Shown in pieces: positions 1 to 64,000 of a DNA stretch of 64,000 bases. Source of the stretch: Pavona decussata. Lineage: Eukaryota. The stretch's first letter is position 1. Each line of letters opens with the position of its first letter. Both the position numbers and the translations under genes were made by a program. The notes under the pieces were generated by a model. The model was not told where the DNA came from. It worked only from the letters and a program-made list of their open reading frames with translations, and did no database searches. The stretch lies in assembly GCA_977016875.1 (NCBI GenBank), contig CDRNST010000056.1, positions 2,356,001 to 2,420,000 of the forward strand, in the 5' to 3' direction.

Positions 1-417
1 GAAAAATCAAGTCACGCGTGGGATATCCACGAGAAAGCACTGCAAGTTTTAAGTTCAAGTTTCAAGTTTTATTAAGTTTTTCAAACGTTGCTTACACTGC
101 ATAACTAATTTATCCCGTGATACTCCATTGAATTAACCCTCCTGTTTGACGTCTGGTTCCAGGAAATCAAAATTAAGGTAAAAACTGGAGTATTCTCCTT
201 CCATGTTTTAGTTGTTGACAGTAATTTTTTCTGAATGAAAATTTTGACCGGTCACAGGCTCTTCTTTAGGCGGGAAAAAATTTGTAGGCCGCCGGCGTGG
301 AACGCCGGAATTTTTGTCATACTTCCCGTTGCATACCGCAGAATATGCAATGGATTTCTAGCTTTCTGATTGGCTGTATTCTCTATGGCATGGGATAAAT
401 TATAATAGATTTGACAA

Positions 418-515
418 TTAGCCTCCCACGCAGTCGTTTTTAGGGGACTCGTATTACCTCCTCCCCACAAAGGAGGTAATACGAGTCCCCTAAAAACGAC
501 TGCGTGGGAGGCTAA
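418..515. mobile_element. Hairpin (foldback) MITE with 8-9 bp TSD
   Basis: Perfect ~45-bp arms (TTAGCCTCCCACGCAGTCG...CGACTGCGTGGGAGGCTAA) around an 8-nt loop, flanked by TTTGACAA on both sides. The paralogous site near 21337 is empty (GATTTGACAAAGGCT). Confidence 0.9.
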
Positions 516-977
516 TTTGACAAAGGCTCTAATCAAGCCGTGGGTCTTGCTGTGTCGCGGAAGGTCAGATGTTTGGTAGAGGTGATGGGGTGAAAATAAA
601 GCTTTCCGATAATGCCGATGCTCAGTTGTGTGTAAAAATTTAAAGTAACTTCTTCTGCGTTTACGCGTTCACTGAAATGTCCTCAGCTAGCTGTAGTAAT
701 CAAAGTTCCTTTTAATCTGAGTCACATAGATTTTACAACCCTTAAAAAATAGAATACGTTGAATGCAACTGACTGTGCTGACCTAACAAATTTATGAAAT
801 TAAATTTAAACTGTCGGTTGTTACGATGAATACTGCTTTCTCTGTCTTTTGCAAACGCCACAAATACTAGTCTTCGGTATCTTTAGGTACTGGTGTCTAC
901 TGTAGCCTGAGCGGTGAACAGAGATCTTTTCGTGGTGCTAGCATTGATCTCGTTGGCAGATTCTACTGGAACGAGAA

Positions 978-1364
978 CCTGTTTACATGGAGGGAGGAAG
1001 ATCCTAGAGGGCGGATCATCCTAGCGCCAAATGTTTTCTGTATTAGTTTACGTGAAAAAGTACTACTTGGCCCTAGCGCTTGGATCTTCCTAGAGAGAGG
1101 AACTTCCTAGTTGAGACATAGGAAGATCCTAGCACCATGTAAACTACAATCGCTCGGAAGATCCTAGAAGTACTAGGGACAAAAAGAACAAACATGGCGG
1201 CAGCCGGGCGTTCAGCTGCTCAAGGCCGACAGTTATTCTTCTTTTCCTTCTACACTTGGTAACCACTTGGCCGAAATTTCTGCATGTAAAGCAAACGAAA
1301 AGCCGTTTTCCGCCTTCAGATCATCCTAGTGCTAGGATCTTCCTCCCTCCATGTAAACAGCCCC
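978..1364. mobile_element. MITE with CTGTTTACATGGAGGGAGGAAGATCCTAG terminal inverted repeats (TIRs), PIF/Harbinger-like
   Basis: Inverted termini at ~979 and ~1360 with internal GGAAGATCCTAG repeats. A shorter paralogous copy lies at ~21856-22132. Confidence 0.75.
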
Positions 1365-1557
1365 TAAATTCCTTAACCTCATGCAATTGTTGGTCACGCA
1401 TGTTAAAATTGAGACGGCTACCGCTGTACATAAAGTTTATCGGCCTCCAGCGTAATTGGATTTGCTCGACTGGCTCACACGGACTGTAGCTCTTGGATTG
1501 AAATTATAGTACACAGTGATCTTTCTTACTTGAGCGTTCTTATTTCGTAAAGAAAAC

Positions 1558-2883
1558 ATGGCTCTGGTTACTGAAAACTGGCAAACAACAAAACCCACCA
1601 TCACAGAAAGAACCAAGTTTATGCTCAACAACGATCTCTTCAGCGATGTGAAGTTTGTGGTTCGTAAGAGCGACGGTGAAAGTGAAAGTAAGCAAGTGAT
1701 TCCAGCTCACAAGTTTGTGCTGTCGATTGGCAGTCCTGTATTTGAAGCCATGTTTTACGGTGAGCTAGCCGAGACTAGAGACTCTATTGAACTGCCTGAC
1801 TGTGAATACGAGAGTCTGTTGGAATTGTTTCGTTACATGTACAGCGATGAAGTGAATTTGAGCGGAAGTAATGTGATGGGAATGTTGTACTTGGCGAAGA
1901 AATACATGGTGCCTTCACTCGCTGATAAATGCACGGAATATTTGCAAAATAACTTAGATCCATCAAACGTTTTCAGCATATTGTCATCTGCGCAGAAATA
2001 TGACGAGGGAAACCTCGTAGATCGATGCTGGGAAGTGATTGATAAACAAACTGAAGCGGCTGTGAAATCGGATGAATTTGCGACAATTGAGAGGCCCTTA
2101 CTTGAGGCACTGGTTGAAAGAGGAACGCTCGAAATAGCGGAAGTGGAGTTGTTCAAAGGAGTCGTCGAATGGGCGACAAAGGAATCGGAGAAGCGAGGCA
2201 TCGTTGCAGATGGACAAGAGAAAAGAAGAATTATTGGAGAACGGATCGTAAAAGCGTTACGCTTTCCTGTGATGAGCCTGGAAGAATTTGCCTCCGTTGT
2301 CGTAGACAGCAAAATTCTCACGTACGATGAACTTGGTAATGTAATCAAATATTTAAGTTCAGTACAAAGTCCTTGTAAGGGGTTTCTTATGACTAAAAGA
2401 TCCGGACCTTCTAGTAAATTAACGCGCTGTCGCAGGTTTAATTCAATGCAGTTTGGTTGGAAGAATTTGAACGAACAGCAATGCATACGTTTTTCAGTAG
2501 ACCGTGACATATTATTTCATGGAGTCAACATGTTTGGCAGCAAGGGCAATACTTATTCACTTAATCTTAGGGTTTGTGCGGTTTTCAGTAATGTTTTTGG
2601 CGGCTCTACAACAGGTACATTTCCATCGGTGGTCGACACTTCAGGAACGTATTATTGTTTTGATGTACTGTTTGAAAACCCGGTACCTTTAAAGAAAGAC
2701 GTCACATACCTTCTTGCAGCTAATGTCACTGGTCCTGATTCTTGGTACGGTACCCAAGGCCATTATACTCACTTGTGTTCTGGTGTTACATTTACTTTGG
2801 GAAACCATTATTTGTCTAATGAAGCCATAACAAACCCCACCCAAGGGCAATTTAATGAATTTATTTTCAGCCATTGCAAGTGA
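1558..2883 (+). CDS. BTBD6-like: BTB/POZ-BACK-PHR domain protein (BTBD1/2/3/6 family, Cullin-3 adaptor), copy 1, intact, 441 aa
   Basis: BTB motifs SDVKFVV, PAHKFVLSIGSPVFEAMFYG and YLAKKYMVPSL; BACK region (EVELFKGVVEWA, LRFPVM); PHR motifs (RF...GW, FSVD, GPDSWYG, GQF.EFIF). Uninterrupted ORF. Confidence 0.93.
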   Translation: MALVTENWQTTKPTITERTKFMLNNDLFSDVKFVVRKSDGESESKQVIPAHKFVLSIGSPVFEAMFYGELAETRDSIELPDCEYESLLELFRYMYSDEVNLSGSNVMGMLYLAKKYMVPSLADKCTEYLQNNLDPSNVFSILSSAQKYDEGNLVDRCWEVIDKQTEAAVKSDEFATIERPLLEALVERGTLEIAEVELFKGVVEWATKESEKRGIVADGQEKRRIIGERIVKALRFPVMSLEEFASVVVDSKILTYDELGNVIKYLSSVQSPCKGFLMTKRSGPSSKLTRCRRFNSMQFGWKNLNEQQCIRFSVDRDILFHGVNMFGSKGNTYSLNLRVCAVFSNVFGGSTTGTFPSVVDTSGTYYCFDVLFENPVPLKKDVTYLLAANVTGPDSWYGTQGHYTHLCSGVTFTLGNHYLSNEAITNPTQGQFNEFIFSHCK

Positions 2884-3241
2884 ATAAAAAGAGAGTGTTC
2901 AATTCATTAGCTAAGGAATTCGTGCTATTACAATTAATTAATCGTCGCGGAGAAAAATCGTAATGCTTTAATGGCTATGAACTGAGAAGGAAATTAGACC
3001 GGTTCTAAAACGATTTAATATTAACCTGTGATTGTTTGGTGGTACTTTTCGTATAATGTGCGCCATTTTGAAATTTGATCAAACGTAGCAAAAAATATGA
3101 ATGAAAGGTACACGGTAATAATCTGATAACAATAATAACAATGCAAAAATCTGGAATCTAGACAAAAATTGAAGCTCTGAACTTCAGACACCAGGGAGTA
3201 GAGATTTTTCTATTCAAATTTAAGATTCATTTGCGTGCAGT

Positions 3242-3330
3242 TGGCCTGCGAACGCAGACGTGCAGTTTCCGGCTGTCGCTTTTAGTTTTCGGCAGCGAGA
3301 AGCGACAGCCGGAAATACGACTGCGTTGCA
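3242..3330. mobile_element. Short hairpin MITE (GCCTGCGAACGCAGACGTATTTCCGG family)
   Basis: Imperfect palindrome. Family members also occur at ~53262-53326, ~56484-56565 and ~60989-61045. Confidence 0.65.
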
Positions 3331-5044
3331 ATCCACTTCAGTTAAATTTTACAATCTTAAAGTTACATGTAGATCCGGTCAGTTAAGAAAAGAAAAACCG
3401 ATCGCACGCTTTCCATCTCAGCCTCATTCCTTAAACTAGGGTAATAATATTTGAAAACTGTTGTTGTACATGGCTGTAGAAGTTTTAAAACAATTTCAGC
3501 ATTTTAATTGGTTAATTTTCCAGGAAAAACCAAATTTAAAGGTAGCTGGCTGATTGGCACGCGTGAAAGTGAAAACTAACGTTTGCGGTTGCTAAACATG
3601 TTTGTATTCGTTTTAAAGCGGCTATCATTTTTCGGGCAAGATCTCTAGTAGGCGTAGAAGAAAAAATTCAAGTCTCAATCACCATCAACAAGCAAATTCA
3701 CGAATTTATTAGTTATGACGTTATCGCTGTGAAGGCGCGGTCATTGATTGATGCTAGTAAGGGATTAAAAGTCCACCCTGGAGATATTTGTTTCTCTTGT
3801 TTGTAAAAGAAAGAGAGTTTTAAACAAAAAGTTTTTCAGTTTTATGAAGTGTTAGTGATTGACGAGATTTCAAAGCTCACATGAGCTAATCTCGTTTAAT
3901 TGAGGCAATTGTAATTGACCAAGAGAGGATCCTCTCTTGAATTGACCCAATTGAGATGGGTAGCCTCTGATTGGCTCACAACTTATTCATATTAACCAAT
4001 CACAAATATCACACATCTGGGTGTTTTATTGGCTCATCCGTGGAGAGCTGTGTAAAGCTGTACAGGTGATGTTGTGTCAGTTAGCAAAATTTGTGATTAT
4101 TTGCCAAGGCACACGACCAAATAAATAGCTGATTCATGAGTGTAGCACTATGCTGTAATAAAACCTTGATAAAACTTGTAGCTCTCAAAATCATGTGTGG
4201 ACTTGTAGATCTTAATTATCAGTATGTAAGTAATCGATTTGTTTTATCAATTCATACCAACAGTATCTGTATCTAGGAAGGGAAAAAACGTTTCAGTTAT
4301 ATACGCATGCAAGTAATCCGAGTAATGAAGGTTTAGTATTCCAGTTTTATTTCAACAATGTTGTTGTGTAGTCGTTAAAAAATAAAAACCATTTTTAATT
4401 TCAATCAGAAATAAAACCAGCATACAACTCTGGCAAAGTCTGAAAGACATATCTATTTTCTTGGACTTTCCATGTTGGCTTATAAGGAGCAACCCCTCGA
4501 ACACACCCCTAAATCTAAGATAACTGCTCATTACATAAACTTACTTTTTATTCTTTGCTCAAAATATCCATGAATCATGGCAAAGAAGCGGAGTTTTGTC
4601 TGGTGATTAATTTATTATTGTGTAATATTCAGTAGATTAATAATCCCTTATGTATTCGAGTATAAAACCGCTTTTTATGGCAAAAGAACTCACAAATTAT
4701 TTGAGGGTCGACAGTCGTTGAAATGAGACTCTCGGAAAAGAAATGCCATTTGTACCTGCAGTTACGAAAGCTTTGTTTACTTTCATGCTTGTCCAGTGTC
4801 AATTTATATTATTCAGAAATGGATATTTGATTCTAAGGCGGTCAAATGTCGGCCTATTTTCTCTCCCTCACCAAGAATGCCTTGTGCCTGGTCCTTGTCA
4901 TGATTACCCTCTCACGCCCCCGAAGTCACGCGGACATGACGTTGCTCGACATTCTAGTGTTGTGCTGATTAAAGTCAGACCAATATTCTCACGAGAAGGA
5001 TTGAACTTCGAATCTATTAATAGATAAATGGAGTTAAAAATTTG

Positions 5045-5970
5045 ATTGTAAGCAGCACTAGCACTACGTTTACTTCCGACTTAAAATTGATCAGATTTGG
5101 CTATAATTTAGGAAACGGCTTCTCAGTCCAGCATAGCCAATAGAAATTTATCCAGTAAACGTATACGATGGCTTGCGGGAACATATTTAGTCTAGTCCAA
5201 TGAGATGGTTTATGGAAAAAAATAAGGGCTAAAGTGATTTATTTTGAATAGTAAACAGCACTACGTTTATTTCCGACTAAAAATTATTCTAATTTGCCAA
5301 CTTCGGAAAACGGCTTGTCAGTCCAGGCAAGCCAATACAATTTACCCGGTCGTCGTATACGATGGCTTGCGGGAATATATTTAGAGACGGTTTACGGAGC
5401 AAAATAAGGGCTAAAATGATTTATTTTTTGATCGTAAGCACTACTAGTTTATTTCCGACTTAAAAATATTCAAATTTGGCAACTTCGGAAAACGGCTTGT
5501 CAGTCCAGCGTAACCAATACAAATTTACCCGGTCATCGTATACGATGGCTTGCGGGAATATATATTTAGGGATGGTTTGCGGAGTAAAATAAGGGTTAAA
5601 ACGATTTATTTTTTTATCGTAAGCAGCACTACGTTTATTTCCGACTTAAATTGATCAAATTTGGCAACTTCGAGAAACGCCTTCTCAGTCCAGCCTAACC
5701 AATACAAATTTACCCGGTCATCGTATACAATGGCTTGAGGGAATATATTTAGAGATGGTTTGCGGGAACATGTTAAGTCTAGTCCAATGAGATCAGATGG
5801 TTTACGGAAAAAAATAAGGGTTTAAACGATTTATTTTGGATCGTAAGGAGCGCTACGGTCATTTCAGACTAAAAAATTATTCAAATTTGGCAACTTCGGG
5901 AAACGGCTTCTTGGTCCAGCGTGGCCAATACAAATTTATTTCCGACTTTAAATTGATCAAATTTGGCATT
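5045..5970. repeat. Tandem array of ~5 diverged units of ~185-225 bp
   Basis: CACTACGTTTATTTCCGACTTAAAA...TTTGGCAACTTCGGAAAACGGCTT...CCAATACAAATTTACCCGG recurs at about 5050, 5250, 5435, 5620 and 5845. Confidence 0.9.
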
Positions 5971-6092
5971 TTTTGGAAATTAACATTTTCAGCGGCTGTT
6001 ACCCAATGGGTTCGAGTGAATGAAGTGGATTTGCTCGACTGGCTCACAAGATTGTAGCTCATGGATTGAAATATACACAGTGATCTTTCTTA

Positions 6093-9074
6093 TAGTCCGG
6101 TAAAGTTGGTGAATGACCCACCACAAATTGCAACAAAAGCTAAATAGGTCTCATTCCACTGGTAATACCATTAGGAATAACATACTAAAAGTCACCGAAA
6201 ATCGGTGCATTGGAACAAGGTTAATTTTGCGGGAATATGAATGCTATTAAAATTCGAAAATCCACCATATTTAATTTATGCAGCGACATTACTGATGGAA
6301 TACTGAGATAGAAGTAGACTCTCTTATTCGAAAAAAACGGCAAAATGTCAACAAAAATCGATTGGGCAAAAAAATTAAATCAATTTAAGGTTAGTATAGG
6401 TGCATGTTATGAGGTCTGACGTAATAATGATGGAATAAACTATGACAATTTTAGTATTTTGGTGTCCAGGTTTCGTATTTCGAAAAGTTCAAAAACTCAC
6501 TGATAACTTTCGCTTCTGACTAATTTTTTAAGCGCAACAGTAACAAAGTTTGAAAATATTTATGTTATTATTTTAATACTAAATTTACGATGAATGTAAA
6601 AATGTAAAATAATTGACAGAAATGGAAGCCTGTTTAAAGAACACTTTAACTGTATACGAACTAGAACACCTGCTTGTAGGCTCCTAACTATTATACACTG
6701 AAAAATATCAGACTAATTACCAGACTAATGGACCAAATTAGTAGTAAGAGCTTAAAACGTACCTGAAGCGGCAGATAAACTCTAAATAATATGTCACTCA
6801 TCGTCAGAATCACAATCTCCCCAGAAAGTTCTACATTGCAATACAGCAGACCTTTGCATTGCCCACATGCAGGGGAACAGTACAAACCAAACTTCACACG
6901 ACTTCAGCGTTGGAACTGTAGTCTGTATTGCAGTTGCAATTGATAGCTTCCAGAAGATACTCTGGTGCAGGTTGCAGGTCAGTTACAACAGGTGATATCT
7001 TGTCATCTTTCAACCTCCACCCCCATTCGGTATTGCAATTGTGCACTCCACGCCATTGCTGGACTTGGTAGTACATACGTAGACTATGATACTTGGCTGC
7101 GGCTAATGTCGGCGGCAGTGTCCGCGGTTACACACGTGACGTGCTGGATGAAACTTTGTGGTGGAAATGCTGCACCCAAAGGATATCGATCTTGTCACCA
7201 GGTCTGCCGCTGTACAAGCAGACCAGTGCGTTTTCCCCAGCAATGTGGATATCTTCTGGTGTAGCTTGCGGGTCCTGAAACACATCAGCTTTCTCTCGGA
7301 AGAAAGCATTCGATCTGAGTTTCTTAAAAGCCTCAGGCTTACCAATACCTAACACTCGAGAGGTGGTATCACATCCCAGCAATGCATGCGCGAATAGAAG
7401 ATTGTCACAGATCTGATAACCTAGCACTCTTTGTACCTGATTAATGTTCCAGCCGCTCGTTGCAAGTTTGACTTTGGTTCCGGTCTGAAATACAGTTCAC
7501 GATTTGTGCTCTTTGAATTGTAACAAAGAAGTATGAGGAGATCTGTATCATCGCCAACTAAAACTGTGTTGTTCGATGCAGCTGACTCAATTGCTGTTTG
7601 TACCACTAGCACATCTGCATCAGCTTCTGCATTTATGACTACGATGTTGTTCTGTTGTAAGTGACGCGAGAGTAGCGTTATAAACCTCTGCTCGTTGGTC
7701 TTGTTGGATAAGGACACATCATTTTATGGTAGAACATATTATTTCCCCAGTGAAACGCACTTCAGCAGCCATACTAGATTAGGTTCGTCTAATGTGAGTG
7801 TTGTCTTCTGTGAATGGTCCGTTTTGATAGCCATAATGAACATAGCGACTACAGATCTAGATTGCATCAAATTTCTCACCACTAGGCCACATAATTCTGT
7901 GGAGAAGGGCACCTCCATCCAAAACGTACTGGGCAGATGTTGCTGGGCTAGGCATAGCTGGAACTTGTTTCCACATGGTATCGGCGATTGCAGCTTTGTT
8001 TGGGGAAGGTAAAACATTCGCGTTTCAAAAAGTGCAGGTGGATAGCTACAAAGTCATGAGTGAAAACTTCGTCCAGCAACTCTCCCTTAACTGTCCCTGC
8101 TGAAACGAGACGCTGGAACAGAAGCAAAGAATCGATAACCACAGTTTCTGTGCCTGTGTGCACTGTATCTTTCACTTCAAGGGTCACAGCCTGATCTTTC
8201 TTCTTGAAAACAAACTCTTGCACTTTCTGGCCAACCAAGCCATCCACGATCTTCTTTCCGACTTGACTGCCCTTCTCAGCGTTAACTGAACAACTTGTTA
8301 TGACACCAGTATCAATGCTGTGTAGGCTGCTGTCATTTGCATCAAATGGTGTTTTGGATTGTAAGTATTCCAGGACCTTGCAGGTGTCTCTGGTGTCTCT
8401 CTTTTGTAGAGCTAGGAACATGTCGTTGTGTTGATCACTTGTACAATAGCTGACTGATGTGTATTCCTGAAGAGCTTCGTTCACCTGGAATAGATAACAG
8501 CCACACTTGTCTCTGCTGTTCATCCATACCTCTTCCCCTTGTCAAACCGCCTGCACTCTTAATACTTCTCATTAGCGCTTGTTCGATTACTAGATCGGTA
8601 GACAGTTCAGCCAATATCGTTCAGAACGGCGCACGACATGACGACCCTCCACAAAATGCCGTTGCACTTCTGTTTGGTATTGATGAAAAAGTTAGCTGGT
8701 CTTTTTTTGTTCTAGCAAATAATTCGAAAAATGTGACGTCATATTACGTCACAAGCCACGCTAATGAACGTCCCTACATTGGCAGTGTTGTACATAATCC
8801 GATTGCTAATTTTTGTTCTCATAGCCTCAACTGTAGGAGCTATAGATCTTCGCACTTTGGTAAACTTTGGCTGCGATATTAAATATGCATAAAATTGTGG
8901 ATGAAATTATAGTGGTTTAAACTTTGTCCAAAATGACATTGTTCCAATGCTTCGATTTACGGTGACTTTTATTATGTTATTCCTCAATAAATTGGGAATA
9001 AAATTAGACATGTTTCGCTTTTGTTGCAATTTGCGGTGGGTTTGGCCTTCAAATTTTACAGATTGATTGAACTA
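6093..9074 (-). mobile_element. Decayed Academ DNA transposon (XPG-like nuclease and Cys-rich remnants)
   Basis: TAG...CTA termini, ~140-bp imperfect TIRs (CCCACC.CAAATTGCAACAAAAGC...AAAAGTCACCG.AAATCG..GCATTGGAACA) and a 3-bp TTA TSD (6090-6092, 9075-9077). The site is empty upstream of copy 1. Fragmented - strand ORFs read LLLFQRLV, AEADADVLVV, GDDTDLLILL, HALLGCDTTS, YYQVQQW...WGW and CNC...CSPACGQC. Confidence 0.85.
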
Positions 9075-9465
9075 TTACTTGAACGTTCTTATTTCGTAAA
9101 AAAAAATATGCCTCTTTTTACCGAAAACTGGCAAATAACAAAACCCACCATCAGAGAGAGAACCAAGTTTATGCTCAACAACGAATTCTTCAGCGACGTG
9201 AAGTTTGTGGCTCGTAAGAGCGATGGTGAAAGTGAAAGCAAGCAATTGATTCCAGCTCACAAGTTTGTGCTGACGATTGGCAGTCCTGTGTTTGAAGTCG
9301 TGTTTTACGGTGAGCTAGCGGAGACTAGAGACTCTATTGAACTGCCTGACTGTGGGTACGAGAGTCTGTTTGAGTTGTTTCGTTACATGTACAGCGATGA
9401 AATGAGTTTGAGCGGAAGTAATGTGGAAGTGTTGCACTTAGCGAAGAAACACATGGTGCCTTCAC

Positions 9466-9782
9466 CCCCCGAGGGGGGGGGGGGGGTACTCCCTTATATG
9501 GGCTATATAGGTATGTACGGCGCCAAAGGGTATGGTTTTTCGGCTGTTTTGGTCATAAATAGGGTATCGCTTTTAGCCATTTTGCTGCCATTTTGGTGAT
9601 AAATAGGGTATAGATTTTTGCACTCTAGTCCTGGGTTCGATTTTTTTTAGAAGAAGCTACTTCAGGTCATAAATAGGGTAGGGAAAATCGCAGGATTTGG
9701 TCATAAATAGGGTAAGGGTTTTGGAAAGCGGGCCGCACACCCCTACCCAATTTTTTTTGGAGTACCCCCTCCTCCCCCCGGG
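9466..9782. mobile_element. MITE with CCCG(G)nTACTCC TIRs and 8-bp TSD, inserted in the copy 2 CDS
   Basis: TSD GCCTTCAC at 9458-9465 and 9783-9790. Internal GGTCATAAATAGGGTA repeats. Confidence 0.9.
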
Positions 9783-10467
9783 GCCTTCACTCGCTGATAA
9801 ATGCACACAATATTTTCAAAATCACTCAGATCCATCAAACGTTTTCAGCATATTGCCATCTGCTCAGAAATATGACGAGAGAAACCTCGTGGATGGATGC
9901 TGGGAACTGATTGATAAACTGAAGCGGCTGTGAAATCGGATGGATTTGTGACAATTGAGAGGCCCTTACTTGAAGCACTGGTTGAAAGAGAGACGCTCGA
10001 AATAGCAGAAGTTGAATTATTCAAAAGAGTCGCCGAATGGGCGACAAAGGAATCGAAGAAGCAAGGGATCGTTGCACATGGGCAAGAGAAAAGAAGAATT
10101 ATTGGAGAACGGATCGTAAAAGCCATACGCTTTCCCGTGATGAAGCAGGAAGAATTTGTTTCTGTGGTTATCGACAGCAAAATTCTCACGTATGATGAAG
10201 TTGGTAATGTATTCAAATATTTAAATTCAGTACAAAGTCCTTTTGTGGGTTTTCCTGTGACCAAAAGATCCGGACCTTCTAGTAAATTAATGCGCTGTCG
10301 CAGGTTTAATTTAATGCAGTTTGGTTGGAAGAATTTGGACAGAGAACACAGCATTGTTTTTTCAGTAGATGGTGACATACTTTTTCATGGAGTCAACTTG
10401 TTTGGCAGCAAAGACAATACTTACTCAGTTAATCTTGAGCTCTTCGCTATCACTGGAATGTACTTCT

Positions 10468-11486
10468 TAATGCGCCGATCAACTCGAAACTTCAACATCC
10501 CCCCCCCCCCCCCGGGCAAACCCCGGGCATTTGAACTTAGAAGATTGGATCGTTCAAATTCCCGCCCCCTCGGGCCAAAATGGTGTTCAAATGCCCCACC
10601 TTATCGTCGGATTTGTCTGTCAAATGCCCCTCCTAAAGAACAATCGTTGTCGGCTCCTGTCATGAGTTACTACAAAAACCACAACGTTAACGAGTCGGAC
10701 AATGTCAATCAGCAAGTGTAAGCTTTTCTAACTCCGAAACACGGCAAAGGTTGTTTAACGAGAAATACATATAAATAACATATTTAAAATGAGTTAGCCG
10801 CTTACGTAGCTGTTCGAGTGGAGTTTAAGCCAAGGCGGCGGTTTTTCATTCGACAATGTTTTTTTTTTTCTTTAACTGTTCACTGCTGTTTTATGGCTAT
10901 TCTAAAAACCTCTGCAGACACAAATGCGGGAGAAAGGCGCAGCTTGACTCATTGCATAAAAAACTACATCGTTTAAAGAACTAGAAATACATATTGATTA
11001 GTTAGCCGGCTACGTAGAATGTTGTTCGAGTGGCAGGATATTCTGCAATTTGAGCCAAAGCGGTTTTTCATTCGACAGTGTTTATTTCTTTCACTATTCA
11101 CTGCGGGACAAAGCCGCAGCTTGACTCATTGTATAAAAAATCTACATCGTTTGTATACAATCTATAAAAATAATTAATATTTAAGCACTCTCACTTTTGA
11201 AGACCTTTTCTTGTAAGCTTTTCTTGTAATGCTCCATCTCGTCCAAACACGTGTTTATAGCTGTTAGCAACTTCGCCCCCCCCCCCCCAAAAAAAAGCGA
11301 TTTGAAACCTGACACTTCCGGTTCAATTTTCCCCACCCCACCCAGGCAAGGTCAAATTCCCCACCCCGGGGAAGGCCTTACCCGATCAAATTCCCCACTC
11401 CCGGGCACAGAAAATAGTCAAATGCCCGGGGTTTGCCCGGGGGGGGGGGGGGGGGATGTTGAAGTTTCGATTTGATCGGCGCATAA
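10468..11486. mobile_element. Non-autonomous DNA transposon with ~65-bp TIRs, inserted in the copy 2 PHR region
   Basis: ATGCGCCGATCAA.TCGAAACTTCAACATC(C)nGGGCAAACCCCGGGCATTTGA is inverted at both ends. BTBD coding sequence resumes at ~11488. No clean TSD. Confidence 0.88.
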
Positions 11487-13730
11487 GACAAACGGTTCTT
11501 GCTACTAGAATAAGTAAATTTCCATCCGTCGTCGACGTGTCAGAAGAATGTTATTGTTTTGATGTACTGTTTGAAAGCCCGATACCTTTAAAGAAAGACG
11601 TCTCTACTGTCTTAATGCTGAAATCACTGGTCCCGATTCTTGGTATGGTACCCAAGGCCACCAGACTCAACTTTGTTCTGGTGTTAAATGTACCTTGAAA
11701 AACAATTATTCTCTTTTGGATAACAAAACTGACCTCACACAATAGCAATTTAATGAATTGATTTTCAGCCCTTGCAAGTGAACAAAGAGCGCTCATTTCT
11801 CAGGTACAGAGAGGTAAAGTGACCTGTTGTGAAAATAATTATTCGTCGTGAAGAAAATCGTAATGATTTAATGGTTGTAAAGGAAATTAGGCCGCGGTAA
11901 GAGGATTTAAGTTTCACCTGTGATTGTCTGGTAGAACGTTTCGCATAATGTACGCAATTTATTGGAGGAAACATGGCACGAAAAATATGAATGAAAGGTA
12001 AACAGTAAGCTAATGTAAAATAACAATGCAAAAATTTCGAATCTGAAAAAACTGAAGCTGTAAACTTAAGATAGCAGAATTTGATATTCAAATTTAAGAT
12101 TATTTTGGGTGCAATCGACATCAGTTTAGTTTTTTGTTACAAGCTCAATTTACAGGTTGATCGGTCAATTAAAAAATAACCGATTGTACGCTTTCCATCC
12201 CAACTAAATCCCTTAAAATAGGGTAGTAATATTGTTAGAAGAGTTGCTGTTCATTTCTATATATTAACGGTAGTTTTAAATCAATTAATTCAACGTTATT
12301 CTTGGTTAATTTTCCTGGAGAAGGAAAGTTGAAGGTAGTTGGCTTGTCTGTGCGCGTAGAATTGCGATTGCTGAACATGTTTGTATTAGTTTCCAAGCGA
12401 CCTTAAAACTTTCGGGCTAGCTTGATCTGGTAGAAGTAGGTTTCTAGTAGGCGTAGAAGTGAAAATTAAAGTACTTTCCCCATCAGCTATAAATGCGCGG
12501 TCAATTGATTGACGCTAATTCGGGATTGAAAAGTCAACCAAAATGTTGGTTTTTTCTCTTGTTTAAAAGAGTTTTAAACAGAAATCAAGTACAGACTTCT
12601 TTTTCACTGTTAGCAAACGGCGAGATTTCAAAGATCGCACGAGCTAATCTTGCGTTGTTGACGCAATTGTAAGTTTGTCCTGATTTGAAACGGGTAGCTT
12701 CTGATTGGTTCACAACTGATTCATATTAACCAATCACACACCTGGGTGACTCTAACATTAATGTGTTGTTTACTGGCCCGTGTCTCATCCGTGGAGGGGT
12801 GCTCAAAAAGGGTGAAGCAGTAAAAAAGTTGTAAAGTGTACAGGTAATGGCTTTTTTGACAAAATTTGTGACTATATACAGTCACAGGGGCAAATAAGAA
12901 TCTATTAGTGTAGCATTTTACTGTAATAAAACTTGTAGCTCTCAAATTCATTTGAGGGTTTGTAGACCTGATAGGTATATAATCAATCGATTTGCTTTTT
13001 GCAATGCTTATCAATAGACCTTTTTCATAAATGGCGGCCGATTTATTATTCTTTTCAATATATGTTAACTGCTCACTGCATAAACTTTCTTCAGTTCTAT
13101 TCTTTCCTCAAAATACCCATGAATCATGGCAAGAAAGGGGATTTTTGTCTGATAATTAATTCATTATTGTGTTTTCAGTAGATCAATAATCCCTCAAGGA
13201 TTCGAGTTAAAGACTGCCTGAAAAATGTTTCATGCTTAAGGAACCCGAAAATATTATTTTAGGTCAGTAAACCGTCTGGTCAATACTCTTTGAAGTAACA
13301 CTTTGCGGGAAAAATTGCCATTTGTACCTGCCATCAGGAAAGCTATGTTTACTTTCATGCTCGTCCAGTTTCTTTATATTACTAAATGGGTATTTGATTT
13401 TAAGGCAGTCAGCTGGTGGCCTATTTTCTCTCTCTCATTGGCTTCGCTGATCCTGTCTCTTGTATTACCCCTCTGCAGTCACGTTTCAAAATTGTACGTT
13501 TATTTGTCGTCAGACAATTAGTGGAGGCAGGAACTTGGCGGTATAATAAGAGTGTGAAGAGAGTCATATTCTTTTTTTTTTTGTTTTTGTTTGACTAATG
13601 ATTTCTTACGAGCTAGCGGTCGAAGCGGTCATGATTGAGGCTATTTGACGGGAGATTAAAAAATTTTATCGTGTAGGGTGTTTATATGAAGTTTTCGATG
13701 TCTGTCGCGGTCTGTCCTAGTTCCTTCTAC

Positions 13731-14247
13731 GAGGGTCTCAATGGGGGTGTAGCTTTGACGGTTGACGTTTAAATTTTAGGGCTTTTAACTGTTGACGGTT
13801 ATAAAGGGTAAATTCATTCCCTCCATGAGTTAAAGTTAATATTAACCTTTGGGATTTTCCAGTAATATTAACAATTGAGATGTGGAGGTTGTTTTTTAGT
13901 CTGAAACACGTTATCAATGTATCATATTATTAAAATTTTGAAACTAGAAGCACTTTCAGACGGAAGTTAGTTGTAATGTCAGTTTAGACGCAAATTAAGT
14001 CGAGAAGATAATATAAAGTAAGTATACAGCTGGGAGTATGGAAATCTGTTTACCAGTTAAACGTTTCTTTGAGAGCCAGAAGTCCGGGATGAGCAGCTGA
14101 AATAGTGATATTTGAAAGACCTTGAAACCGTTTGACGGTAAATAACTGCTTTTTCTGACGGTTGACGGTAAAAGTTACCCTTTTTTACGTTTGACGGTTA
14201 AATTTTACGCTGTTTGACGGCTGACGGTTAACCCCATTGAGACCCTC
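13731..14247. mobile_element. MITE with GAGGGTCTCAATGGGG TIRs and 6-bp TSD
   Basis: TTCTAC at 13725-13730 and 14248-14253, with subterminal TTGACGG repeats. A left-truncated paralog lies at ~25450-25898. Confidence 0.85.
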
Positions 14248-14269
14248 TTCTACGGTAAGGGACATTTAA

Positions 14270-16659
14270 AGTGCCTATCACCCTTACACAGTTTTAATGA
14301 ATTTCGAAAATTTATGCATGTCTAAGACGCTTTGCGAAGAAATAAATCGTATTCCATGTTTCGTTTCGTTTTTATCAGACGACAAAATCGCCCAAAATAG
14401 GCCGTTTTCCGCCATATTGAATACAAAGAGGAGCAGTTGAGAGACTGGGTTCTAACAAGCTTGTGACGTCGACCCGGTATCTCAGCCACAGAGCATTTGC
14501 TCATTTGTTAATACATTCTCTGTACTGAACTTGAATTGTGTTAGGAAGGTATGTGGTGGGTGAATATGCTGCCTTCTCAGTTATGTAGAAGGGTATAGTT
14601 CTGCACGCTATACTGTTCGATAATGATGAAGCAAGGAAATGCAGAAAGAAATAGATCGATTTCATGAAACAAAAGCGGGCTAACCCGGAAAATCGTCATT
14701 ATGCTCCAAGCACTTCACGAATGACGACTTCATGCGTCGATTCTGATTTATTGATGAAGTGAGTAACAAGCCAATCCTCTCAAGACTGAAACGAGATGAT
14801 ATCGGTATTAATGTGACGCCAGCTGTCCATGCTAAAGCGGTGACCACAAGTCCAGGTGTACTGATTTAAACCATTGCCAAACATTGTGGCGAACGAATGG
14901 TTAGAAATGTTTCCATTTTTTTATTTAAGCTTATAGGTGCAGCCAAAACAAACCTACTGAAATAGCAAACTTATTTTAATTCATAATTGGCGTAGACTCA
15001 CAAGAATGCGAAGAGGCGAATGGGATCTCTTACTTCTGAGACTGCTGTCTGTTGGCGAGCGGATGAAGGGCCACAGTGACATGATAAAGCTATTTCTTTT
15101 TCTTTCTCAATTCCAAGTGTACAAATTTGGGAGTAGCCTTTCCAAGAAGAACAGATCATTCTTTTTAAAAAAGCTTCAGTCTTGAATTTGTCTGTGAAGA
15201 ACGAGGTTAAGAGTCAATCGAACATCTCGGTCGATTGACATACTGCTCAAAATACTGCTCAAAAGGTCGGCTTTTCTTACCTGGAAATCAAGATATTTTG
15301 AAAAATAACACACGCAACGGCTTACCAAACGTTGTGCGGTTTTACTTCTCTTACTACCAGACCAATTTCAGCTAAAAAACAATTTAGAAATGGTAAAAAT
15401 ATCAACTGAACAAGCTTATATTTACGCCACGAAAAATGTCTCCTCAGCGGTCCGCATGTTGCCGCGAAGTAAAAATTTGATGTGGTGGTTTCGTTGACAA
15501 AAGGCAAGCCTCTTGTTCATAGGAAAAGTCTTGCTTAACTACACTTCCCTCGGGCCCCAGTAAAATATTCTTTAAAACCGAAAGATTTCAAATATTTAGA
15601 AAATAGCAAGCTCCCCCAACACAAACCTCAGAGCGGCGCGAAGCGAGGCGATTGCAAAGGGTCATGCAAAAACGAACCGTAACTAAACAAACTTAAGCCC
15701 TCAATTTCACGCATTGCATAGCTCTCGAAGAAATCTACAGTGCTAGAGAAAGGATCAAAAAACAAATAGCAACGATCAGAGACACAACAACATGCCACAA
15801 AAACAAATGGCCGGGCCCCGCAATACAAAAACTGTTAGATAAACTGATGTTATTACACAGTTGAATCCTAACAAAGATAACAACAATAGCGGTCGCTTTC
15901 GGAGGTTAAAGATTATCACACGGTTCAATCCTAACTAGAAGCTGTACTGTCACCGGACCGCGAACTGAAACGAGCCAAACTAGATCTAAATACTAGTAAA
16001 ATGAAATGGCATAAGAACGACAGCGGCTAAACAGAAACAACAAGAGGTGAAATAAACAGGCGCTAAACGCAGAACTCTGAACCCAAAATGTCCTTTGAGA
16101 TCAAAATACGGAAACATGCTACAGTTAAGCACATGGTTTTGTTCCATGATTATCATACAAATCCTTCAAATCGTCATGCCAACCCGCTGTAAACATACAA
16201 GAAACTAAATTGATCAAAAGACTGAGATAGAAGCGCTAAACATACGAGTAAGAGTTGTGTAGACCTTTCATACCTATTTTACGCGCTTGATCGTCGCGTC
16301 AATCACGTAGCCAGGGTTGTAGTTAAATTCTGATTCATCTGAATTGTAGCTTTGCTCGGATTCGGTGTCAGTGTTCGGCTTTTGGGCTAAAAAATCGGCC
16401 AGAAACCCCAAACAGCTCGCGTAGAATTCACTCCGACTCACTACTGTTTTGTTGTGTGCTTGTTATCGAGATACCGGGTCGACGTCACAACTCACTAGTG
16501 CCAGTCCTCTAATGGCGCGGTTTTAACTTCGGAAATTGTGATTTCGATCGCGTTTTAAAAATCGAGAATAACTTCAAATCTCATTATTTTGCTTGTTTTG
16601 GCTTACGTTCTACATCTACTTTTGAGAATGAAAGGAATTGGGTAGGGGTGATAGGCACT
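14270..16659 (+). mobile_element. Kolobok-like non-autonomous DNA transposon with THAP remnant
   Basis: TTAA TSD (14266-14269, 16660-16663) and AGTGCCTATCACCC TIRs. Internal inverted repeat TTGTGACGTCGACCCGGTATCTC at 14461 and ~16468-16490. LCSKHFTNDDF is encoded from 14699. The site is empty at ~25916. Confidence 0.85.
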
Positions 16660-17683
16660 TTAAAGAATGTTTGTCGTAAGAACTGCTAAGAGCACCCAAA
16701 CTTGTACAGTCACATCCCTTTATTGCTGACTCCCTCAGGACCGCGAGTTAGTGTCCTACAAACCGAGAGTCCGCAATAGCGGGAATATATTTCAGTCAAA
16801 CGTTTTAAATTTATTTTTGCCGGGATTTAGCTGCCGTCCATATTATCAGGGTGTCCGTAATAGCGAGGTGTCTCAGGTGTCTGCAAGGCGAGAGTTGACA
16901 GTAATCGGAATATTAATTCGACTCCTCTTGGAAAAACTCGAATGTTTTCTTTTTCCGACTGTGACTGATATATCATAATGCATTTTTCTTAGCTCTATTT
17001 CAGTCAATGTAAGGTGAATTTTACTGTTCAGCGACGAAATTGAAAGTTAAACCGTTCACTGCACGGTCCACTGTTTTCCCAATTGTGTTGGCTGAGTCCG
17101 ATTAAAACTGACACACATTTTGGGATTATCAAGAGGGGTGGGGAGGGAGAGGCCGGGCAACTGTAGGGCATTTGAATCCCAATAAGATTTTCTGCTCAGA
17201 TGCCCCACTATAGTACATCCGTAAATGTTTAAAAGTCACTAAACTATAACAAAGTTCATGATGTGTAGATAGTTACTGTCAAATCCACCGCCTGTGCCCG
17301 ATCACACCCCCTCCCGATTTTAGCTGTGTTTTCAGCGTTATTGAGCTCATTTGCTGCAATTATTACCAACAGATTTTCTGGTGGTTAATTACACCGGCTC
17401 TACGATTTTCGACAAGGAATTCGACGCCAAAAACTAATGTTAGTCACCAAAACAGCAAGGTTTATCCCGAGGTGACTCGAGCCACCACCGACATCGGTTA
17501 AATGTGCAAAACTGTTTGATCACGTAGACACGCACTGACCGTCTTCCACATCAAGATGCTCAACAAAAGGATATATCATATCGAATGAAGACGGATTAAG
17601 CAGCGAACAGTGGTTGCCGTGACAAATGTGTTTTGTCGTGACCTGTGGTTAGCCCTTACTTTACCTTCTTACCAGTGGTGTAT

Positions 17684-18997
17684 TTAACAAATAGATTCCA
17701 TTTTGCCGTGCGTCTGTACTCTGATAACGCACAGATGACGTCAAAACGTGGTGAGAACAAAGAAGTACGCTACGAGCCGCAGGCGAGTAGCGTGACTGAT
17801 GTTCTTACCACGTTTTGACGTCTTCTGTGCGTTATCAGAGTACAGACCCACGGCAAAATGGAATCTATTTGTTTTATACAATAACCAAGACATTTCAACA
17901 CATTTCGTGAGCCAGCATCACGTTGCCTGAGCTGAGCTTTCCAGCAAACTCAGTTTTGGACTACTACACACATGCAATTGTGATCTTCTAAATTAGAGTA
18001 TAATCCGAAAGAATTTCACTAACAATATTTTCGAAACTAACCTTTATTCCAGAAGGAAATCCTGACCTCAAAATATTACAGCGTGTAAGTCGCTTCTCTG
18101 CGATTTGTATTAAATCGATTACTCGCCATTACCGGATTTCTATCGGCGACATATTTCGACAAATATTTGCTTCCTTTTCACGTCACAACAAAGTTCTAGC
18201 TTTCCTATCCTGGTTGAGGTCACTCTCAACGGTCTTTGTCCAATTTTTTATTGAACAGTTTTCCTTTCCTGAGAAAATTTGCCTGTGTTTGTCCGCTACT
18301 CGCAAAAGCAGTTTGCAAAACTTTGTTGACCAGTCGCTCTGGCTGGACTCTAGACTCTGATCACGTGCGCCGGTCACACTACTCGATGACGTCAATCGTG
18401 CGTCTATTTAAGAATTGGTTCATGCTTAGCGTGCGTATATCGAGTTATGGATGCACGCGGGAAGTTTGGAGAGCACGAGAGAAGCGTAAGAGTTGCTCGA
18501 GGCGTAGCCAAGAGCAACTCTAGCTTCTTGAGTGCTTTCCAAACTTCCCAAGTGCATCCATAACTCGATATACGCACAGCTAAAAGCATGAACCAATTCT
18601 TTTATAACATAGTGAAAATAAAGTAAACGATTTCTGGAAAACAGGTTTTGTTCCTGATTAATAACAAAAACTCTGAACAAAAAAAAAGGTGAAAGTGGTT
18701 TTTCATATTGGTTTAATCTTAACGTTTCATTCACTTCGACAAGCTCTTATAAATATACATTTTTTATGGTGCTGTCTCTCTGTAAAAAGTTTTTTATAAC
18801 ATAGCGCGCGCATGCTTCTCCTTCATCTAACTTGCACACGTCATCGGATGAACGCACGGCCGTGCGTATGTTGAGAAATATACCATGATGACGCCAATAG
18901 AAATTAGATTAGGATGCGCGCGCGCTATGTTATAAACTCTAATCACACACTCCTCTAGACCAATCAAAACGCGAGCTATACACAGTTCATTGTATAA
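17684..18997. mobile_element. Insertion built of three long hairpins (possibly Crypton-like non-autonomous)
   Basis: Palindromes at ~17685-17876, ~18410-18601 and ~18793-18936. Absent from the paralogous site at ~27545. The superfamily call is a guess. Confidence 0.7.
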
Positions 18998-19374
18998 CAT
19001 GTGATGGTGCCTGTTAAAACAGGCCACTCAACACACAGCGCGCTTTGTTGCACGGATCGAATAGAACCTGGCTTTGTTACCTTCAACAACGCGCAACATG
19101 TCGAACGGCAAGGGAAAACATTAAGCCATTCATGGTGGTCTGCAGCGAGCAAGTCTAGACATCGCTCAACATTTGTTGAGCAACAACCGGTTACACTGTT
19201 GCGCTATATGTCAATAGTTTCAAATTTCGCACTGTTGCACCTGACAGTCACGCATATTAAATTTGGCTAGCTATATACCACTGTATAGGTTACCTGATCT
19301 CTCATTACTTTGGAGTAAAATATACTCAGTGATTTGTTTCTTGTTTGAACGTTGTAATTTTGGTAAAGAAGATC

Positions 19375-20677
19375 ATGGCGGTCGTTACTGACAAAAACTG
19401 GCAAACAACAAAACGCACCATCAGAGAGAGAACCAAGTTTATGTTCAACAACGATCTCTTCAGCGATGTGAAGTTTGTGGTTCGTAACAGTGATGGTGAA
19501 AGTGAATTGAAACAGGTGATTCAAGCTCACAAGTTTGTGTTGTCGATTGGCAGTCCTGTGTTTGAAGCTATGTTTTACGGTGAGCTAGCGGAGACTAGAG
19601 ACTCTATTGAACTGCCTGACTGTGAGTACGAGAGTCTCTTGGAGTTTTTTCGTTACATGTACAGCGATGAAGTGAATTTGAGCGGACGTAATGTGATGGG
19701 AGTGTTATACTTGGCTAAAAAGTACATGGTGCCTTCACTGGATGACAAGTGCTCGAAATATTTGAAAAATCATTTAGATTCATCAAATGTTTTCATCATT
19801 TTACAATCTGCCCAGAAATATGAAGACAAAAATCTCGTAGATCGATGCTGGGAAGTGATTGATGAAGAAACTGAAGCGGTTGTGAAATCGGATGAATTTG
19901 CGACACTTGAGAGGCCCTTACTAGAGGCACTAGTCGAAAGAGAAACTCTGGGCATCTCTGAAGTGAAATTGTTCAAAGGAGTCGTCGAATGGGCGACAAA
20001 GGAATCGGAGAAGCGAGGCATCGTCGCAGATGGCCAAGAAAAGAGATTCATCAAATGTTTTCATCATTTTACAATCTGCCCAGAAATATGATGAGAAAAA
20101 GAAAAATCTCATAGATCGATGCTGGGAAGTGATTGATGAAGAAACTGAAGCAGTTGTGAAATCGGATGATTTTGCGACACTTCAGAGGCCCTTACTAGAG
20201 GCACTAGTCGAAAGAGATACTCTGGGCATCTCTGAAGTGAAATTGTTCAAAGGAGTCGTCGAATGGGCGACAAAGGAATCGGAGAAGCGAGGCATCGTCG
20301 CAGATGGCCAAGAAAAGAGAAGAATCATCGGAGAACGAATCGTAAAAGCCTTACGCTTTCCAGTGATGAAACAGGAAGAATTTGCCTCCGTGGTCGTTGG
20401 CAGCAAAATCTTCACACACGATGAAGTCGCAGATGTGATGAAATGTTGTGGTGCAGTGCAAAGTTCTCCTGTGGTGTTTCCAGTGGTAGAAAGATCTGGC
20501 CCTCCTAATAAATTAGTACGCTGTAGTAGATTTCGCTCATTGCAGTTTGGTTGGAGTAATGGCAGCACCAGGTTACATTTTTCAGTAGACAGCAACATAA
20601 AGTTTCACGGAGTGCACTTGTTCGGCAGCAAGGAAAATTCTTATACAGTAACTCTTAAACTCTTGTCAGGTTCCACT
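19375..20677 (+). pseudogene. BTBD6-like: BTB-BACK-PHR copy 3: frameshifted by an internal 268-bp duplication and truncated in the PHR domain
   Basis: Close paralog of copy 5. 19776-20043 is repeated from 20044. Homology to copy 5 ends at LLSGST (~20677). Confidence 0.9.
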
Positions 20678-20686
20678 TGTCAGGTT

Positions 20687-21038
20687 CCAGTGTTGGGCGT
20701 GGTTGGTTCCCCCTCTTCCTTGGCCGCGCGGTACACTTATCCCGATAATGTAACTGTCTGTTGGCCCTCAGGATTTTCTAAAGAACCAATGCGAACATTA
20801 GCTGTTACAGTGCATATTCTGCCTTGAACGTTTTCATTGCTCACTGACGAGTTCCGCCTTGTTGGAGAAGGATGACCGTCACCAGAAACGTGAACGTTCT
20901 GTTCAGCCGGCACCTGTTTCTCTTCGAGTGAAGCGGAATCTTCTTTAGTGGTTTCACTTGTTTCTGAAGGTAGCGCAACCTCAGTTGTTGACGGTAAAAT
21001 GTTTTGCTGAGAAGAACCAAGACTTTGGCGAGACATAC
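20687..21038 (-). pseudogene. Duplicated fragment of the last exon of the 31650-35701 gene
   Basis: High identity to ~32017-32368, with an in-frame TAA at 20737-20739 on the - strand. Confidence 0.9.
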
Positions 21039-22336
21039 CACTCATGTCCCATGATAGTCACTATTTTTCTTTCTATGCCAGGATCAGCAACGTTGAAAGT
21101 CTCTTAAATGCACGTTTGAGGTGATTAGGGCGTCCGGCCATTGTATGATTAACATAATACATTTAATATATTATATATATTGGTTATGCAATGCTTTCGA
21201 GTTGTATACCGTGAAATATCCCACGACTGACTTGTTTTTTCTTGGAATACTACCCGTTGCATACCGCAGAACATGCAATGGGTTTGTAGCTTTCTGATTG
21301 GCTGTATTCCCCATAGCATGGAATAAATTATAAAAGATTTGACAAAGGCTGTAAGCTATATAGCCGCGGGGCTTGCCGTGTTGCCGTAGGTGGGGTGTTT
21401 GGTACAGGTGACGGGGTGAAAATAAAGCTTTCCGGTAATGCCGACGGGACTGGGGTGCTCAGTTACCACAGCTTTCGGTGTGTAAAGATTTAAAGTACCT
21501 TCTTCTGCGTTTACGTGTTCACTAAAATGTCCTCGGCTAGCTGTAGTAATCACAGTTCCGTTTAATTTGAGTCACAGAGTTTTTACAACCCTTAAAAAAT
21601 AGAATACGCTGAATGCAACTGACTGTGCTGACATAAACTAATTTAGGAAATTAAATTTAAACTGTTTTGGTTTGTTACTACGTATACTACTTTATCTGAG
21701 TTTGCAAACGCCACAAATACTAGTTTTCGGTATCTTTAGATACTGGTGATCTACACTGGATATACTGTAGCCTGAGCGGTGAACAGAGGTCTTTTCGCGG
21801 TGCTAGCATTGATCTCGTTGGCAGATTCTACTGGAACGAGAACCTGTTTATTAACGGGCTGTTTACATGGAGGGAGGAAGATGCTTGAGGGCGGATCATC
21901 CTAGCGCCAAATGTTTTCTCTGTTAGTTTACGTGCAAAAAGTTCTACTTGGCCCTAGCGCTAGGATCTTCCTAGAGCTAGAAACTTCCTAGTTGAGACAT
22001 AGGAAAATCCTAGCGCCATATATAAACTACTTTCGCTCGGAAGATCCTAGCATTTAAAACAAACGAAAAGCCGTTTTCCGCCTTCAGATCATCCTAGTGC
22101 TAGAATCTTCCTCCCTCCATGTAAACAGCCCCTAAATTCCTTAACCTAATGCGATTGTTGGTCACGCATGTTAAATTTGAGACGGCTACCGCTGTACATA
22201 AAGTTTACCGTCCACCCACATAAGTAATTGGATTTGCTCGACTGGCTCACAACGGATTGTAGCTCTGGGATTGAAACTGATACACAGTGATCTTTCTTAC
22301 TTGAGCCGTTGAGCGTTCATATTTCGTAAAGAAAAC

Positions 22337-23656
22337 ATGGCTCTGGTTACCGAAAACTGGCAAACAACAAAACCCACCATCAGAGAGAGAACCAAGTTTA
22401 TGCTCAACAACGATCTCTTCAGCGATGTGAAGTTTGTGGTTCGTCAGAGCGATGGTGAAAGTGAAAGTAAGCAAGTGATTCCAGCTCACAAGTTTGTGCT
22501 GTCCATCGGCAGTCCTGTGTTTGAAGCCATGTTTTACGGTGAGCTAGCGGAGACAAGAGACTCTATTGAACTGCCTGACCGTGAGTACGAGAGTTTGTTG
22601 GAGTTGCTTCGTTACATGTACTGCGATGAAGTGAATTTGAGCGGAAGTAATGTGATGGGAGTTTTATACTTGGCGAAGAAATATATGGTGCCTTCACTCG
22701 CTGGCAAATGCACGAAATATTTGCAAAGTAACTTAGATCCATCAAACGTTTTCAGCATATTGCCATCTGCGCAGAAATATGACGAGAAAAACCTGGTGGA
22801 GCGATGCTGGGAAGTGATTGATAACCAAACTGATGCGGCTGTGAAATCGGATGGATTTGCGACAATTGAGAGGCCGTTACTTGAAGCACTGGTTGAAAGA
22901 GAAACGCTCGAAATAGCGGAAGTGGAATTGTTCAATGGAGTCGTCAAATGGGCGACAAACGAGTCGGTAAAGCGAGGCATTGTCGCAGATGGGAAAGAGA
23001 AAAGACGAATTCTTGGAGAACGGATCGTAAAAGCCATACGCTTTCCTTTGATGAAGCAGGAAGAATTTGTTTCTGTGGTTATCGACAGCAAAATTCTCAC
23101 GTATAATGAAGTTGGTAATGTAATCAAATATTTAAATTCAGTGCAAAGCCCTTTCGTGGGTTTTCCTATGACTAAAAGATACGGGCCGTTTAAAATGCGC
23201 TGTCGCAAGTTTAATTTAGTGAAGTTTGGTTGGAAGAATTTGGGCAGACAACACGGCTTTGCTTTTTCAGTAGATGGTGACATACTTTTTCATGGAGTCA
23301 ACTTGTTTGGCAGCAAGGACAATACTTACTCAGTTAATCTTGACCTCTTCATTATCGGTGGGCAAGTTCTTGCCACTAGAGGAAGTGAATTTCCATCCGT
23401 CGTCGACGTGTCAGGAGAATATTATTGTTTTGATGTACTGTTTGAAAACCCGATTCCTTTAAAGAAAAACGTCACCTACGGTCTTGTTGCTGAAATCATT
23501 GGTCCCGATTCTTGGTACGGTACTCAAGGCCACCATACCCAAATTTGTTCTGGTGTTAAATTTACCTTGAAAAACTATTTTTCTCTTGCGGAAAACAGCA
23601 CTGGCATCACGCAAGGGCAATTTAATGAATTGATTTTCAAAGATCGCACGAGCTAA
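22337..23656 (+). CDS. BTBD6-like: BTB-BACK-PHR copy 4, intact, 439 aa, altered C-terminus (KDRTS)
   Basis: Full ORF with all BTB, BACK and PHR motifs. Confidence 0.92.
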   Translation: MALVTENWQTTKPTIRERTKFMLNNDLFSDVKFVVRQSDGESESKQVIPAHKFVLSIGSPVFEAMFYGELAETRDSIELPDREYESLLELLRYMYCDEVNLSGSNVMGVLYLAKKYMVPSLAGKCTKYLQSNLDPSNVFSILPSAQKYDEKNLVERCWEVIDNQTDAAVKSDGFATIERPLLEALVERETLEIAEVELFNGVVKWATNESVKRGIVADGKEKRRILGERIVKAIRFPLMKQEEFVSVVIDSKILTYNEVGNVIKYLNSVQSPFVGFPMTKRYGPFKMRCRKFNLVKFGWKNLGRQHGFAFSVDGDILFHGVNLFGSKDNTYSVNLDLFIIGGQVLATRGSEFPSVVDVSGEYYCFDVLFENPIPLKKNVTYGLVAEIIGPDSWYGTQGHHTQICSGVKFTLKNYFSLAENSTGITQGQFNELIFKDRTS

Positions 23657-24179
23657 TCTTGCATTATCGACGCAATTGTAATTTTGTCCTGATTTGAAAC
23701 GGGTAGTTTCTGATTGGTGCACAACTGATTCGTATTAACCAATCACACGCCTGGGTGACTCTAACATTAATGTGTTGTTTACTGGCTCGTGTCCCATCCG
23801 TGGGGGGGTGCTCAAAAAGGGTGAAACAGTAAAAGGGTTGTATAGTGTACAGGTAATGTCGTTTTTGACAAAATTTGTGACTACTACAGTCACAGGAGCA
23901 AATAAGAGTCTACTTAGTGTAGCATTTCACTGTAATAAAACTTGTAGCTCTCATTTGAGGATTTGTAGACCGGATCGGTAGATAATCAATTGATTTTCTT
24001 TTTGCAATGCATATCAATGGTATCTGTGAAACGAAAAAAAAAAATGTAAAGATATATTTGTCTGTAAGTAATCAGTAATAAAGCGTTATTCTTCCAGTTT
24101 TATTTTAGTAATGTTGTTGTAGTTGGAAAAAAACGAAAAGGCTATTTACAGAAATAAGGCCCGCCAGCAAATATTAATA

Positions 24180-25413
24180 CAGTCGAACCTGTATATAACG
24201 GCCACCCTCGGGACTTGAGGAACTGGCCGCTTAATACAGGTGGCCGCTTAATACAGGATCACTAAAAATACTAACTGGGCGTTGTCTAATGTCAATTTGA
24301 ATGGTGTATCATACAAAAACATTTCATACAAGGAAACAATAGGACAATCAACACTCTTTCAAGAGATCAACACTTTAAACAAAGTTCAGTGCCAACTTGT
24401 AACTTAATGGTATAATATACGTAACATTGTGTAAAAGCACTGTGCAATAAATTGTCCTCTACTCTTGAACGGTGTACAGCCCAGGGGGGGTACTCGGGTA
24501 TATTAGTGACGGGGACGTGCGAAGACCTTTTTTGGGTTTGAAATTTTCCGTTTGGGACTTTTTTGGGTTTCAAATTTTCTGGTGGACTTTTTTTGCCCTT
24601 AGGCAGTCTGCCTAAAGTTTTGTGACAGATGCACGAGGAATGAATAAAGTCGGACGCATGAAATATCTCGCATTCTCTTGGTGTTTTGTACTTTTATTGT
24701 TTTTGATGCTTAAAAAATTTGGACTTTTTTTGGGTTACGTTTTTGGCTGCTGGACTTTTTTTGGGTTTTCCTTAGCGTGACGGGACTTTTTTTGGCTTTC
24801 AAAATCTGGCCTCATTCGCACCTCCCCGTAACTAATATACCCGAGTACCCCCCCCCCCCCCCCACCCCTGGGGTGTACAGTATTGTATTTTCTAACTCAC
24901 TTACTTGCGTGACTTGCAGTTCACGACAAAATATCTCATTCCGTCATTTCATAGTTTTTACGATCGAAGTGGAGTTATAACGGTAATGTTGCTAATTAAA
25001 AGTAACACAATATATAACAAAATTCTTCAAGTTAAAATAGGAATAGGGTAAGAATTACAGCGACTTAAACAAGTGGGACACGTGCGTTTGGCACCTCGGA
25101 ATTTGAAACTTTTGTTTGTAGAGCAAGTCGTTGACTGTTGGCACTGCCAGCGACAATTCCTGTTATCCATGGTACTGTGCTTATGGCTTAGTTTCCATTC
25201 AAGGGTGGCCGCTTAATACAGGTAAAAATAACAAAGAAAGACAAACATGGGACTGCTACAGGATGGCCGCGGCCGCTTAATAGAGGTGGCCGCCTAATAC
25301 AGGTACCAAATACAGCGTTTGTATGCGCGAAAAATCGGGACTTTAAAAAGTGGCCGCTTAATAGAGGGTGGCCGCTTAATACAGGGCCGTTATATACAGG
25401 TTCGACTCGACTG
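24180..25413. mobile_element. pogo/Tigger-like (Tc1-mariner) non-autonomous element
   Basis: Left end TA|CAGTCGAACCTGTATATAACGGCC with its inverted copy at 25385-25413. Multiple subterminal GGCCGCTTAATA repeats. Confidence 0.8.
24480..24872. mobile_element. CCCAG(G)nTACTC-TIR MITE nested in the pogo-like element, 8-bp TSD
   Basis: TSD GTGTACAG at 24472-24479 and 24873-24880. Internal GGACTTTTTTGGG repeats. Confidence 0.9.
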
Positions 25414-26279
25414 ATTATACTTTTCCAACTCTGAAAGACACACTTAAAGGTTAAATTTTGCCAATTTGGACGGTTTTCGGTTAAATTAAAGACTTTTGGT
25501 GGTTGACGGTTAAAAAGGGTAAATTTCTTCCAAGAGTTAAAGTTAATATTAACTTTTGGGTTTTTCAGTAATATTAACAATTGGATTGTGGAGGTTGTTT
25601 TTTAGTCAGAAACACGTTGTCAATGTAGTAAATTCAAGTTAGACGTAAATTAAGTAGAAAAGATAAAGTAAGTATATTTGGGAACATAAAAAACTGTTCA
25701 CCAGTTAAACGATTATTTGAGAGCCAGAAGTCTGGTATGGGCAGCTGACTGATAGTGATATTTGAGAGACCTTGAAACCGTTTGACGGTAAATAATAACT
25801 GCTTTTTCTAACGGTTGACGGTAAAATTGCCCTTTTTACGTTTGACGGTTAAATTTTAGGCTGTTTGACGGCTGACGGTTAACCCTATTGAGACCCGCTT
25901 CTAAGGTAAGGGACATTTAAAGAATGTTTGTTGTAAGAACTGCTAAGAGCACCCTAACTTGTACAGTCAAATCCCTTCATTGCTGACAGCCTCAGGACCG
26001 CGAGTTAGTGTCTTAAATAGCGAGAGTCCGCAATTGCGGGAATTTATTTCAGTCATGCAAACGTTTTTAATTTTTTTTTTTTTTGCCGGGATTTAGCTGC
26101 CGTCCGTATTATCGGGTGTCCGTAATAGGGAGGTATCTGCAAGGCGAGAGTCGACAGCCGAATCGGAATATTAATTCGACCCCTGTTGGAAAAACTCGAA
26201 TTTTTTCTTTTTCCGACTGCGAATAATATATAAATGCATTTTTCTTTGCTCTATTTCAGTCAATGTGAGGTGAATTGTA

Positions 26280-27560
26280 CTGTTCAGCGACGAAATTGAA
26301 TGTTAAACCATTCACTGCACGGTCCACTGTTTTTCAAAACTGTCACAAATTTGGCGATTATCAAGAGGGGTGAGGAGGGACAGGCCGGGCAACTGTAGGG
26401 CATTTGGATCTCAAAAAGATTTTCTGCTCAGATGCCCCACTGTAGTGCATCCATGAATGTTTAAAAGTCATTAAACTGTTAGAATTCCTATGATGGGTAC
26501 TGTCAAATCCACTGCCTATGCCCGATCACACCCCTTCCCCTCCCCACAGCGGCTTAAATTTGACAGATTTATTACCTGTTCAGGCTATGTTATCGGGCTC
26601 ATTTACTGAGATTTTTCCCGCCAGTTTTTTTCAGTTGCATGTTTTACACTCCACAACACTGGACAAGGAATGCGACGCAAAAATATAATCTTAGTCATCG
26701 AAACAGCAAGTTATCCCGAGGTAACTGGAGCAACCACCGACATCGGTTTCATGTGCAAAACTTTTTGATCACGTAGACACATACAAGATGCCCAACAAAA
26801 GGATCGAATGAAGACGGATTAAGCAGCGAGCAGTGGCTGTCGTGACAAAGGTGTTTTGTCGTAACCTGTGGTTAGCCCTTTCTATACGTTCTTAGCAGTG
26901 GTGTATCATGTGATGGTGCATGTTAAAATTGTATTGTTCAGCGAGGAAACTGAAAGTTAAACCGTTGACTGCACGGTCCACTGTTTTCCCAATTGTGTTG
27001 GCTGAGTCCGATTGAAACTGCCGAACATTGTGGGGAGGGAGAGGCCGGGCAACTGTAGGGCATTTGAATCCCAATAAGATTTTCTGCTCAGATGCTCCAC
27101 TGTAGCGCATCCGTGAATGTTTAAAAGTCACTAAACTATTAGAAAGATCATGATGAGTAGATAGTTACTGCCAAATACACCGCCTATGCCCGAAAGCACC
27201 CCCTCCCACTCAGTGAGTTAAACTTGACAGATTCGTTACTTGTGTTTTCAGCGTTATTGAGCTCATTTACTGCGCAATGTCGCCGACAGATTTTCTGGTG
27301 GTTAAATTCGACAACGAATTCGATGCAAAAATCTAATCTTAGCCATCGAAACAGTGAATTGTCGCGACGTGACTCGATCCTCCACCGACATCGGTTTGAT
27401 GTGCAAAACTGTTTGATCAGGTAGACACGTACCGTCTTGATCCACACCAAGATCCCCAACAAAAGGAAAACAATGGTTACGTGACCAACGCGTTTTGTCG
27501 TGACCTGTGGTTAGCCCTTACTATACCTTCTTAGCAGTGGTGTATCATGTGAGGGTGCAT
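26280..27560. repeat. ~650-bp diverged tandem duplication upstream of copy 5
   Basis: TGTTCAGCGA.GAAA.TGAA.GTTAAACC at 26281 and 26935. The other block has a single counterpart at ~17025-17683. Confidence 0.85.
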
Positions 27561-27930
27561 GTTAAAACAGGCCATTCAACACAAAGCGCACTTTGTTGCA
27601 CGGACCCAATATTTGAACCTGGCTCTGTTGCGTTCAACAACGCGCAACCTGTCGAACGGCAGGGGAAAACATTAAGCCATTCATAGTGGTCTGCAGCAAG
27701 CAAGTCTAGACATTGCTCAGCATTTGTTGAGCAACAACTGTTAAATAAACACTGTTGCACTGTATATCAATAGTTTCAGATTTCGCACTGTTCCCCCTGA
27801 CAGTCACGCATATTAAATTTGGCTAGCTATATACCACTGAATAGGTCACCTGATCTCTCATTACTTTGGAGTAAAAGATAATCAGTGATTTGCTTCTTGT
27901 TTGAATGTTGTAATTTTGGTAAAGAAGATC

Positions 27931-29247
27931 ATGGCGGTCGTTACTGACAAAAACTGGCAAACAACAAGACCCACCATCAGAGAGAGAACCAAGTTTATGT
28001 TCAACAACGATCTCTTCAGCGATGTGAAGTTTGTGGTTCGTAACAGTGATGGTGAAAGTGAATTGAAACAGGTGATTCAAGCTCACAAGTTTGTGCTGTC
28101 GATTGGCAGTCCTGTGTTTGAAGCTATGTTTTACGGTGAGCTAGCGGAGACTAGAGACTCTATTGAACTGCCTGACTGTGAGTACGAGAGTCTCTTGGAG
28201 TTTTTTCGTTACATGTACTGCGATGAAGTGAATTTGAGCGGAAGTAATGTGATGGGAGTGTTATACTTGGCTGAAAAGTACATGGTGCCTTCCCTGGCTG
28301 ACAAGTGCTCGAAATATTTGAAAAATCATTTAGATTCATCAAATGTTTTCATCATTTTACAATCTGCCCAGAAATATGATGAGAAAAATCTCATAGATCG
28401 ATGCTGGGAAGTGATTGATGAAGAAACTGAAGCAGTTGTGAAATCGGATGATTTTGCGACACTTCAGAGGCCCTTACTAGAGGCACTAGTCGAAAGAGAT
28501 ACTCTGGGCATCTCTGAAGTGAAATTGTTCAAAGGAGTCGTCGAATGGGCGACAAAGGAATCGGAGAAGCGAGGCATCGTCGCAGATGGCCAAGAAAAGA
28601 GAAGAATCATCGGAGAACGAATCGTAAAAGCATTACGCTTTCCAGTGATGAAACAGGAAGAATTTGCCTCTGTGGTCGTTGGCAGCAAAATCCTCACACA
28701 CGATGAAGTCGCAGATGTGATGAAATGTTTTGGTGCAGTGCAAAGTTCTCCTGTGGTGTTTCCAGTGGTAGAAAGATCTGGCCCTCCTAATAAATTAGTA
28801 CGTTGTAGTAGATTTCGCTCATTGCAGTTTGGTTGGAGTAATGGCAGCACCAGGCTACATTTTTCAGCAGACAGCAATATAAAATTTCACGGAGTACACT
28901 TGTTCGGCAGCAAGGACAATTCTTATACAGTTACTCTTAAACTCTTGTCAGGTTCCACTGTTCTAGCTTCTACAGACGGTACATTTTCATCGGTGCTCAA
29001 CGTATCGGCAGAATATTACGGTTTCGATGTGCTCTTTGCAAAACCGATACCTTTGATAAACCATGTCGTATACACCGTTAAAGCTGATATTAATGGTCCA
29101 CGATCTTGGTACGGTATCAATGGACGCGATTTGCTTGTTTGTTCTGGCGTTGCATTTACCCTGAGGGAACAGTCAGTCCGTTTGCAAACCAAAACTAGTA
29201 TCGCACGAGGGCAATTTGATGAATTCATTTTCAGTTTTCGAAAGTGA
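27931..29247 (+). CDS. BTBD6-like: BTB-BACK-PHR copy 5, intact, 438 aa from ATG 27931
   Basis: Full ORF with all family motifs. The ATG aligns with the starts of the other copies. Confidence 0.92.
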   Translation: MAVVTDKNWQTTRPTIRERTKFMFNNDLFSDVKFVVRNSDGESELKQVIQAHKFVLSIGSPVFEAMFYGELAETRDSIELPDCEYESLLEFFRYMYCDEVNLSGSNVMGVLYLAEKYMVPSLADKCSKYLKNHLDSSNVFIILQSAQKYDEKNLIDRCWEVIDEETEAVVKSDDFATLQRPLLEALVERDTLGISEVKLFKGVVEWATKESEKRGIVADGQEKRRIIGERIVKALRFPVMKQEEFASVVVGSKILTHDEVADVMKCFGAVQSSPVVFPVVERSGPPNKLVRCSRFRSLQFGWSNGSTRLHFSADSNIKFHGVHLFGSKDNSYTVTLKLLSGSTVLASTDGTFSSVLNVSAEYYGFDVLFAKPIPLINHVVYTVKADINGPRSWYGINGRDLLVCSGVAFTLREQSVRLQTKTSIARGQFDEFIFSFRK

Positions 29248-31326
29248 ATATTACATGATTGTGAGAAAAACCGAAATTCTGTGAAAAATACTGATTCCGT
29301 AAATTTTGAAAGCTGTAAAAAGTTGTAAACTAACGATACGAGATAAAAAGTTGTCTCTAAATTTAAGATATGTTTTCGTGCAATCATCTTCAGGCAAAGT
29401 TTTACCATAGATTTCCCCGTAAACTCGATTACTGTAGATGTATGCGTCAAATTAAATGATAATAACAATAATAATAATAAAAAAAAAACATTAACCTGAT
29501 TGCACACTCCATAGGCTACATAGATCCCCCAAAATAGGCTAATAATGTCGTCATAACGGTTGCTGAATGTCTGTAGCCGTCTTAAATCAAGTTCTCAAAC
29601 TTATTAATAATTCATAAAGTGAGTTGTCTATTTGAGGCAGGTGGATGATTCTTGATATCCAACGAAACACCAGATCGAGAACTTAAGGAAGGTGCCTACC
29701 GAAGTATTTTTGCGCGGTTTATGACTATGCGGGAAAAGCAGATCTTAGTAAGGGCTATTGGAATCCTAAAAACAAAATTGTGGGTAACCACGCATTTTTT
29801 AGAGATAATTATAAGCAACAATTATTCTGAAAAGCAGTAAAATGCAAAGCAATGCATGGCGTTTTTATTTTTTTTTTTTCTAATTGAAGCTTTATCTCTC
29901 AAAAATCCATGGTTACCCCCAAATTTGTTTTTGGATACGAAAAGAACTTGCTAAGTTCTACTTGCCCCAAATAGTTTTAAACCGCGCAAAAATATTCCTG
30001 TATCTCGCACCCAGATCTCAGTCGGTTCGGGAATGTCGAAATGTGAGATCTCCCTTTCGCCTGACCGTGGAAGATCTGGGTAGGAGATGAAGTAGCCACA
30101 ACCCATAGGAAACCCGAGTATCTTAAGTTGCAGCTTCGACACAAAAACAAGAACTTAACAACCTCGACACCAGATCGACAACTTAACAACCTCGTTCCCA
30201 GGCATTTACCTTGCACCCATTTTACAGGGGAAAACCCTGAGAAAAAAAGTTGACAATTGCTGTTAAATCCCCTGCCTATGCCCTTCCGCACTCCCCCCAC
30301 CCCCCACCACCACCACCACAACCACCCAGCGGATTAACTTTGACAGGTGCAGTTTTCAATTAAGTGTCGAAGGTAAGTTGATATTTGTTTTGGTTTCACT
30401 TAACTATGCTCTGTTTTTGGTTAGAAAAACTCACGTCACCTTTTCAAGCAGAACAAAAGCAAACTCTGTCTTGACAGCGTTACTGGATTGCGACATTAAA
30501 ACCGAACCTTAATCGTCGAAACAGCGAATTTGCCCGATTTGACTCGAACCACGGACATCGGTTTGATGCGCAAAACTGTTTGATCTCGTACCGAGATTTC
30601 ATAACAAGATACTCAAAAGACCCACACAAACGAATGCGTGAAAGGTGCTAGAAAAGGGAACGGATCGGAGCGCGCGCGCGCGAAGTATGCGAGAAGAACT
30701 CGCGTTTTCCCTTTTCCCTCCCGTTTTCTAGCGCCAGAAGGGCTCAAACACCTGAATGTATCAGCGGAGAATCAAATGCGCACACATTTTAATTCCAGAG
30801 AGGCTACGTTGACTTGTATGCCCTGTAACAATATTCCAATGTACGGAATTAGAAAATGAACTTAACTTAAATACTGATAGTGATTCTTAAATAATACAAT
30901 TGCCAACTCTGCCTTAAGGAAAGTGGCGTCAAATTTGAATAAATTCTTTTAAACACATCAAGATTATTAACACTTAATACTATCACAGAAAAACGATGTT
31001 TTCAATTTCAAACTACGCTTGGATTACACCTTGAGATACAGAAGAATCTCTTGAATACAACGATAACTTACAATTTAAGTCGGTTTTAACTAAAAAAAAA
31101 CGACAAAAAATTTGCTATTTGGGGAATATTGAGATACAAACGTCCTATGGCAGTCTTATTAAACAGCTTTCATCTGGGCAATTTCTTTTAGGTCCAAGCT
31201 TTTTTCGTGACCGAAAACTTTCAACGAATGTCTAGGAAAGATTTGTTGCAATTGTTGCGATTCTTTCTAAAAAATTTAATGCGCTTAAAGGGTTAGGAAA
31301 CAAATTATGAAGCGTGTATTATACGC

Positions 31327-31641
31327 AAGGCGCCTTCACACGACAAAGTAAGGTATGCAAACTCGGCGATTTTTTTTCTATTATATTCTGTTGTCGTCAA
31401 AGAGAACCAGGCTCCCATCAGGCCAACGCCTTTTTTTCAACTGCTTGGGGTCGGCAAACTCGATCACATTCGACGTGTCAACGTTTGTTAAACCAAACGT
31501 GTGCTGTTTACTTCAAACGCCACAGAGAAGCTTTTAAGAAAGAATTGCCGTCAAATTTGGAGTAAGCAATAAGCGGAAGTCTATGGTTGTTTGTCGTGTG
31601 GAAGCAAAGGTTTGCTAACGTTTGCGGTGTAAAAGCGCCTT
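31327..31641. mobile_element. Harbinger-like MITE just downstream of the stop codon of the - strand gene
   Basis: Imperfect TIR: AAGGCGCCTTCACACGACAAA ... TTTGCGGTGTAAAAGCGCCTT. Confidence 0.55.
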
Positions 31642-31649
31642 CATGGTCA

Positions 31650-33571
31650 TTAATCATCTATATTACCTATAGAAAGCGGTATATCCTCGTCAAATGTCAA
31701 AGCAACCACTTTACCCGACAAACTGCCAATTTTCTCGTCATACGAGCCGTTCTCAGTCCCGGCGAGTACCTCACCCGTGATTATTCCCGACTGATGTTCT
31801 GGGTCATCACTGGGAGTAACGTCCGCCGTAATGGTGGCGATTTTCTTGCCGGAATTACAAGACAACACATCTATTGATGCTGTGGCAATGAGTCCATTTG
31901 CGACAGCCTCACCTGAAACGGCAAACAGATCACCGCGGAGTGTAGCTAGCTTTTCGCTTGATTCATTATCAATAGGGGTAGAGGTAACTTCCCCTTTCAC
32001 AATACCGATTCTATCCCCAGTGTTGGGCGTGGTCGGGTCCCCCTCTTCCTTGGCCACGCGGTACACAGATCCCGATAATGTAACTGTCTGTTGGCCCTCA
32101 GGATTTTCTAAAGAGCCAATGCGAACATTAGCTGTTACAGTGCATATTCTGCCTTGAACGTTTTCATTGCTCACTGACGAATCTCGCCTTGTTGGAGAAG
32201 GATGACCGTCACCAGAAACGTGAACGTTCTGTTCCGCCGGCATCTGTTTCCCTTCGAGGGAAGCGGAATCCTCTTTGGTGGTTTCGCTTGTTTCTACAGG
32301 TAGCGCAACCTCAGTTGTTGTCGGTAAAATGTTTTGCTGAGAAGAACCAAGACTTTCGCGAGATATACTGTCCTTTCTCATGGTCTCTTCCCGTGCAGAT
32401 ACTGTATCTTTATCATTAAGTAAGCTGGCTTGACTGGCATTCCTGTTTGAAGCCGGGTCGGCGCTGGGGGTGCTGTGCGGCGCCATTTCCTTTTCACTAG
32501 ATAAGCTGGCCTTACTGGTAGTCCTGTGACTGGACAAGTTTCCTTCGCTGGTATCCCTAACTGCAGGTGTATCTTTTTGGTGAGAAGTACCAAGACTTTG
32601 GCGCGATAAATTAACATCTTCCTCAGAGTGCGCACCAAAATACTCGCTTACAGTCATACTCTCCTTTCTCACCGTTTGTTCCTGTCCAGATACTGCATCC
32701 TTAGATAAGCTGACTTGACTAGCATTTCTGTTTGAAGCCGGAATTTCGCTGGTATTGCTGTGCGACGCTGTGTCCCTTTCACCAGATAAGCTGGCTTTAC
32801 TGGTACTCCTGCGACTGGATAAGTTTCCTTCGCTGGTATCCCTGGCTGCAGGCGTCTCCTGGTCAGCTAAGTTAACTTTGGTGATGTTTTGGTGAGAAGT
32901 ACCAAGACTTTGACGTGATAAATTAACATCTTCCTCAGAGGGCGCACCAAAATACTCGCTTACAGTCATACTGCCTTTTCTCACCTGTCCAGGTACTGTA
33001 TCTTTATCACCAGATAAACTGACTTGACTGGTATTCCTGTTCGACGTCGAGACTGCGCTGGTATTCCTGTGCTGTGCCGTCTCTCCACCTGGACTCGTCC
33101 CTTGACTGACTTCTCTGGTATCCGTGTGGGACACAGAGTCTCTCTTACCAGATGCGCTTGTTTCACCTGAGGCGTCCTGCGCTTCTTCAACATCATTTTC
33201 TTTCCCTCCATCAGCACCCGTTACCAAAGCAACAGCCTCGTCGCCTACGGAAGCACTGCTAGCAGCAACGACTGGACGCTGTTCGCCAGAAGAAACTCTT
33301 TCGCGAGATGAACTGCTTTCAGGAGCGGTTTCCTGCTGGGTAGCTGCTACTTCGCCGCGTGAACCATCTTCTTCGTTGAGCTGCTGTTCTGAAATAGCGT
33401 CATTGTTGACGTTTTGTTCGACTGCCAGAGGTTCATTGTCACTCGTTGTTTCTGAGACTCTTTTATCGCTTTCAGTCTTACTTCTTGAAATAGAATCGTG
33501 AGGAACATGGCCGTTTGCTTCAGAGGATGGTGTCTCGTCTTCACGTCTGTGCGCATTGGAAGTCTTCTTCC
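31650..33571 (-). CDS. Uncharacterised MGCGSS-start protein, last coding exon (Ser/Thr/Glu-rich disordered repeats plus C-terminal beta-repeat domain)
   Basis: 1.9-kb stop-free ORF with a phase-1 TTTTGCAG acceptor ending at 33572. Internal ~100-aa repeats (TVSEYFGA.SEEDVNLSRQSLGTSHQ). Confidence 0.85.
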
Positions 33572-34010
33572 CTGCAAAATGGATTGAGAACACGGTAATT
33601 GTACTTACGGTGATTCCCGCGAAATAAAAATTGCGAAAATTTTCTCAAACGTTCTATGATTGTTTACTACATGTACTCTGTGAACAGTATCGAAAGGGAT
33701 CGAAACACAGCTGATGGTTTTCACAAGTATCGATATTTGGAAACCTGAGTATCGATGATATTGCGTATTTGGTATCGGTATCGATGTAACTAATGAAAAG
33801 CACAAGGAACGTGTGGGACAAAACGAATGGGTTTGGTTTTACTTCTCAGTAGTTTGGAGACGAGACTCGGAGCAAAGAAAAGCAAAATCAAAACAAATAT
33901 GACTCCAACTTTCAAAAACTGCTCTATTTGTCGAAAACGGACAACTAAATCAAGCAAGTCGGGCCAATGGAAATTAGTTTACAGCTTGCTGCACAAAAAT
34001 GTTCACTTAC

Positions 34011-34109
34011 CACTTTGTTCATTGTCCTGTATCCGTTTAGCATTCCCATTTCTTTCCTTGTGGGAGGAGCGACTTGATGTTGATTTTCGTCTTGGGGCTG
34101 GCTGGGCAA
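34011..34109 (-). CDS. Uncharacterised MGCGSS-start protein, coding exon 2 (VAQPAPRRKSTSSRSSHKERNGNAKRIQDNEQS)
   Basis: 99-bp phase 1-1 exon with a TAG acceptor and GTAAGT donor, in frame with both neighbours. Confidence 0.8.
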
Positions 34110-34589
34110 CTATTGAGAACAAATAAGGTTCATAGGAACTCTTCTAGTTTCCATTTAAATCAGGATTCCCACTGGTTATTATTCTAGAGATCAAGGTCAT
34201 GTATCTTACCAAATATTTTGACTTTGTTCAACAAGTGTAAAAACTAATTTAAAAGGTCTTTGGATTAACATTTCATTTTTATTGTACATAATATACTAGC
34301 ATGACAAAGCATTATTAAACTTAAACTTAACCCTTCAACCCCTAATACCAAGGAACAAATTCTCCTATCTTGCCCTCATACTTTTCTTATAAAAGTAATG
34401 GGGTGAAGTTATTAAAATATCAAGAAAATTCTCCTTGGCTGATCATATCCTTAATTCTCATGACCTCTGGAGTTGAATAAGCATTGATATTACAAGGAGA
34501 AATTTGTTGCTCAGATCACTGTTAGGGCTTAAAGGTGCCAGTTCTTCAAAGAGTGTATAATGTTACCCAGTGGACAGTTGTAAATGGGA

Positions 34590-34786
34590 ATTTCAGTGGC
34601 TTCCAAGTCGAATTGTAATTTGGGAATGTTGGTAGGAAACCAGAGTACCCTGAGAAAAACCTCTGGGATTGGGGATGAGAACCAACAACAAACTCAACCC
34701 ACATATGGCATCAACACCAAGAATCAAAGTCAAGCCACACTGGTGGGAGGTGAGTGCTCTAACCACTGTACCATCCCTGCTCCCCC
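34590..34786 (-). mobile_element. tRNA-derived SINE (intronic)
   Basis: The - strand begins GGGGAGCAGGGATGGTACAGTGGTTAGAGCACTCACCTCCCACCAGTGTGG, a tRNA-like head with an A box and a decayed B box. Confidence 0.7.
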
Positions 34787-35667
34787 AAGCAGGGTGGAGT
34801 GCATTAGTATGTACATAGTTGGAGCAAATTGTATCCGCTTGATAGCTCAATTTATCCACTGGATATAGTTACCCACCCTTCAAACTACTGGGGCCAGATT
34901 GTGGTCCAGATTGTAACTCATGAGAGTGCAGACTTTGGTGGTCAGGGAAGAAAATCAGGAAATCTGGAGGAAAGCCATTGGATTTAGGGATGGGAACAAC
35001 GAGGTCAAATCACTTGTGACAATGAGTTCACAATTCAGACATATTTTTTAGTCAATGTTAATGGGAGGCGAGTACGTTTGTCACCGTGCCATGACCACCC
35101 TCCTCTAAAGGAAAATCTACAAAAAATTCTTGAAGGATCCAGGTACCCGAAGGAGTAGTATGACAGATCAGCTCAGCCAGAGAAATGGACATAGTTACAG
35201 CAAAATAGGTGAAATCGTGAGGCCCACAACTGCGGGTTATTTGCCAGTCTGGGTTTTGAAGGATTTAAAGGCTGGCCGTTGAGTTCACAAACTTGGAACT
35301 TCTGTAAAATTCCAAAAAATAAGCCCTGCCCCCCAAAGTAAGCCCATGGCCTGTTGAACTCTTTTATGCTGTAAGCCCTCGCATAAAACACCATGTCCCT
35401 CCCGGCATGGGTTTAAAGGGCTTTAGTAATACAATATGTATCTATACCTGAGACCAGTCAGTGACCTTTCATGCATTTTTTGCAATCTGATTGGTCAGCT
35501 ATCTCTGATCATTCAACATTATGCATGTACATCTCCCAGGAGGTGAATATACTGCCTTTATCCCTTTTGCTCAGCCTTATGCTGCCTTAATGCCTTTGCT
35601 CAGCATGTTTCTGTTGCAAATATGACTCCGATCAAATTCAATTGAATAAATCAAGCTCATCACCAAC

Positions 35668-35701
35668 CTGTACTGGTGGCTGTGGAGGACCCACAACCCA
35701 T
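35668..35701 (-). CDS. Uncharacterised MGCGSS-start protein, first coding exon (MGCGSSTATST)
   Basis: ATG GGT TGT GGG TCC TCC ACA GCC ACC AGT ACA G|GTTGGT, phase 1. An upstream TTTTCAG acceptor ending at 35718 implies a further 5' UTR exon. Confidence 0.8.
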
Positions 35702-37974
35702 AGGAAATACTGTGTCACTGAAAACAACACCAAGAATCCTTCAAGCTTTAAAACCTACAAGGAAAACCAAAACTTCAACTACTGTCAGACAATGCTTCCA
35801 CTTAGTGCCCTCCTAATTATCCAATTATAATCACCCCTGTTCTAACAAGTGTTTCTCCTAGAGTGTCACTTTATTAAGATGCTCCCCTACTATCACCCCC
35901 TTCCAACAAGTAAGTTACCTCTGATAATAAGCATCCCCTACTGTATGGCATCATAAGATGAACCACTGTCATTCAGCTTCCTTTAATTGACGTGAATTAT
36001 ATTTAACTATTATCCTCCAAAAGCAGGTGGAATATCCCAATACTTATAGCTGAGGAAGCTGACCAAGTTGGTTAAAATCAGGGAAAATTCTGCTAGATTG
36101 AGCAGGATAATTATTTTATTATTCAACACAGATAATATTCACGCAGATAATACTCTGAGGTTGTTACTAATAATATTGTTTTAAAAGGGCTCTGCCATTT
36201 TTCTGCCAGACACATGAAATTATGTATTTGGCAGGACATCCTGTTGTGCATGGACGACAAATGTTGAGTGCACCATGACCATATTTGGGCAGTGTTACAA
36301 TGTGTTGAATAATAAATTGTAATATCTTATCTGAAAGTAACATTATTTTTGAAGATATTAACTGACTTAGCAAAGACAAGTGAATGCTAGTCTTACTTGC
36401 TCTTAATTTGTTACAATTCATACTCTGATGTTTAAAAAAAGCATCCCATCCCCAAATAATTAAATTGAACTCCCTTTCCAATAAGTGCCCACCCTTGGGC
36501 TATACCAAGGGAGAAATAGTGCCCAGTAGGCAGTTGCTAAAAATTGAATCATTATGATAATCCATCAATTAATCGCTGAATTTTAATAACTAGCAATAAC
36601 AAAAAGTTTATTTAATTGTCACAGTTTTACTCATGCCAGTTAGTGTTCATTAAGTGCAACAGTCTGTTTGCCATAAGAATTAAATTTATGTGATTTTGTA
36701 GCCAGCAATAAAAATGTGTGAATAACAATGAGTTAACTGTATGTGAAAATAATATTTATTTATTTAGTTATGTGATAATTTTGATTTGATTCATTTGCTA
36801 CTTAGTACAATTTACAACAGGAAGCAATAGTAAAATGACAAAAAAGTGATAAAATAATACAATCAAATGAGTAACAAAACAGCTACAGTAGGAAAATGAC
36901 TTGTGGCAGGGAAATCTTGAAGAAGCTGAGACTGAGTGTATTTATTAAATCCCCTCTCTAACAACATCACTCTCTGGTCGTGATTTAACTGGCTAAAAAT
37001 TAATTAATTAGTGCTCTTTTCATTGTATAAACATTATACTAACAATAAATCTACAAAATCTGTTCAACCTATCTTGACTAATGATTATTAACTTGCATAA
37101 TTGACAGGATAATAATCATTATTCAATCCATTTACCAATGGTCAAGCTGCTCAGCTTGTATTATGTGAATACAAAAATTAGACCCTGAACCATTGCATTT
37201 GCAGGGCTGTGTGATTGCGTATTAACACAAGATTTTCTAGTTTCAAAACCCACAATTACAATATGGCCCAAGAGAAACAAGATGAAAATGATGTGGTGGG
37301 CAGTGGAAGGTAAATGTAATAAAATGTATGTTGGAGTAAAGCCGGATTACTAATGGGATGCAAGTCTTGCAAAGTCAATTTTGCAACTTCATAATAAAGG
37401 CAGGACATCTGTGAAATAGACCCAGTGTATACTCAACCAGTGCTTGTGTAGAATTCTAAGATTTAATCCACTATCTTGCCAGAAACCATCAGCAACAAAG
37501 ATATGTGGCATTTGCTTGCTTGCTGGCCTGTGAGAAAGGTCATTTTCCTTGCCTTATTTTCAAGCCTTTTTCCCTCTCCGCCCTCTCTTTGGTATTCAGT
37601 TAGTATCGGGTTTGGTAAGTATTCCACTGATTGGGTTCAGTGTGACGGTGCCTTTGGTTGTGGCTGCTTGCAGCGTTGTCAAGGATACATCCTTCCCCAA
37701 GCCTGATTGCTGCCCAGCTCCACCAACCTTTAAGGCACCAGCTCCCAAGCTCATCTATTTTTCAGTTGATGAGTTTAACAAGACTTATAGGACAGAACAA
37801 AGTGAGAAGGAGAGGAAAGTGGCTTTGCCACAGTCATGCTATGGAAAACTCAACTGAATGTCTTGCATCATATCCATAAAAGAACCCTCAAGTCCACAGG
37901 AAGACCATGCAACAGCTGAGGGTATGAGTTTTACAGGATATGAAGAAGTCTGAGTGGGCATACCTGAACACAGA

Positions 37975-40410
37975 TAACCTGCAATCAGGCGTTCTTTTTT
38001 TCTGGGAGCAAGAAAGTGTGGCAGCGCGGGAGTTGGCGGTCGGGAGATTGGATGAAAAATTGGTTGAAAAACAAAAGATCCTTTCAGCACGTTCCAACTG
38101 GTTACATGATCGCATGTTTGATTTCCGGTGTAATTTCAAAATTATGGCTACAGCCGAGGGAGATGTGATCAGCGAATTTTCCACTGCTCTTACTTCATCT
38201 CTTTACGACTTAGTTCATCCATTCCACAAATTGTTAAAGGGTGAGCAGACAGCATGCATCTGAAGGATCGTTTGCTTAGTAAAAAGATGTTTTAGCTGCC
38301 ATACTTCCAACGGGCCGGAGACAGGGAACGTCAACCGACAATTTGTTTACAGCAGTGCTGAACAATGGCTGAGTGATCAATAGAGAAAGGCGTTTAATAC
38401 GTACAGTGTGGCAATCTTCACCAGGCAAAGGTTTTGGCAGTCGATGAAGTTCACACAGTCGCAACCTGGTAAGTTTAATACAACCTTGTTCCCAGGGTCT
38501 CTCCTCTTCACGTCCCAGGGAGCGAGAGAGGAGAGACCCTGGTTGGGTCTGGTCATGTGTCTCCCAGAGAAAAATTAGACCCAGGGAGGGGTCCTTCACT
38601 AGCTACTTATTGTCAAGATTTATTTTCCACTCCAAAACCAGACTTCCGCTTTGCCCACACGAATCTCATTCAACTGGCTATGTTTTTCAGTAGTCTTCAT
38701 TTTGCGTGTCATTGTAACATTAATCGGCTTAAAGCTTAACAAAGTCCGTTGTCTTGAGGCGCTGTACTTTGGAAAATCACTGTGTATATAAACGACAAAA
38801 TTAACAGTGGACGAACACTCACTCGCCTTCCCCTTCAATTCATGGAGTTGTAATTGTGGTTTATTCTAGCTTTGAATGCGCTGATGAAAGATCAAATCTG
38901 AAGAACTAAGGAAGGAAACTTGAAAGGAATCGGGTCGATGTCCAGCTGTTCTGAAAGGTCATTCTGCAGCAGCTATGCTGCTAACAGAGAGTTTCATTCT
39001 GGAAAATCTTTTAGCATAAGCGCAGTCGTTTGCGTCTCTGGTATTTAGCATCGTTGGTTTGTTTACGTCCGCTTTTCTCTCGGGACGTAAACAAACCAAC
39101 GATGTGTAATACTAGAGACGCGAACGACCACGCTCGTGCTAAAAGATTTGCCAGAAAGAAACGCTCTGTTAGCAGGGTTGCAGCAACAAACAATACACAG
39201 GAAATAGCACATAAGCAGAACACTTTCGGAAGGAGGATGGACGGTGTTACAACATGTATACGGTAAATTTTTCACGGATCTTTCAATGAACAAAGAAAAC
39301 CCTTTTGAAATACTGTAATCGTTGCAAAATAATAACGAAATAACCTTTGTTCCAGTTGATGGCTTTAAAGTGAAATTTAGTCCGCTGCTACAATGGCTTC
39401 GAGATACATTTCCGGTCACGTTTGATTCTTTCCTGGCTGTCAAATGTGGCCCGGAAGACGACTTCTCGATGGCCAGCTTGACTTAAACGATGCCTGACTT
39501 TCAGAGATCGTGGACTTGACGACTCTAAAAGTAAATGTGGCAAAAAAATTCACTTCGTGGAAGTGCGTCACCGTAAAGCTCTTCGGCTGCCACTAGTAAT
39601 TTGCTGTATCTTCAACTGATTTACAAAGTCGATAGCAGCTCACATTCACAGATTCACTTGCTTTATTTACCTTTATAGGGGTTTCTGAATGACCACTTGA
39701 CAAGACCTTTGAAACACACGCAAATCGCAAGTTGACTTGACTGGGGCATGTTTTCCCATCTCCGGTACACTTAGTATAGGCAAACTGACACTCAACTGCC
39801 CCTCTCTCAAGTCATTTATTTGTAATCTCCCAGATTCTTGGAGACACGTGACCAGACCCAACCAGGGTCTCTCCTCTATCGCTCCCTGGGACGTGAAGAG
39901 GAGAGACCCTGGGAACGAGGTTGAGTTTAATACCGCATGATAATGTCAACGTTCGCGCTGAAGTTTTTCATGCTTGCAAGGAATGAAGCTGAAGAATTTA
40001 AGATGTTGAAGCATGAAGTTGACTGTCTCCTTGATTTATCCCTAAAAGTTAGGAAAATATTAATTTCGAGAGCTCAGCTGTCTCTTTTCGTCTTAGAGAA
40101 TGTTATTGTATAGTTTGGGAATTTTAGAATTAGCATTTAAAATCATTGATTTTTTTTGTTTTGGAGTGTTCAAATGTATTTTTAACATTTTGAGAATTAG
40201 CGCCCAAGCTGTATTCATTTCCAGTAAAATCTGATTGGCTGACATTAAAAGCATGACACAAGATAACATCACGTAGTAAACAAGGGGCGAAAGATGACTC
40301 GTGCAGTAATTGCATCAGGCATTGTTTTTTTCTTCCCTTCTCCCGACCGCTGACTCTCGCGCTGCCACACTTTCGCACTCCCAGAAAAAAGAATGCCTGA
40401 TCGCAAGTTA
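37975..40410 (+). mobile_element. AcademH-like non-autonomous element with RecQ-helicase-like remnant, 9-bp TSD
   Basis: TSD GAACACAGA at 37966-37974 and 40411-40419. TIR TAACCTGC.ATCAGGC.TTCTTTTTT. Remnant LKGEQTACI...KDVLAAILPTG at ~38235-38315. Confidence 0.78.
38481..39923. mobile_element. CAACCTCGTTCCCAGGGTCTCT-TIR element nested in the previous one, 9-bp TSD
   Basis: TSD AGTTTAATA at 38472-38480 and 39924-39932. ~90-bp TIRs, each containing its own hairpin. Confidence 0.9.
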
Positions 40411-43400
40411 GAACACAGACAGAGAACAATATCCTTGGTGATAGTAAAAGTGGTAGTAAAAGTTGTACATATTTTAAAATAAGCAAAAAAAAAAAAACAT
40501 ATCATAAAGCTCTGAATGTAAAGCCCGTCTGAAAAATAAGTCAACCGTAAACTAATAAGTTCCGGACAAATATCATCTCAGACCAAAAAACCCTGCTGAA
40601 TTGAAAATCCAGAGCTGACTAGCACCCAAATATATTTACAATTATTCAGGGAGCATTACGTTGTAGGGTTAGTGTAGCTGTTTTAACCTTTAGCCTTACT
40701 TAAGTGTTTTAAATATCTGAAGGCCATGAAAATTCACTCTAATCAACAACAAGCACAACCCCCCTCCCCGTGCTCCTTTACCACCAGCTGAAAACAAATT
40801 CTCCCTAGATCTATACCCTTATTAATTTAAAACAAGATAATTTGAACAAATATGAGCATCAGGCATATACGCTGTATTCAGAATTTTAACGTACACTATG
40901 CACAGGACAAAATTATGCCGTGACTGTATAATTTTTTTTATAACCAAGGAGTCTGATAGTCGCAACTATAAAACATGATGGACAGTTTGTGCGACGAAAA
41001 GCCCCGAAACCCATTAAAAAAGTGCACTGTCAAAATCTTTTAATTAACAAAGCTGTCAACTCACGTCTCTATGCATATGGAGGCTTTAGTTTGACAATGG
41101 ATATATTTATTTAATAAAGACCACATGAATGTTGCTTATTTGAAGATGCAGGTACTTTGCTTCTTAATTGCCAAAGATAATGCGTAGACACCAGTAACTA
41201 GTCTGAGCGGAAACCTCATCAAAGATGATTTTTCTAACTTATTATGAGCAGTAAGCTAGAACTTTGACGAGTGTACAATCAAATTAAAGCATCTAGCTTT
41301 CTCTAACATCTTTAAAAAAATTTTCAAGTATCGATAGAGTATCAATTGAGCAAGTTTCCGAGCTCATAGAATTTTAATAAACTGAGTTCCATTTATGTTA
41401 TATGTTATTAATCTTTTATCCTTAATTGGCACAGATGAAGGTGTATTTTGTGAGTGACTGAACAAATTTCATAATATTTGGCTGACAGACATTACAGACA
41501 GATTCGAACTAAATGCAAATTTTCATGAGTGAATTTGCATCCATGATCCCCTTGCGGATATTTGTCGCCTGTTGTGCAAATAACAATAAAATCGGTTTAT
41601 TGAAGATCCGGAGTAACCATGGAATCCACGTCAAAATAGCAACAAAATAAAGTTTGTTAATTATAAACTTGACATGACCTAAAGATAGCTGTCGATTGCC
41701 AAGGAAAGATTGCCGTAAAAGCGACTCGTTGCCATCAGGATTAAAGAAAACCTTCGCGTGCTCAATACTAAGAGATCGCAAACACAACCACAATATTATA
41801 AATGATGTATACACACAAACTGCTCATTGAGAAGAACAGTGGATTGTTTATCTGCTCAAATATGTACATTATTCATCGTCATGCAGTAAAAGCTTAATCT
41901 TTATGTTTAAACGTATAAAACCAAGAGCTTAAGGCTTACCTTATACTAGAAACAGCGCAACTTTTCCAACCGCAGCTAAAGAATACCGGAGCAAAAATAT
42001 CCACTTGTGAATCCCATCAACTTCAGAAAACACAAAGCGAAATCGTTAAGCCCAATTCAATAAGTACATGCACACGGTCAATTATCAAGTCGGACTGCCA
42101 GCAGAGAAAGGCTATGGTTTTAGCACCAATTTCACGAAATGTTGTTAATTTTGTGGCTGTCTTTACGCCAAGAGAAAGGGAGATTCTTCTGAAACGAGCA
42201 AATGACGTTCATCTGCAACGGATCTAAATTTCGTGAGGCGGAACTTGACCGGTGCCGTCAAGGCCGTCGTGCGAATGAAATTTTCGTAATCAGTTTTCGT
42301 AATCACTTCAGTGTGGAGGAACTGGTGACTAATATAATGTGCGGTACCCCTCCCCCACCAATGCGTTTCTTGTTGCCATAAAAAAATATTCAAAAAAAAA
42401 AATTAATTATCGCGTTTCGCCTCCTGGTTTAAAAAAATATTCGGTTTTTTTTCTACAACAAGTAACAATTAGCGTCATGACATCGACGCTATCATAATCT
42501 TGAGCGCAATACCCGAGGCATGATCACAATAGCTGTCTGAAGCCGGGTCACCTGTGTGTGTTTGTAGGGGGGGGGGGGGGGAGGGGGGCATAGCCAAGTT
42601 ATTTTTTTTGTTTTGTTTATTTCACTACACACGTTCCAAAAAAAATAAATTTATAAAATAAAATTAAAAAATAATAATAATAATAATAAAAAAGAACTTC
42701 GATCCCTTACCCTATGGCCAATTGATCATGGTGCTGCTCATGTATGTTCGGATTGAAATCAATTTACAGTTGCTTTTTGCTGCAATACTGGTGAGAGTTT
42801 TCATTGAACGAAAGACTAGACGGCTGAGGGCCTGTGGCCGGTGTGTATACCGGCTTGCGATCGATAAGGGAGTGATCGCTCGAGAGTCCCTCTCAGTTTC
42901 TCTTTACTCAATCATAGATGGCGCAGTTCTGGATACCGAGAAGTACTTTAGAATTGCTGGTGATAGTTCGGTGGGGAAGTGAGGGAGTGGAGCGGGGAGG
43001 GAAGTGGGGGTTTGGAGAGGAAGGAGGGTGGCGGGATATCGATTCCAGGGGGAGTGCGGCGGGTAGTCTATAAGCCGAGGAAAGAGTGGATGTGAAGTGT
43101 AGTGTTCCATAATGTTCTATATTGTGTGGTCAAAGTAAAATGACATACTACTGACTGGAAATAGCGTATGTGATTGCCCATAATTAGTGCTCCAGATATA
43201 AGACCATATAAGTGAGCTTTGTAGTTTAGTATTCAAGATGAAAAGGTTTCATTTGTCCTTGTGCCTTTTTGAGCTATTTTGTAATCGAGTCACTTGTTGA
43301 TAGTTTGCGCTATTTATATTTTCATTGATACCGAAAGATTTCAAACTTTATGTGGGCAAAATACCTCTTACATGGATCTATCTAAATATAACATATACCA

Positions 43401-43656
43401 ACCAATACGAAATAAACCGATATTCTTAGGATTAGAATAACGGAGATCCCACTTGGGAAAAGCGAAACCTCACGGAATTAAGAACAGACAGCACAAGAAT
43501 GTGCTGACGCTGCGCCCCAAATTCCCAATATTGATTTGTCATCAACCACGAAATAAAAATGCGATAAGGTACTCAGGGTCTCCCTCCCACGCGCACAGTC
43601 GTGACCTTCTCCACGCTTCAAGCCCCACAAAAATGACTGCGTGGGAGGTTAACTAA

Positions 43657-45126
43657 GGCAGCGTTTTTACACGAACGAGGTTTCAGATCGTCATGGCTTC
43701 ATGCCCTTGAAACCGCATAGAAAAGGATGTGGTTTCAAAGCGTTTCACACGGCGCTAATTCTCGGTTTTCACTGTCACGCCATTGAAAAAAAAAATCGAA
43801 ACCATTCCATGAATAAAGTCAAGAAATTGACTTGGTATAGAGGATAAATAAACAAGGCATCTGTCCAAGTCTGAGGTCTGTGCGGCATTCCGTACTCGAG
43901 TTATTTGACAAAATGTTCCACATAAATTTATAGAGCTTAGTATGGAGACGCCATGTTTGTGTCCCTCTGAGGGGCACAAACATGGCGGCCGGAAATACGA
44001 AAAAACATCTGGAGTTCACTTTTGCCCGAAAAGAGGTTAGTTTGCCCTTGTGAATTTTGGAATGTTTAGATTAATATTTCTCCTCAAACTTAAATTGTTT
44101 AGAATGCTGAAAATCACCCGAAGAGTCATTCTTAAGATACGGAAAAGCTCTGTCACAGCCGGTCCTCCTTATGTCACGCACGATGGAAACTCGGAAATTG
44201 AAACTGTTCTATTTTCAAAAGGAAGCACGACATGGAGCTAAGAAATTGTGAACAGACATATTTTTAGGTAATCTTTCCTTGAATGAAGGTAAAAATTTTG
44301 TAGGCCTCCCAGTTTTGAATTCTAGAATTTGGTGACGTCACGTGAAAACCGAGAATATCTCCGTTTTCAATTGCTCACGTTATGCAAAACTCGCTCCCAG
44401 GCTTTCATTATTGAGGAAGGGGATCTGGGTTCGATAATTACTCCGCTATTTTGTTTGGTCGTCATGGCGAAAAATAGCGCACAGTTCACATGTACTGACG
44501 ACAAAGCAGAACTCCTGTTGAAAGTTTGAAAGTAACTAACGAGTACAAAGTAGTTAAAGTCAGTAAAGCCAGTGCTGCACTCCGTGTATACCTGCCAATT
44601 GAACTCTCACGGATTATGCTTGAGCCTCACTGACCTGCGGACTAAAGACATCGATCTCACGCATCAAGGACAAAAGCTTTCAAACGTCTACAACTGATCC
44701 GTTTGAATCGTAAGTGTTCAAAAGTCAAAAGTCCTGAAAGTCGTCGGAATATCTTCAGACATTTTCGGCATCTTTCGAAAGTCTTCGGAAAATCATCGGA
44801 AATCTTCGGAAGTGGCTCAGACGTTTTCGGAAATCCCGGTCATGACGCGACAAAAATCTCACGCGTTTGACTCAGAAAAAGTTGGCAGGTATACGAGGTT
44901 CACCATTTTGAATCTTAGCGCCCAAGTGAAATTTCGCGACAAAATAGTAACCGTATTCAAATCGATGCGGTTAACCGTATCGTTTTGAAAACGCTTCACT
45001 TTTGTCAGCGTTTTAGAATCGACACGGTTTCGGTAACGGTCTCGACCGGCGTCCTGTAAACAGAAGGTTTAACCGCATAGAAAGAGATGCGGTTACAAAT
45101 GAAACCGCGTTCGTGTAAACGCTGCC
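43657..45126. mobile_element. Harbinger-like non-autonomous element carrying two nested MITEs (~43758-44356 and ~44588-44892)
   Basis: GGCAGCGTTT..ACACGAACG.GGTTTCA TIRs with TAA/TCA flanks. Nested TIR pairs are ATTCTCGGTTTTCAC and ATACCTGCCAA. Confidence 0.72.
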
Positions 45127-47018
45127 TCATGGTCTACAGGAGTTCGAATGATCTCTCGTTGCTGACTAAATACAAAACGTTCCTGCTTTGTACAATAATG
45201 TGTCGATCACACGGCTCCTCAGTGCCAGAGTCAGTGCCGTCAGTTACGCCATATCCGTTGCAAAATTTAGGGCAACGAATTTACTTCGGAAAGCGAAGTT
45301 TTCTCCACTTAAACTTCTGAGCCCCTAGTCATTTGGCCCGCAGTATGTGCAAGTAAAACTGTCCAACTGAAGACGGCGGCGACGCCGGCTTGAAGGGTTT
45401 TTTTGGCTAACCAGAGTGAGGCACTCCAAGAAAACAGTTTCTTATACAATCAAATACAACTCCTTTAAATCCTGTGATATTTTGTAATATTTCGCAACAG
45501 TGACAGCTCAAACAGCAGAGTCACCGGACGGAAAAGGGGGCGAGAATTGGGGATACATGACGCGGAAAGTTAGTACCCCTGTCCCTCGTGTCTCCGGCTC
45601 ACCCCCGCTTCTCCTCCCCCCACCCCCAACCATCCCCGCCAAAAAAAAAAAGTAATAACATAGAGAGAGGGTGACCAGTCTCCTTAGCAACCAACCTCGT
45701 TCCGAAAGGGGAAAGACCCTGGGAACGAGGTTGCTTAGAAAACATGTTTAGCGCGAAACACGAGGAGAGGGAACTATTGCCAAACCGGCAGAGATAATGA
45801 GACGCCAAACGCCTTTCTGCAGTCTAAGCTCGAGCTCACGCCTACGTTTTCGTTTTATAAAATATTTTTATCCACCTGCGGTAGCATTGATTCGTGTCCT
45901 TTCCTCCTCGGCTGGAATTTATCAACAGTGCAGACTCGTTTTAATTTCATAACTCATGCGGTCGATTGTAAACGACCTCAAATAATCCAGAAGAGTTCCC
46001 TATCACGTGTCCTTATAGTAATACGCTTTCACAAATGGACGATGCGCTTAGGCGTTTTCAAAATTCTATGCTTTTAAAATATTCAGCTTTCAAAGGGTTC
46101 TGTTTCCAGAAAGTGTTAAGTGCATCTACGGTCAGAGTTCACTTTTCAGTTTGGTTCATCAACCGAAATGGCCCTTAGTAAGTGCATGTATAGAAGGTCT
46201 AAGCGTTCACGAGCTTTGTCCATCAATTCCACCCCAAACGTACGGAGCCCTGTTTACATCGTAAAGATAGAGGTAATGTTGGGACATCAAAAGATTCAAG
46301 AAGTGAAATTTATCTATTCAGTTTAATTTAATTGCCCACTGTAAGTTTAACCTACGTAAACTGTAAGAATGCGATACAAAATCTACAAGTTTAGAAGTTC
46401 TTTTTAAAAAAAATTAAAACCTCTGTCGGCAGGAAAAGGTTTCTGGTCCAACACACAGTGCACATAGTTCTTCGCGTATATCAACAAACAAGTACAATCA
46501 AGTTTAGAGTACCGAAAAAAATTACGCTTTTGCTTAAGTTTTTTCTTTACTACGCTCCGTGATTGGTTAAAACAAAAAAACTCGCACCATTTTCTCAACC
46601 AGTGCCGAAAAAGAAAGACCAAAACTGACCAATCGTGTTTTGGCCGCACGCGTTTTCCCGCGCTTGGCGCCGGTAACATGTATTTAGTTCGAATTCTGAT
46701 TGGGTTCATTGCGCTGTTTACGTCTGTTGTAATTGACTAGAGTAATTTTAATTTGTTTTTTCCGATTTTACGTTACTCAGTTGAAAAACCCTCACATTTT
46801 CTCCTGGTATATATTCTTTGGTTGCATCCAGTTCAAATCAGATAAGCTACAGAGAAACATTTTACAGCGAGCTGCAATTAAAACTCGGTAGACATGCTCC
46901 CAAAACGACCTTTGACTAGGAATGTAACAAAGATTATTTTCGAACATCGAAATTTACTTAAGATGATTAAGACAGTTAAACAAAAAACGAGCTGCGTTTA
47001 TACGACTTTTAAGGCTAC

Positions 47019-47285
47019 TCAGTACCCGGCGGCCCAGCCGTACTTCCTGGGGTCGGATTTTCCCGTCAGCGTGCCATCGTTGTTCCTAGCAACGGCCTGA
47101 ACCACAGCGAAGCCGCTGATGTTCCTGACCTCGTGCCCAAGCCCCTTCAGTCCTGTTTGGATGGCCAGGGGCATCTGATAATCTTTGTCGATGCGAATGT
47201 ACATTGGCAACAGTTGATGGTGCAACCTGGGTTCCACTACAGCTTGCGACAATGTTCGGTTGAACCACAGGTAGCTCATCATGAC
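47019..47285 (-). CDS. GGT: GGT last exon
   Basis: VMMSYLWF...PRLHHQL...SDPRKYGWAAGY*. AG acceptor at 47286-47287. Confidence 0.92.
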   Translation of the reverse strand, partial: VMMSYLWFNRTLSQAVVEPRLHHQLLPMYIRIDKDYQMPLAIQTGLKGLGHEVRNISGFAVVQAVARNNDGTLTGKSDPRKYGWAAGY

Positions 47286-50200
47286 CTAGAAGACGCACTA
47301 TTGTTAACAATTCACTGATTTAGGAAAAAAAAAAGCGTCGATCAGTTTGATGTGTTAAGCTGGAGGGGGAGGGGAGGGAGAAGTATGCTTGTGTGGCAAG
47401 AGAGGATGATCATCCTCTCTTGTTGTGTGGTGCTTTGTGGATTTGCACCCGGGGTTCTCTAAAACATGACCAATATGGTTCATTCTCCATACCCAGTTTT
47501 AGCACTGATGTCACCTAGCTAAAGCACAAAACACACTTAAAGTTTATAACGTTAAATGATAAATCTTGCTCATTTCTCTTTCTCTCTTTATTTCTACTGC
47601 GTTAGACTGAAGGAACCATAGCAATACCCAGTTTCAAGCCCGAATTCGCCAGCTAAAACGAAAATTCGCACTTTACAATGCTGCATCTCTCGTTCTACCT
47701 TATCTCCTTTGACTAATGGAAAGAAATAGACTCGCCCCTATACTTTCTCGCTATTCCCTTCAAGCCATAACGTGAAAAATTTCAACCTTAAAACCACCGA
47801 GTTCAACTATTTCCACTATAAAGGAAACAGAAAAAGAGAAATCAAAACATTCAAAGTTGCTATCAGTTTTTTTTTTTCGGGAAATTGAAGAAGATAGTTG
47901 GCAACTTCCAAAATCTCGTCAGTCACTTTTCGTTGGTTGTTTCAAGTGGGTCGTCACTTCAAGGAATTTTTATTAGTGAACCTATTTACCGTGTCATCTT
48001 ACCAAGGAAATAGCGGTTGTTATTTTAGTTCCTCCAGAGGCTCCGATAACTAACCGAGCCACACCATCCTTGTCCAAAAATATCGCGGGTGCGGTTGAAG
48101 ATTGGGGCCGTTTTCCAGGGTATATCATGTTGGACTCTGAGGGTTCTACACCATACGCGTTTTTCTTTCCCGGAATTGAAAAGTCGTCCATTTCATTGTT
48201 GTAGATTATTCCGGTACGAGTAGATCGATACTTTGATCCAAAGCTGACAATAAAAATCATGAAAATTTTAATACGATTCAGACTTCTACAACACTGAAAA
48301 TTGGATTTTATTATCGCCTATTTTTGAGTATAAATTTTCTGCGCACCGCCATTTTGGATTCCATGGGGTCATATGGTTGCTCTTCTCGGCTCGGTTGCAA
48401 AGACTTCTTGAGATAAATGGGAGTTTACTTCTGTAGGTTAATTGTTCTCTGCTTTCCGAAGGATTACCTAGCGTCCTATATGAGTTTCCTCTCCTAAGCG
48501 TTCGAGAATCCTTCGGAACGTTAACGCGGAAAATGGTTGTGGAAAACACCCACTTATCTTGAGATGTTTATACAACCTTCACCTTTTTCTAGCAATTTAA
48601 CGTCAATTTGTTGTTATAGAGGTTCCTTTCAAAGATCAAAATCCTACACAGTTAAGTGTTGACAACTTCGCAACACCCGTCATACTTACAAGAGATTTAT
48701 CGTCGTGGTTGCAGAAACAGCGTCTCCGTTCTCAGCGATGACTGACAAGTGCGAGGTTCCTTCATGGCTAGAGTTGTGATAATAATCGCCATAGTGCTTG
48801 TAATCTGTAAAAGTCATATTGTCCAAAATCTTCTGGCGTAATGACTCGGCAAATTCTGGGTTGGTCATGTTCTTGACAATCTACAACAAGCCATTGAAGT
48901 TGAGTACTTAAAAATTAGATATGATTATCGCCTATTTTGGTTCTTAATCGCCATGTTGGAATTCATGACATCATACGGTTGCTCAGTTGTTTCACACAAA
49001 GCGGGAACCTTATGACGTCATAAAATCCAAAATGGTGGTACACGAGAAATTTAACAGCGAAAACAGGTGATGGTCATATCTAATTATTAGCACACTTGAA
49101 TGATATTTCTACTTTTCAAACTAAAATTTAGAATTTAGACAGAGAGAGATTTAGAATGATCACGAAACCGCGGTTTAACCTATTTTTGCCGCTCGCTGTT
49201 TTTTGTTTCTAGGTAAAATTGAGTAGTTTTGCGTTAGCATCAAAAATCAAAATTATTTTTCACTTTTCTCATTATTTTCAACAGTTAAAGTCAATTTGTT
49301 GCCAGCGGTACCAGCTTTTAAGGTCTACTATAACCAGTCATTGATAGTAATCATCACTAATTCCTCCTTACAATAGAGCGGTTTCCAATTGAGTGTCGTA
49401 AAACCAAAACCAAAGTAATTACTTTGGCCAATCGCAACAGATGTAAACAACACAACGAACCAATCAGAATTCGAAGCAAATACATGTGACTGGTGCCAAG
49501 CGCGGGAAAACGCGTGCGGCCAAAACACGATTGGTTTTGGTTTGGATTCCCATTAGTTGAGGAAGTGGCGGGAGTTTTGTTAACCAATCACGGAGCGTAG
49601 TAATGCAAAACCAAAGCAAACGCGAAATTACTTTCGTCACTCAATTGAAAACCGCTCTATGGCAGTACTTCATCAAATGTGTAGGTTGTGAAAAATGATC
49701 ACCAAAGATAAAATGGTTCGATTTAAAATAAATTCTCCCAACTAGTGCATAAGAAATAAATAGAAAACAGTGTGGAGAAAATGTATGCTGATATTGGGGC
49801 TGAGCTCTGGCCCCTGCCACCACCATTAAAAACTGCTGAGGAATCGTTGTTACCTCGGTGACATTAGCAAAGTCCTGGTCTCCCAGTAAAGCTCTGTAGG
49901 CGTACGCAAACTTGAACGCCTCCACTATACGGTGGTATGTCAAGGTGGAGTTTTTTGTCCCTTCTCGGTCTGAAGGCTTCATGTTGTAACCTTAAGGATA
50001 TTAAATAAATGAATAAATAAACGAAGATAAATCAGTGAAGTAATGGAATGCTGACAAGGACAACAACAAAAACTAACGAAAATATCTGCCTAAAAGACAT
50101 AAATTATGGTATAATAAACACAACAAATTAAAGAATTTGTTTAAGTGAATTCGGCCCCAAACAAGAGATAAGTTGTTGAGCAACTGTCCATACGAATTTT

Positions 50201-53200
50201 GACCGCGTTTTTTTAATAAATAGACCTGGAAGCTAGTACTCTTTTGGGAACGAAATTCCTGCTCGACAGAACAACAATCTTGCGTTTTTCCTCTATTCAG
50301 TCTCGCTTACCTTTCAAAATATTAAGGATAAGGCTTAGCACCACCCCACTTCCCGGGGGAGGTGTGGAGTACCACGAGTAGTTTCCCATCGTGCCTTGCA
50401 TGGGCCGCCGGAATTTAGCTTTGTAGTTCTTTAAATCATCCAGGGTGAAAATTCCCCCGCCATCTTGACTGTCTTGAACGATATCCTTGGCTAGTTCGCC
50501 GTTATAAAAATCCTCTGGGTCGTCGCGGATTCGTTCGAGGGTTTTGGCAAATGTGGGCATATACAGAGTTTCTCCTAGTTTCTTCAGTTCACCGTCTTTG
50601 TTAAACAGAAGCGCCCTTCAAACAAACAAGTAATTCAGCTTACCACTTCAATATCACTCACCTATCGTGAATCTCAGTTTAAAGGTCCTGTTAATCTTAT
50701 GTTGAACTTTCTAACTTTTGTATAGTTTCCTTTATATAGTGCTGTTCATTATGCTTGCTATAAGATGATTTTACTCTTGTTTCTGTGAAAAAAACTGATG
50801 TGGCCATTCAAATGCCTGTGAAAACATGTGCAAAGGAATGACTTTCCTGTATGTCGTTTATGATGGTGTACAAGTTTACTGTAACTTTTCTAAAAGTTAC
50901 TGAAAAGTCTGTGGATGAAATCCTTATAGGTCCCACTACCTACTAACATATATCCATTCAAGTGAAAGTATTTGAAATAGTTGAGCATGCAGTACTTTCC
51001 TTTGGAACTGTCTATTACGCTGCACAAGAAGACATTGACTTCTGGGTCTGGATAAAATCCTTAAGTTTCACTCTTCAAAAAACCTGGTGAGAAGTCCTTT
51101 GGTATGGCCTTCTTTGTTTTGGAATATTTAAAAGTTGCTTCCATTTGGTTTCTTTACTCTCGAACTTAAAAATCTTCAGCAAAGTACAGGTCTTGAATCA
51201 GTCAAAACAAGCTTAACTGGGCACTGTCACGGAGATTTTGCTGTAAGTTGGCCAATTAAAACTGCTCAAATATTTGACAAAGAACCTCTTTTCTAACATT
51301 AAATTGCCCTTACAGCATTAGGAGGAAAATATGATATAACTTCTCCGTGAAAGAATAAAATATAATTAGTTTTTTTTAAAGCAATCAGTTCCAAATTACT
51401 CAGAAGGACCTTGAAAAAATTGGCCAATTTTTTCAAGCTGCAATCCATTTTCATCCTAGCCATCCGCAGCCACAGATGAATGAAACTAGCTTCTGTGCAC
51501 TAGTAAGGTTATTGATAACAAAATTGAACCATTATTTTAACGTTTGCAACTATACAAATATGTTTCCTGGCTATTCAAAGTGACACCAAAAATATACGAC
51601 ACTGCCCCTTTAACAAGCTAACCTATGACCAGGATCTTTCTTGAGAAGTGGTGTATAACGCGTTCGTGTCGCAGCATAGTGAGCGGAGTAGCCGAACGGA
51701 AACCCGTTTCTCGCCATGTCGATGGAAGGCTGTACAAGATATTTCCATTCCATTTTGCCGTACTTTTTCCAGGCTTCGTAGAATCCTTTCACCTCCCCAG
51801 GTACCCCGGCAGCCGTCGCACCTATTCAACAGATAAATACAAAAGTTACGCTAGAATCTCAAGCTCCGGCAACACACATCCGTGTTCTATCGGTTTATTT
51901 TTATTTTTATTTTTATTTTTTTATTTAGACTCTATCAATCTCGTACCCAGAGTCCTCCGGCTTTTTGGTCAGCGGGTGGTCGCCAGTAGAGACTGGACTG
52001 GACTGGGCACTGTAATTTTTTAACCGCAGGTCTTCTGCGGTAAAACAATGGCAGCCGTTACGGGACAGCCAATCAAAAAGTCCCTACTGGCGATCACCCG
52101 CTGACTAAAAAGCCAGAGGACTCTGGGTACGGGATTGGACTCGTACACGTACAGTCTCAAGTAAGAATACACGTTGACGGGCAAAACAGACTTTTGACTA
52201 ACAAAGACGGATCGAAACGCAACAATCACTCTTTTCCTTTTTCTGAGAGTCATATCAAGAACCGTTCCAGATTCTCAGATGGCCAGATTGGGTGATAACA
52301 ACATAACTTACCTAATCTAGAGTCCATTTTCCCCCCGACATACATTGTTCTGTTGGCCTTGCCAGGAGCTTCTTCACGGAAGTCGATAACCTCCACAAAA
52401 TTTGTGCTCTTGTTATACACAACAATAAATCCCCCACCTCCGACTCCAGCGGAATGCATGTTGTAGACTCCGATGCAAAACAGTGAGGCAATCGCCGAAT
52501 CCATAGCTGTTCCCCCTTTTTCCAGAATATCCCGCCCAATCTCCGAGCAAGGACCAGCGTCTGATGCCACAACGGCGTGTTTATAGGGGCCATCGGCCCC
52601 CGGGGGCCCGGTTGGAGGGGGGTTTATAGGTTTTGGGGTTGGAACGGCTGGTTTGGACTTCTTCTCCCTTGTGAAAACAACAGCTAATGCAATGATGATT
52701 GCCAGAACTATGACGGCAGCCAAGACAGCAGCAATGATTAGCCACCTTTTTGACCTAAAAAAGAAAAAGGAGAAACATTTTAGTTGTTTGAACCGCAATT
52801 CGCTAACTTGCAAAGCTCGAGGAAAGCGCAGAATCGCTATTTCGAGAAGTTCGCGGTTAAATGATGATGATGATGATGATGATGAATTAATAGACCGCGA
52901 ATAGTCTCTTGTTTTTGTTCAGAGATAGCTGAGCGAAGCTTCTGTAGTTGGACGTTGTTGTTTTGTCTTTTGAAAAGCGCAGGTTGCTATAGAAATTATT
53001 ACGCATAAAGCATCAAATTCACGTTTACATTGTAATTAAATGCATGTAAACATATACACACAGAAATTCGCGTTAATTAAATGCATGTAAAAAAAAAACT
53101 TTTCGAATATTCGCGTTAATTTTATAACGCGTAGATTTTGTTCGCGTTGTTAAAATGTTTCGTTATATTCCTATGATATGGTAAGTAAAAAGGAATCTCT

Positions 53201-54521
53201 TCTAGTTTGGAAAGACTTCGATCATTTTGTTTATGTAGCACACGTGAGCAGATGGCCGGGTGTGAACGCAGACGTAGTTCCGGCTGTCGCTTCGACAGCC
53301 GGAAGTACGTCTGCGTTCACAAGCTAGTGAGCAGAAAGAAACTGTTTATTCTGTTGATATGCAAATGCTGTAGGACTGTTGTTTTGTCGCAAGAGTTATC
53401 GAACAGCTAATCGCTAATATATCAGTAAACCCGCGACTCCGGTTATACAAAAGTATAAGATCAAAATCATAAAGAAATATTAAAATCGAGGAAGATACCT
53501 ACACCAATTCTTGCGCGTTTCTCTGGGCCCGAGAATAACGCCAAGAAGTTACCCAAATCAATACTTGTCGGTACATCGCAGAGATGTTCTTCAGTAAAAA
53601 GAATTTTGACATGAAATCTGCAAGTATGAACCCAGACTAGTACACGAGTAAGTTTACATGCCGTGAGAAGACTGAGAACGGTTTGAAAGTATTACACTGA
53701 TAAAAGAGACCGGCCAGAACTCGAATGGACACGACTTCAGACCACCATGAATGTTTTCATGAAACAGAATGGTAAATATGGTAAATGACTGATTGATCAG
53801 TATACCGGTGAGAAGCACTACGTCGGTATTATGTTTAATATGGCAGATATGGCACTGCTGGAAAAAGCGAGAGATGCAGAACCAAAAACTGATTTCTTCC
53901 CCGCTCAAAAGGAGCTAGTCTTTCCCGTAAGGGAGACATGCAGTTAAAAGAAGATAAACATACAAGAGGTTGTTCAGATTTAAACAGAGCCGCAAGCACT
54001 GACAGCGCCAGTATGAAAACCAATCGGAAGTCGTACCTGGGTGATTTTGACCGTACCTGACCGATTTGAGATGATTTTCCGACCAGTTTCATATGCACAC
54101 TGTAGCAAGCGTCAGTACGGAGACCGATTCCATGTGAAACCTGTGTAAGTTGGACGGCCTAGCTATAGTTCCTTGACTCAGTGATAGGCTCTTGTCCGCC
54201 GTGTGAAACTCAACACACTGTAAGCGATGTACGGTTGTTTTAACAACCGTACATCGTAATAACCGTACATGAAAAAGGCGATTGCTTGTATAATCACCTG
54301 TTAAACTGCTTTACTCTCCGCGAAATCGCCTTTTAGCAGCTCGACGACATAATTAAACAACAGTATTCTTAGTAAGATATAAGCAGCATCGGTGATTTTT
54401 GCATCGAGGCATCACAAAAACATGAAGCAGATAATCATGACTGACAACTCTGACTATGATACCTTTTGTGCTGGCTGTCTTCTTCAGTAAGTTTGTATTT
54501 GACGTCCGGATTGGAATTCAT
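47019..54521 (-). CDS. GGT: Gamma-glutamyltranspeptidase / glutathione hydrolase proenzyme, 8 coding exons, ~613 aa
   Basis: Exons 54463-54521, 52312-52754, 51623-51821, 50311-50615, 49854-49990, 48690-48880, 48003-48243 and 47019-47285 all have GT-AG boundaries with matching phases (1842 nt in total). N-terminal TM anchor; motifs GVGGGGF, IDFREEAP, GVPGE, PPPGSG, HRIVEAFKFAYA, GTSHLSV (catalytic Thr), NNEMDDFS, PGKRPQSS, GASGG and SDPRK. Confidence 0.93.
48003..48243 (-). CDS. GGT: GGT exon 7
   Basis: FGS...NNEMDDFS...PGKRPQSS...GASGG. GT-AG boundaries. Confidence 0.92.
48690..48880 (-). CDS. GGT: GGT exon 6 (autocleavage site and catalytic Thr)
   Basis: HEGTSHLSVIAENGDAVSATTTINL. GT-AG boundaries. 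Confidence 0.92.
49372..49660. mobile_element. Intronic MITE (ATAGAGCGGTTT.CAATTGAGTG TIR)
   Basis: Inverted termini. A related copy lies in opposite orientation at ~46540-46790. Confidence 0.75.
49854..49990 (-). CDS. GGT: GGT exon 5
   Basis: YHRIVEAFKFAYAYRALLGD. GT-AG boundaries. Confidence 0.9.
50311..50615 (-). CDS. GGT: GGT exon 4
   Basis: AKTLERI...FYNGELA...PPPGSG. GT-AG boundaries. Confidence 0.9.
51217..51609. mobile_element. TTAA-flanked Kolobok-like MITE next to the GGT exon 3 donor
   Basis: TTAA|CTGGGCACTGTCA ... GACACTGCCCCT|TTAA. Confidence 0.55.
51623..51821 (-). CDS. GGT: GGT exon 3
   Basis: AGVPGEVKGF...LVQPSIDMARNGF. GT-AG boundaries. Confidence 0.9.
51936..52137. mobile_element. 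Hairpin MITE (CAATCTCGTACCCAGAG TIR), intronic
   Basis: ~60-bp inverted arms. Confidence 0.8.
52312..52754 (-). CDS. GGT: GGT exon 2 (TM anchor, Pro-rich stalk, start of large subunit)
   Basis: WLIIAAVLAAVIVLAIIIALAVVF; CSEIGRDIL; SAGVGGGGF; IDFREEAP. Confidence 0.92.
54463..54521 (-). CDS. GGT: GGT probable first coding exon (MNSNPDVKYKLTEEDSQHKR)
   Basis: ATG in CAACATG context. The phase-2 donor AG|GTATC matches the exon 2 acceptor and gives a short hydrophilic cytosolic tail. Confidence 0.7.
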
Positions 54522-54836
54522 GTTGATCCCTCGGCGTTTTGAGGCTGATGCCAGATAAACAGTAAACACCGCTGTTTTTACCGCTGCAAAATCTAAGTGC
54601 GGAAATTAACTGGCGCGTGACAAATTTTATCCCAGGTATTAAACTTGTAAACTAATAATACACCTTCGCAAAGCGCGGGCACAGACACTAAATATTGCCT
54701 TAATAACTTTGTGTTTGACAAAACAGATGCAACTTGAACCTGTCGCAAATGTTATTCTTATGCAAAACGCTTTGTACTTCAAGGTATCTATTTATCGGCA
54801 CAGATTTTGACACTAGGCTGAATTATATTTCATAGT

Positions 54837-55285
54837 AAAACATTTTTAGAGATCATTCGTTTGACGTGGAATAGGCCGTTTACGTGTTGCCTCATTACAA
54901 AAGCAAGGCTTAGTGCAAAGCTTTTGACGTAAAAATTAGTTTTGCTTGTATATGAATACATACATACTTTATTTAACGTGCACGGAAAAACATACTTAGC
55001 TATTCGCTAGTTTCCAGGTGCTCCACGATTTAAAATTAAGTAATGAACAATCATGATCTCTAAAAACATTTTTAGAGATCATTCGTTTGACGTGGAATAG
55101 GCCATTTACGTGTTGCCTCATTACAAAAGCGAGGCTTAGTGCAAAGCTTTTGACGTAAAAATTAGTTTTGTTTGTATATGAATACATACATACTTTATTT
55201 AACGTGCACGGAAAAACATACTTAGCTATTCGCTAGTTTCCAGGTGCTCCACGATTTAAAATTAAGTAATGTACAATCATGACTA
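54837..55285. repeat. Near-identical 226-bp direct tandem duplication
   Basis: CATTTTTAGAGATCATTCG at 54841 and 55067, with only a few mismatches. Confidence 0.92.
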
Positions 55286-57295
55286 TAAAAAAAAACTTAT
55301 TTACATCGAGCTTGAAATTGAAATTTAGAATTTAAAATTAGTCGGAAAATATCAAAAAATTCGACAAACTAAATGTGATAAATTATAAGTCAACGGGTAT
55401 TAACATGAAAATCAGTTTGTCGAATTTTCTTCCAAAAGTCTTTTGAACCTGCCACGGAACGAATATCTCGAGGAAATGTGTTCCAGTGCTTTGAATTATC
55501 ATGGGATTTTTGACCTCTTTTGTTAAAAATGGTGAAATAAGACTTTCACTTTGCTACGAAATAATTCTAGAACAACGAGAGGAGAGAAATCAACTCAATT
55601 CTTGACAGGAACAACACGTCTCTGTTCTAGCGCATTTTGGAAACAAAAATACAAAAACTTGAAAAACATTAAGCCTAATATTTTTCAAGTTTCAATCCAT
55701 ACCGGCCTACTCTGTCTCTGGCCAGAGGCACTAATCGACAGTTTTATTGCACTGGGATGATAATTTTTTAACAAAACTAGTCAATAACTTTTTGTTTCTG
55801 TTGTCAAACAAACATTTCTGGGTTTTGAAATGACATCAAATTTTCGTGATACTTCCCCTTTAAGTCCGTATCTGGTAGTGTTCACTTTAGGTATAGAAAG
55901 AATTGGTCGTACTCTGCTCTCTCTTCAGTTATAAGATTATTAAAGCTGGATGGGGCCTTGCCTTGATGAAAAATAACTTTAAAAATAAAAACTATGCATG
56001 AAGCCTCGCTTTCATAATGAGGTTCAAAGCAACTGATCCCTAAAAACGTGCGTGCAGTTTACTGTACAGGCTAAAATTAATCCCTTCAGGCGACTGATAT
56101 ATCCGAATTCAAAGATCGTGTGATCTGCATTCCATATGTGCAACACTAGATTTTCCTCAAAATTACATGCAGACTTTACTCGAGGAACAAATATCGATCG
56201 CGGATCGATTTGTAACGTGACAGCTTGTCCACATAGATTAAGGAAATCAAATAATTGTATACTTCTATGAAAGAAGTGTAAACCGGTTTATTCAAACGCA
56301 TTGCATCCTTCCTATATATAATATTTATAAAATTATACAACCGTAATTTTACGGTAGAATTCTCAAAACAAAAAACACGCACACACACAAAAAAAACAAA
56401 AACAAAACTACAAAATACACACAAAACAACGTGTATAGTATTTGCATATCATGATCAACAGAATAAACGTTTCTTTTCTCTCACTAGCCTGCGAACGCAG
56501 ACGTATTTCCGGTTGTCGCTTCTCTCCGCCGGAGAGAAGCGACCGGCCGGAAATACGTCTCCGTATTTGGAAGAATCTTTACTGATTAGGCATCAAACTC
56601 GAATCAAAGTTCAGGTAAATCCAGGATTAGCTTAATCGAGCTTCAAACAACTGGGCCCAGATGTCAGACTTGAGTACTCGATTATTCAAAAACCGTTAAC
56701 TGAAAATCGATAGAAATTCGAAGATGGATTGTAAAAATCTAAAATGGTAAAGGTGCGATTTTTATCCAAGCCCTGCATGAAAGGAAATAATAGAGGCAAT
56801 GATTACTTTGGGGACAAGCAGAGGCGTTACACTTGTAACAACAAAATATCATAATCTTCTTTTATTAGTTATTGTAACTTATTCCCTTAGTTCTTTTTTA
56901 TTTTAAACCTCTTCATTTTTGGTTCCTCACTTGTCATTAATTTCTTAACATCATGACGTAATATGGAGGCCAACTAGAAAATCGGATGGTTAACTTGGCC
57001 TCCATCCTCAATCGCTACCTGAAAATTATTCAAAATAAATTAAACAAAATTTTACCAAACAAGAATATGGAATGTAATTATAACAATCTTTCTAATTAAT
57101 CATGAGGAAAATAAAGGTTGTTGTTGGATCCAGAAAGAGGGAGCCAAAAAAAATTGTGGCGAGGGCCAAGAAACTTTAAAAAAAAGCAAGAAAAACGCGA
57201 GGGGCGGGGCCCTCTCGCACTTAGCGCACCTCCCCCACTCCCCCCCCCCCCAAAAAAAAAAGTCCGCCCCTGACAAATGATTACATAACGGAAAA

Positions 57296-57311
57296 GGATA
57301 GGATAGGATAG

Positions 57312-57344
<33 letters not shown>

Positions 57345-59260
57345 CTGCTTAGATTATTATTATCAACTAACTATCTATCTACCTAACTAGGATTATAAAA
57401 GTTAAAAAATAATAAATCAAAGCTAAACAATAAATGCTGCTTTTCTTAGAGGCCGTGTTTAAAAATCTTACTTATAACTGTGGCGTTTTAATTTAGTCTT
57501 AAAATAATTCAAGGAAGTTGCTTGCCGTAATTCTATTGGCAAACTGTTCCACAACTGAGCTCCACTGTATGAGAAACTTTTCTTTAAATAATCAGTGCGC
57601 GGTTGTGGAAGAGTTAGCGTGTCTTCAGTATTCCTTAAATGATAAGAATTCAAATTATCGCGAAAAACGATCTTAAATATTCAGGTGTCATGCCATTTAA
57701 AGTTTTATACATCATAATTGATTTTTTATCCAATCTTTGATGACAGAGGTTTCGCCAGCTAGTGCCCGGAACAAATCATCCAAGTTGCTGATCATATCCA
57801 GCGGACATCCATGGCCCACAGTTTCATACAGTCAGCGGCTCGACGTGTGGGCTCACGCAGTTTTTCTTTGCCTTTCATAAAATGCGTAAAAATCCGTAGA
57901 ATTAACTATCAAGCGACAAAATTATATTATTTAGCAAATATTGAAATAAACAGCAAGTTGAAAAGAATAAAAACCCGTGTTTTCTTGTTATTGCATTATT
58001 GCGCAATCATTAGCCGTATTGTCACACCACTTTGTCACGCGAAGTCACACTCTGTTTGGAATAAGCGCGAAACCACTGGAAAAGTTGTACAGCGTACTTA
58101 GAAGTGAAGCAAAAATCTGTCATGTAAGCTGAACATAAACTGAACAGTTTCGACATGGCGGCCGAAACAAGACATGTTTTTACCGATATTTAAACCGCTT
58201 GGGAACAACGAATACAACTCGTAAGGCATTGTACCTGCGATTAAAAGTAAACTTACAAATCTAAACTTTGGAAGGCGATTTTTGGAAACTGACCAGCGCT
58301 TCTGAGAGAGAGACAAGTTGAGAATGTGTACACGCACTCCGGCTCTGGCTAGACAATGAGAAGAAGCAAAGTATGGCGAACCTGGCGGTTTTTACTGTGA
58401 ATGATAAAGTTGTTCAGGAACCGCGAGGAAAGTTCAAAAGCAAATAATAATACGGTTCGACCGTTACTAGATATAATTGTCTCTACGTTCAGATTTGTGG
58501 AACGTGGAAATGTTGTATCGTTCTGACTTGGAAAAGACGAATAAATCAAGGTAGGGCAAAATTCCACTTATTTCTTTGTTGAGAATTTGATCGGCGTTTA
58601 AATTTTAAGACTGGATTCAGCGCGTGTGCGCCTGCGCGGCGGCCATGATGTATGGAATTGTAATGGAATTGTTGGAATTGTAATGGAATTGTACGCCATG
58701 CAAAATGCGGGCTGCGCGATTTTGAAGCTTTTGAAGCTTATCAGACAGGCCTTTGCTACAATTTCCCCACACCTCATTACAATAATCAAAGTGAGGTTGA
58801 ACAAGAATATGACAAACATTGATTAAAATATTAAATGGCATTAGATGTCTTATGCGCTTAATTGCACCAATGGCGGAAGCAATCTTTTTAGAGATATTTT
58901 CAATATGACATCCCCAATTTAAAGTTTGGTCGATGTAGACCCCAAGAGATTTGGCTGATGCTACCTGTCCCACAGCCATGTCATTTATAGTTAGAGAGGG
59001 TCTCTCTGAAATATTCGATAACTTCTTGCCTAGATGCAATTAGCATAAACTCCGTTTTTGTTAGATTTAAAGTAAGCTTGTTGGCTGATAACCAAGTGTA
59101 CGCTTTGCTTAGATCATAATTAAGACAATTATTTAAATGGTTAACGTCAGTACTAGCAAACGTCAAGCTGGTATCGTCAGCGTACATCCTAGTCTGAAAA
59201 CTGCAAGCAATTCGGTAAGTCATTGATATATAACAAAAATAGAAGAGGTCCTAGAATTGT
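57296..59260 (-). mobile_element. 5'-truncated, frameshifted CR1/L2-group LINE (reverse transcriptase remnant) split by an insertion
   Basis: LGPLLFLLYINDL, YADDT, LTLNLTKTEFM, LGVYIDQTLNW, LQKLQNRAARI and FSYSGAQLWNSLP. The 3' end is AATAAA followed by a (TATCC)n tail. Confidence 0.88.
57810..58700. mobile_element. DNA-transposon-like insertion with CATGGC termini inside the LINE
   Basis: CATGGCCCACAGTTTC ... GGAATTGTACGCCATG. The RT sequence (RAARIL|MSAG) rejoins when it is removed. No clear TSD. Confidence 0.65.
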
Positions 59261-61468
59261 TCTTGTAAGCATTCTTGTAAGAGTTTTATACGGAATGAAA
59301 AAACAACTGGATTCCCCCATTCGGCAATAAATACTGAATACATTACAATAAATAACATAAGCACCACACTTCACTAATAACATAAAACTGTGTTGAGGCA
59401 GACACATAACTCGACTATCGGTTGTTATCCATTTTTGTCAATCGATAACAATCGATTGCCGTAATATCAATTGGTTTCCGATGTCAATTTCTATCAAGCA
59501 TTTACGTCTGATTAGACGATGCGTAACACTGCACGTTTGATAACAAATGTCGGATGGGTCGGAAAGTAACTTGAATGTTAGAGCAATGATTCCTTCGAGT
59601 GCGCGCATTGCAGATTCTCCGGCAGTCAAATTCCGCTATGCTTATAGGATGTTTTATTGTCGTATTCATTGAACCAGTGCCAGTCCGGTTTTTACACGTA
59701 CCACCTTTTTTATAGGGAGGGGGAGAAGAATTGGACCGGTTATACCAAAAAAATTCCTTCAAAGGTTTTCGGGAATAAAAGAGTCCATTCACCGCACAAC
59801 AGGGTAATCAAAATGTTCAAGAACATTTCACGCATGACTTTTCGTTGCGAATGAAAAAAATGTGTACAGGACGGACATTTGCTCAAAACCTCCCTTCTCA
59901 AAATGAAAAAGTTATTTTTACTATCGACATCAACAAATCGTCCGAATAGTTCGAAGCTGAAGTCAAACAGAGAAAATTATTGACCTTGAAAAAAGATGTC
60001 TTCATCATAGCATGCAAAGTTTTCTCTTCGATCGGATGTCGGATGGAGTCCTGGACGATGAATAGAAAAACATTTCCTCAGCATTTATTTACTTAATTAG
60101 GGTTTATAATTTTGGAGTTTTACCCTTGCATATACTCTCATTTCCATAATTCTTTAAAAATAACTTCACACTTGACGGAAGTCTTTTAGCAAAAGTCGCC
60201 GTCTGGAGTCTAGAGTTCGCTAGAGTGATAATTCTTCTTTGTTTCAATTGTCAACGGATACATTGTGAGCGTCACGTTGTTGGCTGCAGGCCGTATGCGT
60301 GAGAAAAATGGCTTCGTCTTTTATATTCTGAAATAGAAAATAAAAAAACAAAAACAGACCCCAACAAAAAAACCACGAAGTTGGTGGTATTGCGTAAGAA
60401 AGCCAAATATTTGGCGCTGAACCCTGACAGAAAAATGCAAAGATCGCTTCTCAGTTCCATTCTTTCCCATTCCGCGTCGTCCACACCCATTCTTTACGCA
60501 GCTCCACCGATGAAATTTTCCCACATTCCTACGAGCCATGAGGGCTAGACTGAAAGTGATGATCGACTTATGCTATAACTTAACTTGTTTCGGCTGTGTT
60601 AGCGACAGGAAGTCTTATACTTTAAGTTAAGAAAAGGTTGATTTCGACCCGAAGGCCGCGGCGATGAACCGTGTAAAAGAGTTGAATATTAATGGCATGT
60701 CACTTACTTTTAGTATTAAAATAGTTTTCCAGTCCTGCGTAATGTTACGTTATTTTCGTAAAGCTTAAGGTCAGCATCAGATAATAAATTTGGGAACTAA
60801 TTTCCGTCCCCGTTCCCAACAACTTTCTGCAACTTAATTTTCAGCTTTAGATTCCGCGTACAGATCAACCTATTTTAGCCCGTAAAAACAAATATGCCTT
60901 AAATGGCCGCGGCACAAAACGATCTGGAAACACAGAGGACAACATTAAGACTATTTTCCGTAAATGTTCTCGTTCGGCGGAGCAAAAATAGCCTAAGAAC
61001 ACAGACGTATTTTCGACTGTCAATTCTCTCCGCCGAAAAAGAGCTCTCATTTGAATTTGAATGTAGTTTTTGGCAAGTGTTTCTTTATTCGATGATTACA
61101 TAATATGCGCATCAGATGGATAATTAATTCTTATAACCTTGAGAGGCTGCCCGTGGCCTGTTTTGTTTTGCAGTTATAAATAAATACCTGTACGTATATG
61201 ATTATTTTTACCCCGCGCTTACAACTTCCTTTCTTAATTAAAAGTCATCATAATCAAATCATATCAGATTGATCAATGTTGCTTACACTAACACTAAGGC
61301 GTACATTTTCTTAGTATAGAAAACTCCAAACTAACTCAATCGGCGCTTAATTACGGTATAGCCTCAATGAATTGCCGCAATCACTCTCAATTCTCCGTCG
61401 AGCCATCCGCCAACCGCGTCTCTAACAAAAAACAAAGTGAATGAGTTCAATCTTTTGAAAAAGATATC

Positions 61469-62734
61469 ATGGCTACAGAATTCTGGCAAACGACAAGACC
61501 TAGCATCAGAGAGAGAAACAAGTTTATGCTCAACAACCATCTCTTCAGCGATGTGCAGTTTGTGGTTCGTCAGAGCGATGGTGAAAGTAAGCAAGTGATT
61601 CCAGCTCACAAGTTTGTGCTGTCGATTGGCAGTGCAGTGTTTGAAGCCATGTTTTACGGTGAGCTAGGGGACACTAGAGACTCTATTGAGCTGCCTGACT
61701 GTGAGTACGAGAGCCTGTTGGAGTTTTTCCGCTACCTGTACAGCGATGAAGTGAATTTGAGCGGAGGTAATGTAATGGGAGTGTTATACTTGGCGAAGAA
61801 ATACATGGTACCTTCAGTGGCTGAGAAATGCACGGACTATCTGCAAAATAATCTGGATCCATCAAATGTGTTCGTCGTCATGCAGTTTGCTCTGGTATAT
61901 GAAGAGAAGGACCTGATCGATCGATGCTGGAAAGTAATCGACGAACACGCAGACGCAGCTGTTAAATCGGATGGATTTGCGACACTTGAGAGGTCCTTGC
62001 TTGAAGATGTTGTTGAGAGAGATACTCTAAATATCAGAGAAGTTGAATTGTTCAAAGGAGTGGTCGAATGGGCGTCAAAGAAGTCAGAAAAACGAGGCAT
62101 CGTGGTTGATGGGCACGAAAGAAGAGGAATTATCGGAGAACGGATCCTAAAGGCTATACGCTTTTCCGAGATGAAAGAAGACGAATTTAATTCCGTGGTC
62201 GTGAAAAGCCAACTACTCACGTTTGACGAGGTAAAAAACATAACAAACCGTTTCAAATCGATGTCAAGTTTTTGCGAGGAGTTGTCAGTGATCACAAGAT
62301 GCGGTCCTTCTCGTCGCCCAGATCGTCTTTGCAGGTTCCCTTCAGCAAAGTATGGTTGGATTGGCTTTGAAAGGGTCTATTTCTCCGTGGACAGTGACAT
62401 AAGGTTCCATGGAGTGTACTTGTTTGGCAAGGAGGATAGTTCGCATTCCGTTGGGCTTACGCTTAAGAAGACAGAAGAAAAAAACATTCTTTCCTCTACA
62501 GAAGGTAAATTTTTATCTCTGCGTCACGAGTCAGGGGACTATTTTGGGTTTGACGTTTTATTTCAAGAACCAGCATTTCTGAGGAAAGACATCGTTTACT
62601 GTCTTCACGCCGTTATCAACGGTCCTAAGACTTGGTACGGTGTCAATGGAAACCGTGCAATTCAACGTTCTGGTGTGACATTTACTTTTTACGCTACAGA
62701 AGGCCAATTAAGTGAGTTCATTTTTAGCTTCTAA
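61469..62734 (+). CDS. BTBD6-like: BTB-BACK-PHR copy 6, intact, 421 aa, most divergent copy
   Basis: Full ORF with all family motifs and shortened PHR loops. Confidence 0.92.
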   Translation: MATEFWQTTRPSIRERNKFMLNNHLFSDVQFVVRQSDGESKQVIPAHKFVLSIGSAVFEAMFYGELGDTRDSIELPDCEYESLLEFFRYLYSDEVNLSGGNVMGVLYLAKKYMVPSVAEKCTDYLQNNLDPSNVFVVMQFALVYEEKDLIDRCWKVIDEHADAAVKSDGFATLERSLLEDVVERDTLNIREVELFKGVVEWASKKSEKRGIVVDGHERRGIIGERILKAIRFSEMKEDEFNSVVVKSQLLTFDEVKNITNRFKSMSSFCEELSVITRCGPSRRPDRLCRFPSAKYGWIGFERVYFSVDSDIRFHGVYLFGKEDSSHSVGLTLKKTEEKNILSSTEGKFLSLRHESGDYFGFDVLFQEPAFLRKDIVYCLHAVINGPKTWYGVNGNRAIQRSGVTFTFYATEGQLSEFIFSF

Positions 62735-63595
62735 ACAAGTGTAACATAGGCTTTTGTACATCGGATGTGACATTCACTTTTTACGCCACAGAAGGCCAAT
62801 ACTTTCAGCCTTTAAGGGAGAATAATGTGGGCTTCTGTACATTATGCTATTGGTTCATCATCATTTTTTTCCCACTACAATGATCGGAATCGAATCGGTG
62901 ACATTTACTTTTTACGCTGCTAAACTATAATGCCAATTTAGCGAGTTTATTTACAGCCTTAAAACGAGTGTAATAGAGGCATTTGTCAGTATATCGGATG
63001 TGAGATTTAGTTATGCTACAGAACTAGAAGCCGAACGGCCAATTTAGTGTGGTTATTTTCATCGTTTAAGCGAGTATAATACGGGCTTTTGTACAATGTA
63101 CATCAAGTGTGACATTTACTTTTTACACCACACAAATTAAGTGAGTTCCAATTAAGTGAGAGCCAATTAAGTGAGTTCATTTTGAGTTAGTGTAATAAAG
63201 GCTTTTGTACAAGACATTGACTTCAGCAGCCTGTACTGAAGAATTTTTAAGCGTTTAGAGAGTTTTTCAAAGTTTTGAACTCAGTTATTGTCGTTGAAAC
63301 TCTTGTATAACTTTTTACTTAGTCTTACCTTATATTCTTTTACATTTACTCGTTACTTTATATTTAGTAATTATTTATAGACGACCCGTCAAGCTATCAA
63401 GCGTTAAATTTATCGAGTTGAAATAAAGGTTTTGGTTTGATTTGATTTGATTTAATGCTTTTGATTCATTACTTAATTGCTCCAACTTAATGCTTTCTTT
63501 TTTTTCCACGACAATAATCGTCATCTGATGTAACATTTACATTTTACGCTTTCGAACTAGAAGGCCAATTTAGTGAGTTTATTTTCGGCATTAAA
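62670..63595 (+). repeat. Degenerate tandem repeats of the last ~60 coding bases, stop codon and proximal 3' flank of copy 6
   Basis: TGTGACATTTACTTTTTACGC.ACAGAAGGCCAATT.AGTGAGTT.ATTTT at about 62674, 62766, 62898, 62999, 63108 and 63528. Confidence 0.85.
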
Positions 63596-64000
63596 GGCCC
63601 AGTGCAGACGCCGAACTTTTCATGAGCCGAACTTAATTTAAATAAAAGTTGGCCCAAATTACGAAAATCCCGCCTTTTGATTCAGACGCCAAACTAATTA
63701 GCCAAACTTAATTTACTTGAAGCAAAACCAATCGAAATGTCAGGAGTTTTTTCTATGTTTTAATTTTTTTTTATTTGAAATACGTTATAATAATTTATGC
63801 ATTAGGTTCGGCTCATGAAAAGTTCGACGTCTGAATCAAAGCCGTTCCAAAGCCGAAATTCCCGGCTGAGCCAGGCGGGAAGAACGGCTGAGCCGTTCCA
63901 AATTGAAACAGCCGTTCTCAACTGATTAAGACGCCGAACTTTTCATGTACTTAATTCGAGGTATTAGGTTCGGCCAAGAGAAGATGAAGGTACATCCTCT
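63594..64000. mobile_element. Harbinger-like MITE, probably continuing past the window end
   Basis: AGGCCCAGTGCAGACGCCGAACTTTTCATGAGCCGAAC, with an inverted copy at ~63806-63833 and a direct copy at ~63929. Confidence 0.55.

Follow-up and report, generated by a model that had tools for sequence, protein, structure and literature searches.

The question raised by this locus is why a coral should keep neighbouring genes that are nearly uniform at one end of the protein and highly divergent at the other. The window, meaning the whole 64-kb stretch of Pavona decussata DNA that was analysed, carries six BTB-BACK-PHR copies in tandem, all on the + strand (tblastn; Pfam). An earlier note, made from the DNA letters, had described them as six single-exon paralogues, four intact and two dead, and tblastn, Pfam and open reading frames confirm this:

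1558..2883, + strand: copy 1 (c1), intact single-exon open reading frame of 441 aa, with BTB at aa 23-132, BACK at aa 139-214 and PHR at aa 293-438 (Pfam)
9108..11778, + strand: copy 2 (c2), pseudogene
19375..20734, + strand: copy 3 (c3), pseudogene, close to copy 5
22337..23656, + strand: copy 4 (c4), intact, 439 aa (open reading frame, Pfam, tblastn)
27931..29247, + strand: copy 5 (c5), intact, 438 aa counted from the ATG (open reading frame, Pfam, tblastn)
61469..62734, + strand: copy 6 (c6), intact, 421 aa, divergent, with a short patch-4 loop

A lineage-specific family of putative CUL3 adaptors

All four intact copies give Pfam hits to the architecture previously described: an N-terminal BTB/POZ domain (PF00651, E = 2e-26 to 2.5e-23), BACK directly after it (PF07707, E = 2.5e-12 to 4e-9) and a C-terminal PHR domain (PF08005, E = 5e-21 to 7e-15). 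Two elements of c1 serve as reference points:

1765..1773, + strand: phi-X-E motif L70-A71-E72 of the BTB domain, the CUL3-contact motif of BTB-BACK adaptors
2434..2871, + strand: PHR domain, aa 293-438 (PF08005, E = 4.8e-21), predicted to form an 11-12-strand beta-sandwich

By sequence, the top matches in the PDB are the BTB domain of human BTBD6 (2vkp, E = 3e-29) and the PHR domain of BTBD2 (3no8). In the AF2 model of c1 the PHR domain has pLDDT >90 and is matched by Foldseek to 3no8 (TM 0.84, E = 1e-12) and to the PHR domains of MYCBP2 (TM 0.78-0.86). Region 135-267 of the model is all-helical, and its Foldseek matches are the BTB-BACK structures of KLHL11 (KLHL11-Cul3), KBTBD2 and KLHL22. 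The BTB domain is modelled with pLDDT <50, probably because its alignment is nearly invariant. Taken together, the Pfam, PDB and Foldseek matches make homology to BTBD6 and BTBD2 clear.

The role of phi-X-E in contacting CUL3 is known from KLHL-Cul3 and SPOP-Cul3 complexes. In sequence alignments L70-A71-E72 of c1 falls on M-S-E of KLHL3 (from the crystal of KLHL3 with Cul3, 4hxi) and on L-A-E of human BTBD6; across 91 coral homologues L70 never varies, and conservation is at least 90% at A71 and at E72. Judged by sequence, the window proteins are most likely CUL3 adaptors, presumably cytosolic or nuclear, in which BTB and the start of BACK would provide dimerisation and CUL3 docking.

The six copies belong to a much larger set. 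Genome-wide the PHR matches number at least 150, and about 97 lie in a stop-free frame of at least 400 aa (97 full-length matches were scored among 477 candidates); the copies are arrayed in tandem on several contigs. All of the best database matches are scleractinian corals; the family is expanded in several further coral genera too, and another coral assembly carries a tandem pair of BTB-BACK-PHR genes. This is a real, sizeable lineage-specific family of intronless BTBD6-like genes with more than 100 members. In another subfamily on this contig, a conserved block of the promoter contains GAS-like and ISRE-like sites.

Birth and death in tandem arrays, as proposed earlier, is borne out by two broken copies among the six and by near-identical recent duplicates. 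In c2 the frame changes at least three times (its tblastn pieces read in frames 3, 1, 3, 2 and 1), with insertions of about 320 bp after aa 120 and of about 1 kb (10481-11483) within PHR. In c3 an internal tandem duplication of 274 bp (19776-20320) shifts the frame, so that its protein match runs over aa 1-226 and then 127-362; its PHR domain is truncated near residue 362, and the sequence that follows (20687-20986) is 94% identical to 32017-32316. An almost identical counterpart of copy 5 lies 34.6 kb upstream of it, a little beyond the window (G000:C56:2349315-2350622; dS 0.01-0.03 for this pair, L008 vs L011), and the nearest relative of c6 is an inverted neighbour just past the window end. 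About one third of the PHR matches are fragmentary or broken. Subfamilies with saturated synonymous divergence are nevertheless still intact, which indicates that copies persist for a long time.

Homogenisation of the BTB half

The contrast between the two ends of the protein is already visible within the window. Copies 1 and 4 differ at 8/110 BTB residues and 55/145 PHR residues, copies 1 and 5 at 12/110 and 75/142 (47% identity). The claim that c1 and c5 differ at about half of their PHR residues therefore holds, but the accompanying figure of 8 of ~107 BTB residues applies to c1 and c4. Among c1-c5 the first 300 nt share 91-95% identity, and the homogenised segment is as follows:

1558..1902, + strand: homogenised 5' tract of c1, codons 1-115 (N-terminus plus most of BTB), with a counterpart in every copy

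Between arrays, pS is about 0.13-0.26 in codons 1-115 vs 0.7-0.9 from about codon 130 on, so that 5' synonymous divergence is 3-6x below that of the downstream part. As depth increases, pS levels off at about 0.3 in the 5' part and saturates in the 3' part. Third-position diversity in BTB is low and unimodal, and GC3 is 0.50 there vs 0.31-0.40 elsewhere. The 5' and 3' trees conflict, each half rejecting the tree of the other in the AU test (p = 1e-65 and 2e-49). Homogenisation was also looked for in the DNA upstream of the genes and is absent there. The low 5' pS, the conflicting trees and the raised GC3 point to concerted evolution by gene conversion, acting on top of purifying selection (omega ~0.26). 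The constant BTB end emphasised in the earlier note is thus only partly a product of selection on the protein; homogenisation, which that note had itself named as partly telling against its reading, contributes as well.

Nucleotide-level constraint could also account for part of the low synonymous divergence. Distant pairs never reach a near-zero 5' pS (the minimum is about 0.08), the 5'/3' pS ratio is alike at several depths, and a contig of another coral has reduced BTB pS too (0.26-0.29).

If one BTB module could stand in for another in all of the more than 100 paralogues, any two of them would be able to heterodimerise. It is conceivable, though very unlikely, that this is the point of the arrangement: a combinatorial CUL3 receptor system in which conversion keeps BTB interchangeable and each dimer bears two hypervariable PHR surfaces. 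If true, corals would encode in the germline thousands of recognition specificities directed at foreign or symbiont proteins, and the system would be the equivalent, inside the cell, of constant/variable-region immune receptors.

Variable PHR patches and the selection acting on them

Variation in the PHR domain is concentrated in four patches, defined by site posteriors and entropy, modelled secondary structure and length variation. In c1 these are:

2449..2490, + strand: variable patch 1, aa 298-311, beta2-beta3 hairpin and outward beta3 face; length varies
2578..2595, + strand: variable patch 2, aa 341-346, beta5-beta6 loop
2704..2724, + strand: variable patch 3, aa 383, 385, 387 and 389, alternate residues of strand 384-391
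2800..2844, + strand: variable patch 4, aa 415-429, long loop before the last strand; length varies (model pLDDT ~81-83)

Discrete patches with length changes, lying between the framework motifs that the earlier note quoted, are therefore real. In patch 3 variable residues alternate with conserved ones, a pattern that indicates a single solvent-facing strand face. Loops make up 36% of PHR and hold 13 of the 19 top variable sites, the remainder alternating along strands. Site posteriors, entropy and the AF2 model thus agree in placing the variability in a few predicted solvent-facing patches, neither scattered nor buried, and we infer that the PHR surface is a binding surface.

For the coral family, substrate choice by the C-terminal domain is assumed. 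The sole characterised Btbd6 substrate, Plzf, is recruited via BTB-BTB heterodimerisation (bioRxiv 10.1101/575910), so that recognition may lie outside PHR. On such an account BTB-containing targets would be caught by BTB heterodimerisation, and PHR, mainly tuning localisation, would leave its loops free to vary. The extreme uniformity of the coral BTB fits, as does the finding in zebrafish that PHR and BTB act in nuclear localisation (10.1101/575910). However, this leaves unexplained the retention of more than 100 copies whose capture domain is identical, the variation is focused on certain loops and one strand face over a conserved core, like an interaction surface, and the source is one preprint on one vertebrate protein. 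We regard this account as the least likely of all.

In 20 independent sister pairs dN/dS is 0.26 in BTB, 0.27 in BACK, 0.56 in the PHR framework and 0.99 in the PHR patches; the patches do not depart from 1 (p = 0.94), and the other regions lie far below it (p = 1e-33 to 6e-9). Values so far below 1 in BTB/BACK and framework imply that most copies are under selection as proteins.

The earlier note proposed more than this, namely an intracellular non-self repertoire in which PHR patches under pervasive diversifying selection would bind proteins of viruses, symbionts or transposons, which BTB-BACK would direct to CUL3 for degradation. Site-class tests with a uniform dS strongly favour a class of sites with omega >1, and in PHR only: over 47 copies 2dlnL is 145.6 (omega ~2 for 17% of the sites), vs 3.2 for BTB and 0.2 for BACK, and per clade it is 29-194. 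Once the synonymous rate may vary, however, the all-copy PHR signal falls to 2dlnL = 7.7, and paralogue recombination, demonstrated for the 5' half, inflates such tests. Within single clades some signal remains under synonymous-rate variation, with 1 of 40 parametric-bootstrap simulations reaching or exceeding the observed value in the window clade (p ~0.05, borderline) and 0 of 40 in the C84 clade. Cross-validated patch omega is 0.8-1.6, reaching 1.57 in the window clade (p = 0.023), but pooled values are 1.1-1.3 (p = 0.04-0.4) and the tree-free sister-pair estimate is the 0.99 given above. The nearest cross-assembly pair has 21 nonsynonymous vs 3 synonymous patch changes. Positive selection on PHR is only suggestive.

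Other indications for a non-self repertoire are the position of the variable sites in surface loops, the promoter block of the other subfamily on this contig, and the assignment to immunity of a BTBD6 expansion in a symbiotic vent snail (PMC7895826). Against them, no GAS or ISRE sites or other immune-type motifs lie upstream of the window copies, and another paper took the vent-snail expansion as neural (PMC7736800). Exact-protein look-ups found no transcript contigs for the window copies. An immune role of the array is hypothetical, and a non-self repertoire in this full sense is possible but doubtful.

At the other extreme, a duplication-prone region may simply have multiplied a BTBD6-like retrogene into largely redundant copies, many becoming pseudogenes, with a BTB that is merely conserved and conversion-prone and PHR loops that drift neutrally because they were never constrained. 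The patch dN/dS of 0.99 agrees with this, as do the PHR-wide omega of 0.97-1.14 in C84, the youngest clade, the broken third of the PHR matches and two of the six window copies, the recent segmental duplicates and the evidence for gene conversion. Yet about 97 copies retain full-length open frames, omega is ~0.27 in BTB/BACK and ~0.56 in the PHR framework, intact subfamilies exist at saturated synonymous divergence, and the expansion recurs in several other coral genera. Wholly non-adaptive amplification appears unlikely.

The explanation we favour, with moderate confidence, is that of a lineage-specific CUL3-adaptor family with a homogenised BTB and PHR loops that are approximately neutral or episodically selected. 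On this view the family gains members through tandem and segmental duplication and unequal crossing-over, and decays as copies become pseudogenes. Purifying selection (omega ~0.26) keeps the BTB half uniform, and gene conversion among arrays evens out even synonymous sites over about the first 350 bp. The PHR beta-sandwich core is retained (omega about 0.55), whereas the sequence and length of four exposed loops or strand faces evolve at a roughly neutral rate, perhaps with bouts of positive selection. Since these four surfaces change among copies, each paralogue would show a different PHR surface, and we infer that this diversity is itself a selected trait.

Comparison with known adaptor families

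Vertebrates have four conserved multi-exon genes of this type, BTBD1, BTBD2, BTBD3 and BTBD6. The coral proteins share with these CUL3 adaptors the domain order and the PHR fold (TM 0.84 to BTBD2), and with human BTBD6 the L-A-E motif. Unlike the vertebrate genes, those of the coral number more than 100, are single-exon and are arrayed in tandem; their PHR loops are hypervariable and their BTB is homogenised.

The MATH-BTB (BATH) and F-box families of nematodes and plants pair a constant cullin-docking domain with a variable domain that binds substrates, and they too form tandem arrays and undergo birth and death; their expansions were reportedly treated by Thomas in 2006. The coral array shares the constant-docking, variable-domain pattern, an analogy drawn in the earlier note. 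In those families the variable domain is MATH or FTH and positive selection has been reported in the binding cleft, whereas in the coral it is PHR and positive selection is only suggestive. To our knowledge, homogenisation of BTB synonymous sites is not a described feature of MATH-BTB/F-box families.

Tandem expansion of BTBD6 is already published for vent snails, with 56 copies in Chrysomallon and 35 in Gigantopelta (PMC7736800, PMC7895826), labelled "nervous system" in the first paper and "immune" in the second. The same family is thus tandemly expanded in a symbiotic marine invertebrate, as in the coral, although the molluscan expansion is independent. These papers give copy number only, without per-domain analysis, PHR patches or concerted evolution (PMC7736800, PMC7895826), and literature searches directed at corals and cnidarians yielded no comparable description for corals. 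Families undergoing concerted evolution likewise have a sharp border within the gene between low and saturated dS, incongruent trees and raised GC3 in the homogenised part. In the coral, where no individual conversion tracts are resolved, this border differs from those of other such families in coinciding with the BTB/BACK edge.

The BTBD6-like array and its family

A tblastn search of the 64-kb window with copy 1 returns exactly six loci, all on the plus strand. Together with Pfam matches and open reading frames, these loci bear out the six single-exon paralogues, four intact and two dead, described in the earlier note.

BTB-BACK-PHR copies in the window
1558-2883, plus strand: copy 1, uninterrupted single open reading frame with Pfam BTB, BACK and PHR
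9108-11778, plus strand: copy 2, broken, in pieces lying in frames 3, 1, 3, 2 and 1
19375-20734, plus strand: copy 3, broken, resembling copy 5, with a frame shift and a shortened PHR
22337-23656, plus strand: copy 4, uninterrupted single open reading frame with Pfam BTB, BACK and PHR
27931-29247, plus strand: copy 5, uninterrupted single open reading frame with Pfam BTB, BACK and PHR
61469-62734, plus strand: copy 6, uninterrupted single open reading frame with Pfam BTB, BACK and PHR

Copy 2 carries insertions of ~320 bp and ~1 kb. The frame of copy 3 is shifted because of a 274-bp tandem duplication within BACK (19776-20320, 95% match), and its PHR ends near residue 362. The DNA found in place of its lost 3' end is a copy of part of a Ser/Thr-rich open reading frame region, and a direct repeat of 94% identity (20687-20986 versus 32017-32316) marks the rearrangement that truncated the gene. 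A twin almost identical to copy 5 (dS 0.01-0.03) lies on the same contig, 34.6 kb upstream and a short way beyond the window (G000:C56:2349315-2350622), and the DNA upstream of copies 3 and 5 is 95% identical (19193-19492 versus 27749-28048); both likenesses reflect very recent segmental duplications. The figure of 8 differences in ~107 BTB residues, reported earlier for copies 1 and 5, is correct as a number (8 of 110) but belongs to copies 1 and 4. Copies 1 and 5 differ at 12 of 110 BTB residues, with a PHR identity of 47%.

The closest named proteins are all scleractinian (Pocillopora, Stylophora, Montipora, Porites and Oculina). Within its own 602-Mb assembly, copy 1 matches 97 places among 477 first-look candidates, nearly all of them stop-free single frames in tandem arrays on contigs C56, C84, C129, C45, C36, C215 and C66. 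The Pfam PHR model gives 150 matches among 188 candidates in the genome, ~97 of them (counted by hand from the table) within frames that run for 400 aa or more without a stop; the remainder comprises broken copies, fragments and exons that belong to other genes. Judged by these genome-wide matches, the family exceeds 100 genes, of which the window holds a small fraction. A different coral assembly in ENA contains two copies in tandem, separated by 5 kb, and one of these is the nearest relative of copy 1.

Among solved structures, the best sequence matches are the human BTBD6 BTB domain (2vkp, E = 3e-29), the BTBD2 PHR domain (3no8) and the PHR domains of MYCBP2. An AlphaFold2 model built with 91 homologues has pLDDT values of ~85-97 for BACK and PHR and <50 for BTB, the low value probably reflecting the near-invariant alignment in this region. 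Foldseek retrieves the BTBD2 PHR with a TM score of 0.84, and the BTB-BACK parts of the KLHL11-, KBTBD2- and KLHL22-CUL3 complexes are also matched. Sequence and fold agree throughout in placing the copies in the BTB-BACK-PHR subfamily. Residues L70-A71-E72 form the phi-X-E motif through which KLHL and SPOP adaptors touch CUL3; M-S-E of KLHL3 and L-A-E of BTBD6 are its aligned counterparts, and the coral homologues conserve it. From sequence, we infer that the coral copies would bind CUL3. The array belongs to a real, large expansion, specific to this lineage, of BTBD6-like proteins presumed to be CUL3 adaptors.

The remainder of the window is unrelated DNA. A 647-codon open frame (31650-33593, minus strand), rich in Ser, Thr and Glu and with internal repeats (e.g. 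...MTVSEYFGA.SEEDVNLSRQSLGTSHQ...), has no Pfam match; it probably represents an exon, encoding disordered protein, of some unrelated gene. An exon encoding the N-terminal part of a gamma-glutamyltranspeptidase (52253-52813, minus strand; PF01019, E = 1.8e-24) indicates that a multi-exon neighbour gene stands between copies 5 and 6, breaking up the array. Carriage by transposons was considered and rejected: the ten intergenic open reading frames have no reverse transcriptase, transposase or integrase match, their sole match being this exon. Antisense open frames lie opposite the BACK of copies 1 (1833-2510, minus strand, 225 codons) and 4 (22612-23283, minus strand, 223 codons), with shorter ones opposite copies 5 and 6; codon usage probably accounts for all of them. 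The window also contains two non-coding tandem repeats, one at 5060-5765 (185/368-bp unit, ~3 copies) and one at 54837-55291 (226-bp unit, 2 copies, 97% identity).

Homogenisation of the BTB half

Between arrays, the proportion of synonymous differences (pS) in sliding windows is 0.13-0.26 over codons 1-115 (the 5' part, comprising the N-terminus and most of BTB), climbs across codons 105-135 and stands at 0.7-0.9, or saturation, thereafter. Across 1081 pairs, median pS values are 0.26 (5' part) and 0.70 (3' part), and the 5' value plateaus near 0.3 whatever the 3' divergence. In the star-like BTB tree, copies from C56 and C129 are intermingled; in the PHR tree these two arrays separate cleanly. 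Under AU testing each part rejects the other's topology: delta lnL is 106 (p = 1e-65) for the 3' topology on the 5' data and 1314 (p = 2e-49) for the 5' topology on the 3' data. Third-position diversity in BTB is unimodal and low (mean 0.13 versus 0.33-0.41 elsewhere), with no mixture of frozen and saturated sites, and GC3 is 0.50 in BTB versus 0.31-0.40 elsewhere, the kind of rise expected from GC-biased gene conversion. The upstream non-coding DNA shows no homogenisation, the window's own clade included. The constant BTB end proposed in the earlier note is indeed uniform, but part of that uniformity is homogenisation reaching synonymous sites, as the low pS, conflicting trees and raised GC3 indicate. 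This is the result that most alters the picture given there.

In the simplest account, gene conversion would drive concerted evolution of approximately the first 350 bp, while purifying selection would keep BTB similar enough to pair, so enabling conversion. Gene conversion probably lies behind the homogenisation. Some nucleotide-level constraint on BTB is nevertheless possible and may contribute, since the search for recent conversion tracts found none among distant pairs (minimum 5' pS ~0.08), the A+C grouping is not rejected by the 5' data (AU p = 0.42), unlike the whole 3' topology, and BTB pS is also reduced, to 0.26-0.29, in a contig from another coral.

Divergence of the PHR half and tests of positive selection

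Codon analyses were performed on 47 of the ~100 intact copies with our own GY94 codon-likelihood program, using fixed-branch-length approximations, in place of PAML or HyPhy. One-ratio omega is 0.31 for BTB, 0.29 for BACK and 0.58 for PHR. A site-class test modelled on the PAML M-series, with a single synonymous rate (uniform dS), identifies 19 PHR sites with posterior >0.9, at residues 298-311, 342-346, 383/385/389 and 415-429. These coincide with the four variable patches recognised earlier (copy-1 residues 298-311, 341-346, 383-389 and 415-429), which also differ in length among paralogues. In the predicted secondary structure, 13 of the 19 sites fall in loops, which make up 36% of the domain; the others lie on strands 304-314 and 384-391, interleaved with conserved residues, and would thus point outward. 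The variable loops are predicted to be beta5-6, beta7-8, beta9-10 and beta11-12, and several conserved loops (GSK, GPxSW and SG) would sit at the opposite end of a simple meander. The predicted secondary structure thus suggests one variable apex of the PHR sandwich. Shuffling of patch cassettes between paralogues was considered; a tree-ordered patch table, inspected by eye, reveals no obvious motif sharing across clades. In most paralogues patch 4 contains a semi-conserved N-x-T/S (NGTS, NKTS, NSTG or NITG; copy-1 residues 421-427) inside the most variable loop, where glycosylation is not expected because the proteins have no signal peptide.

The earlier note had called for site models domain by domain, and their outcome depends on how synonymous rates are treated. 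With uniform dS, allowing omega >1 improves the fit for PHR (2dlnL = 145.6, 17% of sites at omega ~2) and brings nil gain for BTB and BACK (3.2 and 0.2). With a FUBAR-like two-dimensional grid, in which the synonymous rate varies among sites, the all-copy gain is 7.7. In four clades, the uniform-dS gains of 107, 29, 44 and 194 become 8.5, 7.3, 3.2 and 25.8. In parametric bootstraps of the latter test, the null equalled or exceeded the observed gain in 1 of 40 simulations for the window clade and in 0 of 40 for the C84 clade. The PHR models were fitted without internal recombination breakpoints, and recombination among paralogues would inflate site models further.

As a guard against circularity, the patch sites of each clade were defined from entropy in the other clades. 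Cross-validated patch omega is then 1.57 (p = 0.023), 1.09, 0.79 and 1.51 (p = 0.08), against framework values of 0.54, 0.43, 0.59 and 0.97; pooled over clades, patch omega is 1.1-1.3 (p = 0.04-0.4). A tree-free comparison of 20 independent sister pairs gives dN/dS of 0.99 for the patches (p = 0.94 versus neutrality), 0.56 for the PHR framework, 0.26 for BTB and 0.27 for BACK. The patches of the nearest cross-assembly pair contain 21 nonsynonymous and 3 synonymous changes, a ratio not significant alone. The evidence for positive selection is therefore much weaker than the uniform-dS test suggests and does not establish pervasive diversifying selection. On average the patches evolve at an approximately neutral rate; the PHR loops may be purely neutral, and it is possible that some patch sites or episodes exceed the neutral rate.

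The youngest subfamily is the C84 array (G000:C84:2.25-2.46 Mb; loci L029, L032, L037-L041, L043, L044, L046-L048 and L050). Its whole-PHR omega is ~1 or more (1.14), it provides the strongest of the signals surviving synonymous-rate variation (2dlnL = 25.8), and its BTB forms a separate homogenised pool.

Promoters, possible function and comparison with other expansions

Exact-protein look-ups for the four intact copies returned genome assemblies only. One 2.2-kb contig from JGI carries a homologue (L052); it was considered as expression and, lacking a poly(A) tail and being of uncertain sample type, was not counted. GAS or ISRE sites are absent from the 700 bp upstream of the four window genes, and the window's clade has 14 copies, 5 of which show isolated matches of either type over that distance. 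A related BTB-BACK-PHR subfamily located 250-500 kb downstream (C56, 2.64-2.88 Mb; L013, L016, L017, L020-L023, L025, L027, L030, L034 and L035) has a conserved ~230-bp proximal promoter block before the ATG, including GAS-like TTCTCAGAA at ~-215, ISRE-like GAAAGTGAAA at ~-178 and CRE-like TTACGTCACGC; homology begins ~12 nt upstream of the GAS-like site. The window copies have none of these sites. These sites were set aside as immune-type evidence: the block is uniformly conserved and is not independent evidence, because the paralogues share all of it by descent. The heptamer GTCACGC occurs in the upstream 350 bp of 6 of 14 promoter groups, including those of copies 1, 4 and 5, in promoters that are otherwise unalignable, and forms part of TTACGTCACGC in one subfamily. 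It could possibly be a shared bZIP-type or XRE/HRE-type element.

Corals lack adaptive immunity and must distinguish symbionts, pathogens and viruses inside their cells. More than 100 presumed ubiquitin-ligase adaptors, each joining a constant docking half to a diversified surface, form a concrete candidate that could be tested as an intracellular system for sorting or restriction. The immune-receptor reading of the family is a hypothesis that we consider unlikely. The 5' half appears to evolve in concert; the 3' half shows fast divergence in four exposed patches, at an approximately neutral rate. Even should the immune reading fail, the family is a clean natural example of two evolutionary regimes that meet at a domain border within a single 1.3-kb gene. 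This matters for selection scans and gene-family counts on coral genomes: uniform-dS models produce here a very strong, false-looking selection signal that is mostly gone under more careful tests.

In zebrafish, the Btbd6 substrate Plzf is recruited through BTB-BTB heterodimerisation and not through PHR (10.1101/575910), and the notion that PHR picks the substrate is thus an assumption. By analogy, paralogues sharing a BTB that is uniform across the family could pair freely as heterodimers, an idea to which we attach a low probability.

A literature search found no description of a BTB-BACK-PHR expansion in corals or cnidarians. Tandem expansions of BTBD6, with 56 and 35 copies, are known from two vent snails and were read as neural in one paper and as immune in the other (PMC7736800, PMC7895826). 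The coral family resembles them, as the same family expanded in tandem in other invertebrates. The kind of expansion is therefore already known, and the split of evolutionary regimes within the gene is an interesting addition.
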